DNA of 64,000 nucleotides from NCBI GenBank assembly GCA_963675755.2, contig CAXXMD010000001.1:288001-352000 (forward strand), read 5' to 3'. Below, piece after piece: positions 1-64,000 of this stretch; the first letter of the stretch is position 1; every line of letters begins with the position of its first letter. The notes beneath the pieces are model-generated. The model was not told the DNA's origin. It saw only the letters and a program-made list of their open reading frames with translations, and did not search any database. Made by a program: the position numbers and the translations under genes. This DNA comes from a bacterium. GTDB lineage: Bacteria > Zhuqueibacterota > Zhuqueibacteria > Residuimicrobiales > Krinioviventaceae.

Positions 1-2
1 TC

Positions 3-83
3 TTCAAGGTTACAGAAAACTCACTAATCTTGATGGAAACCGGTGGTGATCGAGTTGAACAGGTTTTTGAATTTAACCCATAA
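3..83 (+). CDS. 3' end of a CDS truncated by the window edge (…FKVTENSLILMETGGDRVEQVFEFNP*)
   Basis: Open frame from position 3 to TAA at 81-83, 18 bp before the next ATG at 102. Confidence 0.55.
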   Translation, partial: FKVTENSLILMETGGDRVEQVFEFNP

Positions 84-101
84 CAGGTCTGGTGAAATAA
101 T

Positions 102-1334
102 ATGAAAAAAATATTTTTGATTATTTTTCTCTTGTTGTTCTTTCAGCAGCTTTATTCACATAATGTGGGAGAGGTCCTTCCGCAATGGTCTGAAGGATAT
201 CTGGATATACACCATATCAATACGGGCAAGGGAGAATGTGTATTGTGTATATTGCCCGATGGTACTACGTTGTTGATTGATGCCGGAGCAACCAATCGAC
301 CCAAACCCCGAGTAACAGACCCCAGACCTGATGGTAGCAAAACACCCGGTGAATGGATTACCAGATATATAAATCACATGCTTTCTTTCAAGTCTGATAT
401 AATGCTGGATTATGTTTTACTTTCTCATTTTCACGATGACCATATGGGTAGTATAACAGATCAATCTCCCTTATCCCAAAATGGAAACTATCGATTGTCC
501 GGATTGACTGAGGTGGGAGATTATATACCAATTAAAAAATTAGTGGATCGTGCCTGGCCGGATTATAATTATCCGTATCCGCTCAAAAGCCGGATGATTG
601 AGAACTATCGCCAATTTCTTGACTGGCATATGGAAAATACCGGGTTGATTGCAGAAAAAATTATCCCCGGAAGTAATGAGCAATTTTTATTGAAAAATGA
701 TCCTGCAACATATCCGGGATTTGAGATCAGAAATGTTGCCGCAAATGGCGAGGTGTGGACGGGGGTTGCAAATAATACCCGACATCATTTTCCTCCCATT
801 GAAACTTTGGATAAATCTCAATTTCCTTCAGAAAATATGTGCAGCAGCGCAATAAAAATTTCTTACGGTAGTTTTGATTATTTTAATGGAGGCGATATAA
901 CCGGTGTGCTTGATGAAAATTCTCCCGTATGGAGAGATGTTGAGACTCCGGTAGCAAAAGCTGTGGGTCCAGTTGAAGTGAACGAGTTGAATCATCATGG
1001 TTATACCGATTCTGAAAACGCGTTTTTTGTGAGCACACTTGCTCCTCAGGTGCATATATTACAGGTTTGGTCGCCAAGCCATCCCACAATGCGCGTATTG
1101 CGTCGGTTACTGTCCACAGATCTGTATCCCGGTCCCCGGGATATTTTTGCAACCAATATGATGCAGGAAAACAATGTCGTAATAGGCAGCAACCTGAGTA
1201 AATTGAAAAGTGATCAGGGACATATACTCGTAAGAGTTGAACCCGGTGGCGATTCTTTTCATATCATTATTCTGGATGATGCTGCTGAGAGTTATAAAGT
1301 TAAATCCGTCCATGGGCCATACAAAAGCCGATGA
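102..1334 (+). CDS. Secreted metallo-beta-lactamase-fold hydrolase (ComEC/Rec2-like MBL domain)
   Basis: Signal peptide MKKIFLIIFLLL; motifs HHINTGKGEC, LLIDAG, SHFHDDHMG (HxHxDH), GGDI, NHHG. Confidence 0.8.
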   Translation: MKKIFLIIFLLLFFQQLYSHNVGEVLPQWSEGYLDIHHINTGKGECVLCILPDGTTLLIDAGATNRPKPRVTDPRPDGSKTPGEWITRYINHMLSFKSDIMLDYVLLSHFHDDHMGSITDQSPLSQNGNYRLSGLTEVGDYIPIKKLVDRAWPDYNYPYPLKSRMIENYRQFLDWHMENTGLIAEKIIPGSNEQFLLKNDPATYPGFEIRNVAANGEVWTGVANNTRHHFPPIETLDKSQFPSENMCSSAIKISYGSFDYFNGGDITGVLDENSPVWRDVETPVAKAVGPVEVNELNHHGYTDSENAFFVSTLAPQVHILQVWSPSHPTMRVLRRLLSTDLYPGPRDIFATNMMQENNVVIGSNLSKLKSDQGHILVRVEPGGDSFHIIILDDAAESYKVKSVHGPYKSR

Positions 1335-1383
1335 TTTTTACCAGAACCAAATACCTGAAAGCGAGAAAAGGATGAGAACCAAC

Positions 1384-3582
1384 ATGAGGAAAAGATCAGG
1401 TAGTCTTTTTATTATTTGTTTTATTGTATTTATTACAACTGTAAATGTATTTGCAGCAGAGATTAAAGGTGTTATAACCGATGCAGATAAAAATACACCG
1501 TTATCCGGTGTAAATGTAACCGTTAAAGGTACAGATACAGGTGCATCAACGAATGCACGTGGTGAATATGCTATCAAAGGGATACAGCCCGGTTCATATT
1601 TACTGGTTATATCCATGATGGGGTATGATGAACAAATCAAATCCGTAAATGTTTCCGTAGCAAAAACAGCAACAATGAACGCGCAACTAGATCCGGTGGT
1701 TATACCCATGCAGGCAGTACAAATTATGGGGCGTAGCACACGTAATATTATCGAAAATCCGGAAATGGTTTCTCCCGGATTGGGAATTTCAACAACCATA
1801 ATCGATCGTAAAGAGATTGAAAAACAAGCACCCGTTACTTTGATTGATGCATTGCAGTATATTCCAGGTGCGGTAGTTGAAACCCGGGGACGTAAAGTAA
1901 AACAGTTTTTCTCTGTTCGCGGGCAGCGATATCCATATCCCGATTATGCTATTGACGGAGTTTGGCAAAAAGAATTCCATGAAACACCCTATGTATTTCC
2001 GGCATCCATGATCGAATCAATCCAGATCATACGGTCTAGTGCCGCATTGCTATCAGGATTAGGTGGATTGTCTGGCGTAATTGATGTAAAAACCCGTGAA
2101 TTTGATCAACCCGAAACCACCACTGAACTGGAGTATGGTTCGTTTAATACGTTCCGCGGACATGTTTCTCATGGCGCAACCCGGGGTACGGTTTCTTATG
2201 CGGGAGGGATAGGATATTATCAAACAGATGGCCCGGATGATAGACACGCAGCCGAAACCCTTGCTAACGGATTTGCCAAAGTTAAATGGCAGCCATCTGA
2301 CCAATTTTATGTACAGTCTTCAATCATTCACCTTAATGGAACCCGTGAACTTGCAACAGGTTTGCCGCCTGCTGCTGAAAAATTTTATGTGAATCTTGAA
2401 GAGTTTGATCCTGTAAAAACAACACTGGTTTCTTTACGTTCTCAATACATTGAAAGCGAGAATGCTTCGACGGAAATCAAGCTGTCTTATGCGGATCGAA
2501 AACCGGTATATCACATTGAGTATACATCACTGGATGCAGATGCTGAACAGGATGAATATGACCATGAATTTAATGCCGGTCTGATTCAATCATTGTCTTT
2601 GGTTCGTAACAATGTTTTAAGAGCTGGCTTGTTGTACAATCACTGGGTAGCGCCTGAAGGAAAGCGTTTCTATACTGGTAAACCCTGTGATACTGAAACT
2701 ATTGCCGCAGTTTTGACGGATGAGCACCAGTTTGGTCGTTTGCAGATAGACGCGGGATTCAAATGGCAGCGTTCTTATTACAACGAATATGGTGGTTTTG
2801 GAATAGAGGGAAGTGCCAAAGGTTTTCAAAAAGTTGAACCTATTATGGATGAATGGCAAAAACCATTGTTGATTGGTTCGTTAGGAATGTCTTATTATTT
2901 GAATCAAAGTATTACTCTGAACCTGAATGCTTCAGCCGGTAGTATTGAACCCAGAAGCGGCAGTCTGGATGTAAATATGGCAGAACCTCTGAATGAAAAA
3001 CGTACCCAGATTGATGCGGGCATTCACTATAATTTTGAAAATGTGGGTGATATTGCGTTTACTGCCTTTACAGTTTATCAGCAGGATGCTATTGTCCTGA
3101 GTGGTAAAACCTATACATTAAATGATAAAGTGATGGAATTGTACCTGAACCGTGATCAGGTACAATCCGGTATTGAAGTGGAAGCCAGGGCCAATACGCT
3201 GTGGAACAAGATTCAACCTTTTTGCAATGTAACCTGGATGGTCAGTAAACAGGATGAGGATGGAGACATGGTTGAATCCAAAGAGTTCCCAACATTGGTT
3301 TCATCTGCGGGTATTTATGGGAAATGGTCACGATTGGATGTGAATATGCTGATCAAGTATATCTCATCTTTTGAAAACTCGCGTTTTTCAGCAATACCTG
3401 AACCACAGCCATTGGGTGATTTTGTTAATATGGATATCATTGCCGGATGGGATTTTGCTCCTCTGTTACCTGTGCATGTGTACGCAGAGATACGAAATGT
3501 TTCTGACGAATTATATTCTACAGTTGTAGGATTTCCTGATTTTGGTCGTCGATTTAACCTAAGAGTTGTACATCGTTTTTAA
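1384..3582 (+). CDS. TonB-dependent outer-membrane receptor with N-terminal carboxypeptidase-regulatory-like domain
   Basis: ORF track starts at 1237, overlapping the previous gene; likely start is ATG 1372 or 1384, before the signal peptide ending VFA. IKGVITD…GVNV…TNARGEY domain, plug motifs (DALQYIPG, IDGV, IESIQIIR, GVIDVKT), C-terminal Phe. Not SusC-like. Confidence 0.88.
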   Translation: MRKRSGSLFIICFIVFITTVNVFAAEIKGVITDADKNTPLSGVNVTVKGTDTGASTNARGEYAIKGIQPGSYLLVISMMGYDEQIKSVNVSVAKTATMNAQLDPVVIPMQAVQIMGRSTRNIIENPEMVSPGLGISTTIIDRKEIEKQAPVTLIDALQYIPGAVVETRGRKVKQFFSVRGQRYPYPDYAIDGVWQKEFHETPYVFPASMIESIQIIRSSAALLSGLGGLSGVIDVKTREFDQPETTTELEYGSFNTFRGHVSHGATRGTVSYAGGIGYYQTDGPDDRHAAETLANGFAKVKWQPSDQFYVQSSIIHLNGTRELATGLPPAAEKFYVNLEEFDPVKTTLVSLRSQYIESENASTEIKLSYADRKPVYHIEYTSLDADAEQDEYDHEFNAGLIQSLSLVRNNVLRAGLLYNHWVAPEGKRFYTGKPCDTETIAAVLTDEHQFGRLQIDAGFKWQRSYYNEYGGFGIEGSAKGFQKVEPIMDEWQKPLLIGSLGMSYYLNQSITLNLNASAGSIEPRSGSLDVNMAEPLNEKRTQIDAGIHYNFENVGDIAFTAFTVYQQDAIVLSGKTYTLNDKVMELYLNRDQVQSGIEVEARANTLWNKIQPFCNVTWMVSKQDEDGDMVESKEFPTLVSSAGIYGKWSRLDVNMLIKYISSFENSRFSAIPEPQPLGDFVNMDIIAGWDFAPLLPVHVYAEIRNVSDELYSTVVGFPDFGRRFNLRVVHRF

Positions 3583-3599
3583 TTTATGAAAAAAGTAGT

Positions 3600-4802
3600 A
3601 TGAAAAAGAAAATTTTGATTCTATTTGCCGGGACCCTGTTTTTTTTGGTCCTGGCAAAATCGTTTGTATTTGCCTGTAATGTTCCTGTCTTTCGATACGC
3701 GTTAGAACGCTGGAGTGCTGATCCGTATCGGCTAATCGTGTTTTACGAAAACAATTTCTCTGAAGATGAACAGACGTTAATTGAAGAGCTGGAACAGTCT
3801 GCAGCGGATTCTACTTTAAACATCTCGGTTACACTATTAAATATCCATGATGTTCCCGAGAATGCAAGACCCATGAATGCCACGCAATATCCCTGGATGG
3901 AATTGCATTATCCTGTATCCGCAAATATTCGGGGACATGTTTGGGCAAATACATTAACTCGTGAAAATACAGCGTTAATTTCAGATTCAAAGATGTTGAC
4001 CGAATTATCGACCCGATTGATCAATGGTGATGCCGCGGTCTGGATTTTGCTGGAATGCAGTGACGAGCACAAAAATGCTGATGCAAAATCTTTGTTGGAA
4101 AAAACACTGAAGAACATGACAAAAGAACTCAAAGTTCCAACAATCGGGTATGATATCAATGGAAATGAGATCAAGGTTGATGATTTTAAAGATTATGATG
4201 TTACTTTTTCAATGCTGTCGCTTTCCAAAAAAAATACAAATGAATCGGTTCTGGTTCAAATTTTACTGGGTTCTGAAGAAGATTTGACGTATTTTGATGA
4301 ACCTATGGCGTTTCCGGTTTTTGGAAGAGGCCGGGCTTTATATGGATTAATTGGCAAAGGTCTGAGTCAAAAAAATATAGAATATGCTTGCCAATCCATT
4401 GTCGGTTGGTGTTCCTGTGAGATCAAAGACGATAATCCGGGTATTGATTTGTTAATCAATCGGGATTGGTCGAATCCAGTAGGAGGTACTCTGGTTAAAA
4501 ATGAACCTTTACCACCATTAACAGGTATTTCTGCGTTTATTGAAGACACAGATACTACCCCAAAAGCTGAAAAGTCGTTAAAACAAATCGATACTGAATC
4601 TGAGCTAATGGTAAAAGACAGTATTAACTCAGATACAATCCAAACAAAATCCAGGCATGATTCACTGGATATTACAATCTCGCCTGTTACTGTGGTTGAG
4701 AAAAAAAACAGCAACCTTTTATTGAGAAATATTTTATTTTTGTTTGGCACAGGTTTAGCGGTATTGCTGTTGGTTACCTGGTTGGTACAGCGAAAGAAAT
4801 AA
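3600..4802 (+). CDS. Conserved hypothetical exported protein with C-terminal TM anchor (CNVPVFRYALERW; WCSC motif)
   Basis: Signal peptide, PVFGRGRALY, GWCSCEIK…NPGIDLL, low-complexity linker, terminal TM helix followed by RKK. Confidence 0.75.
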   Translation: MKKKILILFAGTLFFLVLAKSFVFACNVPVFRYALERWSADPYRLIVFYENNFSEDEQTLIEELEQSAADSTLNISVTLLNIHDVPENARPMNATQYPWMELHYPVSANIRGHVWANTLTRENTALISDSKMLTELSTRLINGDAAVWILLECSDEHKNADAKSLLEKTLKNMTKELKVPTIGYDINGNEIKVDDFKDYDVTFSMLSLSKKNTNESVLVQILLGSEEDLTYFDEPMAFPVFGRGRALYGLIGKGLSQKNIEYACQSIVGWCSCEIKDDNPGIDLLINRDWSNPVGGTLVKNEPLPPLTGISAFIEDTDTTPKAEKSLKQIDTESELMVKDSINSDTIQTKSRHDSLDITISPVTVVEKKNSNLLLRNILFLFGTGLAVLLLVTWLVQRKK

Positions 4803-4821
4803 TAGGAATTTGGGAAAATAA

Positions 4822-6087
4822 ATGAAAATTTGGAATTTGGTTATCAAAGAGATCATTCAGCGGAAATTGAATTTTACTCTTGGCTTGATCTCGGTTATCA
4901 TTGCCGTTACCGCTCTTGCCGGTTCTGTATTCATGTTACGAATACATGATTTGCAAACCGAAGAGATTATTGCTAATAAGCAAAAAGAGACCGAAGAAAG
5001 AATGGCTCTTTTAAAAGATGATTACCGCAAAATCATGAAGTTGTTGGGATTCAATCTGCTCATTCTGCCGGAAAATCAAAATCTGGCAGATTTGTATGCA
5101 AACGATTATGCTACACAATATATGAGTGAAGATTATGTTACAAAGCTCTCCAACTCTAAAATGATGTCCATTCGACACTTACTCCCGAGTATAGAACAAA
5201 AAGTAAAGTGGCCGGAAGAAAAAAGGACTATAATTCTCATCGGTACCCGGGGTGAAGTCCCTTTTGCGCATCGTGATCCCAAAGAACCCATGTTGATTGC
5301 CGTCCCCAAAGACAGCCTGGTAATGGGTTACGAGTTGTGGAACAGTATTGGTTTAAAGGTGGGAGATACGGTTAAATTATTTGACAGAAATTTTTCTATC
5401 CAAAAGTGTAACGAAGAACGTGGAAGCAAGGATGATATTTCAATCTGGGTAGAGCTTGCTCAAGCTCAGGATATCCTCAACCGTCCCAATCAGATCAATG
5501 CAATCCTTGCATTAAAATGTCATTGTTTTGGTAATAATATTTCCCAGGTACGGGATGAAATTAAAGCTATTTTGCCCGGTACCAAAGTCATTGAAAAAGA
5601 TACCAAGGTTGTAACCCGTGCAGAAGCCCGTGACAGGGCAGCCTTGGAAGCCCAGCAGGCAATTGATGCTGAAATAGCGAATCGGCAGGCTATGAAGGAG
5701 GAACGCGAAAAATTGCTTTCCATTCTGCTTCCTCTTATATTACTTGCATGTGCCGTTTGGATTGTACTTTTATTCATTATTAATGTACGGGAACGTAAAA
5801 GTGAGATCGGTATTCTACGGGCTATTGGTGTGCATTCATCGGCAATCTTAAGACTTTTTCTCATCAAAGCTTTAATTATGGGAGTTGCAGGTGGCTTGCT
5901 GGGATACATGCTTGCCTTTATTACCGGTAAATTGTTTTATAATGTCTTGACTCTTATGAGCGTATCAGGACCGGAATTGTTTTTTACTGCAATCATCATG
6001 TCTACTCTGCTGGCAGTTATTGCAAGTTGGGTACCCGCATTACTGGCTTCAAAACAAGATCCTGCAGAAATATTGAGAGAGGAGTAG
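4822..6087 (+). CDS. ABC transporter permease, FtsX/MacB/LolE family
   Basis: One N-terminal TM, large periplasmic loop, NVRERKSEIGILRAIG, three C-terminal TMs ending DPAEILREE. Confidence 0.9.
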   Translation: MKIWNLVIKEIIQRKLNFTLGLISVIIAVTALAGSVFMLRIHDLQTEEIIANKQKETEERMALLKDDYRKIMKLLGFNLLILPENQNLADLYANDYATQYMSEDYVTKLSNSKMMSIRHLLPSIEQKVKWPEEKRTIILIGTRGEVPFAHRDPKEPMLIAVPKDSLVMGYELWNSIGLKVGDTVKLFDRNFSIQKCNEERGSKDDISIWVELAQAQDILNRPNQINAILALKCHCFGNNISQVRDEIKAILPGTKVIEKDTKVVTRAEARDRAALEAQQAIDAEIANRQAMKEEREKLLSILLPLILLACAVWIVLLFIINVRERKSEIGILRAIGVHSSAILRLFLIKALIMGVAGGLLGYMLAFITGKLFYNVLTLMSVSGPELFFTAIIMSTLLAVIASWVPALLASKQDPAEILREE

Positions 6088-6090
6088 ACA

Positions 6091-6726
6091 TTGCTTAAAC
6101 TGGAACATGTAAATAAAGCTTATAATAAAGACCACCATAAAGTAGATGTATTGACCGATTTTACATTAGAAATTGGTAAAGGCGAATTTGTTGCCATTAA
6201 AGGTCCCAGTGGTTGTGGTAAAACCACATTGTTATTGATTGCCGGCGGGCTGTTAGAACCCGATTCCGGCGAGGTTATTGTTAATAATGAAAATATGTAT
6301 CAAAAAAGCCCTGAAGAACGTTCCATGTTTCGAGCAGGAAATATTGGATTTGTTTTTCAACAATATCATCTCATTCCATATTTAACGGTTTTGGAAAACA
6401 TCATGGCTCCCGGTCTTGCCAAAGGTGTTCATGTAGAAACAGATAAAGCATATGAACTTTTGGAACGATTTGGAATTGCTCATCGTGCCAAACATGTACC
6501 GGGTGAAATGAGTGTGGGAGAAAAGCAGCGCGTTGCTTTGGCCAGAGCTTTGGTTAATGAGCCTGCAATACTGTTAGCAGATGAAATTACCGGTAATCTG
6601 GATGAAAAAAATATCGATATTGTAACCGGTTATCTTGATGATTATCATCAAAAGGGAGGTACAATCGTTCTTGTAACTCATGATCACAATACCGCGGAAA
6701 AAGCTGAAAAAATAATTTCATTATAA
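6091..6726 (+). CDS. ABC transporter ATP-binding protein, LolD/MacB family
   Basis: TTG start after GAGGAG; Walker A GPSGCGKTT, IGFVFQ, signature MSVGEKQRV, Walker B LLADE, VTHD. Confidence 0.93.
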   Translation: MLKLEHVNKAYNKDHHKVDVLTDFTLEIGKGEFVAIKGPSGCGKTTLLLIAGGLLEPDSGEVIVNNENMYQKSPEERSMFRAGNIGFVFQQYHLIPYLTVLENIMAPGLAKGVHVETDKAYELLERFGIAHRAKHVPGEMSVGEKQRVALARALVNEPAILLADEITGNLDEKNIDIVTGYLDDYHQKGGTIVLVTHDHNTAEKAEKIISL

Positions 6727-6743
6727 ATATATCAAGGGTAGAT

Positions 6744-9700
6744 ATGAAAAAAGCAGTATTTATGGTTTTTACAGTTTTAATTCTGACATCTGTTGTTACA
6801 AATGTTTTTGCTGTAGACTGGCCCATGTGGCGTTTTGATGAGGGTAGAAGTGCATGCTCAACAGAGCAATTGCCAGATCAGTTGGATGCAATTTGGTCCT
6901 GGAAATTCAGCCCTCGTGAACCGGTCTGGGATGATCCCCTAAACCGCGATATGATGCAATATGATAAACAGTTTGAACCCATTGTTTTGGGAAATACATT
7001 GTTTGTAGGCTTTAATGATAAAGACAAGGTTGTTGCCATAGATACAGAAAGCGGCCAGGTAAAGTGGAGTTTTTATGCGGACGGACCGGTTAGGATGCCG
7101 TTGGCAGGCAGAAATGGCAAACTCTATTTTACCAGTGATGATGGTTTTTTGTATTGTCTTTCTGCGATAAGCGGAGAGGTTTTGTGGAAGTTCCAGGGAG
7201 GTCCGCTTGACCGTAAAATACTGGGGAATAAACGCTTGATCTCATCCTGGCCCGCACGTGGTGGTGTTGTATTAAAAGACGACAAGGTTTATTTTGCTGC
7301 CAGTATCTGGCCGTTAATGGGTACATTTATTTATTCGCTTGATGCAGAAACCGGAAAGGTTGTTTGGCGTAACGAAGGTATGGGCTCCCGTTATATGCTG
7401 CAGCCCCACAATTCGCCGGCTTTTGCCAGTATTGCTCCCCAAGGGACCTTTGTAGTGAGTGGTGATTATCTGTTAATTCCCGGTGGCAGGTCTGTACCGG
7501 CATGTTTTGACCGTCATACCGGGGAAATGATCTATTACCATCTAGCGGATTATAACAAGAATGGTGGTGCATTTGTTTGCGCCAATGATACTTATTTTTT
7601 CAATCATGCGCGTGACAGAGAAACCAATCTATTCGATCTGAAAACCGGAGAACGGTTATTGCACAATTTGGGCAAGTATCCTGTACTGGATGACAAGGTC
7701 TTTTACATGTCAGGTGATTCTATTATTGTGCGTAATGCCCTTGATCCGGAAAAAATATTATCAGTTATCCAGGTTGAAGCGAATGGTGATCTGATCAAAG
7801 CAGGTAACTTTCTTTATGCAGGAGGAAAAGATCATATTACCTGTATTGATGTAAACGACAGTGAGAATCAAGGTAGGATCAAGTGGACCCAAAAAATTGA
7901 TGGTACTATCGCTCGATTAATAGCTGCCAATGAAAAACTATTTGCCGTAACAACAAAAGGTGAAATTTTAGCTTTTGGAACCAGGTCATCATCTTTTAAT
8001 CAGTATGCTGAAAACAAATCGGATGATTTTAAAATTGATAAATCTATCTCGAAAATTCTTGAACAAACAGATACCCAAGAAGGTTATGCACTGTATTATG
8101 GAATTGATAAAGATAAACTCGCAAGTTTTGCAAAGCAATCCGAGTTTTCCATTATTGCGTTTGAAGCGGATCCTAATAAAGTTGATGGATTGCGAAAAGA
8201 ATTTGATGCTAATGGATTGTTGAGTGCAAAATTGAGCATTTTACCGGGTGAACCGGAAACCGCATCCGTACCTCCATATATGGCTTCATTGATTGTGGTG
8301 AATAATGTTGACCGTATTCGAAAAATGAATGATTTGAATAGCCTTGCACATCTGTTTGATGCAATTCGTCCATATGGTGGTAAAATGTGGATGCCCGATA
8401 AAAAAGGTTTGTTTGAAAAATTGACCAATTTTGCCAAAGGTTATTCTGAAAGTGAATTGAATGTTGAAAAAGTCAAAGACGGTATTGTTGTTTGTAAAAC
8501 CGGCCCTTTAAAAGGTGCCTCAAACTGGACCCATCAGTATGGAAATATCTCCAACACGGTAAAGTCGGATGATGAACTGGTAAAATTGCCTCTGGGTATT
8601 CTCTGGTTTGGCGGTAACTCGAATCTGGAAGTATTACCCCGACATGGGCATGGCCCCCCGGAACAGATTATGGATGGACGTTTAATCATTGAAGGAATGG
8701 ATTGTATCAGTGCACGTGATGTATATACCGGGCGGGTTTTTTGGAAAACTGAACTGGACTGTACGAATGTTTATGATACCTATTATGATGAATCCTATAC
8801 TGATACACCATTGGTTGCAACATATAACCAGGAGCATTTACCCGGTGCAAATTCACGCAATACCAATTTTGTTGTAACCAAAGATAATGTGTACGTCCTG
8901 GAAAATGACACCTGCCGTGTGTTGGATATTGAAACCGGCAAAGATGTTAAAAAAATTATGCTGCCTGCTCAGGAAAATGAACAACCCGAGTGGGGATATA
9001 TTGGTATTGTTCAAGATCTGCTCATTGCAGGATCAGATTTTGTTCCATTTTCAGCAATGACACCGTTAACCAAAGAAGACGAAGCGGCAATGGCAGAAAT
9101 GTCTCGAAAAAATCGCCGCAAAGAAAAAATATGGGGTGATTTTGATGATACCGCTAGTAAAGAATTGGTCATTCTGGATCGTCATACCGCTCAAGTCAAA
9201 TGGGAACAATCATCGCGATATGGATTTATTCATAATGCCATAACAGCATCTGACGAACTTTTATACTGTCTGGACAAGCTTCCACCCGGTGTTGAAAAGA
9301 AAATGCAGCGTCGTGGTATGGATGCACCAACCGATTATCGATTAATAGCATATGATTTGGAAAGCGGCAAACCCGCATGGACGATAACAGAAGGTGTTTT
9401 TGGGAGCTGGCTCAGTTATTCCAAACAATATAATCGTCTCATTCAGGCAACACGTCCTTCACGAGATATGATACGCGGTGAAGATGGTGAGAGAATGTCA
9501 GTTTACAATGCCACCACTGGCGAGCTGATTTGGGACAAACCCATAGAATATCATAATCCTCCGATATTGCATGGTGATCGAATCATTACAGATAATGCAG
9601 CTTATAACCTGGAAACAGGTGAAGCAATCTTTAGAACGGATCCCATTACCGATCAGAAAATACAATGGACCTATTCACGAGCTTATGGTTGTAATTATAA

Positions 9701-10484
9701 TATTGCCAGTGAATACCTGCTTTCCTTTCGTTCAGCAGCAGCAGGATTTTATGATCTTTATCGTGAAAGTGGTACCGGTAATTTTGGTGGATTCAAATCC
9801 GGCTGTACTTCCAATCTGATAGCCGCAGGCGGACTGCTAAACGCTCCCGACTATACCCGTACCTGTCAATGCTCGTATCAGAATCAAACATCACTGGCGT
9901 TTATACATATGCCGGAGTTGGAATACTGGACGACCAATGATTTTGAGTGGAACGGCAGTGCTATACAACATGTGGGAATTAATCTGAATGCACCTGGTGA
10001 TCGTATTGATGACAACGGTACATTGTGGATGGATTATCCCAGTGTGGGTGGAAAATCACCGGATATACCCATCAAGATCGATTCTCTTGGAATAAGTGAT
10101 ATACGTAGGCATTCACTCTTTTTAGATCAAAATGGTTTTGAATGGATTGGAGCTTCTGCATTGACCGGTCCCATTGATCTGGATATTACAGTCGATAATG
10201 CTACAAATATTGAGCATATTTACAATATCAATCTGGTTTTTGCCGAGTTGGAAGATATGGAGCCCGGTGAGCGTGTGTTTGATGTCTATATTCAGGGTAT
10301 CAAAGTTCTTGCAGATTTTGATGTTGTCAAAGAAGCCGGGGGACAAGATCTCCCCATCACTCGATCATTTGAAGATATTAAAGTTACTCAAGATGTTGAA
10401 ATCCGTTGTGTTTCGGTGAATGGCTCTCAGGCAGATCCTTTATTGTGTGGAGTTGAATTGATAAATGCTTCATTCAGGCAATAA
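6744..10484 (+). CDS. Large secreted PQQ-like beta-propeller repeat protein with internal methyltransferase-like region and C-terminal malectin domain
   Basis: Signal peptide; DWPMWR start; repeated A-x-D-xx-S/TG-xxx-W propeller motifs in two blocks; C-terminal LVFAE…GERVFDVYIQG…DFDVVKEAGG malectin signature. Confidence 0.8.
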   Translation: MKKAVFMVFTVLILTSVVTNVFAVDWPMWRFDEGRSACSTEQLPDQLDAIWSWKFSPREPVWDDPLNRDMMQYDKQFEPIVLGNTLFVGFNDKDKVVAIDTESGQVKWSFYADGPVRMPLAGRNGKLYFTSDDGFLYCLSAISGEVLWKFQGGPLDRKILGNKRLISSWPARGGVVLKDDKVYFAASIWPLMGTFIYSLDAETGKVVWRNEGMGSRYMLQPHNSPAFASIAPQGTFVVSGDYLLIPGGRSVPACFDRHTGEMIYYHLADYNKNGGAFVCANDTYFFNHARDRETNLFDLKTGERLLHNLGKYPVLDDKVFYMSGDSIIVRNALDPEKILSVIQVEANGDLIKAGNFLYAGGKDHITCIDVNDSENQGRIKWTQKIDGTIARLIAANEKLFAVTTKGEILAFGTRSSSFNQYAENKSDDFKIDKSISKILEQTDTQEGYALYYGIDKDKLASFAKQSEFSIIAFEADPNKVDGLRKEFDANGLLSAKLSILPGEPETASVPPYMASLIVVNNVDRIRKMNDLNSLAHLFDAIRPYGGKMWMPDKKGLFEKLTNFAKGYSESELNVEKVKDGIVVCKTGPLKGASNWTHQYGNISNTVKSDDELVKLPLGILWFGGNSNLEVLPRHGHGPPEQIMDGRLIIEGMDCISARDVYTGRVFWKTELDCTNVYDTYYDESYTDTPLVATYNQEHLPGANSRNTNFVVTKDNVYVLENDTCRVLDIETGKDVKKIMLPAQENEQPEWGYIGIVQDLLIAGSDFVPFSAMTPLTKEDEAAMAEMSRKNRRKEKIWGDFDDTASKELVILDRHTAQVKWEQSSRYGFIHNAITASDELLYCLDKLPPGVEKKMQRRGMDAPTDYRLIAYDLESGKPAWTITEGVFGSWLSYSKQYNRLIQATRPSRDMIRGEDGERMSVYNATTGELIWDKPIEYHNPPILHGDRIITDNAAYNLETGEAIFRTDPITDQKIQWTYSRAYGCNYNIASEYLLSFRSAAAGFYDLYRESGTGNFGGFKSGCTSNLIAAGGLLNAPDYTRTCQCSYQNQTSLAFIHMPELEYWTTNDFEWNGSAIQHVGINLNAPGDRIDDNGTLWMDYPSVGGKSPDIPIKIDSLGISDIRRHSLFLDQNGFEWIGASALTGPIDLDITVDNATNIEHIYNINLVFAELEDMEPGERVFDVYIQGIKVLADFDVVKEAGGQDLPITRSFEDIKVTQDVEIRCVSVNGSQADPLLCGVELINASFRQ

Positions 10485-10508
10485 AGAGTAATGCACATAC
10501 AAATGAAA

Positions 10509-10538
10509 TTGATTTGATTATTATCCCTTTTTTATAAT
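10509..10538 (+). promoter_or_regulatory. Putative sigma70-type promoter for the first GH92 gene
   Basis: TTGATT (10509-14), 18-bp spacer, TATAAT (10533-38). Confidence 0.4.
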
Positions 10539-10630
10539 TGGAAATATTACAGACTGTCTTTATAATTATGAGACAGTCTGTTTTATATAGCATTTATAAT
10601 TTTTTTTATACTGAAACGAAAAGGAGCAAA

Positions 10631-12940
10631 ATGAAACAAAGTCTAATCTCCATTATGGTTGTATTTTTACTATCTCTTTTTTCTTGCAGTCAGAAAACTG
10701 AATGGATTGATTATGTTGACCCGTTGATTGGTACGGGCCCCAGTACAACTAAAAGTAATATGAAGCATGGATCTGAACATGTAAATTATGCAAATGCTCA
10801 GGTCATTCCGGCAGTTACCATGCCGTTTGGGATGACAAACTGGACTCCCCAAACCCGGGAAACTGAAAAAAAATGTAATGCGCCATTCTATTATACTGAT
10901 CCCTATATCCAGGGATTCCGGGCCAGTCATTGGTTAAGTGGATCCTGTGCACAGGATTACGGCAGTTTTACTATTATGCCGGTTACCGGTGAATTAAAAT
11001 GTGCTCCATCTGTTCGTGGTGCCCATTTTGACCAGAATGCACAAATTACATCTCCGGCGTATTATGCCGTAGAATTGGAAGATTATCATGTAAAAGCTGA
11101 AATGACAGCATCAACCCGAAGTGCAATTTTTCGTTTCACTTTTGAAAATGCAGATTCTGCATTTATTCTCATTGATACCAACAGCGATGAAGGACAAGGC
11201 TTTATTCAGGTGAATCACGAGGCAAATGAGATTGTAGGTTATAATCCTGTTCACAGACTTTATCAGGGAATTGGTAAATATGCAGGATTTAAAGGATATT
11301 TTGTGATAAAGTTCGATAAACCGTTGCAGAATTTTGGTGTTTATCAGGAGAATACGCCGAAATACAAACAAAACAATATAAAAGATGAAAACAATATCGG
11401 CGGGTTTGCCGCTTTTCAGGTTAAAGCCGGTGATGAGTTATTGGTCAAAGCCGCGTCATCTTTTACCAGTATTGAACAGGCCAGAAAAAATCTGGATACA
11501 GAAATTCCAAATTGGGATTTTGAAAAAGTACATCAAAATATTCGTGACCATTGGAATGATTTATTGGGTCGTTACGAGATCAAATCCAAAAATAAAGATG
11601 ATTATGTTAAATTCTATACATCCATATACCATTGCTATCAACAACCCAGAATTGTAAATGATGTTGATGGTACCTATACCGGATTTGCACAGGATGATAA
11701 TGTATATCAAGCTGATGGATTTAATTATTTTGACGATTTTTCCATGTGGGATACATACAGAGCATTACATCCCTTGTATACCATCATGAACACCAAAGAA
11801 ACTATTTCGATGTTAAAATCCATTGTTATGAAAGCAGAGCAGGGCGGCTGGCTGCCAATTTTCCCCATGTACAACAGTTATACTTCTGCAATGATTGGTG
11901 ATCATATGATTTCTCTGGTTGGCGATGCATATATGAAAGGAATTGATGATTTTGATGTTGAAACCGCATATAAATATATGCGTCAGAATGCGTTCGAGTC
12001 TCCCGAGTCTTTAGATGATTATGCAGATGGCAAAGGACGACGTTCTTTGGGATCATATCTTAAATACGGATATATTCCGGTTGAAGATCCGGTACTTTAT
12101 GCTTTTCATAAACGGGAACAGAGTTCACGCACACTGGAATATGCTTATGATGATTTTGTACTTGCCGAAATTGCACAAAAACTGGGCAAAACAGATGATT
12201 ATAACAAACTCCTGGAACGGGCGCAATATTATAAAAATGTATTTGATCCAAATCTCGGGTATCTGCGCGGTAAACACCAAGATGGCAGCTGGGTTAAAGA
12301 TGCGGATTATAAAAAGCCACAACGATATGTTACCGAAGCAACACCTTTTCACTATTCCTGGTATGTTCCACATGATGTAGCGGGCCTGATTGATATAATG
12401 GGTGGTGCCGATTCTTTTACAGCAAGGCTGGATACTTTTTTTGTAGAAACCCACTATTGGCATGGAAACGAACCCAGTCATCAGGTGGTGTATATGTACA
12501 ATTATGCAGGGTATCCTGAAAAAGCACAAAAGACTATCCGTAATATTTTAAAAGAAGAATATGATGTGGGCCCAGGCGGTTTGAGCGGTAATGACGATTC
12601 GGGACAAATGTCTGCGTGGTATTTGTTTTCTGCTTTAGGCTTTTATCCGGTGTGCCCGGGTGTTCCTGAATATGTAATTGGAACACCATCATTTGATATC
12701 GTAACATTAACATTGGAAAATGATCGTAAATTCAAAATTATAGCTCACAATAATTCTGATGAAAATTGTTATATTGAATCCATTAAACTCAATGGTAATG
12801 ACTATAATAAAACATTTATTACTCATAAAGATATTGTGGCAGGTGGGAAATTGGAGTTCTTTATGACTTTTGATCCCAATACGGGTTGGGGAAGTGATAA
12901 TGATTCTGTTCCTTATTCTTTGTCAAATACAATACAGTAA
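10631..12940 (+). CDS. GH92 alpha-mannosidase-like glycoside hydrolase, lipoprotein
   Basis: Start moved to ATG 10631 (AAGGAG RBS, lipobox LFSC); YVDPLIGTG, PFGMTNWTP, FSMWDTYRALHPL, SRTLEYAYDD, GNEPSH, GNDDSGQMSAW. Confidence 0.93.
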   Translation: MKQSLISIMVVFLLSLFSCSQKTEWIDYVDPLIGTGPSTTKSNMKHGSEHVNYANAQVIPAVTMPFGMTNWTPQTRETEKKCNAPFYYTDPYIQGFRASHWLSGSCAQDYGSFTIMPVTGELKCAPSVRGAHFDQNAQITSPAYYAVELEDYHVKAEMTASTRSAIFRFTFENADSAFILIDTNSDEGQGFIQVNHEANEIVGYNPVHRLYQGIGKYAGFKGYFVIKFDKPLQNFGVYQENTPKYKQNNIKDENNIGGFAAFQVKAGDELLVKAASSFTSIEQARKNLDTEIPNWDFEKVHQNIRDHWNDLLGRYEIKSKNKDDYVKFYTSIYHCYQQPRIVNDVDGTYTGFAQDDNVYQADGFNYFDDFSMWDTYRALHPLYTIMNTKETISMLKSIVMKAEQGGWLPIFPMYNSYTSAMIGDHMISLVGDAYMKGIDDFDVETAYKYMRQNAFESPESLDDYADGKGRRSLGSYLKYGYIPVEDPVLYAFHKREQSSRTLEYAYDDFVLAEIAQKLGKTDDYNKLLERAQYYKNVFDPNLGYLRGKHQDGSWVKDADYKKPQRYVTEATPFHYSWYVPHDVAGLIDIMGGADSFTARLDTFFVETHYWHGNEPSHQVVYMYNYAGYPEKAQKTIRNILKEEYDVGPGGLSGNDDSGQMSAWYLFSALGFYPVCPGVPEYVIGTPSFDIVTLTLENDRKFKIIAHNNSDENCYIESIKLNGNDYNKTFITHKDIVAGGKLEFFMTFDPNTGWGSDNDSVPYSLSNTIQ

Positions 12941-12964
12941 TATTTAATATTATTTATAAAATTA

Positions 12965-13010
12965 AAATCCCGTCATGTCAAATTTTTGAAATGTGACGGG
13001 AGATTTATTT
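12965..13010 (+). terminator. Stem-loop / probable terminator after the first GH92
   Basis: TCCCGTCA…TGACGGGA inverted repeat followed by T-rich sequence. Confidence 0.55.
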
Positions 13011-13209
13011 GTCTAATAACGGATGCTGTTAAAGTGTGTTTTTAGAAAAAACATTGAGATTTAATAAAAAATAACTATATTAAAAAATATTTATTTTATC
13101 GCAAATATATTATGTTGTTGTAATAAAGTAGCAGAGATTAGCAGGCACCTTTTCTGATAATTTAATCTGATTTGATATTATTCTCATTAAATTTTAAAAC
13201 GGATAAAAA

Positions 13210-15249
13210 ATGCGTAAAATAATTTTCTACTCTATTGTAATATTTTTTACATCAATTCTGTCAGCCGCTGATTTGACCAGGTATGTTGATCCATTTATCT
13301 GTTCGGCAGGAGATCATGGACAACTTGATCCATCTGCAAATGTTCCCTTTGGGATGATCAAATTGGGGCCCCAGACGCTTCCCGGTGGTCATACCGGATA
13401 TGATTATAATGCCAAAGAAATATCTGGTTTTACCCACACCCGCTTGATGGGAGTAGGGTGCAGTGGCGCAGGTGGAGTACTGTTAACCAAGCCAGGATTA
13501 GGTGAGCCGAATGCAGACGCCGTAGAATATCTCAAAAATAGCGAAACTGCTACTCCTGGTTACTATGCTGTTAAATTTACCAATGGCATTCAGGCCGAGA
13601 TGACAATTAATCAACATGTGGGTTTGCAGCGTTTTACTTTTCCTCAATCCGATAAATCATTTATCATGATTGATCCGGCTTCTTCAATAGAGCAGGTACT
13701 CAGTTCTGAATATAAAATTAAATCTAACCGTGAAATTACTGGTAGAATAACTGCGCGTAATAATTGTAAGTTTGGCATGTACACCAATTATTATGTTATT
13801 ACTTTTGATAAGGCATTTGATTCTGTTGAAGAAAAAGACGGCAAAGTATTTCTGGTTTTTTCTTTAAAGCAAAATGATACTGTCAACATGAGTACAGCAC
13901 TTTCTCCGTTAAGTGTTGAACAGGCCAGAGAGGATTTGTACTCTGCATTACAAAACAAGTCTTTTGATACAGTTAAAGCAGAAGCACAGCAGGCCTGGGA
14001 GAAAATTTTTGAACGGGTTGTTGTTGAGGGTAAAGAAGAGTATAAAACCTTGTTTTATACCCATCTGTATCATTCCAGTTTATCTCCGTTCAACAGTACC
14101 AGCTCTTCCGGTACGTACAGGGGAACGGACAATAAAATTTACAAAGCTGAAGGTTATACCCATTACGATTCATGGTCCATTTGGGATACATTTCGCACAA
14201 AATTTCCCCTTGTAACTTTGCTTGAACCCGGTTTGATGCGGGATTTTTGTTTGTCACTGGTTGATTTGTACAATACAGGTTTAACGTATCAGCCGAGTAA
14301 TAGTGAACCCATTGTTACCTGCCGTACTGAGCATGCATCTATAGTTTTACTGGATGCGTGGAAAAAGGGCATTCCTTTTGATTTAAAAGCGGTTTATCCC
14401 AAGCTGGTAGAAGAAACAAAACAGTTTTCTACCGATTCTCCTGATAAAAAGCTGGAAGCAGCATATGATTATTGGGGATTAGCAGAAATTGCTAAAATCG
14501 TAGGAAATGATGCTGACTATGTTAAATATTCCAAAATGGCCGGTATGTATAAAGACATCTGGGTGGAAAAATTCAAAGTCATGAATGAAAATGCAGACAT
14601 CATGCATGGTGATGGATTATATGAAGGAACACTTTGGCAGTATCGCTGGTTTGTTCCCCAGGATATTTCGGGATTGTTGGAATTGTTTGAAGGAAAAGAC
14701 AATTACACTCAAGATTTAACCTATTTTTATGAAAATGATCTTTATAATCACGGTAATCAACCGGATATACATGTGCCGTTCATGTTTGCATTCAGCAACT
14801 CACCCTGGTTATCTCAAAAGTGGGTGAATGAAATATTAACCAAAGAAACAAAAAATTATTATGGTACCCATGTGAAATGGGACAAACCTTTTGTTGGTAG
14901 AATCTATAATACCAGTCCGCAAGGCTATATTCCAGAGATGGATGACGATGATGGAACCATGTCTGCCTGGTATGTTTTTGCAGCAATGGGGCTATATCCG
15001 TATTGTGTAGGTAAACCTGAATACGTGATAACCACCCCAATTTTTGACAACATCAAGATAGATCTTGAAAATGGTAATCCGTTAGAAATTAAAACCAAAA
15101 ACTTTTCTGATGAAAATTACTATATTCAATCTGTAACGTTTAATGGAAAAAAAATAAATTCGGCAATAATTACCCACGAGCAGCTGATGGAAGGCGGCGT
15201 TCTGGAGTATGAATTGGGAAACAAGCCCAATACTAAATTATTCAAGTAA
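13210..15249 (+). CDS. GH92 family glycoside hydrolase (shorter, divergent paralog)
   Basis: Signal peptide; YVDPFI, PFGMIKLGP, WSIWDTFRT, YEGTLWQY, GNQPDIH, DDDDGTMSAWYV. Confidence 0.9.
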   Translation: MRKIIFYSIVIFFTSILSAADLTRYVDPFICSAGDHGQLDPSANVPFGMIKLGPQTLPGGHTGYDYNAKEISGFTHTRLMGVGCSGAGGVLLTKPGLGEPNADAVEYLKNSETATPGYYAVKFTNGIQAEMTINQHVGLQRFTFPQSDKSFIMIDPASSIEQVLSSEYKIKSNREITGRITARNNCKFGMYTNYYVITFDKAFDSVEEKDGKVFLVFSLKQNDTVNMSTALSPLSVEQAREDLYSALQNKSFDTVKAEAQQAWEKIFERVVVEGKEEYKTLFYTHLYHSSLSPFNSTSSSGTYRGTDNKIYKAEGYTHYDSWSIWDTFRTKFPLVTLLEPGLMRDFCLSLVDLYNTGLTYQPSNSEPIVTCRTEHASIVLLDAWKKGIPFDLKAVYPKLVEETKQFSTDSPDKKLEAAYDYWGLAEIAKIVGNDADYVKYSKMAGMYKDIWVEKFKVMNENADIMHGDGLYEGTLWQYRWFVPQDISGLLELFEGKDNYTQDLTYFYENDLYNHGNQPDIHVPFMFAFSNSPWLSQKWVNEILTKETKNYYGTHVKWDKPFVGRIYNTSPQGYIPEMDDDDGTMSAWYVFAAMGLYPYCVGKPEYVITTPIFDNIKIDLENGNPLEIKTKNFSDENYYIQSVTFNGKKINSAIITHEQLMEGGVLEYELGNKPNTKLFK

Positions 15250-15285
15250 TCCACCAAACCGAATTGAAAAACAGGAGTATACTTT

Positions 15286-15855
15286 ATGAACCCCGCAATT
15301 AAAGATGCAATTGCCTTCCATAAACAGGCAATTGATGAATTTGAAAAAAACAGCCCGGCGTTATTACAAGAGATCGCCGATGCAATTACTAAAAGTTTGA
15401 ATAACAAAGGTACAGTTTACCTTTGTGGTAATGGTGGCTCTGCTGCCGATTGCCAGCATATAGCAGGTGAATTTGTAGGACGTTTTCGCAAAGAACGCAA
15501 AGCATTACCGGGAGTGGCATTGTCAACAGATACTTCAGTAATTACATGTCTTGGCAATGATTATGATTATAAAGATATTTTTTCACGTCAGGTTGAAGCT
15601 TTAATGGACAGCCAGGATATGTTGTGGGCATTTTCCACCAGTGGTACATCTGCAAATGTTATCAAAGCTGCAAAAGCAGCCAAAGAAAAAGGCGCCAAGG
15701 TTATAGCTTTTACCGGAAAAAGCAACAGCGAACTGGAAAAGATATCTGATTATTGTATCTGTGCAAACGCCAACTGGACCAGCACTTCTCAGGAAGTACA
15801 TCAGCTTTCTTACCATATAATATGTGATATTGTCGAACAGAACTTTGTAGAATAG
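15286..15855 (+). CDS. gmhA: Phosphoheptose (sedoheptulose-7-phosphate) isomerase, SIS domain
   Basis: AGGAG RBS; CGNGGSAADCQHIAGEFVGRF, GNDY, FSRQVEA, STSGTS, QEVH motifs. Confidence 0.92.
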   Translation: MNPAIKDAIAFHKQAIDEFEKNSPALLQEIADAITKSLNNKGTVYLCGNGGSAADCQHIAGEFVGRFRKERKALPGVALSTDTSVITCLGNDYDYKDIFSRQVEALMDSQDMLWAFSTSGTSANVIKAAKAAKEKGAKVIAFTGKSNSELEKISDYCICANANWTSTSQEVHQLSYHIICDIVEQNFVE

Positions 15856-15870
15856 AAATTTGAGGGAATA

Positions 15871-17775
15871 ATGAAAATTGAACGTGTCCGTGAGATCACT
15901 GAAAAAATTAAAGATGTAAAAATCGCCGTTTATGGAGATTTTTGCCTTGATGTATACTGGCCGCTTGATCCTAAAGGTGGTGAAATGTCAGTGGAAACTG
16001 GTATTCAGGCTGAAGCTGTTAGCCAGCAAAGTTATTCGCTTGGTGGCGCTTCAAATATTGTAGCAAATTTAACTGCGCTTAATCCTGCTTTGATCAAGGT
16101 AATTGGCGTAAGAGGTGACGATGTTTTTGGCCGGGAACTTGAACGTCTGTTAAAAGAAAAAAATGTAGATACCAGTGAACTGTTTATTCAAAAAGAGAAT
16201 TTTGATACATTCACTTATATTAAGCGCATTTTGGAAGATAAAGAACAACCCCGAATTGATTTTGGCTTTTTAAATAAACGATCTGCTGAAACCGATGAAA
16301 AATTATTAGCAGGTATTGAAAAAGCACTGCAGGAATTTGATATTATTATATTCAACCAACAGGTTGTAGGCAGTATACCCAACAAGGCCTTTATTGAAAA
16401 GGTCAATGAATTATGTCAAAAATATCCTGATAAAAATCTGGTGTTTGATTCACGCCATTATGGTGCCGAGTTTCACTATGTTTTGCGTAAACTGAATGAT
16501 ATTGAGGCAGGTATTTTAAATGGTGTTGAATATGAAGCGACTGATGTAATTACTGTTCAGGATGCTGAAGTTTATGCCAAGGCCCTTTATGAACGCTCTA
16601 AAAAACCGGTTGTACTGACTCGTGGTGGCCGTGGAATTCTGGTTTGTGATGAAACCGGTGTTACCGAGATTCCCGGTATTCAATTGTTAAAGAAACTAGA
16701 TACCGTAGGTGCGGGTGATACCACTATTAGTGCATTAGCACTCTGTCTGGCCGCTGGAATTGATACGGTTGATGCTGCCCGTTTTGCCAACATGGCTGCG
16801 GCTGTAACGGTACAAAAACTTTATACAACCGGAACCGCAAATGCTGAAGAAATAATGCAAATTGCGAGTGATACCAACTATTTATATCAACCGGAACTTG
16901 CCGATGATCCACGAAAAGCACAATATTACAAAGATACTGAAATCGAGTTGACATACAGTCTGGATTCCATGCAATTTGGCAGAATTAAATTTGCTGTATT
17001 TGATCATGATGGCACCATCAGTACCTTGCGTCAGGGCTGGGAAGCCATTATGGAACCCATGATGGTAAAAGCGATTCTGGGTGATCAGTATGAAACCGCT
17101 GGTGAAACCTTGTATCATAACGTTGTTCAACGTGTTCGTGATTTTATTGATCAATCTGTTGGAATTCAGACCATTTTGCAAATGGAAGCTCTTGTTGAAC
17201 TTGTTAAAGAATTTGGTATTGTACCGGAGGACCAGATTCTCGATAAATTTGGTTACAAAGAAATTTACAATGATGCATTGATGATTTCTGTTCGTAAACG
17301 TATGGCAAAGCTGGAGCGTAAAGAATTGAGCACTCCGGATTGGACCATGAAAGGTGCTGTTGAATTTTTGCAATCGATGCGTGATAAAGGCGTAACTTTG
17401 TATATGGCTAGTGGAACCGATAAAGAAGACGTTATTAACGAAGCCAAAACCCTGGGTTATGCTGACCTGTTTAATGGCGGTATTTATGGCGCAGTTGGTG
17501 ATGTATCCAAGTTTTCGAAAAAAATGCTCATTGAGCAGATCATGAAAGAGAATAACCTGCATGGATCAGAATTGGTTGTTTTTGGTGATGGTCCGGTTGA
17601 AATCCGTGAATGTCGTAAACGGGATGGTATAGCTGTAGGTATTGCAAGTGATGAATTACAACGTCATAGCCTGAATATTGATAAACGTACCCGTTTGATC
17701 AAGGCTGGCGCCCAGGTCGTCATTCCTGATTATTCTCAACGTGATTATTTGATGGATTTATTATTTAATGGTTAA
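15871..17775 (+). CDS. Fusion of HldE/RfaE domain-I-like PfkB kinase and HAD-family hydrolase
   Basis: N-terminal GDFCLDVY, LGGASNIVANL, DTVGAGDT (PfkB anion hole); C-terminal FDHDGT (HAD motif I), ASGT, FGDGPVE. No cytidylyltransferase HxGH domain. Confidence 0.85.
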   Translation: MKIERVREITEKIKDVKIAVYGDFCLDVYWPLDPKGGEMSVETGIQAEAVSQQSYSLGGASNIVANLTALNPALIKVIGVRGDDVFGRELERLLKEKNVDTSELFIQKENFDTFTYIKRILEDKEQPRIDFGFLNKRSAETDEKLLAGIEKALQEFDIIIFNQQVVGSIPNKAFIEKVNELCQKYPDKNLVFDSRHYGAEFHYVLRKLNDIEAGILNGVEYEATDVITVQDAEVYAKALYERSKKPVVLTRGGRGILVCDETGVTEIPGIQLLKKLDTVGAGDTTISALALCLAAGIDTVDAARFANMAAAVTVQKLYTTGTANAEEIMQIASDTNYLYQPELADDPRKAQYYKDTEIELTYSLDSMQFGRIKFAVFDHDGTISTLRQGWEAIMEPMMVKAILGDQYETAGETLYHNVVQRVRDFIDQSVGIQTILQMEALVELVKEFGIVPEDQILDKFGYKEIYNDALMISVRKRMAKLERKELSTPDWTMKGAVEFLQSMRDKGVTLYMASGTDKEDVINEAKTLGYADLFNGGIYGAVGDVSKFSKKMLIEQIMKENNLHGSELVVFGDGPVEIRECRKRDGIAVGIASDELQRHSLNIDKRTRLIKAGAQVVIPDYSQRDYLMDLLFNG

Positions 17776-17794
17776 TTAGGTTTTCAGGTGTTGA

Positions 17795-19492
17795 ATGAAA
17801 AGAAGACGTTTTTTACAACTTGCTGGAGCAGTTTCTTTAACTGTTTCCAATAGATTCGCTTTTGCATCATCTTTAACCGAGTCAGATGTGTTTAAAACAC
17901 TCGTTCGGCAAAATGATGATCTGGTGAAAAAGCTTTTACAGGACCAGGAAACGGATGCATCGCATCAATGGTATGGAGCCATTCGAAACGATAATGGTAT
18001 ACATTATCCCATATTAACGGCTAATTATATCTGCTACCTGGTCAGTGCTTTTGTTACACCGGAATCAAATTATTACAAATCCAGCGAGTTGGTTAAATCG
18101 TTGGAACTTGCTGCGAACTATATGATCAATGTAAAGCATAAAGATGGTACAATTGATCTGCTCTCTACAAACTTTCATTCAACACCGGATACCGCTTTTG
18201 CGGTGGAATGGATTGCCATTGCATATACAATTTTGGACCAATCTTCTTTTACTGAAATGAATTCGTCCAAAGATGCGTTGGGTCGTTTTTTGAAAAATGC
18301 GGGCAATGCACTGACAGTGGGAGGTATACATACGCCGAACCATCGTTGGGTTGTCAGTATGGGGTTGGCGCGTATTCACTATTTATTTCCGGATGAAAAG
18401 TATGTTAAACGCATTAATCAATGGCTGAATGAAAAGATTGATATTGATGTGGATGGACAGTACAATGAAAAAAGTACTGCTATTTATTCACCCATTGTCG
18501 ATCGTTGTCTTTTAACCATTGCACGATTGTTGGACAATACTGAATTGTTTGAACCTGTTCGCAGAAATCTTGATATGACTTTGTATTATCTACATCCCAA
18601 TGGTGATGTAGATACAACCGCATCGAGACGTCAGGATCAGGGACGGCGCATGAGTATGGCCCCATATTATTACTCGTACCGTTTTATGGCATTAAAAGAT
18701 AAAAACGGCCAATTTGCATCAATCTGTAAATTAATTGAAAATACAGCGATTGATGGATTAAAGATCGATTTGCCATTATTGATTGAAGATAAAAGTTTAA
18801 CAAAATCATTACCCAAAGAACATCCATTACCAACCCATTATGCCAAACATTTTTCCGGCTCTGAATTGGTAAGAATTCGTCGTGGGGATAAAAGTGCAAC
18901 AATTGCTGTGAACAATTCTACATTTTTCTCATTTTACAAAGGAAATGCCGCTTTGACCGGTTTACGTTTTGCTTCATCATTTTTTGGTAGAAAAGGTCAA
19001 TTCAGTGCAAACCACTTGCAAATTGAGGGGAATAAATATATATTAACAAAAAAAGTAACAGGACCCTATTATCAACCTTATCCTGTTGATGAACTACCGA
19101 ATGATGGTGACTGGGATAAAATGCCCAGATCTAATCGGCCTTTGAGCGAGATCCAAACCTTGATATCGGAAATTGAAATTGTGGAAAATGATGGTGAATT
19201 TGCTGTCAATTTTCATATCCATGGTACTGATCGTATACCGTTTGCAATTGAACTGGGTTTTCGCGAAAACGGTAAGTTAAAAGGTGTTGTTCCGGTTCCC
19301 GGTATAGAGAATGCATTTCTTTTAGAATCCGGTATGGGCTCATTCACACTTGGTGATGATACGATTCAATTTGGCTCCGGTCAGGCAAAGCATACATGGA
19401 CACAATTAAGAGGTGCAGAACCTAAACTTGAAGGTAAAAGTGTTTACATTACCGGTTACACACCTTTGCAATATACTTTAAAAATCAGTTGA
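17795..19492 (+). CDS. Tat-exported hypothetical protein, probable helical-toroid plus beta-sandwich carbohydrate-active enzyme
   Basis: MKRRRFLQ twin-arginine signal; GGIHTPNHRW, DGQYNEKS, SRRQD motifs; beta-rich C-terminus. Confidence 0.7.
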   Translation: MKRRRFLQLAGAVSLTVSNRFAFASSLTESDVFKTLVRQNDDLVKKLLQDQETDASHQWYGAIRNDNGIHYPILTANYICYLVSAFVTPESNYYKSSELVKSLELAANYMINVKHKDGTIDLLSTNFHSTPDTAFAVEWIAIAYTILDQSSFTEMNSSKDALGRFLKNAGNALTVGGIHTPNHRWVVSMGLARIHYLFPDEKYVKRINQWLNEKIDIDVDGQYNEKSTAIYSPIVDRCLLTIARLLDNTELFEPVRRNLDMTLYYLHPNGDVDTTASRRQDQGRRMSMAPYYYSYRFMALKDKNGQFASICKLIENTAIDGLKIDLPLLIEDKSLTKSLPKEHPLPTHYAKHFSGSELVRIRRGDKSATIAVNNSTFFSFYKGNAALTGLRFASSFFGRKGQFSANHLQIEGNKYILTKKVTGPYYQPYPVDELPNDGDWDKMPRSNRPLSEIQTLISEIEIVENDGEFAVNFHIHGTDRIPFAIELGFRENGKLKGVVPVPGIENAFLLESGMGSFTLGDDTIQFGSGQAKHTWTQLRGAEPKLEGKSVYITGYTPLQYTLKIS

Positions 19493-19533
19493 TACTTAAC
19501 ATACCGTCACTCACTTAAACGAGGGAAGATGAA

Positions 19534-20811
19534 ATGAATACCACTACCGCGTCGGCAGGCGCAGCGACTTCTGGAAACAGGAGAAAGTACCTTGTACCTT
19601 TTTTATTAATGACCCTGTTGTTCTTTTTATGGGGTGCTATCGTTTCTCTTAACGATATTTTAATACCTCACCTTAAAAGCCTGTTCAACATGAATTATGC
19701 TCAAACCATGTTGATCCAGTTTTGTTACTTTGCAGCCTATTTCACCATGGCAGTTCCCGCAAGTATGATCATAGGCAAGATTGGTTATAAACGCGGTATT
19801 GTTGTTGGCTTACTCGTAGTAGGTGCGGGATGTTTAATCTTTATTCCTGCTGCATATGTTATTTCTTACGGCTTGTTCCTGTTTGGTCTTTTTGTAATGG
19901 CTACAGGTAATGTGTTTTTACAGGTTGTAGGTAATCCGTATGTTGCAATTCTTGGCCCAGCTGAAACTGCATCCAGTCGTTTGAACTTTGCACAGGGTAT
20001 TAATTCAATTGCTACCGCTTTGATGCCTTATCTTGGTGCTATTTTTATTCTGGGTGATTTTGATAACGCTGCAGATCATGCTGCATCTGTTCAGGGTCCC
20101 TATATTGTACTGGCAGGTTTTGCTGTTTTGGTTGCTATTATTTTTGCAATTCTGCATTTACCCACAATTCAAACTGAATCTAAAACCAAAGTTACTGGCA
20201 GTGTGTTGAGATTCCGTCAGCTTCGCTGGGGTGTTATTGCCCTGACACTTTATGTTGGTGCAGAGGTAACTATTGGTAGCTTTATTGTAAACTTTTTAGG
20301 CGAACCTTATATCGCCGGACTGGCAGAAAAAGCTGCAGCAAAATATATCCCCTTGTATTGGGGCGGTTTAATGGTTGGTCGTTTGTTGGGATCAGCTATC
20401 CTTCAAAAGATTAAAGCCAATGTAGTATTGGTTGTTGCTGCTATTATGTCATTTATCCTTGTTCTTGTAACTATCCTGACTCAGGGTAAAGTTGCAATGT
20501 GGTCAATCTTGTTAGTGGGATTGTTTAATTCTATCATGTGGTCTAATATTTTTGCTATGGCAATTGACGGACTGGGTGAGTATACCAATAAAGCATCTGG
20601 TATTCTGGTTATGGCACCTGTTGGTGGTGCAATTATTCCATTATTACAAGGTGTTTTGGCAGACATTCCGCAAATCGGATTGCATAATTCATATGTATTG
20701 CCTTTACTTTGTTACCTGGTTATCCTTTTCTATGGTATTAATGGATACAAACCTGGTAAAGATGAACTTGATATAAAACTTGATAGCGCCTTGAGTGCTG
20801 AAGCCGCTTAA
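19534..20811 (+). CDS. MFS sugar:H+ symporter, FucP/GluP family
   Basis: LFFLWG, LNDILIPHLK, NPYVAILG…SSRLNFAQ, YVGAEV, GLFNSIMW; about 12 TM segments. Confidence 0.93.
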   Translation: MNTTTASAGAATSGNRRKYLVPFLLMTLLFFLWGAIVSLNDILIPHLKSLFNMNYAQTMLIQFCYFAAYFTMAVPASMIIGKIGYKRGIVVGLLVVGAGCLIFIPAAYVISYGLFLFGLFVMATGNVFLQVVGNPYVAILGPAETASSRLNFAQGINSIATALMPYLGAIFILGDFDNAADHAASVQGPYIVLAGFAVLVAIIFAILHLPTIQTESKTKVTGSVLRFRQLRWGVIALTLYVGAEVTIGSFIVNFLGEPYIAGLAEKAAAKYIPLYWGGLMVGRLLGSAILQKIKANVVLVVAAIMSFILVLVTILTQGKVAMWSILLVGLFNSIMWSNIFAMAIDGLGEYTNKASGILVMAPVGGAIIPLLQGVLADIPQIGLHNSYVLPLLCYLVILFYGINGYKPGKDELDIKLDSALSAEAA

Positions 20812-20823
20812 TTGTTAACCGAC

Positions 20824-20870
20824 TGTAATATTTGCAGAGCTCTGGTGCTCTGCAAATATTACATATTTTT
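20824..20870 (+). terminator. Perfect 17-bp stem-loop, probable terminator
   Basis: TGTAATATTTGCAGAGC-tctggt-GCTCTGCAAATATTACA followed by TATTTTT. Confidence 0.7.
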
Positions 20871-20997
20871 ATAATATGTAATATTTACCCCATAATATCC
20901 AGAGTTCGTCTATACATTCGGATTCTTTATTCAGTTTGATCTATAACGCGTATATTTTCAATCGTACAGAACTTTATTTAAACACTGTTAATCCTGA

Positions 20998-22194
20998 ATG
21001 AATATGCAACCATGGACAAATAAAATACCTCCTGGACGAAAAGAAGAATTGATTCTCACTTTTCATTCTGCTTTATTTGATGATATTATTCCTTTTTGGG
21101 AAAAATATTCCCCGGATACTGAATTTGGCGGATATCTTACCCGGCTTGAACGCGATGGTAAACCTTATTCCGGTGATAAAGATATGTGGATGACCGGCAG
21201 GGAAATCTGGATGTTCAGTCACCTCTATAATCAATACAAATATGAATCCCGCTGGAAGGATTATGCCAGGCATGGTCTTGAATTTTTATTGAAATTCGGA
21301 TTCAAAGATGATGATAAAATGTATTTCCGTCTGGACCGGCAAGGAAATCCCATAGCATCTTCACTCAGCTTGTTTACCAAAGTTTTTGCATCCATCGGTA
21401 TGGCGGAATACTGGAAAATTGACAACGATCCTGATCTGAAAACCAAAGCTGAAAATTTATATCAACAAATGATGCAAAAATTTGGCTTACCCAGTGATAC
21501 ACCCATGCTTGGGTATCCCATGAATGCAGAATTTCATTTACATTCACATGATATGTGCAAATTAACAGTGGCCTGGGTATTTAATGACATCTGGCCAGAC
21601 AATCAATACGAGCAGGATTGTGCGGATGCCATTACATCAATACTGAATTTGCACTGGAAACCGCAGGAAAAGGTGCTATATGAAAATGTAGCGATGGATG
21701 GCACTCCTTTGCTGCAATATCCTGAAGGCAGACTTTTTCATCCTGGTCACAGTATTGAAAGCTCGTGGATGCTGATGGAAGCTGCAGAAAAGAACAGAGA
21801 TAAGATGTTGCTGCAAACGGCCATAGATATACTACTCGCTTCTCTTGAACAGGGATGGGATAAAGAATTTGGAGGTATCCGTTATCTCACCAATGTGGAT
21901 TGGACACCCTGTCACAGTCTGGAAGCTGATTTAAAGTTATGGTGGCCGCATAGTGAAGCACTGTATGCATTAATGCTGGCTTGGGCTTTAACCGGCAGAC
22001 AAGATATTTCAGATTGGTATACCAAGGTACATGATTATACTTTTAGCCACTTTCCTGACCCGGAATATGGCGAGTGGTTCGGTTACCTGAACCGTGATGG
22101 TTCACCGGTGTGGACTGCCAAGGCTAACGGCTGGAAAGGATTTTTTCATACACCGCGTGCTTTGTTCAGATGTTACCAGTTGTTAAATAAATAA
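20998..22194 (+). CDS. AGE-family epimerase/isomerase (N-acylglucosamine 2-epimerase-like)
   Basis: IIPFW…DTEFGGY, WMTGREIWMFS, PGHSIESSW, LWWPHSEA, GEWFGYLNR, WKGFFHTPR. Confidence 0.92.
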   Translation: MNMQPWTNKIPPGRKEELILTFHSALFDDIIPFWEKYSPDTEFGGYLTRLERDGKPYSGDKDMWMTGREIWMFSHLYNQYKYESRWKDYARHGLEFLLKFGFKDDDKMYFRLDRQGNPIASSLSLFTKVFASIGMAEYWKIDNDPDLKTKAENLYQQMMQKFGLPSDTPMLGYPMNAEFHLHSHDMCKLTVAWVFNDIWPDNQYEQDCADAITSILNLHWKPQEKVLYENVAMDGTPLLQYPEGRLFHPGHSIESSWMLMEAAEKNRDKMLLQTAIDILLASLEQGWDKEFGGIRYLTNVDWTPCHSLEADLKLWWPHSEALYALMLAWALTGRQDISDWYTKVHDYTFSHFPDPEYGEWFGYLNRDGSPVWTAKANGWKGFFHTPRALFRCYQLLNK

Positions 22195-22209
22195 TAATCG
22201 GGAAAAGAT

Positions 22210-23532
22210 TTGAATCAATTTATAAAAATTTTAGCAATATTCATTATTGTAATGGTGCTGACTGTTGGTTGTGGTAACCAAGTTCCTAAAAGTGTGCATG
22301 TATCAGATATTGCATTGGGTTGGGCGCAAAATAGCGTGAATACTACAATTTTGCGCAAGAATTCACTGGTTACTTTTAATGATACGCAATATGCCGCTTT
22401 TTATGATTCAATTGGTCATGTTGTACTTGCCAAACGGCAATTGGGCACAGATCAGTGGCTGGTCAAGCAAACCCGCTATTCCGGTAAAATTACGGATGCT
22501 CACAATTCCATCAGCATTATGGTGGATGGTGATGGTTATTTGCACATGGCCTGGGACCATCATAATGATTCTCTGCGCTATTGTAAAAGCATTGCTCCTG
22601 GTTCACTTGATTTTACTGAAAAGCAATCCATGATTGGCAGAGATGAAGTCAAGGTAACCTACCCTGAATTTTATCGGTTACCCAACGGAGATTTGATTTT
22701 TCTTTATCGTGTAGGGAAATCCGGTGACGGCAAACTGGTTATGAATCGATATGATCTCATTAAACGGGAATGGGAACGTATACACGATAATTTGATTGAT
22801 GGAGAAGGGGAGAGAAATGCCTATTGGCAATTTGCAGTAGACTTGTACGGAACATTTCATCTGTCATGGGTATGGCGTGAAACCGGTGATGTAGCGACCA
22901 ATCATGATATGTGTTACGCAAAATCCACAGATGGAGGCGTAACCTGGATAAAGACAACAGGTGATCTGTGTCAGATTCCCATAAATAAAAACAATGCCGA
23001 ATATGCAGTTCGAATCCCACAAAACAGTGAACTGATCAATCAAACATCCATGTGTGCGGATTCAAAAGGACGCCCCTACATTGCTACTTTTTATCGTCAA
23101 GATGGAGAATCAGTACCGCAATATCATCTGATTTATCATGATGGCAATAACTGGCAAACCCGACAGGTATCTGACCGGGAGATACCCTTTTCATTAAGCG
23201 GAGGTGGGACAAAACGCATCCCTATGAGTCGCCCTGTTATTGTTGCAGATACTTTGAATAACCAGGATGCGGCATACATGCTGTTTCGGGATATAGAATA
23301 TGAAAACAGGGTAATGGTTGCAGTATGTAATGATCTGACGACGAATACATGGAAGAATATAGTATTGTCCACTTTATCTGTTGGCGCCTGGGAACCCAGC
23401 TATGATACAGAATTGTGGAAAAAAAGTAAAATTCTGCATATATTTATACAGAATTCGGGTCAAGGAGACGGAGAAAAACTGGAAGCTTTGCCATCGCAGA
23501 TGGTTAGCGTAATACAATGGAAACCAGAGTGA
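22210..23532 (+). CDS. BNR-4 repeat beta-propeller lipoprotein (putative lyase/hydrolase)
   Basis: TTG start, lipobox TVGC; DAHNSIS…DGDGYLHMAWDHH, TYPEF, Asp-box STDGGVTW, LINQ. Confidence 0.8.
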   Translation: MNQFIKILAIFIIVMVLTVGCGNQVPKSVHVSDIALGWAQNSVNTTILRKNSLVTFNDTQYAAFYDSIGHVVLAKRQLGTDQWLVKQTRYSGKITDAHNSISIMVDGDGYLHMAWDHHNDSLRYCKSIAPGSLDFTEKQSMIGRDEVKVTYPEFYRLPNGDLIFLYRVGKSGDGKLVMNRYDLIKREWERIHDNLIDGEGERNAYWQFAVDLYGTFHLSWVWRETGDVATNHDMCYAKSTDGGVTWIKTTGDLCQIPINKNNAEYAVRIPQNSELINQTSMCADSKGRPYIATFYRQDGESVPQYHLIYHDGNNWQTRQVSDREIPFSLSGGGTKRIPMSRPVIVADTLNNQDAAYMLFRDIEYENRVMVAVCNDLTTNTWKNIVLSTLSVGAWEPSYDTELWKKSKILHIFIQNSGQGDGEKLEALPSQMVSVIQWKPE

Positions 23533-23560
23533 TTTAACCGAAAAATCAAAAGGAAAACCT

Positions 23561-24535
23561 ATGAGCGAGAAAACATATATTGGAATTGATATTGGTGGAA
23601 CCAAAACAGCCGTATTGCTGGTTGATGAAACGGGAAAATTGATTGAACGTAAACAGTTTCAAACCTTTACAGGTAATGGCGGCTGGCAAAAAAGTCTGGA
23701 TGAAATTATTTCCATGATAAAGGAATATCAAGATCAAGCTTCTCCTGCAGCGATTGGTATCAGTTGCGGCGGTCCCCTGAACAGCAGAACCGGTATGATC
23801 TTGTCTCCACCCAATTTACCGGGATGGGATAATGTACCCATTATTGAACTTTTGAACAAAGAATTTGGTTTACCTGTTGCTCTGGAAAATGATGCAAATG
23901 CAGGTGCACTGGCTGAATGGCGTTTTGGTGCAGGCAAGGGCAGTCGTAATATGATATTTTTAACCTTTGGTACGGGTCTGGGAGCAGGACTTGTTTTGGA
24001 TGGCCGGTTATATTCCGGAACCAATGATCTGGGTGGTGAAGCAGGACACCTGCGTTTGGATGATGACGGTCCCATTGGTTTTAACAAACGCGGATCTTTT
24101 GAAGGCTTTTGCAGCGGCACCGGTTTGTCACAAATGATGGCTTTTGAACTGTTATGTCTGGCTGAAGAAATTGGCAAAGAAGCTATGCTTGAAAAATATA
24201 AAGAACCGGGCCAGGTTACAGGCAAAGATGTTGTAATATGGGCACAGGCTGGCGATCCTCTTGCGCTCAAAGTTGTTGAAAAAAGCGGTACCTATTTGGG
24301 CAAAGGATTATCGTTTTTAATTGATATTATAAATCCTGAATTGATAGTGATTGGCAGTATGGGCGTGCGCCTGGGTGACATGCTTTTTGATCCTGCCAGA
24401 AAAGTGATTGAAAAAGAAGCTATACCCGGTGCGGTTGAGGTCTGTAAAATTGTGCCCGCGGAACTGGGTGAGAAAATTGGTGATTATGCTGCATTATGTG
24501 TGGCTATCAAAGCAGAAGAAAATAGTGTAAACTAA
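23561..24535 (+). CDS. ROK family sugar kinase
   Basis: IGIDIGGTKT, ISCGGPL…SPPNLPGW, ENDANAGALAE, GTGLGAG, GEAGH; no HTH domain. Confidence 0.92.
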   Translation: MSEKTYIGIDIGGTKTAVLLVDETGKLIERKQFQTFTGNGGWQKSLDEIISMIKEYQDQASPAAIGISCGGPLNSRTGMILSPPNLPGWDNVPIIELLNKEFGLPVALENDANAGALAEWRFGAGKGSRNMIFLTFGTGLGAGLVLDGRLYSGTNDLGGEAGHLRLDDDGPIGFNKRGSFEGFCSGTGLSQMMAFELLCLAEEIGKEAMLEKYKEPGQVTGKDVVIWAQAGDPLALKVVEKSGTYLGKGLSFLIDIINPELIVIGSMGVRLGDMLFDPARKVIEKEAIPGAVEVCKIVPAELGEKIGDYAALCVAIKAEENSVN

Positions 24536-24549
24536 ATGTTCCTCTTGAA

Positions 24550-25803
24550 ATGAGGTGGTCTATGAAACGTTTTGCAAGCCGTTTAAATAGCAATATTGAC
24601 AATCCAAGCCGACGGGATTTCCTCAAGCAGGGAGGCATAGCTGCTTTGGGAATTTCATTATCCGCGAACCCATCTTTTGCGGTTAATACTGCACCAAAAA
24701 AACTCCGAATAGGTATAGTAGGTGGAAGGTTTGGAGCCAGTTTCTTTTTTCATGAACATCCGGATTGTATTGTTCAAGCTGTGAGTGATTTAAGGCCGGA
24801 ACGACGTGAGCACCTCATGAAAACCTACAATTGTTCAAAATCTTACAACTCTCTTGAAGAGTTGGTTAAAGACAAAGATATTGATGCGGTAGGCGTTTTT
24901 ACTGAAGGTCCTAACCATGTAAAACATGTTTTGGAATGTTTAAAACATGGCAAACATGTGATCTGTGCGGTTCCTGCCTGTTGGGCAACCCTGGATGAAG
25001 CAGAACAGTTGTATAATGCGGTAAAATCTTCCGGATTGATTTATATGATGGCTGAAACCAGCTATTATCAGCAGCACACTATATCAGCCCGCGATTTTTA
25101 TAAAAAAGGCGAGTTTGGTGAAATCTATTACTGTGAATCTGAATATCAGCATAACGGGTTGGAATCTTTATATATTGAAGATGGTAAACGGACCTGGCGT
25201 TATGGAGTAGCTCCTATGCATTACCCCACACATTGTACCGCACATTTGCTTAGTGTAACGGGTGAACGCCTTGTGCAAGTCTCCTGTAATGGATGGGGAG
25301 ATGGTGATCCGATACTAAAAGACAATCCATACAATAATCCTTTTTGGAACGAATCCGCAATGTTTACAACGAATAAAGGCCATGCCTTTCGGGTAAATGT
25401 TTGGTGGAAAGGCGCGCATTTGGGTTGTGAACGGGCCCAATGGATTGGAAACAAGATGAGTTTTTATACCAGTAATCCGGTTGGATATGGGCCAACCCTG
25501 GTTGAAACGACCAGTGTTTTGGGTAAAGACGATGCAGGATTTGCCAGAATAGAAGCCAAAAAGACGCCTTATGAACAGCCGGAATGGTGGAAAACGGATT
25601 TGTTGCCTGAACCGTTGCGTCATAACAGCGGACATCATGGATCGCATACATTTTTGACCCATGAATTTGTTGATGCTTGTTTACATGAACGCAAACCGGT
25701 TGTAGATATTCATGAGGCCCTGGCGTATACCGTACCCGGAATTGTTGCACACCAGTCCGCATTGAATGGTGGAGCAAGTAAAGCAATTCCACAGTTTGTT
25801 TAA
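24550..25803 (+). CDS. Tat-exported Gfo/Idh/MocA NAD(P)-dependent oxidoreductase
   Basis: SRRDFLK Tat motif; IGIVG Rossmann strand, IDAVGVFT, GKHVICAVP, YPTH; alternative start at 24562. Confidence 0.85.
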   Translation: MRWSMKRFASRLNSNIDNPSRRDFLKQGGIAALGISLSANPSFAVNTAPKKLRIGIVGGRFGASFFFHEHPDCIVQAVSDLRPERREHLMKTYNCSKSYNSLEELVKDKDIDAVGVFTEGPNHVKHVLECLKHGKHVICAVPACWATLDEAEQLYNAVKSSGLIYMMAETSYYQQHTISARDFYKKGEFGEIYYCESEYQHNGLESLYIEDGKRTWRYGVAPMHYPTHCTAHLLSVTGERLVQVSCNGWGDGDPILKDNPYNNPFWNESAMFTTNKGHAFRVNVWWKGAHLGCERAQWIGNKMSFYTSNPVGYGPTLVETTSVLGKDDAGFARIEAKKTPYEQPEWWKTDLLPEPLRHNSGHHGSHTFLTHEFVDACLHERKPVVDIHEALAYTVPGIVAHQSALNGGASKAIPQFV

Positions 25804-25821
25804 ACCAATCAAGGTAGCTGT

Positions 25822-27396
25822 ATGCGTATGTTTAAGATAATTCGAAAAATTGTATTACTGCTATTGTTTGTCGGATGTTTCAGTTTTGTTTTTCCTGATC
25901 AATATAATATATTGGATTATGGTGCAGTTGGAGATTCTCAATTCCTGAATACCAGTGCAATCCAGACTGCAATTGATGCGTGTACAAAAGCCGGAGGTGG
26001 GACTGTATTTGTACCGGCAGGTATCTGGTTAACCGGAACGCTAATACTAAAGGATAATGTTTCCCTTTATCTGGAATCCGGTGCAACACTTTTTGGCAGT
26101 CCCTATTTACGGGATTATTCCCTCACTATACCGGCAATACGTTCGTACACCGATAATTATACAAACAAGAGTCTGATTTACGCAGAGAATGCAGAAAATG
26201 TCTCCATATTGGGACAAGGTGCTATCAATGGTCAGGGTGAGTTGTTTACCGGGGATTATAAAACACGCCCCTATCTCATCCGCATGATTGGCTGCTCGAA
26301 TGTTACGGTGAAAAATATTTCATTGCTTCATTCACCCATGTGGGTACAGCATTATCTTGAATGTGATCATGTTTTGATTGACGGGATAACCGTACGCAGC
26401 TTGAAAGAACAGAATAATGATGGTATTGATATTGATAGCTGCCATTTTGTACGCATTGCCAATTGCGACATTGATTGTGGCGATGATGCAATTGTATTGA
26501 AAAGCACAACAAACCGTATTTGCAGGGATGTTGTGATTACAAACTGTATTTTAAAATCGCAGGCCAGTGCGTTAAAATGCGGGACCGAATCCAATGGCGG
26601 GTTTGTAAATATTACCATTGATAACTGTGTGGTGCGCGACACCCGTCGTTCAGGCATCGCCCTGGAGATGGTGGATGGTGGTATTATGGATCGTGTTACT
26701 GTTTCCAATATTATTATTGAGAATTCCGGCAGTGCGATATTTGTCCGCCTTGCCAATCGGGCACGCCCCATTAACGCGGAAAGAGGACGGTCCTATGGCG
26801 ATTTAAAAAGACCGGGTATGGGGACTATGCGAAACATTATGATCAGTAATGTACAGGCAACCGGTATTGACAGTATAGGGTCATCCATAACCGGACAGCC
26901 GGGGCATCCTATAGAAAATATTACGCTCGAGAATATTCGCATCCAATATAATGGCGGTGGTACACATGAACATGCCGCGAGAGAGGTTGAAGAACACCCG
27001 GAATCGTATCCCGAATATGATCGCCTGGGCGGTCCTTTGCCTGCATATGGATTTTATTGTCGTCATGTGAACAATTTGAGATTGGAAAATATAGAGGTTA
27101 CCTTTGCTCAGGACGATGAGCGTCCTGCTCTGTTTTGTGACGATGTAAAGCAATTAAAGATTTTAGATTATAATGCAAAATTGTTGCATAATGTTAATGC
27201 AATGATTTATTTGAAAAATGTTCAGGACGCATATGTTTCAAACTGCAGCTCCTTTACTCCGGTCCAACATTTGGTTTGGGCAAAGGGTGAACATACTCGT
27301 CAGATTGTTGTTGATGCAAAAGATCCCTGGAACGTCAATAAAATACTAGAACTGGATTCCAGTGTATCAAAAAAGGAAATAAAAATATACAAATGA
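25822..27396 (+). CDS. GH28 polygalacturonase-like beta-helix glycoside hydrolase
   Basis: YNILDYGAVGD, AIQTAIDAC, NNDGIDID, GDDAIVLKS, KCGTES. Confidence 0.9.
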   Translation: MRMFKIIRKIVLLLLFVGCFSFVFPDQYNILDYGAVGDSQFLNTSAIQTAIDACTKAGGGTVFVPAGIWLTGTLILKDNVSLYLESGATLFGSPYLRDYSLTIPAIRSYTDNYTNKSLIYAENAENVSILGQGAINGQGELFTGDYKTRPYLIRMIGCSNVTVKNISLLHSPMWVQHYLECDHVLIDGITVRSLKEQNNDGIDIDSCHFVRIANCDIDCGDDAIVLKSTTNRICRDVVITNCILKSQASALKCGTESNGGFVNITIDNCVVRDTRRSGIALEMVDGGIMDRVTVSNIIIENSGSAIFVRLANRARPINAERGRSYGDLKRPGMGTMRNIMISNVQATGIDSIGSSITGQPGHPIENITLENIRIQYNGGGTHEHAAREVEEHPESYPEYDRLGGPLPAYGFYCRHVNNLRLENIEVTFAQDDERPALFCDDVKQLKILDYNAKLLHNVNAMIYLKNVQDAYVSNCSSFTPVQHLVWAKGEHTRQIVVDAKDPWNVNKILELDSSVSKKEIKIYK

Positions 27397-27432
27397 TCAT
27401 AGAATTATGTTTTTATTGAGAAAGGCTGTACC

Positions 27433-30207
27433 ATGAAAAAGTTGCTCGTTATTTCCATTTTACTGTTTTGCGCAGAGGTGTTTGCTATGCCGGACATGAG
27501 CTATTTACCTGAATTAAACGGAACACATGATCTGAGTTTACCGGACTGGGGCCCCTATACCAAACGATATATTGGTGTATCTCATATTACAGATGTTGAC
27601 CAGGGAATCCGTTTTGATCTGAGTGTGTTCCCCGGATATTACCGACGCAAGGTATTTGTCCCAAACGTTTTTTACGAATCAGGATACCATCCCTGGGAAG
27701 CCTCTCCAAATTTTGAATATTTCAGTTTTCGTCATGAAATTGAATGGCAGGATAAAGTATATACAGATGTTTCTTATTCAGAGATTGACAAGAATTCCCG
27801 ACTGGTACGTGTGGAATGTGTAAATAATACGGATCTAAACCAGAATTTGGCTCTGCATTTTATGGCGTCTTTGCATTTTCCGCCTATCAAGGCATACAGT
27901 CCTTATACACCACTGTATATGGGATTGATTACTTTACCTGCAAAAGCAGTCTGGATTGACGCACTGGACTATCAGGATTTGACCTTTATCAATCCACGTC
28001 CTCAGGATAATCTGGTGTACGATGGTAAAATGCGAGCGGAAATCCGTGATGATGGATTTGTAAATGGATCAGGTATTGGCCTTGGCTTTGGCGCGGACAA
28101 GGGTGATAAAGTCAGCTATGTAATAAAGACTGATGTACCTGTTGATGATGCGGTACTGTATATACGTTATAATATGAGTGAAAATCACAGTGTAAATTTT
28201 AATGTAACAGGTATGGTAACTGCCAATTTAACTTTATCGGGTAATGGTGATTTTGCATACCAGACTATTGACCTCGGTAAAGTTTATCCCGGCTCACAGT
28301 TGCTGACTCTGGAATCTCAGGGCGGCAGTCCTGTAAAGCTGGACGGAATGACTGTGGTATCAAAACAGGATGTGAAATCAATCAATATTGTACAAAAAGA
28401 TTGGGATCCCGTCCCGGAAATACTTGACGGTCCGGTAACGAATTCTGTGATCCTGAAATACAAAGATATTGATCTTTATTATGGTATTTCATGGGATTTT
28501 GACATGTTTCAGATTCGTGAATGGTATATGCGCGACCTGGGTGATTATTTTAAACAAATGAGCAATGAACATGTAAAAACTGTCTTTAAAGGAGAAGGTA
28601 AAGGCCATTTTACCAATATTTTTTTCAGACCTGTGAATATTGAACCCCGATCCACCAAAATTATTAACGGAATGGTTTGTTGTGGAACCAAAGAAGAGGT
28701 TGAAAGCTATCTGAGTGACAACAGCAATACCACAGAAAAATATGATTCTATTTATAAAGATGCACGATCTCACCTGGTTAATCTGGATGCTACTCCTGAA
28801 GGAGAAAAATACAAGTTTAGTATAGAGCGCATGACCGCAACCACCACATGTAATGTGGTATATCCGGTATATACTCAGAAACAATATATCCGTCACAGTG
28901 CACCCGGTCGCTGGTGGGACTGTTTGTACACATGGGATTCCGGATTTATTGGCATTGGATTGCTGCAGCTTGATGAGCGTCGTGCTGTGGAAAATCTGAA
29001 TGCTTATGTGAATGAACCCGGAGCTCAGTCCGCATTCATCCATCATGGCACACCGGTTCCGGTTCAGCATTACCTATTTCTCGAGTTGTGGAACCAGCTC
29101 CAGTCTGCCAAGTATTTGGAATATTTTTATCCTCGTTTAAAACAATATCACGAATTTATGGCCGGACGTTTGGGCAGTTCTACAACCCGTGCTATGAAAT
29201 CCAATCTGTTAAAAACCTGGGACTATTTTTACAATTCAGGCGGCTGGGATGATTATCCTCCTCAGAAATATCTGCATGAACAACGCTGGGAAAGTAATGT
29301 TACTCCGGTTGTTACAACCGCGCATGTCATACGTACCGCTAAAATCCTGAAAATGGCTGCCGCGCAATTGGGTTTGACCCAGGACATCAAGGCTTACGAT
29401 AAAGATATTGAAATGTTTTCCAAGGCACTGCAAAAACATTCCTGGGATGAGGATTCCGGATATTTTGGGTACGTGGTGCACAATGAAAAGGGAAAGCCGG
29501 AACACATTATGAAATATGAAGACAAAGTAAATTATAATATGGGTCTCGGTGGAGCCTACCCCTTGTTTTCTGGTATTTGTAATGATGAACAGAAGCAGAT
29601 CTTGTTGGAAAAGTTGAAATCCGATAAACATATCTGGTCTCAGGTTGGATTGTCTGCTGTAGATCAATCCGCACCTTATTATCGCACAGATGGTTACTGG
29701 AATGGTACGGTTTGGCTGTCACATCAATGGTTTTTCTGGAAATCCATGCTGGATCTGGGTGAAGGAGAATTTGCATTCAAGATTGCAAAAACCGCACTCG
29801 AAACCTGGAAACGCGAAGTTGAAGCCTCATATACATGTGCTGAGCATTTCCTCATTGAAACCGGACGCGGAGCCGGGTGGCACGAGTTTGGCGGACTCTC
29901 TGCACCGGTACTGGACTGGTATACATCCTATTTTCGTCCCGGACATTTAACAACCGGCCTGGATGTCTGGACAACCAAAACGGTATTTGATCAGGATAAT
30001 ACTGAATTGAACACAGAGTTTGATATTTTTAGTGATGATAACAAGACCTGTTCAGTTGTGGTTTGTATGAATCCGGAATATTCATATAAAGCTGTTTGGA
30101 ATGGTGTTGAAGTTCCTGTTAACGAGTTTGCAAAAGGTACGTTGAGTATTGACCTGCCCATCGAAAAACTGGAACACGGTTCATTAAAGGTTACCAAGGC
30201 AAATTAA
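27433..30207 (+). CDS. Secreted GH63/MGH1-like (alpha/alpha)6 glycoside hydrolase with N-terminal beta domains
   Basis: Signal peptide; LPDWGPY N-terminus; YTWDSGF, SGGWDDYP, YWNGTVW, EHF catalytic-type motifs. Confidence 0.75.
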   Translation: MKKLLVISILLFCAEVFAMPDMSYLPELNGTHDLSLPDWGPYTKRYIGVSHITDVDQGIRFDLSVFPGYYRRKVFVPNVFYESGYHPWEASPNFEYFSFRHEIEWQDKVYTDVSYSEIDKNSRLVRVECVNNTDLNQNLALHFMASLHFPPIKAYSPYTPLYMGLITLPAKAVWIDALDYQDLTFINPRPQDNLVYDGKMRAEIRDDGFVNGSGIGLGFGADKGDKVSYVIKTDVPVDDAVLYIRYNMSENHSVNFNVTGMVTANLTLSGNGDFAYQTIDLGKVYPGSQLLTLESQGGSPVKLDGMTVVSKQDVKSINIVQKDWDPVPEILDGPVTNSVILKYKDIDLYYGISWDFDMFQIREWYMRDLGDYFKQMSNEHVKTVFKGEGKGHFTNIFFRPVNIEPRSTKIINGMVCCGTKEEVESYLSDNSNTTEKYDSIYKDARSHLVNLDATPEGEKYKFSIERMTATTTCNVVYPVYTQKQYIRHSAPGRWWDCLYTWDSGFIGIGLLQLDERRAVENLNAYVNEPGAQSAFIHHGTPVPVQHYLFLELWNQLQSAKYLEYFYPRLKQYHEFMAGRLGSSTTRAMKSNLLKTWDYFYNSGGWDDYPPQKYLHEQRWESNVTPVVTTAHVIRTAKILKMAAAQLGLTQDIKAYDKDIEMFSKALQKHSWDEDSGYFGYVVHNEKGKPEHIMKYEDKVNYNMGLGGAYPLFSGICNDEQKQILLEKLKSDKHIWSQVGLSAVDQSAPYYRTDGYWNGTVWLSHQWFFWKSMLDLGEGEFAFKIAKTALETWKREVEASYTCAEHFLIETGRGAGWHEFGGLSAPVLDWYTSYFRPGHLTTGLDVWTTKTVFDQDNTELNTEFDIFSDDNKTCSVVVCMNPEYSYKAVWNGVEVPVNEFAKGTLSIDLPIEKLEHGSLKVTKAN

Positions 30208-30216
30208 GATATATTG

Positions 30217-30253
30217 AAAAGGATCGGTAGTGAAAAATACCGGTCTTTTTTTT
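30217..30253 (+). terminator. Rho-independent terminator
   Basis: GGATCGGTA…TACCGGTCT stem followed by a T8 tail. Confidence 0.75.
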
Positions 30254-30318
30254 ATTTGCTATTCAGTATTTTTTTTAGTATGGTAAAAAATGAGTAAGGA
30301 AAGGGAAGAGAGGCGTTT

Positions 30319-31017
30319 ATGAAGAAATTAATTTTTGCAATGCTTGTAATGGTTTTATTGTTCCTGTCATCATGTTCACAACAACCAGAGTGGAAACCGT
30401 TATTTGATGGAAAAACATTCGATGGCTGGAGAGGACTGAATCGTACAGCTATACCGGATTCCGGATGGGTAATTGAAGACGGTATGATTAAATGTAACGG
30501 TGTACCCGGAAGTGGTGATATCATTACTGAAAAAGAATATGGACAATTTGAATTTAAATTCGAATGGAAAATGATCACCAAGGGCGGCAACAGTGGAATC
30601 AAATATTTTGTTGTTGAAGAGCTTAGCACAGGTCATGGCGGTATAGGACTGGAATTTCAACTTCTTGATGATTTAAACCATCCCATGATGCAGGAAGGTA
30701 CCATGAAGCCCAATGACTTTCATACTACCGGTGCATTGTATGAATTGTATGCCCCCAGTGAGGATAAGGTGTTGCATCACTATGGCGAATGGAACACTGG
30801 AAAAATCGTTTCAAAGGGGAATCATTTGGAGCACTGGTTGAATGGAAAACTGGTAATGGAGTGTGAACGCGGCAGCGATGATTTCCAGGCAAGAGTTGCA
30901 AAAAGTAAATTTAATAAATATCCGGATTATGCATTATCAGAAACCGGCCATATATTGATACAAAACCACAGCAGTCAAACGGTATTACGAAACCTCTACA
31001 TTCGCGAATTAAAGTAA
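30319..31017 (+). CDS. DUF1080 (3-keto-glycoside hydrolase-like) lipoprotein
   Basis: Lipobox LSSC; WKPLFDGKTFDGW, GNSGIKY, EFQLLDD, GALYE, EWNT, GHILIQNH. Confidence 0.92.
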   Translation: MKKLIFAMLVMVLLFLSSCSQQPEWKPLFDGKTFDGWRGLNRTAIPDSGWVIEDGMIKCNGVPGSGDIITEKEYGQFEFKFEWKMITKGGNSGIKYFVVEELSTGHGGIGLEFQLLDDLNHPMMQEGTMKPNDFHTTGALYELYAPSEDKVLHHYGEWNTGKIVSKGNHLEHWLNGKLVMECERGSDDFQARVAKSKFNKYPDYALSETGHILIQNHSSQTVLRNLYIRELK

Positions 31018-31026
31018 GGAACTTTC

Positions 31027-32172
31027 ATGACTTCAAGAGAACGATTGCTAACGGCGCTGAATCATCAGGAACCTGACCGGGTACCAATTGACCTTGCCAG
31101 TGTGCAGGTAACCGGGATTTCTGCCATTGCCTATAACAGATTAAGAGAGTATTTGGGATTGGATGCTCGTGAACCTCAGATTTGTGATGCAATTCAACAA
31201 ATCTGCATCCCTCACGATGATATATATGATAAATATGGTATAGATACACGGGGCCTTTGGCCGTTAATGAACCATATGGATTTTACCGATACCGATGAGG
31301 GTGAATATCTTGCTCATATTGATGAATGGAGCTTTGCCTATCGTCGTAAAAAAGATGCTTTTTGGTATGATCTATACAAATCTCCCATGGAAAATGATAC
31401 GCTTTCAGCAGAATTGATTGATAAATTTTCTTTCCCAAAAGGTGATGAAAAACGACGCATAGAAGGGCTTAAAGCTCAGGCACAGGCATATCGGGATCAG
31501 GGATATGCAGTCGTTTTGAAAAGTATTTGTGCCGGATTGTTTGAAATGATGATACGGCTGCGGGGAATGCAGAATGCCATGATCGATCTCATGATGGACC
31601 CTGTAAACTCGGGGAAATTAATAGATCGTATTCTACAGCATAAAATAGAGTTTTTTGAGATGGCACTCGATGAACTGGGTGATCTGGTGGATATTGTTGC
31701 AGAAGGAGATGATTTTGGAACTCAGGCTTCACAATTGATTTCGCTGGATACCTGGCGTGATATTTTCAAACCTCGTCAGGTTGAACTGATTCAGACCATG
31801 CATAAAAAAGCGCCCAATGCCAAAGTGTTTTTTCATTCCTGCGGTAATATTCGTCCGTTTTTGCCCGAGTTTATCGAAATGGGAATCGATATCATCAATC
31901 CCGTGCACATAACCGCAGACGGTATGGAGCCTAAGCAGCTCAAAAAGGATTTCGGCAAGGATGTTGTGTTCTGGGGTGGAGGCGTAGATACCCAGGGCAC
32001 ATTGCCCAATGGTACCTCGGATGAGGTCAGGGAAGAAGTGAAGCGTTTGATCGATATTTTTGCAGACGGTGGTGGATTTGTTTTCAATACAATCCATAAT
32101 ATTCAGGCCGATGTACTACCAGAGAATATTGTTGCTATGTATGAAACTGTTCTCGAATTCGGTAATAAATAA
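31027..32172 (+). CDS. Uroporphyrinogen decarboxylase / MtaA-CmuA-like family protein
   Basis: MTSRER…EPDRVPIDL, LRG, GDDFGTQ, FHSCG, FWGGGVDTQ, HNIQ…ENI. Confidence 0.88.
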   Translation: MTSRERLLTALNHQEPDRVPIDLASVQVTGISAIAYNRLREYLGLDAREPQICDAIQQICIPHDDIYDKYGIDTRGLWPLMNHMDFTDTDEGEYLAHIDEWSFAYRRKKDAFWYDLYKSPMENDTLSAELIDKFSFPKGDEKRRIEGLKAQAQAYRDQGYAVVLKSICAGLFEMMIRLRGMQNAMIDLMMDPVNSGKLIDRILQHKIEFFEMALDELGDLVDIVAEGDDFGTQASQLISLDTWRDIFKPRQVELIQTMHKKAPNAKVFFHSCGNIRPFLPEFIEMGIDIINPVHITADGMEPKQLKKDFGKDVVFWGGGVDTQGTLPNGTSDEVREEVKRLIDIFADGGGFVFNTIHNIQADVLPENIVAMYETVLEFGNK

Positions 32173-32221
32173 AATTTGCTAGTACTCTTTTTCACCGGTT
32201 AAAATAAACCAAAGGAGTAGT

Positions 32222-33430
32222 ATGGAAAATTCTAAATCCTCATTTCGATGGATCGTACTGATTTTACTGTTCGCTGGTACCACAATTAATTATCTTGATC
32301 GTATTGTTTTTTCTGTCCTCTTACCTGAAATTCAAAAAGAAATTGCTATTGATCCGGTTGTATACGGATATATACTTGGTTCATTTCAATTTACCTATAC
32401 TATTGGTTTGTTGGGGATAGGTTTTGTTATTGATAAACTGGGTACTAAACTGGGTTATTTTATATCCATGGTATTATGGTCATTGTCCGGGGCTTTTACC
32501 GGGTTTTGTAACACAGGTGTGAGTCTGGCTGCATGGCGGGGAGTGTTTGGTCTTGCCGCATCCGGTAATTTCCCGGCTGCAATCAAATCCGTATCCGAAT
32601 GGTTTGAGGTCAAGGACAGAGCATTTGCAACATCCCTGTTTAATAGCGGAGCAAGTATATCTTCAATCATAGGTGCGCCACTGGTACTTTTGATTGTGAG
32701 TCTTGCCGGCTGGAGGTGGGCTTTTGTTGCATTTGGTGCCTTGGGTATTCTTTTGGCTGTTTTTTGGCAATTGTTATATAAAAAACCTGCGGTTCCCTTG
32801 GAATCAACCCAAACTGTTGTCAAGGTAAAATGGTCTGAATTATTAAAACAAAAACAAACCATTGGTATTATGATTGGCAAGTTTTTAACGGACCCGGTGT
32901 GGTGGTTTTATCTCTACTGGATGCCCACTTATCTCAATACCCAGCGCGGATTCAATCTCAAAGATATTGCCATAGCAATACCGGTTATATATATACTTGC
33001 GACATTGATGGGATTTGCCGGTGGTTGGCTGCCGCGATACCTGATGCAAAAAGGAATGACTGTAGAAAAAGCCCGCAAAACCACCATGTTGATCAGTGCA
33101 TCCTTATTGCCAATAACAGCATTTGCCGTAATTGCCAACAGTCCTTGGGTTGCAATTTTACTTGTAAGCCTGGCATGTGGAGCGCATAATAGCTGGTCCG
33201 CCAATATATTTACCATGTGTAGTGATTGTTTTTCAACCAGTTCTGTAGGGTCGGTTACCGGGCTCGCCGGTTTTGCGGGCGGTTTTGGTGGAATTTTACT
33301 CTCTGCTTTGATCCCCGGTTTTGTTGTGCAATATTTTGGCTATGTACCTGTATTCATTTTAATGGGGATCTTGCATCCCCTGGCGTATGTATTTATAAAA
33401 ACATTTGTTACATATAATATAGAGGAGTGA
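32222..33430 (+). CDS. MFS transporter, ExuT/ACS (hexuronate) type
   Basis: INYLDR, NFPAAIKSVSEWF, FNSG, FLTDPVWWFYLYWMPTYL. Confidence 0.9.
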   Translation: MENSKSSFRWIVLILLFAGTTINYLDRIVFSVLLPEIQKEIAIDPVVYGYILGSFQFTYTIGLLGIGFVIDKLGTKLGYFISMVLWSLSGAFTGFCNTGVSLAAWRGVFGLAASGNFPAAIKSVSEWFEVKDRAFATSLFNSGASISSIIGAPLVLLIVSLAGWRWAFVAFGALGILLAVFWQLLYKKPAVPLESTQTVVKVKWSELLKQKQTIGIMIGKFLTDPVWWFYLYWMPTYLNTQRGFNLKDIAIAIPVIYILATLMGFAGGWLPRYLMQKGMTVEKARKTTMLISASLLPITAFAVIANSPWVAILLVSLACGAHNSWSANIFTMCSDCFSTSSVGSVTGLAGFAGGFGGILLSALIPGFVVQYFGYVPVFILMGILHPLAYVFIKTFVTYNIEE

Positions 33431-33434
33431 AATC

Positions 33435-34805
33435 ATGGGTGATATGAAAAGAAGAACTTTTGTAAAATCTACAGCAGCAACAGCAGCCGGTGCAATGCTG
33501 TGGGGAACATCAAAATCATGGGCCGGAGCCAATGACCGTGTAAATGTAGCCGTAATCGGTATCCGGGGGCAGGGCAAATCTCATATTCAGGCTTATAACG
33601 AGTTGAATAATGTACGAATAACAGCTTTGTGTGATGTTGACGAAAATCTGTTTGCCGAAAGAGAAAAACAGTTTTTCAGTGATAAAAACCTTCCTGTCCC
33701 CAAACGTTATATTGATATGAGGGAAATGTTTGAAGACAAGGATATTGATGCAGTATCCATTACCACTCCAAATCACTGGCATGCACTGGCATCCATTTGG
33801 GCCATGCAGGCCGGCAAACATGTATCGGTAGAAAAACCGTGCTGCCATAATTTGTTTGAAGGCCAGCAGCTGGTCAAGGCCGCAAAGAAATACGGAGTAA
33901 TTGTTCAAGATGGCGCTGAACAGCGAAGTAATCCTTGTTCTCAATCCATGGCCGAATATCTTCACAGCGGCAAGCTGGGCGAGGTTTATTTAGCAAAGGG
34001 ATTGTGCTACAAATGGCGTGATACCATTTTGAAAACACCGGATGAACCTGTACCTGCAGGCGTGAATTATGATCTTTGGTTGGGACCTGCCCCCAAACGT
34101 CCTTTTTCACAGAACCGTTTTCATTATAAATGGCACTGGAACTGGGAATACGGCAATGGTGATATGGGTAATCAGGGCGTGCACGAGATGGATGTTGCGC
34201 GCTGGGGTCTGGGTGTGAAATTACCGACCCGTATCTCTGCAATTGGTGGTCATTTCATGTTTGATGATGATCAGAACACTCCCAACACTTTGATGGCCAT
34301 GTTCGAGTTCCCGAATCCAGATGGTGGAGATGATAAGAAAAAAATACTACAATTTGAAACCAGACACTGGATTACCAATAATGAAGGTGAATTGAGCCCG
34401 GGATTTAACGTCAAAGATGACAAGGGCGGTTATATGATGTCTAACGTCAATGTAATTGGTGATTTGTTCTATGGTTCCAAAGGTTACATGCGTAAATCTG
34501 TTGAAACCTGGGAAGCTTTTCATGGCAAACACCGTGAACCGGCAGAAACCGGAAGCGGAATGGGTAACCATTACCAGAATTATATCGATGCGATCCGTGC
34601 AAACGATCCTTCTATTCTTACTGCTCCTATTGAAGAAGGTTTCTATTCATGTGCATTGGTCCATCTGGCAAACATTTCTTATCGTTTGGGACGAACCATT
34701 GATTTTGATCCTGAAACGCAAGAGATCTTGAATGACAGAGAAGCCCAGGCAATGATGACCCGTGAATATCGTGCTCCGTTTATTGTTCCGGAAATCACAT
34801 TATAA
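33435..34805 (+). CDS. Tat-exported Gfo/Idh/MocA oxidoreductase
   Basis: KRRTFVK Tat motif; VAVIGIRGQG, TPNHWH, GKHVSVEKP, YDLWLGPAP, GNQGVHEMD. Confidence 0.92.
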   Translation: MGDMKRRTFVKSTAATAAGAMLWGTSKSWAGANDRVNVAVIGIRGQGKSHIQAYNELNNVRITALCDVDENLFAEREKQFFSDKNLPVPKRYIDMREMFEDKDIDAVSITTPNHWHALASIWAMQAGKHVSVEKPCCHNLFEGQQLVKAAKKYGVIVQDGAEQRSNPCSQSMAEYLHSGKLGEVYLAKGLCYKWRDTILKTPDEPVPAGVNYDLWLGPAPKRPFSQNRFHYKWHWNWEYGNGDMGNQGVHEMDVARWGLGVKLPTRISAIGGHFMFDDDQNTPNTLMAMFEFPNPDGGDDKKKILQFETRHWITNNEGELSPGFNVKDDKGGYMMSNVNVIGDLFYGSKGYMRKSVETWEAFHGKHREPAETGSGMGNHYQNYIDAIRANDPSILTAPIEEGFYSCALVHLANISYRLGRTIDFDPETQEILNDREAQAMMTREYRAPFIVPEITL

Positions 34806-36370
34806 TGCTAAAATATTTGATCAAATTTCTGCTGCCCGTTTTATTTTTAATGCAATTCGTTTACGGGCAGCAGCAAATAAAGCCTACATCCTATACCGGT
34901 TATGTTCAACAGTTTGTTGAAAACCTGATGAAATATGGTACCGACCGGTATGGAAAGATTCATGCGCCAATACTGGTCAGTATTCTGGATGTTGAAACGC
35001 TGCAATGCCCCGAAAATCCATTACCATTGGATGAGGATTGGCGGGTAACGCGCCGTGATCGTCGGAATCCTGCCGGAGCCAATCTATTACCGGATCAGCC
35101 CATATTGAGGGCCATGTACTATTTATCTGATATAACCGGTAAGCAGGATTATGCGGATTTTGCCCTGTATTCAACACGTTATTATATCCAAAATCTGTTG
35201 GATGATAAAGATATGTTCTGGTGGGGTTGGCACCGCCATTATGATGTTTATAAGGACATAATGACGGGCCATAGCGGTAATCATCATGAAATTCAGGCGG
35301 TGCATACCATAGACTGGCCTTATTTATGGTCGGCAGATTCTGTTGCGGTTATCAATGAAATAAATGGGATCTGGAAATGGCATGTGATTGACAAACGAAC
35401 CTGCGAGGTGAATCGACATAACGATGGTAAGCCGGGATGCGATTTTAGTATGAGCGCAGGTGCGTATATTGAAGCCTTTACTTTCATGTATGTAAAAACA
35501 GGTAATACGGTCTGGCTGGATAGGGCAAAAGGGTTGGCACAATACTATTGGGATAAAAGAAATCACAATAGCAATCTGTTCCCGGACCGTCCCAATGCCG
35601 GAAAAGACCGGTTTGATGGTGGTGCGTTTGTAACATCCATTCCATCTTTATTTGGTCATTCTTTGTTAAAAGCATACACCCTGACCGGTGAGGACATGTT
35701 TCGGGATTATGCTGTAGCGGTTTTAAAAGCCTATGCAAAGTATGGGTACGATTCGAATAGCGGTAAATTCTGGGGTGCGCTCGATCTGGAAGGAAATCCT
35801 ATACCTGGTCCACGTACATTGGGCGATTATGCGCAATACGAACCCCGTGGATATTTGGATTTGTGGGAGCCCTATCTTTTGGGATACCAGTATCCGGTTT
35901 ATACTGCACAAATCTATGCGTACGCGTACCAGCTTACGGGTGAAAAAGTTTTTCTAACAACAGCCCAGCGTTTTGCGGGCTGGATCGCCAAGACACCTGT
36001 TGGAATGATAGAAACAGATAAAACCTGGTATACGGATTATTCGAATACATTTGGTAAAAAAGGTACATATGCGGATAAATATGGCCGGATTATTGCTTTT
36101 TATTTAAACATGTTCATGATTACCGGTAAAAACCTGTATCTTGAACAGGCACAACAAGTAGCTGATACTGCTATTGAGAAACTCTATGTGAATGGGGTAT
36201 TCAAAGGTCACCCGGCGAAACCCTATTACGAGTCTGTAGATGGCGTTGGCTATTTAATGTGTGCATTACTGGAATTGGACCAGGTTTTGAACAACCCGGA
36301 CCAGGCTCTGAAAAAGAAAAAAGTAATGATCGGCAATTCCGATAAATCTATACCTGCCGATCTCTGGTAA
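34805..36370 (+). CDS. Secreted PL2 (periplasmic pectate lyase)-like alpha/alpha toroid protein
   Basis: Signal peptide; GTDRYG…PIL, LS.ITG, WWGWHRHYD (cf. PL2 WGGH), HHEI, NRH. Confidence 0.55.
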   Translation: MLKYLIKFLLPVLFLMQFVYGQQQIKPTSYTGYVQQFVENLMKYGTDRYGKIHAPILVSILDVETLQCPENPLPLDEDWRVTRRDRRNPAGANLLPDQPILRAMYYLSDITGKQDYADFALYSTRYYIQNLLDDKDMFWWGWHRHYDVYKDIMTGHSGNHHEIQAVHTIDWPYLWSADSVAVINEINGIWKWHVIDKRTCEVNRHNDGKPGCDFSMSAGAYIEAFTFMYVKTGNTVWLDRAKGLAQYYWDKRNHNSNLFPDRPNAGKDRFDGGAFVTSIPSLFGHSLLKAYTLTGEDMFRDYAVAVLKAYAKYGYDSNSGKFWGALDLEGNPIPGPRTLGDYAQYEPRGYLDLWEPYLLGYQYPVYTAQIYAYAYQLTGEKVFLTTAQRFAGWIAKTPVGMIETDKTWYTDYSNTFGKKGTYADKYGRIIAFYLNMFMITGKNLYLEQAQQVADTAIEKLYVNGVFKGHPAKPYYESVDGVGYLMCALLELDQVLNNPDQALKKKKVMIGNSDKSIPADLW

Positions 36371-36377
36371 CGTATAG

Positions 36378-36452
36378 AAACGGATGATGTATGGTAGGAC
36401 CTTTGAGTGGATACCTCCGGGGAGGTCAATCCGCTCGCATCATCCGTTTTTT
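36378..36452. terminator. Long compound hairpin between convergent genes (bidirectional terminator-like)
   Basis: AAACGGATGATG…CATCATCCGTTT outer stem, inner GAGTGGAT-ACCTCC-GG-GGAGGT-…ATCCGCTC, T tail on the + strand. Confidence 0.65.
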
Positions 36453-37487
36453 TTATGACGAATGAGATTTTACAGCGTTCACAAATGCCTGCATCTGTTC
36501 TGTCGTAACTCCCGGCGGCATACCACCCGCACAGGAAAAAATTACCCGAGATTTGTCCTGAATTCCATCCAAAAGCTTTTTTGTTTCAGATTCAATGGTC
36601 TCAGGATCAGCAGATGCCAGTACATCGCGCGGGGGCAGGTTACCCAGCAGGGTTACTTTATTGTCAGTTAATGTTTTTAGCTCTTCTAATGTTACATCAA
36701 TTCCCATATTATAGAGATTGACCCCCATTTCCGGCAAAAAGGGAGCAGAAACTTTGCACGGTGCGTCATTGTGCAGGAATTTGACGGATACATCCTGATC
36801 GTATAAACGTTTGAAATAGGGTAGACCAAAAGATTTAAATTCCGGTTCACCCATAAATCCAATGATATCATCCAGCAATAGAATACCATCAATGTCCGGA
36901 AAGGTTTCCCGTTGCAGATTGATCCATTTTTCAAGAAAATCGGTTATCTTTTGGACAAGAATTTCTGCCTTATCCGGCTGCATCATGAGTGTTGTAAGAA
37001 ATTCTGTTGAACCCATTAGATAGCTGGCAATATTAAGGGGACCTCTGGCTACAGCAAAACGGATTTTGTGTCCCGCGTGTTCAATGGCGGGCTGAGCCAG
37101 TTTCAACCGGTTCAGCATAAAGGGAAGGAGTCCATCCGTTGCAGGATTCGGGACCTGAAGTTTATCTATATCTTCCGCGGATTGAATGACCTTGTGAGCA
37201 TGCGGAAACTCGTTTCCAGGGAATACACATTTTGCTCCAAAAGCAGAGGGTTCGGTGCACATGCCAAATTCCGACCAGAATCCCGGAAGGAACATAACAT
37301 CAGGAAATTGCTGGATCACCTGCAGGTTTGACTGCATCCAGAGTGTATCGTTACTGAAATAATCGAGAATTGAAATATCATACCAGTTTGGCAGCCAGGG
37401 ACTGTCAATGATAAATCCAACCGGTAGTGGGTATGTTATATCACCATGAATTGTTTGTAATAGTTCATTCCATTGTTTGTCGGTCAT
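36453..37487 (-). CDS. Uroporphyrinogen decarboxylase family protein (second, divergent)
   Basis: FIIDSPW, EPSAFG, RGPLNIAS, LLDD, FLHND, LLGNLPP, SCAGG. Confidence 0.8.
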   Translation of the reverse strand: MTDKQWNELLQTIHGDITYPLPVGFIIDSPWLPNWYDISILDYFSNDTLWMQSNLQVIQQFPDVMFLPGFWSEFGMCTEPSAFGAKCVFPGNEFPHAHKVIQSAEDIDKLQVPNPATDGLLPFMLNRLKLAQPAIEHAGHKIRFAVARGPLNIASYLMGSTEFLTTLMMQPDKAEILVQKITDFLEKWINLQRETFPDIDGILLLDDIIGFMGEPEFKSFGLPYFKRLYDQDVSVKFLHNDAPCKVSAPFLPEMGVNLYNMGIDVTLEELKTLTDNKVTLLGNLPPRDVLASADPETIESETKKLLDGIQDKSRVIFSCAGGMPPGVTTEQMQAFVNAVKSHSS

Positions 37488-37647
37488 TTTACCCTCTGTT
37501 TATACTGTTTGAAAATTTTTATAATATCCGTAAATCTGACCAATTAATCAATCTTAAATTCAATGTTGGCAGTAATTATTGGATTCTTGATTGCATTTTT
37601 GGCGATTTTTTGTAAATTATGAAAAATACCAAATCACCGGAGGTAAC

Positions 37648-39897
37648 ATGCGTTTTATTAATAGACTAATTGTTATTATCTGTATTTTATCGGCTTTTGT
37701 ATCAGCACAATCCATGCTGAATAAATACATGGATGCCCCTGACACATTGCCTTATGTGCCTTATCATCTTACCGCAAGACCCTGGACCGAGTTGAACATA
37801 TCTACAGATGCTTATCTGGATGCTGTGGAAAATATATGCCGGGTTGCGCAAACTTTTCAGGATAAAGAGGGCGCAATTATTGATCCTTATCTGCATCGGG
37901 AACACCAGTATTCAACTCCTTATTATGCCATTGCGCTCAGTGTGCTTTTACATGAAGGCCGGGCATTGGATATGAAAGAATCGGCCATCAAAGCCATGGA
38001 CCATGCAACCAAGAGCTTTGCTCAAGGAGCGGATGGTATTCCTGATCGCCATGGAGAGTTTTATATAGCCGCACTGGCAACCGCACTGGAAGCATTTAAA
38101 GGATATGTACCGGATGAAAAATATAATATCTGGCATGAACGCCTGCAAACTCCATTACTTGAGGTAATTGAAGGATATGGTTCACACCTGAACAATTGGC
38201 GAACCTATGCTATGAAAGGAGAGTGGTTGCGGGCCAAGTCTGGGTTAACACCTAAAAATCAAATGTATGATTTTATAGAGTATTCCTGGAATCATCAGTC
38301 CCAGTTTGAAAAGATAGTAATGGACAAGTGGAATCTGTACCAGGACTGGAGTAGTGATCCGCAATCCTTGGCGGTAGAAGCTGTGGGACGTGGTAATCTG
38401 GTTGGATTGTTATGTAGCGGTTATGATGGTGCTTCTGCTAAAGAGATGATGGATGCCATCAAGCGCGGTACCCAAACAAGCCTGTTGTTAATGAGTCCCG
38501 ATGGGCAATGTCCCCCCAATGGTCGTACAGATGATCATGTGTTCAATGATGTTCTCTATCAGCTTATTTATGAAGCCATGGCAGAGACCGCTTTAAAAGA
38601 TGGTGATACCCGATTAGCCGGACAATACCGCCGTGCCGCTATGATGTGTTTTGACAGCATTAAACGCTGGAAACGCAGTGATGGCAAATGGGCCGGCTCA
38701 TATACAATTACCAAAAACCATTTTGATGTTGATGATCGTGTAGGGTATCAGCCGGCAAGTCAATGGGGCAACTATAACGGTGCGTTAATTTTTCATCTGG
38801 CAGAGGCTGCTCATGCTCGTCAAAGTGATATTGAAGAAATTGCCACACCTACCGAGATCGGCGGATATGCTATTACTACGGATCCCCGTTTTGCCACATT
38901 TACTGCAAATGCAGGGGGGATGCAGGTTTTTATCAATACGCGTGGAAACGATGTTCCCAAATATGATGTTTACTGGGCGCCTTTGGGAGGCGTTCGATTC
39001 AGCAGAGTTGGTTGGGACAGCCGTTTGGGACCGTCTGATGGTGTATTCCTGGTCTCAGGCAAAAAAGACGGATCGCGTATTCCTACTGATATGAGCGCTA
39101 TTCCCGGTGGTGCGGGACAAGGCGTAACTTTTGGTCCAGCCTGGTTTACCAAAGGCAAATGGTTTACTGTAGCTGATCTGCCGCAGCATTATCGGGCAAC
39201 ACCTGTAGTCGAGTTTGTTCATCCTCTACTCGTCAGGTTTACATTGACTTACAGTACCATTACCGGCCATGACGCGCTTATGTTCAGACAGCATTTTACG
39301 GTTACTCCGGATGGTGTTCTGATTAAAATGCATGCTGTGCAGGATATCCCCAATGCTATGATGATCCCCATTCTGGAAAACGATGGCCGATCTTTGGATG
39401 TTCAAATTACCCCGGAAATCATCAGTACAGCATATGATCGCAATGGTGACGAGCAGAATTTTATCAATCTTTCAAAGTCTGTGGAACTGGATACCTCTCG
39501 CATATCCTTGCAAAGTACCTATGGCTGGTTAAAACCGGTCATTACATTAACTCAAAAAGAAGAGAATATATTATTTGTTTATCCGCGTTCGGCAACGGAC
39601 CCTGCTGCAGTTAAGGTGAGAGAGAGTTTTGCAGTTTCTAATAATGGATTCGAATCTGAGCTTGGCAGAGTGGATGGTGATCTTTACATTGGCCGTACTT
39701 CTGCCGGCGGTGTAGGCGATGCAATTGATTTGGATGGTAATGGAAGTAAAGATGTATCATTCAGTGAATCATGCGGGTTTGTATTGCAATTGTCTAACAA
39801 CAAGGTTAAAGCTGTAGAAACAGATAAACCGGTGACCATGCAGTATAAAGGTAAAAGCTATAAATTGGAAGCATTTTCACCATTGATATTGAACTGA
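37648..39897 (+). CDS. Secreted hypothetical protein, probable helical-toroid plus beta-sandwich CAZyme
   Basis: Start moved to ATG 37648 (GGAGG RBS); signal peptide ending VSA; REHQYSTPYY, HGEFY, NNW, GRTDDHVFND motifs. Confidence 0.7.
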   Translation: MRFINRLIVIICILSAFVSAQSMLNKYMDAPDTLPYVPYHLTARPWTELNISTDAYLDAVENICRVAQTFQDKEGAIIDPYLHREHQYSTPYYAIALSVLLHEGRALDMKESAIKAMDHATKSFAQGADGIPDRHGEFYIAALATALEAFKGYVPDEKYNIWHERLQTPLLEVIEGYGSHLNNWRTYAMKGEWLRAKSGLTPKNQMYDFIEYSWNHQSQFEKIVMDKWNLYQDWSSDPQSLAVEAVGRGNLVGLLCSGYDGASAKEMMDAIKRGTQTSLLLMSPDGQCPPNGRTDDHVFNDVLYQLIYEAMAETALKDGDTRLAGQYRRAAMMCFDSIKRWKRSDGKWAGSYTITKNHFDVDDRVGYQPASQWGNYNGALIFHLAEAAHARQSDIEEIATPTEIGGYAITTDPRFATFTANAGGMQVFINTRGNDVPKYDVYWAPLGGVRFSRVGWDSRLGPSDGVFLVSGKKDGSRIPTDMSAIPGGAGQGVTFGPAWFTKGKWFTVADLPQHYRATPVVEFVHPLLVRFTLTYSTITGHDALMFRQHFTVTPDGVLIKMHAVQDIPNAMMIPILENDGRSLDVQITPEIISTAYDRNGDEQNFINLSKSVELDTSRISLQSTYGWLKPVITLTQKEENILFVYPRSATDPAAVKVRESFAVSNNGFESELGRVDGDLYIGRTSAGGVGDAIDLDGNGSKDVSFSESCGFVLQLSNNKVKAVETDKPVTMQYKGKSYKLEAFSPLILN

Positions 39898-39914
39898 TAA
39901 CCTGTCATTTACTG

Positions 39915-39943
39915 TTGCATTTGAAAATTTATATCCTTATATT
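39915..39943 (+). promoter_or_regulatory. Putative sigma70 promoter of tRNA-Arg
   Basis: TTGCAT, 17-bp spacer, TATATT, ending 12 bp upstream of the tRNA. Confidence 0.55.
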
Positions 39944-39955
39944 TTCTGTTGCAAT

Positions 39956-40029
39956 GCGCCAGTAGCTCAATAGGATAGAGCGTTAGCCTCCGGAGCTAAA
40001 GGTTGTGGGTTCGATTCCCGCCTGGCGTA
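39956..40029 (+). tRNA. tRNA-Arg (anticodon CCG); CCA end not encoded
   Basis: Acceptor GCGCCAG/CTGGCGT, D arm GCTC…GAGC, anticodon arm TTAGC-CTCCGGA-GCTAA, T arm GTGGG-TTCGATT-CCCGC. Confidence 0.97.
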
Positions 40030-40030
40030 C

Positions 40031-40061
40031 AAAAGCCCCTGTATTATGCAGGGGCTTTTTT
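40031..40061 (+). terminator. Rho-independent terminator after the tRNA
   Basis: AAAAGCCCCTG-tattatg-CAGGGGCTTTTTT. Confidence 0.88.
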
Positions 40062-40298
40062 CGTTTTATCTTCATGTTTCCTAATCAATCTATTATCAAA
40101 ACAAAATTTTTGAAATATCTAATTGATTATTACCCAAAGGGCTTGTCTTTTTTTACCATTTTTACAGTATAATACCTCTTTTATTGAAAAAATATAGAAT
40201 ATTTTTTTTTTCGTATAGGGGTATGGAGGATGTTTATTGTATTATAATTGATAGAATTGTATGATTAAAAGAGAATAAATTTTCTGGTTCTTTACGAG

Positions 40299-42311
40299 GT
40301 GAAAATGAAATCCTATACAAAACTTTTTATATTATCAATGGTGCTTTTTAGTTTTACATGTTTTGCACAGGACAAAAATGAAACTGAAATTACTGTACAT
40401 GTTGACAGTATTGCCGGATATATTGATGCAAATATTTATGGCCAGTTTGCTGAACACCTCGGAAGTTGTATTTATGGTGGAATTTGGGTTGGCGAGGACT
40501 CGTCCATTCCTAATACACGTGGAATACGAAATGATGTAATTGAAGCCTTGATAAAATTAAAGGTTCCTGTATTACGTTGGCCCGGTGGCTGTTTTGCTGA
40601 TGAATACCACTGGATGGATGGAATTGGTCCCAGAAAAGACAGACCTGAAATGGTCAACACCAACTGGGGTGGAGTAGTTGAAGACAATAGTTTTGGAACA
40701 CACGAGTTTCTGGATCTCTGTGAGATCATTGGTGCAGAACCCTATATTGCCGGAAATGTAGGAAGCGGCACTGTAGAGGAATTTTCAAAATGGGTTGAAT
40801 ATACTACATTTGATGGTAAAAGCCCAATGGCTAATCTTCGACGGGAAAACGGCAGAGATAAACCCTGGAAAGTCAAATACTGGGGTATAGGTAATGAAAG
40901 CTGGGGCTGTGGTGGACGTATGCACCCTGATTATTATTCCGATCTGGCAAGACGGTATTCGACTTTTGTCAAGAATTACGGTGATAATCAGGTTTTTAAA
41001 ATCGCTTCAGGACCCAATGTGACGGATTCTGTGTGGACCGATGTTGTTATGAAACAGGCAGGTGATGTTATTAATGGTCTTGCGCTTCATTATTATACCA
41101 ACAATAACAGTCCGGCTTCAGATTTTACAGAAAGCGGTTGGTTTGATGTCATCCAAAAAACGCTAAGAATGGATGAAATTATAAACATGCATGCAGCTAT
41201 TATGGATAAATATGATCCTGAAAAAAGAGTTGCATTGGTTGTTGATGAATGGGGTACCTGGCATCGGGTTGAACCGGGCACGAATCCGGCATTTTTGTAT
41301 CAACAAAATACCATGAGAGATGCGATTGTAGCTGCAAGTAATTTGAATATATTTCACAAGCATTGTGACCGGGTGAAAATGACCAATATTGCACAAATGA
41401 TTAATGTTTTGCAGGCTATGATCCTTACGGATGATGAGAAAATGGTATTAACTCCTACCTATCATGTTTTTGAAATGTTTAATAAACATCAGGATGCTAT
41501 AAGTTTAAAAATAGATGTTAAATCTGTAAACTATGTTATGGAGAAAGCTTCCATTCCTGCCGTAAATGCATCTGTGTCTCTTAATTCTCAAGGTAAACTT
41601 TTAATCTCATTATGTAATGTTGATCCCAATAATTCAGAAATAGTGAAAATTAAAACAAACAGCTTTCGAAATGAAAATATCAAAGCTCGGATATTGACAT
41701 CTGAAAAGATGAATGCTCTTAATTCTTTTCAGCAACCTGAAACGGTGATTCCTAAAGAATTCAAGGATTTCAAACTTTCTAAAGACAATTTGATAGTAAA
41801 TATGCCGGCAAAATCAGTTATAGTTTTAGAAGTAGAAGGGAAACTGGATTCGAAAATTGGTAATCCGTTAAAAGTTGAAAATCCCCAGCCAAAGTTAAAT
41901 TATACCTATTACAAGGGAGTGCTTTATTCATTAGCAGGTCTTGATGATATTGAAATAGTGCGAAAAGGATTCATTGAGCAGATTAAAATCCCGGAAGAAA
42001 ATTCAGGTGGTGATTTTGCAGTGAGTTTTTCCGGATATATAAATATAGAAAAAGATGGATTTTATACTTTTTACATCAATGCGGATGATGGTGCAAACTT
42101 TTATATTGATGGAAAATTAATTGTCAATAACGATGGCAGACATGCACCTATTGAGGCGAGAGGATTTACCTCGTTGAAAAAAGGATATCACAAGATAGAG
42201 TCTAAGTTTTTCCAGGCTGGTGGTGGTATGGTATATGATGTAAGTATTGAAGGTCCGGGATTGGAGAAAAAACTAATACCCTCGAGTATGTTGTTTCATG
42301 AAAATAAATAA
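40299..42311 (+). CDS. GH51 alpha-L-arabinofuranosidase with C-terminal PA14 domain
   Basis: [48 protein letters not shown]; PA14 motifs FSGYI…[11 protein letters not shown]…NDGRH; start GTG 40299 or ATG 40305. Confidence 0.93.
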
Positions 42312-42355
42312 ACAGGATTTTTTATATACATAAATATTTGATGTCTATCAAATTT

Positions 42356-42425
42356 CGCCTGAGAAAAGCTTCTACTGACAATGAGAAAATCTCTCACTGT
42401 AAACTCCCTTTTCTCAGGCGTTTTT
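42356..42425. other. Structured intergenic element (13-bp outer stem plus inner hairpin); terminator and/or small RNA
   Basis: CGCCTGAGAAAAG (42356-68) pairs perfectly with CTTTTCTCAGGCG (42408-20), followed by T5. Confidence 0.55.
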
Positions 42426-42515
42426 ATTTCTGATAGGTAGTAAAGCATTTTTGTGTTTTAGGTATACGTCTTGTCAGAATTTTTGTTTTTTATATTTATG
42501 TAGATTATAAATAGT

Positions 42516-42545
42516 AATCCCCAATCTTGAAAAAGATTGGGGATT
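42516..42545. terminator. Perfect 13-bp hairpin downstream of the minus-strand gene
   Basis: AATCCCCAATCTT-gaaa-AAGATTGGGGATT. Confidence 0.7.
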
Positions 42546-42577
42546 CACTCTTGAATAAATATCCCTATTGCTAATAT

Positions 42578-43132
42578 TTATTTAGTAGCAAAAGAATCAT
42601 GAAACAATTTATCGATCGCTTTTTTACCATCATCATCCAGGTTGCGGGTTCCTGTTACTGCAATTGTTTTATGGCAGATTTTGGGTTCATCTGTAATCCA
42701 TTCGTTATTTTCCCAGGTAATCCATTCTCTACGCTCAAGATCATAAACATGAATTGGCCGATTAAACAGTTTAGCCAATTCTACTCCCCAACCGGTACCT
42801 CCACGAATTGTATTATTCGATAGCAACCAGCCCACGGCAAACAATTGATATCCATTGTTGATCACATGAAATATGGTCTGAAATATTTTTCTCATTGTAT
42901 CTGTTTGTGCAAAAGTACGTTCCATATGCTTATTCACAATTGCAAGACTAATATTGCCAAGAGAGAGTTCTTCATCTGAAAGTATTTTCAATCCACGTTC
43001 ACGTACAATTTCATGATCTTTGAAATTAAATGTAACTTCATTCATTTTCCATTTCTCAGAACATATACCAAAATACTCTTCTGTTCCTTTGTGACCCGAA
43101 GTGTAAACGGTACATTCAGTAGCTTTAAACAT
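42578..43132 (-). CDS. Hypothetical protein, SLOG-superfamily-like (DprA/YpsA-type Rossmannoid)
   Basis: Start moved to ATG 43132 (AGGAG RBS); TSGHKGTE, GGTGWGVELAK…PIHVYD, AVTGTR motifs. Confidence 0.6.
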   Translation of the reverse strand: MFKATECTVYTSGHKGTEEYFGICSEKWKMNEVTFNFKDHEIVRERGLKILSDEELSLGNISLAIVNKHMERTFAQTDTMRKIFQTIFHVINNGYQLFAVGWLLSNNTIRGGTGWGVELAKLFNRPIHVYDLERREWITWENNEWITDEPKICHKTIAVTGTRNLDDDGKKAIDKLFHDSFATK

Positions 43133-43474
43133 AGGTGCTCCTATTATATTCAAGTAATTTGATGTTTCCATTTATTAATTATTCAATATTAGCAACAATT
43201 TAACTGTTATTAATATTTACCAAATTGTTGCAATTTATCATATTTAAAAGTAAAATTCAAATAAAAGATGCTCTTTTCAGTTTTTTTTACTCCCAAGAAT
43301 TTAAATTTAAAGAATTATTTCAAAATATTGATTCTCTTGTTTGGATTTGCTATTTTAAACAGGAAGTAAAAAGTTTGTTTTCAACATACCATTATTAAAT
43401 GCTCCCTGAAAAAACTGCCGGATAAATGAAAAACAACAGTATCAATACACTGTTCAATGAAAACGGATTAGAAT

Positions 43475-44593
43475 ATGAAAAGATTGATTTGTTTACCCGT
43501 TTTGATACTTTTTCTTTTTTGTAATAAACAACCTGGAGAACTCCTGCAAACAGTCTCTGAATCCCGGATGCAGGAGATTTACGAGCTGGTAAAAACGCCG
43601 TATAAATATGAATTGATCCTCGTACCGGACAGTAATGCCTACAAGATGGATTGTCCTACCATATTTCGTCATGATAATCATTGGGTTATGACCTATATTG
43701 TTTTTGATGGCCGCGGTTATGAAACACATCTCGCGCAAAGTGGGGATTTGATACAGTGGGATCTGCTGGGACCCATCATGCAGTTTTCTGACACTACCGA
43801 CTGGGATGTAAACCAGAAAGCAGGTTATCCTGCACTCATCGATTATGAATGGGGCGGCAATTATACGATAAACACTTTTGACAACAAATACTGGATGAGC
43901 TATTTTGGCGGGGATTCGAGAGGATATGAGAGAGGATTACTCTCTATTGGTATAGCATTTACAGAAAAGAATCCTTCAGAACAACACCAATGGACGCGAC
44001 TCAAAAAGTCGGTGTTAATGTCAACCGATACTGATGCGCGCTGGTATGATAATTATACCATGTACAAAAGCTCGGTGATTGAGGATAAAGAACGTCTGAC
44101 CGGACATCAATTTGCTATGTATTACAATGCCAAAGGTGACAGCCTGAATCCTCAAAGAGGGGCTGAGCGTATTAGCATGGCAGTGTCTGATGATATGGTC
44201 AATTGGAAAAGATACGGCAATGAACCATTGATCAATCACCATAAAGGGATTTGCGGGGACGCTGTGATTCAAAAAATTGATGATCTGTATATCATGTTTT
44301 ATTTCGGAGCGTTCTGGCCCGATCAGGAAGCCAAAGCTTTTAACCGGTTTGCTTGTTCATATGATCTTGTACATTGGACCGAATGGACCGGTCCCCATTT
44401 GATTGAACCTTCAGAACCGTTTGATAATCTCTTTGCTCATAAATCCTGTGTGATAAAATCAGATGATATTGTATATCATTTTTACAACGCAGTTGATACA
44501 CTCGGTAACCGGGGTATTGCCTTGGCTACATCAAAAGATTTGGGCAAGAGTAATTTGAAATTTAACTCTCTACAAGAATCATTAATAAAATAA
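43475..44593 (+). CDS. Five-bladed beta-propeller glycosidase, GH137 (beta-L-arabinofuranosidase)-like lipoprotein
   Basis: MQEIYELVKTPYKY, DCPTIFR, GRGYET, YKSSV, GDAVIQK, FAHKS resemble the GH137 module of B. thetaiotaomicron BT0996 as recalled. Confidence 0.75.
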   Translation: MKRLICLPVLILFLFCNKQPGELLQTVSESRMQEIYELVKTPYKYELILVPDSNAYKMDCPTIFRHDNHWVMTYIVFDGRGYETHLAQSGDLIQWDLLGPIMQFSDTTDWDVNQKAGYPALIDYEWGGNYTINTFDNKYWMSYFGGDSRGYERGLLSIGIAFTEKNPSEQHQWTRLKKSVLMSTDTDARWYDNYTMYKSSVIEDKERLTGHQFAMYYNAKGDSLNPQRGAERISMAVSDDMVNWKRYGNEPLINHHKGICGDAVIQKIDDLYIMFYFGAFWPDQEAKAFNRFACSYDLVHWTEWTGPHLIEPSEPFDNLFAHKSCVIKSDDIVYHFYNAVDTLGNRGIALATSKDLGKSNLKFNSLQESLIK

Positions 44594-44635
44594 CGAGTCG
44601 TGATTAAGAGAAGGATTATATTTATATTGTCTGAT

Positions 44636-50363
<5,728 letters not shown>

Positions 50364-50400
50364 TTACGAGTTGATTTGTAAATCCCGGAGTGGTGGATTA

Positions 50401-53400
50401 TTGAAAGAAATATATAAATTTATCATCACGATTTGTTTAGTATCTCTGCTTTTTTTACGGCTTGTCAGAATACAGGATCTGTTCCCATTGCAGACTCTGT
50501 GGATGCCACTCCCTGGAGTTACTGGTATTGGATGCATGGGGCCATCAGCAAGGCAGCTATTACTGCCGATCTTGAAGCTATGAAAAAAGTCGGCATGACA
50601 GGCACCTATATCTTTTCAATTCGTGATATTGCTGATCCGGAATTATACCCATCTGCTGTAAAAACCTTGAGCCCGGAGTGGTGGGAGTATATCCGTTTTG
50701 CGGCCAGTGAAGCCAAACGGCTGGATATGGAATTGGGATTCAATGCCTGTGATGGATTTACCTGTGCGGGCGGACCGTGGATAACCCCTGAAATGTCCAT
50801 GCAGAAATTAACCTGGGCGGATACAGTTGTCTCTGGCGGACGTTTGTTTTCTGCTAAATTGCCTCAGCCCGTGACCTTGCAAAATTATTATAATGATATA
50901 GCGGTTTTTGCCTATCCTGCTCTCCCCGGGGCGGGTATGAATTCGTGGAAGAACCGTCCCACTGTTACCAACAGCATGACAGACCAAAAGGTCCAGTACC
51001 TGGCTGATCCTGATAATGAGCAATTATTCACCAGTACGCAGCCGGGATGGATCCAGTTTTCTTTTGATGCACCCTTAACCTGCCGTTCAATCCAAATCAA
51101 AACCGGCTGGAACAACTACCAGTCCAATCGATTGATTATAGAAACCAGTAATGATGGAGTTCAGTTTAAAAGACATACCCGTCTGGTCCCGCCGCGCAGT
51201 GGCTGGCAGGATCTGGACGCGGACAATACCCAACTCATTCAACCCGTAACTGCAAAATATTATCGGTTTGTTTTTGATCCCGCAGGCTCTGAACCCGGTG
51301 CCGAAGATCTGGATGATGCCAAATGGGAACCCACTTTGCGATTATATGGAATCGGACTTTTATCCGAAGCTAAAATACATCAATATGAAGGCAAAAATGG
51401 TTCTATATGGCGGGTAGCGGACCGGTCGGATGATGGTTTGCTTCAGGATTCACTTTGTGTGGATTTGGAAAAGCTAATAAATATCAGCGAGAATCTTGAA
51501 CCCGATGGTACATTGAACTGGCAGGTCCCGGAAGGGGATTGGGTTATTTTACGCATAGGGCACACCTCAACCGGACATGAAAATTATGTTGGCGGTGGCG
51601 GTAAGGGCCTGGAATGCGATAAATTAAATCCTGATATTGTGCGCTTTCAATTTGATCAGTGGTTTGGTGAGATAAATCGTCAATTGGGAGAGGATTTATC
51701 TGATGTAATCACCCGCTTTCATGTAGACAGTTGGGAGTGCGGCAGTCAGAACTGGTCTTCTGTGATGCGAAATGAATTTAAAAAACGCAGGGGATATGAT
51801 ATTTTTGACGTTTTACCAGTGATGGCCGGGGTACCGATTGATAATGCGGAAACCTCTGAACGGATTTTATATGATATACGCACAACGGTTGCAGAACTAT
51901 TTGCGGATAATTTTTATAAAACATTTTACGAGGAATGCCAAAATAAAGGCGTTCTGTTTTCTGCTGAAAGTGATGCACCTGTGGGAGTGGGAGACGGGAT
52001 GCTGCATTTCAAATATACAGACCTTCCCATGGGAGAATACTGGTTCAGGAGTCCGTCTCATGATAAACCCAACGATATTCTGGACGCGGTATCGGGGGCG
52101 CATATTTATGGTAAAAAGATCGTCCAGGCTGAGAGTTTTACCGAGTTGCGGTTGGATTGGGATGAAATACCGGCCATGTTGAAACCGCTGGCGGACCGTA
52201 ATTTCGCTTTGGGCATTAACAAAATAGTTGCACATGTGTTCACCCTGAATCCCTGGATGGACCGGGTACCCGGAATGACGCTGGACAGGATTGGCAGCTA
52301 TTTGCAGCGGGACCAGGTTTGGTGGGATTTCAGCTATGCGTTTTGGAATTATATTGAAAATTGTCAAAAGTGGCTGCAAAAGGGCGATCCGGTTGTGGAT
52401 ATTGCTGTGTTTACCGGTGAAGAGGTTCCGCGTCGAGCTGTATTGCCGGATAAGTTGGTTGATTTCCTTCCCGGAATTATGGGACAGGAACGCATAAAGT
52501 GTGAAAAAATGAGACTGGAGAATAAAGAGTTTCCCCTGCATTCGATGCCGGATGGCGTTACCGTTTCGACAAATATCGCAGACCCTGAAAAATGGATTGA
52601 TCCCTTGAACGGCTATAGTTATGACTCGATCAATCGAGATGCGCTGCTCAATCTGGCTAAAGTAGAGGATGGTAAAATCGTTTTGCCGGGAGGTGCAAGC
52701 TATTCCATTTTGATTGTGCCGGGTAAGCGCAAGCTTGCTCCCCACGGTGGAGAGCGCATGAGTGTAGAGATCGCAGAAAAACTGGCAGAACTGGTCCGGA
52801 ATGGAGCTACGGTATTGTGGATGGAAAAACCTCAGGGGACGCTGGGATATAAGCAGAGTGACAGTGATGCACTATTACAGAGTATCATTTCTGGACTATT
52901 ATCAGAGAATTCCCGGAATCATGATACACATCTCCTTTGGGGACCATACAAGCTGGAAACGTTTTCGCAATTGGGAGTGGAAAAGGATTTCGTTGCTAGT
53001 AATTCAAACGGGAATCTAAAAGGCAAACTAGCCTGGAACCATCGACATGATAAAGATACCGATATCTATTTTATAGCCAATCAAACGGATGAAACGTTTC
53101 AAGCCGATATGAGTTTCCGGGTGTCAGGTAAAGTACCGGTTTTTTATGATCCCTTGAATGATGTATATATAAAATGTCAATCCTGGCAGCAGGTGGGTAA
53201 TCGTATTGAAGTGTATTATGAATTTCATCCCAATAGCTCTGTTTTTGTCCTGTTTAATGATGAAACTACAATATCGAATACGATTGAAGATCTGGTACCT
53301 TCTCAAACCGCACTCTCTGTAACGGGTCCCTGGACCCTGAGCTTTGATCCTGGTTTGGGTGGACCGGAATCTCCAATATATTTGGACAAATTGCAGGATT

Positions 53401-53786
53401 TGAGCATAAATCCCGATGATAATATTCGATACTATTCAGGTATTGTTACCTATCAAACCCGGTTCAACTGGAATGGCAATTCCAATCAACCTGTTTGGCT
53501 TGATCTGGGAAAGGTTCACAACGTCGCTCGTGTTCAGTTGAACGGGGAAACCGCAGGTGTCTGCTGGACGCTACCGAATCGCTTACGCATTGATAAATAC
53601 TTAAAGCCGGGCATCAATCAGTTAGAGATAGAGGTTGCCAATACCTGGCACAATCGATTGATTGGAGATCATTCACTGCCCGAGAGTGAGCGTATCTCCT
53701 GGACCACCGCACCCTACAGATTAGAGGGAAAACCGTTGTTGAAATCCGGTTTGCTGGGCCCTGTCAGCATTCAGGTTGTGAAATAA
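50401..53786 (+). CDS. GH106 alpha-L-rhamnosidase-like lipoprotein; N-terminus apparently frameshifted at a T7 run
   Basis: PWSYWYWMHG, GGPWITPE.SMQ, DSWECGSQNW, PMGEYW, AESFT, EVANTWHNRLIGD, SGLLGPV. Main ORF is 50433-53786; the signal-peptide n/h region lies in another frame starting at TTG 50401. Confidence 0.88.
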
Positions 53787-53955
53787 AGCTGCACTATTAA
53801 AAGTGCAATGTAATATTAAAAGTTATGCTGCTGTTATGATTGTGAAATTTTTATTGCATTTCAAATTATGCTGTTTATCTTGAAATATATACTTTTTGTA
53901 CATTTAATATTAAAATAATAAACTAAAATATTCTTGCGCTAAATGGAGTAGTGAT

Positions 53956-55146
53956 ATGAACATGAATCGCAGAAAGTTTATGGGCGTTTCTACTGCAGCG
54001 TTACTTGGGGCTGGTGCCTTGAAATCCGGTTTCGCTGCCGGTGAAAAATACACGGCATGTGTGTTGGGCGATACTAACCAGGGCGGATTCGGACACCGCA
54101 TGCACCTGGTTTGGGAAAAGGTTGACAATGTAGAACTGCTGGCAATTTCGGACCCCGATGAAAAGGGCCGGGCACAGATTGCAAAAGAAGCCAAACCCAA
54201 ACGTACCTATGCCGATTATCGCGAAATGCTGGAAAAAGAAAAACCGGATTTTCTCACCATAGGTCCACGATGGACCCATCATCATGTAGAATATCTCACT
54301 GCCGCCGCAGAGTACAATCTGCACGGATTGATGGAAAAACCGCTGGCTGTGGATCTTGCGGCAGCTGACATAATGATAGAGATCATTGAAGCAAAGAATT
54401 TAAAGTGGTCCATGGCGTTCAATTTTCGTCCCACAACAATCGTTCAGCACGCCATTAAAATGGTGGTAGAAAAAGGACTCATTGGAGATATCCTGGAACT
54501 GCGCGGACGCGGCAAGGAAGACCATCGCTCCGGCGGGGAAGACCTGCTTGTGCTGGGCACCCATGTTTTTGATATCATGCGATATTTTGCCGGTGATCCG
54601 CTTTGGTGTAGTGCGGACCTTACCACTATGGGCAAACCTTCCACATTAAAAGAAATATACGAATCCAAAGAGAATCTGGGGCCCATGCTGGGCGACCGGG
54701 TCAATGCCATGTATGGATTCAAAGACGGTATTGTGGGATATTTTGCGTCCTCTCGCAATTCTGACGGTAATGGCGGCAGATGGGGACTGGATATATATGG
54801 ATCAAAAGGTATTGTCACCATCCGTTTGGACAAACGTCCTTTTGCGTACCCGGTTGCGTACTGGCTGAATGATTCCACCTGGGCACCGGGAGAAGAAAAT
54901 GTTGCATGGCAGCCCTTGCCGGATGCGCCCGAGTTGGGCATTACGGATCCCCGTACAGAAAACTATTTGCCCATTGTTACGGATTTGATAAAGGCTGTAG
55001 AGCAGGACCGTCTGCCCAAAGTGAGCATGCAGGATGGCCGCGCGTCACTCGAGATGATTCAGGCGGTGTACGAATCTTATTTGACCGGTAAAAAGGTGAC
55101 ATTCCCGTTAAAGGAGCGTGTACATCCGTTGATACGGTTAACATAA
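53956..55146 (+). CDS. Tat-exported Gfo/Idh/MocA oxidoreductase
   Basis: NRRKFMG Tat motif; YADYREMLEKEKPD, EKPLA, LGTHVFD. Confidence 0.88.
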   Translation: MNMNRRKFMGVSTAALLGAGALKSGFAAGEKYTACVLGDTNQGGFGHRMHLVWEKVDNVELLAISDPDEKGRAQIAKEAKPKRTYADYREMLEKEKPDFLTIGPRWTHHHVEYLTAAAEYNLHGLMEKPLAVDLAAADIMIEIIEAKNLKWSMAFNFRPTTIVQHAIKMVVEKGLIGDILELRGRGKEDHRSGGEDLLVLGTHVFDIMRYFAGDPLWCSADLTTMGKPSTLKEIYESKENLGPMLGDRVNAMYGFKDGIVGYFASSRNSDGNGGRWGLDIYGSKGIVTIRLDKRPFAYPVAYWLNDSTWAPGEENVAWQPLPDAPELGITDPRTENYLPIVTDLIKAVEQDRLPKVSMQDGRASLEMIQAVYESYLTGKKVTFPLKERVHPLIRLT

Positions 55147-55163
55147 TTGATTAATTGCCTTAA

Positions 55164-55235
55164 AATAGAACACGAATGACACGGATAAAACAGATTTGCA
55201 CAAATCCGTGTCATTTGTTTAATTCGTGTTCTATT
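55164..55235. repeat. Nested palindromic REP-like element
   Basis: AATAGAACACGAAT / ATTCGTGTTCTATT outer arms and ATGACACGGAT / ATCCGTGTCAT inner arms. Confidence 0.65.
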
Positions 55236-55327
55236 GAACCATAAAAAATACTTGAATACTGCCTGATTTCGTTTATATTATAGAATTATTTCCTCTTGAA
55301 AATTACATCATTAATGGAAAGGGCGTT

Positions 55328-56440
55328 ATGGACAATACGTTGAAACCGGGACAGGGGCCTGCCGGACGGCTTGCGTCGCTGGACTTTTTTCGGGGATTTA
55401 CCATGTTTTTGTTGATAGCAGAGGGGACGCATCTGTTTTCCAAACTGATTTCTCCCGAGCTTGAAGGCACATTTATCCATTTTATCGGTACGCAGCTGCA
55501 CCACCATCCCTGGCACGGTCTGCGATTCTGGGACCTGGTACAGCCCTTCTTTATGTTTATTGTGGGTGTTGCTATGCCTTTTTCCATCTCGAAGCGTATA
55601 GAGAGGGGAGACGACAAATCCGCTATATTTAAACATGTGCTCCAACGGTCGCTGCTGCTGCTGCTCATCGGATGGGCGCTGTACTGTATAGGACCGGGAC
55701 GTATTACCTTTCGATTTCAAAACGTACTGGCGCAACTGTCTGTTACCTATTTCATCGCTTATCTGCTCATGAAACGCTCATGGACTACCCAGATAAGCTT
55801 TACCATCGTTCTGTTGATTGCGGTGGATTTGCTTTATCGATTTTTTCCGGTGGCGGGATTCAATCAGCCGTTTGTCCCGGACCATAATTTTGGCGCCTGG
55901 TTCGATATGCTTATTTCAGGCGAGCTTTCCAGCGGGCACTGGGCGTCGTTCAATGCCTTTCCTACCACGGCGCATACGGTTTGGGGTGTTATTGCGGGAC
56001 AATTATTAATGAGCGACAAATCCGACAAGCGCAAGGTGCTTACGCTCGTTGTCGCGGGTGTGGCGGCATTGATTGCGGGGTACGCTTTGGATCCGGTCAC
56101 GCCTATCATCAAGCGCATCAGTACCAGTACTTTTGTACTTGCCTCGGGTGGATGGGCTTTGCTGGCCCTGGCGTTCTCGTACTGGATCATTGACATGCTG
56201 GGTTATAAAAAATGGAGTCTGTTCTTTGCCATTGTAGGCATGAATCCGTTGTTCATCTATCTGTTCGGGCACGTGGGCGGCTCGGGTATTGTGTACTCGA
56301 TTGTCAAACCCTTTTCTATTGGACTTCTATCGTGGATCAACCCGCTTTTTGCCGAGATCGTCACAGGTATGATTACATGGTATCTGTTGTGGTATATCTG
56401 TTACTGGTTGTACAAACGGAGAATTTTTATAAAAATATAA
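55328..56440 (+). CDS. DUF5009 / HGSNAT (NagX)-like multi-TM acyltransferase
   Basis: RLASLDFFRG, HHPWHG..FWDLVQPFFMFIVG, PIIKRISTSTF, GMNPLFIY. Confidence 0.87.
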   Translation: MDNTLKPGQGPAGRLASLDFFRGFTMFLLIAEGTHLFSKLISPELEGTFIHFIGTQLHHHPWHGLRFWDLVQPFFMFIVGVAMPFSISKRIERGDDKSAIFKHVLQRSLLLLLIGWALYCIGPGRITFRFQNVLAQLSVTYFIAYLLMKRSWTTQISFTIVLLIAVDLLYRFFPVAGFNQPFVPDHNFGAWFDMLISGELSSGHWASFNAFPTTAHTVWGVIAGQLLMSDKSDKRKVLTLVVAGVAALIAGYALDPVTPIIKRISTSTFVLASGGWALLALAFSYWIIDMLGYKKWSLFFAIVGMNPLFIYLFGHVGGSGIVYSIVKPFSIGLLSWINPLFAEIVTGMITWYLLWYICYWLYKRRIFIKI

Positions 56441-56445
56441 ATTAT

Positions 56446-56474
56446 AAAGCCGGTCAATATTGATCGGCTTTTTT
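56446..56474 (+). terminator. Rho-independent terminator
   Basis: AAAGCCGGTCA-atat-TGATCGGCTTTTTT. Confidence 0.8.
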
Positions 56475-56569
56475 GTTAAAAATTTAATTCTGATAATTAC
56501 CACTTTAGCAGTTGGTAGTAGATAGGTTGCCTACACCTCGTATCCGGGATTATAGAAATGTGATTATCA

Positions 56570-56598
56570 CCTCCCGGAGGTCCCAGACCTCCGGGAGG
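56570..56598. repeat. REP-like palindrome, copy 1
   Basis: CCTCCCGGAGGTC-cca-GACCTCCGGGAGG, perfect 13-bp arms. Confidence 0.85.
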
Positions 56599-56806
56599 CT
56601 GTTGAAAAACTAATATACTCTCCTTACCAAATACAATTTGGTAAGGAGAGTTGGCTCCAAGCTGTGCTTGGAGAGAATCGAACAACTCAAGTGTCGTTAA
56701 TTTTTAAACAATTGCGAAGCAGAGCTTCGCACCAAAGTTCCGTCCCAAATTCCAATTTGGGACGGAGAATTGATGGTTTTTTAAAGTTATGGCATATTTT
56801 AATAAT
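56597..56806 (+). mobile_element. MITE-like element, copy A (~210 bp, four internal hairpins)
   Basis: Left end GGCTGTTGAAAAA; hairpins CTCTCCTTACCAAAT/ATTTGGTAAGGAGAG, CTCCAAGC/GCTTGGAG, TGCGAAGC/GCTTCGCA, TCCGTCCCAAATT/AATTTGGGACGGA; homologous to 60871-61079. Confidence 0.7.
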
Positions 56807-56844
56807 AAACGGGGGTGCAAAATAGTCTCATATCCATTTGAAAA

Positions 56845-58320
56845 CTATTTTTTATCACTTGGAGCGTCAGCACCGCCATCGTAAATTTTCGGGATAATAG
56901 TCTGTTTTCCGGTTTTTATTTCACGTGGGAGTTTATAGACCTTGCCATCTTTATTGCAGAAATAGATGTTGGACTCTGAAACCTTTCTGCAATTTCCATC
57001 CGCCCATAATCCAAAAAAATCACCATGAAAATTCACAGGCCGCCGGACGTATGTGTGATTCTGGGGGCTGTTGTAGGTTAACTGTTTCTCTTTTTCCCAA
57101 CTCTTGCCGGCGTCATTGCTAATCCACAACGCTATTTCTCCACCCGGATTATAACGCTGCGGGCCCGGTTCAGTGGGTGCGATAATCTTCCATTGCTTGT
57201 CCGATGTGATGTACAGCGATCCCATATCGTAATTATTGTCAGAGGTTGTAACATTATGGTTAACCCATTTTTTGCCGTTATAATGCAAAATCTCCCACGT
57301 TCTTGGATCGTTTTTAGGACCGGATTCATATCCCTTGCTGCTGATTACCAATATCACAGGATTTCCCTTTTTATCAAAAGCCAAATCTTTCAGGTAGCAA
57401 TTCAGACCATCTTTTTTATAATCTTTTATTTTGGCATTATTATCAATTTGAGTTAGCGGGAGTTTTATTTCTTTACCGTTACCATTAGTCCAGGTTTGTC
57501 CAAAGTCAGGTGTTTGTAAATAATATAAATTGGTGCGCCAATTCAATCCGCCCTCATCCGGGTGGTAATTGAACGCGACGGAAAAATTTCCATTGTTTTC
57601 GCCGCTGATTTGATAGTGTCCCTTGTCAATTCTGGCAATTATTTTCCATTCTCCCCATTGCACGCCATCTTTGCTTGTATTATAACCAATAACCCGTTGA
57701 TTTACATCATTTTTATCTTTTTGGTATTTGGTAAAAAAGGCCATAAATCCTTTTTCTTTTACATACCAAACCTGGAAATAGGAGAAATTATTAAAGGGTA
57801 CTGTTTTGCCGTCAACGATTTCTGTCGCATTGATCGGTTCAATTTCTGATATATCGAAGGGTTTGGTGCTTTTGGATATATACGATGGTCGAGATGTACC
57901 ATGTGAAGTGGAAAAAATCCAGATAAACCCGTCCTTATCCATTGATATTACCGGATTGTCATGTGCATCTGTTGTATGTTTGTCAAGAACAACAGTGGGA
58001 TTCGCTACTGCACCGGTCTTGTGATCAAAATAAGAAACATTGTGAAATAAAGTAGAATTCTGGTCGTCACTGGCCCCAAAGCAAAAAAAGGTCTTTTCTG
58101 CTTTTTCAGAATACACTGCAAAGGGCCGGTGCTTTGCGCAATACGTTCCCAGGCCTCCGCTGTATTTGAAAACATACTCGTCGTTGGATTTCTGATTTGA
58201 ATACCAGATGCCTTTAAACCCATCAGCTTTAATGTTTAATCGTTTACCAACATCATTTTCCTGTGCTGCCAGGGGGTAACAGTATAGAATGATTAATATC
58301 AAGCATGTTAATTTTTTCAT
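56845..58320 (-). CDS. Secreted BNR-4 repeat beta-propeller protein
   Basis: Signal peptide; YSGGLGTY, DAHDNP.I..DKDGFIWIF, FSYFQ, Asp-boxes TPDFGQTW and SNDAGKSW. Confidence 0.8.
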   Translation of the reverse strand: MKKLTCLILIILYCYPLAAQENDVGKRLNIKADGFKGIWYSNQKSNDEYVFKYSGGLGTYCAKHRPFAVYSEKAEKTFFCFGASDDQNSTLFHNVSYFDHKTGAVANPTVVLDKHTTDAHDNPVISMDKDGFIWIFSTSHGTSRPSYISKSTKPFDISEIEPINATEIVDGKTVPFNNFSYFQVWYVKEKGFMAFFTKYQKDKNDVNQRVIGYNTSKDGVQWGEWKIIARIDKGHYQISGENNGNFSVAFNYHPDEGGLNWRTNLYYLQTPDFGQTWTNGNGKEIKLPLTQIDNNAKIKDYKKDGLNCYLKDLAFDKKGNPVILVISSKGYESGPKNDPRTWEILHYNGKKWVNHNVTTSDNNYDMGSLYITSDKQWKIIAPTEPGPQRYNPGGEIALWISNDAGKSWEKEKQLTYNSPQNHTYVRRPVNFHGDFFGLWADGNCRKVSESNIYFCNKDGKVYKLPREIKTGKQTIIPKIYDGGADAPSDKK

Positions 58321-58359
58321 GATTTTGTACCCTTGTTTTGCTTATCATTAAGTGCCATT

Positions 58360-58398
58360 ACCTCCCGGAGGTCCCGGACCTCCGGGAGGTGCAAGATT
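58360..58398. repeat. REP-like palindrome, copy 2 (uninterrupted, with GCAAGATT tail)
   Basis: ACCTCCCGGAGGTCC-c-GGACCTCCGGGAGGT-GCAAGATT, abutting the stop codon of 58397-60415. Confidence 0.88.
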
Positions 58399-60415
58399 AA
58401 AGAACAATATATTTAAAAAATCTAAAATCCGGATTTTGTGTGATTTCAAATTCCACATTTCCCATGTCATCCACTTTGACGGTTCGGGTGGTTTCATTGA
58501 TCAAATCGGTAAGCTCGATGGTTTGTCCTGCCAGATAATGCAATTGGATTGTTTTTGAGGATTCCTGATTTTCTATTTCGCGAAACAAGGTAATATAACC
58601 GGATTGAGTGGTTTGGTTATGGTTCTGAAATCCTGTCCACGATGCATTGTCGGGTTTTTCGCCTATGGGATATACATAGCCCTTGTACATTTCATTACGG
58701 TGTTTTTTGTAGAGCGCCAGCAAGGGGCGTATTTCTTTACGGTCCTGTTCATCATAAAACTGTGTTTCCTGGAAAAAGATAGGAGAGCCCATCAGGGTAA
58801 TGGCTACGCAATAGAGATGATTGTGTTTATTGGCGTCACTGAGATCAGGATTCACCCGATCTATATTTTGCACAGAAATTTGAAATTTGTTCAGGTTGAC
58901 ATATTTTGCAAGCTGCCACGCATCTCGCAGTACCAGATAGGGGACGTATACCACATGATCGGGTTTGACCGGTTTGCGGTTTTCAAGATAAATGTTACCA
59001 TATTCACGCCCAAAATAATATCCCATTCGCGGAGGATTTTCGGTCACGTCCCAGTTTACCCGGACCAGATGATGGGTATATTCTGTGAATTGATGGACTT
59101 TGGTGATCAGTTCTTCCATTTCATCATAGTTTTTAAGATTGATAAAATCCAGTTTATAATAGTTGAATCCACCCTGATCAAAATTGAATTTTAAGTCTTC
59201 CAATGAGATTCTTTCTCCGGCTGCCCATAATCCCAATATAACATTGTTTTCCCTGGCTGTCTGTCGAATTTTGCCCCAACCATTGGGGTACCGTTCCTCA
59301 ACCGGTTTCCAACTGTCATAATCACTACCCTGCCAGCCATCATCAACCTGCTGCACATCAATACCCAAATCCGCCTGGCTTTTTATTTCCTTGATTACAT
59401 TTTCCTCGGATGCCCGGCTTTGAGCGGATTGTTTGTTATCCGAACTGCCCCAGGTGTTTGCCAGAATATAGATATCTCGAACCGGATCTATGGGGTACCG
59501 GTCCCGGTCAAATGTTTTAAGTGCCAGTTCTCTGCCGGTGTCTCCATTTTGGTATGCAATACTCCAGCTTGCCCATGCAGGCCTGTATCGTTCAAATAAT
59601 ATGTCTTTTTCTGTTAAACTCAAGCCGGTAGAGACCAATCCCGCGTGCCCAACCGTAAAATAACCGGTATTTAATCCCTGCTGATTCACACATTTGTGAG
59701 ATTCTTTGACAATCCCCACGCCTTCTACACCATTTTCAAGCCATATCAAACTGGCCCAGTCATATTTCTCCGTATCCTGTAATGAGGATTCTATCAATTC
59801 TTCTCTGAGAATCTCGGTTTCTCTTTTGTTTCTTCTCTGGGTCTCATTATAATAGCCAATGACGCGACGGTTAACGTCATTCGTTTTCACTGGTAAATAC
59901 TCAACCCGTGCATTATTGGATTCGTTCGATTCCGGTGGAGTGTAATCTGATAATCTTTTTACAAAAATCTGGGTACGTATGCCGGGAGAATTCGGGTATA
60001 CACTGATTTCATATTTCAGTTGCAGATTGGGAGCAGGGTACTTAATTTCAAGCACTACTTTGATATGGTCTGAAGTATAGGGATCGAACCGTACAGGTTC
60101 AGCGCATATGTTATCCAATTCAGCAGTAGTATGGTTGTCAATTAATCCGGGAAAATTCCAGTCACAGTTATAGTCAGGACTGTCTTTAATCCATTCGGTT
60201 CCGGTAATCATATTTTTAAAACTTGTTGTGACCAGCCCGTTCCCAGTCCATTCCCAATCCCTCGAAACCTGACCGGTTTCAACATGGAGTGTATTGCCAT
60301 TTGTGGTTACATATGCTTGTTCAAATTGACATAATATTTTACTATCAAATATACCTGCATACAGGGTATGGGTAAGCAGTATAACGAACAAAATATAGAA
60401 CCTGAATCGCATCAT
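58397..60415 (-). CDS. Clan GH-D (GH36/GH27-like, alpha-galactosidase-type) TIM-barrel glycosidase
   Basis: Signal peptide; NTWG, QVDDGWQ, RYPNG, LGLW, YYKLDF (nucleophile-type), NWDVTE. Confidence 0.7.
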   Translation of the reverse strand: MMRFRFYILFVILLTHTLYAGIFDSKILCQFEQAYVTTNGNTLHVETGQVSRDWEWTGNGLVTTSFKNMITGTEWIKDSPDYNCDWNFPGLIDNHTTAELDNICAEPVRFDPYTSDHIKVVLEIKYPAPNLQLKYEISVYPNSPGIRTQIFVKRLSDYTPPESNESNNARVEYLPVKTNDVNRRVIGYYNETQRRNKRETEILREELIESSLQDTEKYDWASLIWLENGVEGVGIVKESHKCVNQQGLNTGYFTVGHAGLVSTGLSLTEKDILFERYRPAWASWSIAYQNGDTGRELALKTFDRDRYPIDPVRDIYILANTWGSSDNKQSAQSRASEENVIKEIKSQADLGIDVQQVDDGWQGSDYDSWKPVEERYPNGWGKIRQTARENNVILGLWAAGERISLEDLKFNFDQGGFNYYKLDFINLKNYDEMEELITKVHQFTEYTHHLVRVNWDVTENPPRMGYYFGREYGNIYLENRKPVKPDHVVYVPYLVLRDAWQLAKYVNLNKFQISVQNIDRVNPDLSDANKHNHLYCVAITLMGSPIFFQETQFYDEQDRKEIRPLLALYKKHRNEMYKGYVYPIGEKPDNASWTGFQNHNQTTQSGYITLFREIENQESSKTIQLHYLAGQTIELTDLINETTRTVKVDDMGNVEFEITQNPDFRFFKYIVL

Positions 60416-60503
60416 TGTTCCTTTCTACCATATATTATGAACTCAATAGTGAATCGGAATGATGAAAGATAGGAGTTGGTATTTGAAAATCCAAAGGATT
60501 TCT

Positions 60504-60671
60504 TGGACCAGAAATATGTGTAAGGATAAAAATTTTTAACAACGCAGAGGTTGTCATCACCTCCCGGAGGTGCCAGACCTCCGGGAGGTGTAATATCCGC
60601 ATAAGGATGTAAAGATCAGGCTATGGACAAGAAATATGTGGGAAGATTAAATTTTGATAAAAACGCAGAGG
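60504..60671 (+). repeat. Imperfect ~47-bp direct repeat, two copies about 120 bp apart
   Basis: TGGAC(C/A)AGAAATATGTG…AACGCAGAGG at 60504-60550 and 60624-60671. Confidence 0.7.
60558..60590. repeat. REP-like palindrome, copy 3
   Basis: CACCTCCCGGAGGT-gccag-ACCTCCGGGAGGTG. Confidence 0.85.
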
Positions 60672-60733
60672 TCGCCAAGAACGCAGAGGTATTAGTGAAA
60701 ATGTGATAACATTCCTCTGCGTTCTCTGCGTTT
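60661..60733. repeat. ACGCAGAG/CTCTGCGT nested palindromic repeat
   Basis: AAACGCAGAG…GAACGCAGAGG … CCTCTGCGTTCTCTGCGTTT. Confidence 0.7.
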
Positions 60734-60870
60734 AAACAAAGAGTAGCAAACTGGTTGATCAGACCTCGTCTCCGGGATTTTATAGGTGTGGATGTAAATG
60801 TAAAACTTTAGATTCAAATTCGAATTTTAAACAATATTTCCCACCACCCGTAAATCCCAAGACATTGGTT

Positions 60871-61079
60871 GACTATTAAAAAACATAGAATCTCCTTGCC
60901 AAATTTTATTTGGCAAGGAAAGTTGGTTCCAAGCTGTGCTTGGAGAGAGTTTCACAACGCATAGTTTTTTAATATACAGATGCTTGTGAAGCAGAGCTTC
61001 GCACCATATTTTCGTCCCAAATCGAATTTGGGACGGAGAATTATTGATTTTTACAAGAATATTGCCTTTTTCAACAATC
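60871..61079 (+). mobile_element. MITE-like element, copy B
   Basis: Degenerate left end GACTATTAAAAAA, same four hairpins in the same order as copy A, right end TTTTTCAACAATC followed by half-REP TCCGGGAGGTGCAAGATT. Confidence 0.7.
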
Positions 61080-61116
61080 TCCGGGAGGTGCAAGATTTAC
61101 AAGATTGTAAAAAATC

Positions 61117-62421
61117 CTACCACCTCGGCAACACGCGTTTCCAGTTGGGATCGATGTGTTTACGCATTTCAGCTTCATCGTCGCGTTTGCGGTACGGTAC
61201 TTTATTATATCGCTCAACACCGCGGGCAAGTTGATCATAGTCCAGCGTTACACCGAGTCCGGGTTTATCCGGGATTTTCACACAGCCCCCTATAATCGGT
61301 ACGCGTCCGCCTTCAACCACCTCGTCCTTTGCGGACTGCCAGGGATAGTGCGTGTCGCACGCATAGGTCAGGTGCGGTGTGGCAGAAGCCACATGTGCCA
61401 TTCCCATGAGTGAAACACCCAAATGGCTGTTAGAGTGCATGGACAAACCGATGCCGAAAGTCTGTGCCAGTTTGGCTAGATGCTGTACCTGGCGCATACC
61501 ACCCCAGTAATGGTGATCGCATAGAATGATCTGTACTGCGTCCAGTTCGATAGAGCGGGGCAGGTGTTTAAATGACGTTGTTGCCACATTGCTCGCCAGT
61601 GGCACATCAATGCCCGCTTCCAAAAGCTGTTTGCGTACCGCAGCCATGTTTTCGAGTCCAGCAGTGGGATCTTCAAGATAACCGCCGCTCGAAAGCTCCT
61701 TTGCCAACGCTTTGCCGACCTTGACAGATGTTTCCACGGTCCATGCCGAGTTGGGATCGATGCGCAGGGGCACATCCGGTCCGAATTCTATATACATTTG
61801 TTTAACGGTTTCCACTTCAATCTCCGGGTCCAGAACGCCCCCCTTGAATTTTACCGAGCCGAATCCGTATTTGCTGATCATCTGATTTACCTGTTTCACC
61901 AGGGATTCGGGGGAGAGGGCCTCTCCGTACTCGTCCTCGCGCACATCGTCGCCTTCTCCGCCACCACCCGCATGCTTGTAAAAGGGATATGCGGAAAAGG
62001 GTACCTCGTCCCTGACACGACCACCAATCAGATCGCACACCGGTACTCCCACGGACTTGCCAATGAGATCGAGACACGCAACTTCGATGGCTGCGTAGGT
62101 GCGGGTATAGACATCCTGCGGATTTTCACCCGGCACCAGAAACGTCTGTGAACGTTCCATACCGCCTTCGCCGCTTTCCAGCATGGGGGAGAGGATGCCG
62201 GTGAGTTTGTAGGGATTGGCGCCAATGATCTGCGGTTTCAAAGCCAGCAGTGCCTGTGCAGGACCTTCGCCGCCATAGGTCTCGTTAATACCGATGATCC
62301 CGTCATCACTTTCCAGCTCGATAATGGTTCGCAGGGCATAGGGTGAATGCAGACCGTACGAACTTCGCAGGGGTGGATCTGCAATGGCGATAGAGTGTAT
62401 GCGCATGTCTTTAATTTTCAT
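61117..62421 (-). CDS. Glucarate-dehydratase-like enolase-superfamily sugar-acid dehydratase
   Basis: Start ATG 62421 (GGAGA RBS); AIEVACLDLIGK, KFKGG, RIDPN, YLEDP, MHSNSHLG, ACDTHY, PGLGV. Confidence 0.88.
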   Translation of the reverse strand: MKIKDMRIHSIAIADPPLRSSYGLHSPYALRTIIELESDDGIIGINETYGGEGPAQALLALKPQIIGANPYKLTGILSPMLESGEGGMERSQTFLVPGENPQDVYTRTYAAIEVACLDLIGKSVGVPVCDLIGGRVRDEVPFSAYPFYKHAGGGGEGDDVREDEYGEALSPESLVKQVNQMISKYGFGSVKFKGGVLDPEIEVETVKQMYIEFGPDVPLRIDPNSAWTVETSVKVGKALAKELSSGGYLEDPTAGLENMAAVRKQLLEAGIDVPLASNVATTSFKHLPRSIELDAVQIILCDHHYWGGMRQVQHLAKLAQTFGIGLSMHSNSHLGVSLMGMAHVASATPHLTYACDTHYPWQSAKDEVVEGGRVPIIGGCVKIPDKPGLGVTLDYDQLARGVERYNKVPYRKRDDEAEMRKHIDPNWKRVLPRW

Positions 62422-62448
62422 AACGTCTCCCAAAATCCGGTTGATAGC

Positions 62449-63891
62449 TTATATCAGTGGAAATAGTTTTGCCAGAATAGATACAACCACCAGTCCCACA
62501 ATTCCCATAATGGTCAGGGTTACAGAAAAATATTTTATGTTTTCCGCTTCGGTAAATCCGCTCATTTTACAGAAAATCCAGAATCCGCTGTCGTTCATCC
62601 ATGGAAAGGGTTTGGAGCCGCAGCCAATTGCCAGTGCAAGATAAACCGGATGAAAGGCCAGCGTTCCTGCGGCGGCGAGACTGCTTAGAATGCCCACTGC
62701 TGTGATCATGGCAACGGTCGCGGAACCCTGCGCCGTACGCACAAGCGCGGTTACTACAAATGCCAGCGGCAATGCAAAAACATGATAATTGGACGATAGA
62801 TCCTGAATGCGGGGACCAATGCCGGTTTGCTGCAAAATCGCACCAAATGCACCACCGGCTGAGGTGATCAGAATGATGAGTCCTGCACTCGACAATGCGG
62901 CTTGAACCGCATGAGACATTTTGTCTTTTTGTCCCTTGTACACCCGTACCAGAAGCAATAATCCGAATCCTGCCGAGATTGCCAGCGCAATATTGGGATC
63001 ACCCGTCCATCCGAAAAAAGCCAAAATGCCTATTTGCAGAATGTTCAAGGACTCCGGGGCCTGAATTCCCCATGTGGTTGCGAAAATAGTATTTCCGGCA
63101 ATTAATACTATAGGCAGAATAATGGGCAGTAGAGATGCTCCCAAAGATGGCAAATCAGATTCTTTTTTGTTAGACAACTTTTGCAGCTCGTCCAGCGAAA
63201 TATCCGAGGTCTCACGCACCGCCATGGGCCATTTGCGGTTTGCCCATTTGGCATAGAGGTATCCAGATGATGAAGTGAAAAGTCCCACCACAAGGCCCCC
63301 TATCATCATTAATCCAATGGATACACCCAGTTCCCCGGCAACGAACAAGGGGCCGGGAGTTGGGGGGACTAACGAGTGGGCCATGGTACCCCCGGCGATA
63401 ATGGCCATGACATACAAGACATAATTCTTTTTGGTCTTCATGCCCATGGTTTTTGCCAGGGGAATCATTAAATAAAACACCGTATCAAAATAAACAGGTA
63501 TTGCTAAAAGGAACCCACTTGTCAGGAATGCATAGGGCGATCGTTTTTCTCCAAACAGCTTGAGTGCAGAACGAACAATCTTTTCCGCGGCGCCGCTATC
63601 CAGTAAACATTTACCAATAAGTGCAGCCAGTGCGATTAGTATACCTATCTTACCGCACGTCCTTCCGAATTCTGCAGCTACCTTGCGTCCCAACGACTGC
63701 TGGGTAAGCGTTTGGGTTTCGGCAGCAGTAAAGTTTTTCGATTTTGCGTATGTTTCAAGATTCGCCTGGGGGGTAAGCCCTCCCACAACGAGTGCACCCA
63801 AAAGTAAAGCGAGGAAGGGGTGAAGCTTGAGTAATAGAATCCCTCCCAATACGATCAGCATTCCAATGAGCAAGAGGAGTAGTGGGTCCAT
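62449..63891 (-). CDS. GntP family (gluconate/sugar-acid):H+ permease
   Basis: KLHPFLALL, IPVYFD, HSLVPPTPGP, RTAQGSATVAMIT, WMNDSGFW. Confidence 0.93.
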   Translation of the reverse strand: MDPLLLLLIGMLIVLGGILLLKLHPFLALLLGALVVGGLTPQANLETYAKSKNFTAAETQTLTQQSLGRKVAAEFGRTCGKIGILIALAALIGKCLLDSGAAEKIVRSALKLFGEKRSPYAFLTSGFLLAIPVYFDTVFYLMIPLAKTMGMKTKKNYVLYVMAIIAGGTMAHSLVPPTPGPLFVAGELGVSIGLMMIGGLVVGLFTSSSGYLYAKWANRKWPMAVRETSDISLDELQKLSNKKESDLPSLGASLLPIILPIVLIAGNTIFATTWGIQAPESLNILQIGILAFFGWTGDPNIALAISAGFGLLLLVRVYKGQKDKMSHAVQAALSSAGLIILITSAGGAFGAILQQTGIGPRIQDLSSNYHVFALPLAFVVTALVRTAQGSATVAMITAVGILSSLAAAGTLAFHPVYLALAIGCGSKPFPWMNDSGFWIFCKMSGFTEAENIKYFSVTLTIMGIVGLVVVSILAKLFPLI

Positions 63892-63998
63892 TATTTTTCC
63901 TTTTCGTCAATCCATTTTATACTGTGATCTCCGGTGACAGCAATTGTTTCGGCTGGTGAATCAATTTTGAATATGGACCAGGGTCCGGGTATGAATGG
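63891..63998 (-). CDS. 3' end of a CDS truncated by the window edge (…PFIPGPWSIFKIDSPAETIAVTGDHSIKWIDEKEK*)
   Basis: Open frame whose TAA overlaps the GntP ATG (TAATG coupling). Confidence 0.6.
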   Translation of the reverse strand, partial: PFIPGPWSIFKIDSPAETIAVTGDHSIKWIDEKEK

Positions 63999-64000
63999 GT

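Follow-up and report, generated by a model that had tools for sequence, protein, structure and literature searches.

Genes in the window, the 64,000-nt stretch of DNA analysed here, were called from an ORF listing together with Pfam and NCBIfam scans, and all of the locus genes described below lie on the + strand. The scans recovered in place every gene that the initial annotation had named, as well as two that it had overlooked, unk565 and a GH145-like gene. The locus starts with GH92a (10631-12940), a member of the alpha-mannosidase family (PF07971, 569 bits) with a lipoprotein-type signal (LFSC) when read from the ATG at 10631. The genes that follow form two likely transcription units divided by strong hairpins. 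Unit A (13210-20811) contains GH92b, gmhA, a PfkB/HAD fusion, unk565, and an MFS transporter, while unit B (20998-30207) contains the AGE, GH145-like, ROK, GFO, GH28, and GH63-like genes.

GH92b (13210-15249), the first gene of unit A, encodes a divergent GH92 protein with a signal peptide that is matched by PF07971 in three stretches (348.7 bits). Both GH92 proteins score above the TIGR01180 cutoff of 249.55 (567.2 bits for GH92a and 357.1 bits for GH92b). The nearest PDB entries are 7zgm (E 2e-136) and 2wzs (E 2.5e-128) for GH92a and CcMan5, 2xsg (E 2.2e-90), for GH92b. The initial annotation had these enzymes releasing heptose; the nearest solved relatives of both, however, are alpha-mannosidases and CcMan5, and we know of no heptosidase. 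The last gene of unit A (19534-20811) encodes a sugar/H+ symporter of the GluP/FucP type, which exceeds the cutoff of the gluP model (TIGR01272, 298.4 bits versus 202.55) and falls below that of the fucP model (244 bits). Between the fusion and the transporter lies unk565 (17795-19492), encoding a 565-residue protein with a Tat signal that belongs to no Pfam family and whose 2891 homologues are all unnamed or "hypothetical". An Atlas feature score of 0.95 to heparinase II/III-like and ulvan-lyase clusters is a lead, and our single one, toward a lyase-like protein. A PDB profile search with unk565 returned no significant relative, the best match being the N-terminus of a hyaluronate lyase (E 0.2). 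A homologue on a Streptomyces plasmid sits after a ROK regulator and a CUT1 ABC importer.

Unit B begins with AGE (20998-22194), whose closest structures are 6f04 (E 6.5e-85) and 2gz6 (E 1.2e-83). Judged by sequence, it is of the classic N-acylglucosamine (GlcNAc) 2-epimerase type, which speaks against the proposal that it handles the L-glycero epimer of heptose. It is followed by a BNR_4/GH145-like lipoprotein (22210-23532; PF15892, 310.6 bits; BT3686 model, 642.3 versus a cutoff of 700), a ROK sugar kinase (23561-24535; ROK, 188 bits; ROK_glcA_fam, 189.4 versus a cutoff of 260), a GFO/IDH/MocA oxidoreductase with a twin-arginine signal (24550-25803; RRDFLK in the N-terminus), and a secreted GH28 (25822-27396; BT4146-type model, 314 bits versus a cutoff of 500). 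The last gene (27433-30207) encodes a secreted GH63/MGH1-like (alpha/alpha)6 glycosidase (PF22422, 96.9 bits), for which the structural matches, YgjK and TTHA0978, are remote (E about 6e-6).

Three long hairpins were used as evidence for unit boundaries, and no other predicted site was, as there is no overall excess of sigma-70-like sites (78 versus 68 in shuffled sequences) or of terminators (18 versus 15.7). A hairpin with a U-rich tract 3' of GH92a (12969-13000; dG -17.2 kcal/mol, z -3.8, none of 200 shuffles as stable) probably terminates a separate GH92a transcript. A 17-bp hairpin with a U-tract (20824-20863; dG -26.4, z -7.6) forms a terminator-like end of unit A after the MFS gene, and is also present in the 98%-identical sister genome (locus L001), for which 22 kb of chromosome OY843751.1 were compared. 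The terminator-like end of unit B, after the GH63-like gene, is a 14-bp hairpin with a U-tract (30216-30251; dG -16.9, z -5.6). Upstream of GH92b, a block of about 68 nt (approximately 13041-13108, as read from the alignment) is identical in the sister genome and contains a promoter-like site (13054-13081; TTGAGA-16-TATATT, matching 10 of 12 positions). Within unit A no terminator-like structure was found between GH92b and the MFS gene, and the spacer between GH92b and gmhA is unstructured (dG -1.4). Thus gmhA and the kinase/HAD fusion appear to share a transcript with the secreted GH92b, the Tat-exported unk565, and the sugar/H+ symporter, and the hairpins and the conserved upstream block bear out the earlier placing of gmhA, 36 nt after a secreted GH92 gene, in one run with the fusion and an importer. 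The 36-nt gap itself is not distinctive, since same-strand gaps in the window have a median of 19 nt and the + strand carries 31 of its 37 genes, and in a window so compact and strand-biased adjacency alone is weak evidence. On the other hand, the pathway of ten genes proposed initially is not supported, since the AGE, ROK, GFO, GH28, and GH63-like genes belong to a second unit, which lies beyond the strong terminator-like hairpin. GC3 gave no sign of a recent insertion, and a tRNA was the sole match in an Rfam scan. None of the 37 window ORFs of at least 150 residues has a cytidylyltransferase-like, SDR-epimerase, GT9, or other LPS domain, in agreement with the initial observation that no gene for LPS synthesis or heptose activation lies in the window.

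The gmhA gene (15286-15855), with AGGAG 8 nt upstream of its ATG, encodes a sedoheptulose-7-phosphate isomerase of the GmhA type (SIS_2, 111 bits; best PDB match 2xbl, E 2.2e-43). Its PDB matches include eleven distinct GmhA sequences (E 2e-43 to 4e-34), and the alignment with solved GmhA structures spans 163 residues at the better of these values. The His/Glu and Gln/His stretches of GmhA hold its metal and catalytic residues. The corresponding QHIAGEF and QE.H....H stretches of 2xbl are retained, and H58, H172, and H177 are invariant in the eight sequences aligned. The protein scores below the NCBIfam equivalog cutoffs (TIGR00441, 183.1 versus 209.45; NF010546, 188.9 versus 276). On these comparisons we regard it as a canonical GmhA. 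It shares 57-65% identity with the GmhAs encoded directly upstream of the fusion in five other loci, which are dispersed across a quick version of the fusion tree.

The gene next to gmhA (15871-17775) encodes an HldA-like PfkB kinase (about residues 1-335; 47-321 in domain scans) fused to a C1-cap HAD domain (about residues 370-634; 372-578 in domain scans). For the kinase domain the best NCBIfam model is rfaE_dom_I (TIGR02198), at 141.4 bits below its cutoff of 345, and the best PDB match is HldA, 4e84 (E 3e-13). The PfkB motifs are intact, with G58, G59, and G280-A281-G282-D283 invariant in 21 sequences. The HAD domain, in contrast to the capless (C0) architecture of GmhB, is predicted to carry a helical insertion between motifs I and II (about domain residues 56-148) in a structure model of the fusion with a pLDDT of 84. 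As read from the alignment, the cap insertion has ~135 residues, and the beta-PGM cap is shorter. No GmhB or HAD-IIIA NCBIfam model matched the domain at E up to 1, and hhalign gave a probability of 0.9% against E. coli GmhB. By sequence and predicted fold, therefore, this HAD domain is not GmhB-like.

In Foldseek comparisons the predicted HAD fold was nearest to BT2127 pyrophosphatase and the beta-phosphoglucomutases, which are C1-cap HADs. The beta-PGM-type matches (4gib, 8q1c, 6hdk, 4c4t, 1lvh, and 4g9b; E 8.5e-9 to 3.4e-7) have target TM scores of 0.64-0.72, and the BT2127 entries score about equally well. Foldseek cannot separate a mutase from a phosphatase. Membership in the beta-PGM family was not found at the sequence level, TIGR02009 reaching E 0.11 in one homologue only and hhalign giving 4.8%. 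The best matches of the HAD domain in a PDB profile search, phosphatases of the KdsC/YrbI type (E 0.009-0.04), are not significant. Because the predicted C1-cap fold is nearest to BT2127 and the beta-phosphoglucomutases, the HAD domain could be a reversible mutase.

The fusion is present in 328 genomes, and we surveyed the neighbourhoods of 80 related loci, anchored on the fusion only. The gmhA/fusion pair belongs to a module found across several phyla, in which a GmhA-like SIS protein and an HldA-like kinase are combined with a GSU2086-family protein and with either a HAD domain or an adenylyltransferase. For 58 loci 2.5 kb or more of upstream sequence was available, and in 47 of them a GSU2086-family gene adjoins the fusion. 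The commonest partner, in 53 of these 58, is a protein ~72% identical to PDB 8h1k, which we take to be the Runella free-mannose 2-epimerase. The window has no GSU2086 homologue. Most of the 80 loci have housekeeping neighbours, mainly thrS, infC, pilB, FHA, and CvpA genes on the downstream side. The initial annotation had looked to co-occurrence with GH92, ROK, and GH63-like genes for a check of its pathway; GH92 and ROK, as well as a FucP-type MFS, GH28, and GH145, were found near the fusion in one locus of the 80, that of the sister genome, and a GH63-like gene in none.

In Geobacter the module comprises GSU2085 (hldE), GSU2086, and GSU2087 (gmhA), which have similar Tn-seq scores (-3.1, -3.2, and -3.7, respectively), and the label given to GSU2086 is "in sugar biosynthesis operon" (PMC5585712). 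On Solidesulfovibrio pDCAR1 an HldE-like adenylyltransferase/kinase, a GSU2086-family protein, and a SIS protein are encoded amid NeuB/PseF-type and radical-SAM genes, within a glycan-synthesis island. A Chloroflexota plasmid carries a HAD, a GSU2086-family protein, an HldA-like kinase, and a SIS protein, preceded by a GntR regulator, an ABC sugar importer, GFO oxidoreductases, and DeoC. In L040, which holds the closest relative of the window fusion outside the sister genome, four glycosyltransferase genes come next downstream. The HAD-type modules outside Planctomycetota sit near importers, and sugar importers are found near the module in L019, L054, L083, and the window; that of L052 may instead go with a ribokinase-like gene. 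Neither the window nor the related loci examined showed a nucleotidyltransferase, an HldD, or a heptosyltransferase, and the small conserved ORFs found there in a search for an HldC-like gene were HepT, TIR, PIN, and housekeeping genes. Two copies of the fusion in one MAG (L042 and L077), with 79% identity and a common context, probably reflect bin heterogeneity rather than paralogy, and a second "fusion" in L052 turned out to be an unrelated PfkB kinase.

The gene content and family assignments, the likely unit boundaries, and the conservation of the module elsewhere allow us to weigh several readings of the gmhA/fusion pair. The best explanation, which we hold tentatively and at somewhat less than even odds, is that the pair makes heptose-1-phosphate from sedoheptulose-7-phosphate as a conserved module working in the usual anabolic direction. 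[quoted passage not shown] We favour biosynthesis because the module lies in sugar-biosynthesis settings in Geobacter and Solidesulfovibrio, because GmhA appears canonical and the best relatives of the kinase are HldA and rfaE_dom_I, and because L040 has its four glycosyltransferase genes while CAZymes accompany the fusion in a single locus of the 80. The place of the pair in a five-gene CAZyme unit could then reflect hitch-hiking in a compact, CAZyme-dense, strand-biased region, or regulatory coupling. Several observations argue against biosynthesis. GH92b, unk565, and the MFS are unusual unit partners for a housekeeping pair that serves biosynthesis, the HAD domain does not resemble GmhB and its predicted fold is nearest to BT2127 and beta-PGM, and the commonest partner of the fusion is the free-sugar epimerase homologue, an enzyme type that has no role in the textbook ADP-heptose pathway. 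What is more, importers lie near the module in four loci, the examined loci show no nucleotidyltransferase, HldD, or heptosyltransferase, and the gmhA and rfaE_dom_I scores are under their equivalog cutoffs.

The HAD domain and its most constant neighbour, the homologue of a free-sugar 2-epimerase, are the reasons for which a reversible salvage route is still conceivable, and a heptose catabolic route, narrowed to unit A, is in our estimate doubtful. GH92b would free alpha-linked manno-heptose, the MFS would take it up, the HldA-like domain would phosphorylate the beta-anomeric O1, the beta-PGM-like HAD would shift the phosphate from O1 to O7 via a 1,7-bisphosphate, and GmhA would deliver sedoheptulose-7-phosphate to the pentose phosphate pathway. 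The glycosidase, importer, kinase, mutase-like domain, and isomerase would make a complete logic within one likely transcription unit. The predicted HAD fold, the epimerase homologue found in 53 of the 58 loci, the importers near HAD-type modules outside Planctomycetota, and the neighbours of the Chloroflexota plasmid module are all in its favour; a search of a paper library turned up no heptose catabolic pathway, and the initial annotation knew of no well-characterised one. However, the GH92/ROK co-occurrence confined to the sister genome, the lack of a GH63-like neighbour in the survey, the mannosidase and CcMan5 relatives of the GH92s, and the lyase-like look of unk565 do not fit this scheme. 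Nor do the biosynthetic settings in Geobacter, Solidesulfovibrio, and L040 and the conserved housekeeping synteny around most fusions, and the HAD fold is read by a method that lacks the power to tell a mutase from a phosphatase. Of the initial catabolic interpretation, then, the apparent co-transcription of unit A is supported, while the ten-gene pathway, the co-occurrence, and the heptosidase are not. A bolder version, that unit A is the first heptose salvage or catabolic operon, with a self-priming "beta-phosphoheptomutase", we consider unlikely. Here GH92 would act as an alpha-heptosidase, the MFS would import the C7 sugar, the anomeric kinase domain would yield a beta-1-phosphate or 1,7-bisphosphate, the beta-PGM-like HAD would move the phosphate to O7, and GmhA would run backwards into the pentose phosphate pathway; modules of a HAD, a free-sugar epimerase, and a GSU2086-family protein would then mirror, on the catabolic side, the nucleotidyltransferase-type biosynthetic modules.

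Two further readings are less probable still. Unit A may be a manno-hexose utilisation operon built from heptose-pathway paralogues, in which GH92b would release mannose, the MFS would import it, PfkB would serve as the kinase for mannose, with the HAD and SIS proteins taking the product on to fructose-6-phosphate. GH92 enzymes are mannosidases, the MFS is above cutoff for the glucose/galactose transporter subfamily, the scanned window ORFs include no cupin-type phosphomannose isomerase domain, the fusion's partner is homologous to the mannose 2-epimerase 8h1k, and the kinase and GmhA are under the equivalog cutoffs. We nevertheless judge it quite improbable, as GmhA aligns over 163 residues with genuine GmhAs and keeps their active-site stretches, the kinase's best matches are heptose-7-phosphate kinases, and we know of no GmhA that acts on hexose-6-phosphate. 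The least probable of the readings, by analogy with Bacteroides FKP, which salvages fucose into biosynthesis, is that imported heptose would be activated at O1 for the cell's own surface glycans, with GmhA feeding the same heptose pool de novo. This would reconcile the importer/glycosidase unit with the biosynthetic settings of the module elsewhere, but no nucleotidyltransferase or glycosyltransferase lies nearby in the window.

Heptoses are plentiful in the envelopes of Gram-negative bacteria and act as immune agonists, and our literature search found no route for their reuse or breakdown. The locus is a concrete five-gene candidate for heptose salvage or breakdown, open to expression and assay, and it draws attention to a widespread, unstudied module variant composed of the fusion of an HldA-like kinase with a HAD of predicted beta-PGM-like fold, a GSU2086-family protein, and often a homologue of the free-sugar 2-epimerase. 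The related genomes suggest that in this pair we see a conserved module for heptose synthesis and not a proven pathway of heptose breakdown. If this ordinary reading is true, what is learned is more modest, namely a new domain architecture that serves the kinase and phosphatase steps, together with a caution against assigning function by adjacency in compact, CAZyme-dense genomes.

Compared with the ADP-heptose pathway (GmhA, HldA/HldE, GmhB, HldC, and HldD), the window encodes an adjacent isomerase, kinase, and HAD that follow the order of steps one to three, with a GmhA close to the solved GmhAs and a kinase close to HldA and rfaE domain I. It differs in that the kinase is fused to a HAD, the HAD is not of the GmhB type, HldC, HldD, and GT9 are absent nearby, and the setting is a glycan-degradation operon. 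The heptose architectures listed in PMC11573728 are a nucleotidyltransferase alone, a kinase/nucleotidyltransferase, and an isomerase/kinase/nucleotidyltransferase. Like the Bacteroidota alpha-mannan and N-glycan loci, the window places secreted or lipoprotein GH92s beside an importer and sugar kinases; in contrast to those loci, no SusD-like gene was recognised next to the TonB-dependent receptor of the window. To our knowledge, heptose-phosphate enzymes do not occur in Bacteroidota GH92 loci. The HAD domain resembles beta-phosphoglucomutase (HAD-IA; E. coli ycjT-ycjU) in its predicted fold (E about 1e-8 to 3e-7), and both would handle beta-anomeric sugar 1-phosphates via a bisphosphate, whereas the domain lacks sequence membership and unit A lacks a cytoplasmic phosphorylase. 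The Geobacter and Solidesulfovibrio clusters have a GSU2086-family protein, unlike the window, and carry an adenylyltransferase domain where the window has a HAD. They share with it the GmhA-like SIS protein and the HldA-like kinase, and a GSU2086-family gene also stands beside the fusion in 47 of the 58 loci.

Twelve genes lie on the + strand within window 10631-30207, as determined from the ORF listing and from Pfam and NCBIfam scans. Two of them encode GH92 proteins, GH92a (10631-12940), which has a lipoprotein-type signal, and the secreted GH92b (13210-15249). These are followed by gmhA (15286-15855), a gene for a fusion of an HldA-like PfkB kinase with a C-terminal HAD domain (15871-17775), a gene for a 565-aa Tat-signal protein matching no Pfam family at E values as high as 1 (unk565, 17795-19492), and a GluP/FucP-type MFS gene (19534-20811). 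Further downstream are genes for an N-acylglucosamine 2-epimerase superfamily protein (AGE, 20998-22194), a GH145-like BNR_4 protein (22210-23532), a ROK protein (23561-24535), a Tat-signal GFO/IDH/MocA oxidoreductase (GFO, 24550-25803), a GH28 protein (25822-27396), and a GH63/MGH1-like protein (27433-30207). The genes named in the initial annotation were all correct, but unk565 and the GH145-like gene had been left out. As claimed there, gmhA starts 36 nt past the GH92b stop in window coordinates and LPS genes are absent: the window-wide domain scan, which covered 37 ORFs 150 aa or longer, yielded no cytidylyltransferase, SDR-epimerase, GT9, or other LPS domain (0/37). Neither a second gmhA, a second fusion, nor a GSU2086 homologue was found within the window.

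The median same-strand intergenic gap is 19 nt and the + strand carries 31 of the 37 genes; gene spacing is not informative in this window. Hairpins with a U-rich tract are located 3' of GH92a (12969-13000; dG -17.2, z -3.8), the MFS gene (20824-20863; 17 bp, dG -26.4, z -7.6), and the GH63-like gene (30216-30251; dG -16.9, z -5.6). The post-MFS hairpin is retained in L001, a 98%-identical sister genome. A block of ~68 nt 5' of GH92b, containing a promoter-like site, is also identical in L001, while its flanks vary. The spacer between GH92b and gmhA has no structure (dG -1.4) and contains AGGAG 8 nt 5' of the gmhA ATG. Because of the three hairpins, the conservation of the post-MFS hairpin, and the conserved block, we read the region as two predicted units, unit A comprising GH92b, gmhA, the fusion, unk565, and MFS, and unit B extending from AGE through the GH63-like gene. 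Window-wide totals of promoter-like and terminator-like sites show no excess over shuffles. The earlier proposal that a heptose pathway extends to AGE, ROK, GFO, GH28, and the GH63-like gene, all in predicted unit B, is unsupported.

GmhA can be aligned to Burkholderia GmhA 2xbl along 163 residues (E 2.2e-43) and retains the His/Glu and Gln/His stretches; it scores under both NCBIfam equivalog cutoffs. The kinase domain contains the PfkB motifs, has HldA 4e84 as its top solved relative (E 3e-13), and scores 141 bits against the rfaE domain I model, under the cutoff of 345. The HAD domain matched no defined HAD subfamily in the model scan and no solved structure at the sequence level in the profile search, and hhalign probabilities were 0.9% for E. 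coli GmhB and 4.8% for the beta-phosphoglucomutase of the same species. An AlphaFold model (27 sequences; pLDDT 84, pTM 0.80) has a helical cap inserted past motif I, and its nearest folds are the BT2127 pyrophosphatase, beta-phosphoglucomutases, and phosphoglycolate-phosphatase-like HADs (E ~6e-9 to 3e-7, target TM 0.6-0.72). Given the lack of a subfamily match, the 0.9% against GmhB, and this cap-bearing fold, the modeled domain is not GmhB-like, and Foldseek cannot separate phosphatase from mutase.

The nearest relatives of GH92a are BT3990-type alpha-mannosidases. For GH92b the nearest solved relative is not of that type but is CcMan5 (E 2.2e-90), which we take to be a Man-1-P-6-Man uncapping enzyme. 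At 679 aa GH92b is shorter than usual, and its family-model match is broken into pieces. The unk565 family has at least 2891 members (48-54% identity; Cytophagales, KSB1, Planctomycetia, Verrucomicrobia), always unnamed or annotated as "hypothetical", and neither a Pfam model nor a solved relative was found for it. Its Atlas features lie near heparinase II/III-like and ulvan-lyase clusters (0.95), a lead to a lyase-like protein, possibly a polysaccharide lyase. A Streptomyces homologue has a ROK regulator and an oligosaccharide ABC importer upstream. The window AGE is of the classic GlcNAc 2-epimerase type and, with ROK, resembles the Bacteroides ManNAc/GlcNAc route; nothing ties it to heptose.

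Fusion relatives number 2981 among 7998 scored. With the protein encoded in the window itself left aside, the top 119 show 61-66% identity; those named are mostly Phycisphaerae and Sedimentisphaerales. A contig search matched 356 stretches, of which 328 were confirmed; neighbors were counted by tblastn in the best 80, 58 of which have at least 2.5 kb and 73 at least 0.7 kb upstream. Among these 58, 53 have upstream of the fusion an AGE-superfamily gene of another subfamily (L036:7624-8904, L019:8618-9892, and 51 more loci), 23% identical to the window AGE. The L019 copy is ~72% identical to PDB 8h1k over 419 residues, and the L036 copy matches it with E 2.7e-204. We take 8h1k-8h1n to be the Runella mannose 2-epimerase, and its association with the fusion may hint at what this enzyme family does physiologically. 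A GSU2086-family gene (NF052581, 338 bits) is beside the fusion in 47 of the 58, and one or both partners occur in 54, the exceptions being L001, L040, L054, and L069. The gmhA gene is directly 5' of the fusion in 6/73 loci (L001, L008, L012, L018, L024, L068), dispersed across a quick tree. The 3' neighbors are mostly CvpA, pilB, FHA, thrS, and infC genes. GH92a, GH92b, unk565, the FucP-type MFS, ROK, GH28, GH145, and the Tat GFO accompany the fusion only in L001, and the GH63-like gene in none of the best 80 of 328; the cross-genome co-occurrence proposed initially therefore fails in this fusion-anchored sample. In the tree the window, L001, L040, and L054 (Calditrichaceae) form a long branch outside the main Phycisphaerae group. 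L040, the closest non-sister relative, has four glycosyltransferase genes 3' of the fusion, three of them GT2 and one GT1. Sugar importers are near the fusion in L019 (MFS), L054 (SSF), L083 (ABC), and the window; an importer in L052 probably belongs with a ribokinase/nucleoside hydrolase pair.

Related modules occur in other phyla. A Chloroflexota plasmid has the order HAD (42% identity to the fusion's HAD), GSU2086-family protein (386 bits), HldA-like kinase (28%), and GmhA-like SIS protein (34%), with a GntR regulator, an IolE-like protein, GFO oxidoreductases, DeoC, and a ribose-type ABC importer upstream. Solidesulfovibrio carbinolicus pDCAR1 encodes an HldE-like adenylyltransferase/kinase along with GSU2086-family (384 bits) and SIS proteins amid NeuB/PseF-type, methyltransferase, and radical-SAM genes. 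The GSU2086 family (L023:7001-8047, L083:10778-11758, L084:9992-10957; no window homologue) weakly matches Rossmann-type ArgZ-like, LOR/SDH, and homospermidine-synthase models. In Planctomycetota, Chloroflexota, Geobacter, and Solidesulfovibrio the family is linked to an HldA-like kinase and, where there is one, to a GmhA-like SIS protein. The family looks like an unrecognized member of heptose metabolism; a role as heptose epimerase is a guess.

The surrounding CAZyme island includes a 3-keto-disaccharide hydrolase lipoprotein (30319-31017) and a Tat-signal BT2158-like glycoside 3-dehydrogenase (33435-34805; 177 bits, where the cutoff is 750), which together suggest an oxidative glycoside-cleavage route. 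Two URO-D/MtaA-like genes (31027-32172, +; 36453-37487, -) may encode demethylases for methylated sugars; URO-D-like genes also adjoin the fusion in L040, L069, and L070. A PL2-like gene 3' of the fusion in L043 and L053 is 56% identical to window 34805-36370, and a tRNA-Arg(CCG) (39956-40030) lies mid-island. Continuing through 40299-56440 are GH51, a GH130-like lipoprotein, two GH2, GH106, another GFO gene, and, farther along, a dehydratase of the mandelate-racemase type and a GntP permease, suggesting a target glycan rich in rhamnose/uronate/mannose. On the other side, a 1246-aa secreted protein (6744-10484) combines a PQQ-like beta-propeller with a C-terminal malectin domain; its gene lies downstream of an FtsX/ABC pair and of a TonB-dependent receptor that contains a CarboxypepD_reg domain. 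L054 also has a PQQ-type protein resembling it close to the fusion.

We tentatively favor a biosynthetic module for gmhA and the fusion, although at less than even confidence. GmhA is canonical, the kinase relatives are HldA-like, and the module (GmhA-like SIS, HldA-like kinase, GSU2086-family protein, and HAD or adenylyltransferase) occurs in a biosynthetic context in two phyla as well as in L040. Biosynthesis is further favored by the housekeeping synteny around the fusion at most loci, by the failure of the catabolic neighbors to recur elsewhere (best 80 of 328), by the compactness and strand bias of the window, which make adjacency cheap, and by a composition that shows no sign of insertion. 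Weighing against biosynthesis and for a reversible salvage route are the apparent co-transcription, as predicted from sequence, of gmhA and the fusion with genes for a GH92 that is secreted, a protein exported by Tat, and an importer; a free-sugar epimerase homologue as the fusion's partner at nearly all loci; the beta-phosphoglucomutase-like rather than GmhB-like fold of the HAD model; the importers near the module outside Planctomycetota; and the absence of a nucleotidyltransferase from all HAD-type loci examined.

Heptose catabolism confined to unit A is kept as a possible but doubtful reading. Manno-hexose utilization by heptose-pathway paralogues appears unlikely, and salvage of heptose into biosynthesis is ranked just after it; the remainder of our confidence goes to something else. 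In the literature collection searched, queries on heptose catabolism, degradation, utilization, salvage, heptosidase, and heptokinase returned no catabolic pathway, "heptokinase" there denoting biosynthetic 1-O-kinases only, and Phycisphaerae with heptose returned nothing. The fusion differs from the three architectures set out in a commentary on NDP-heptose enzymes, none of which is kinase/HAD (PMC11573728).
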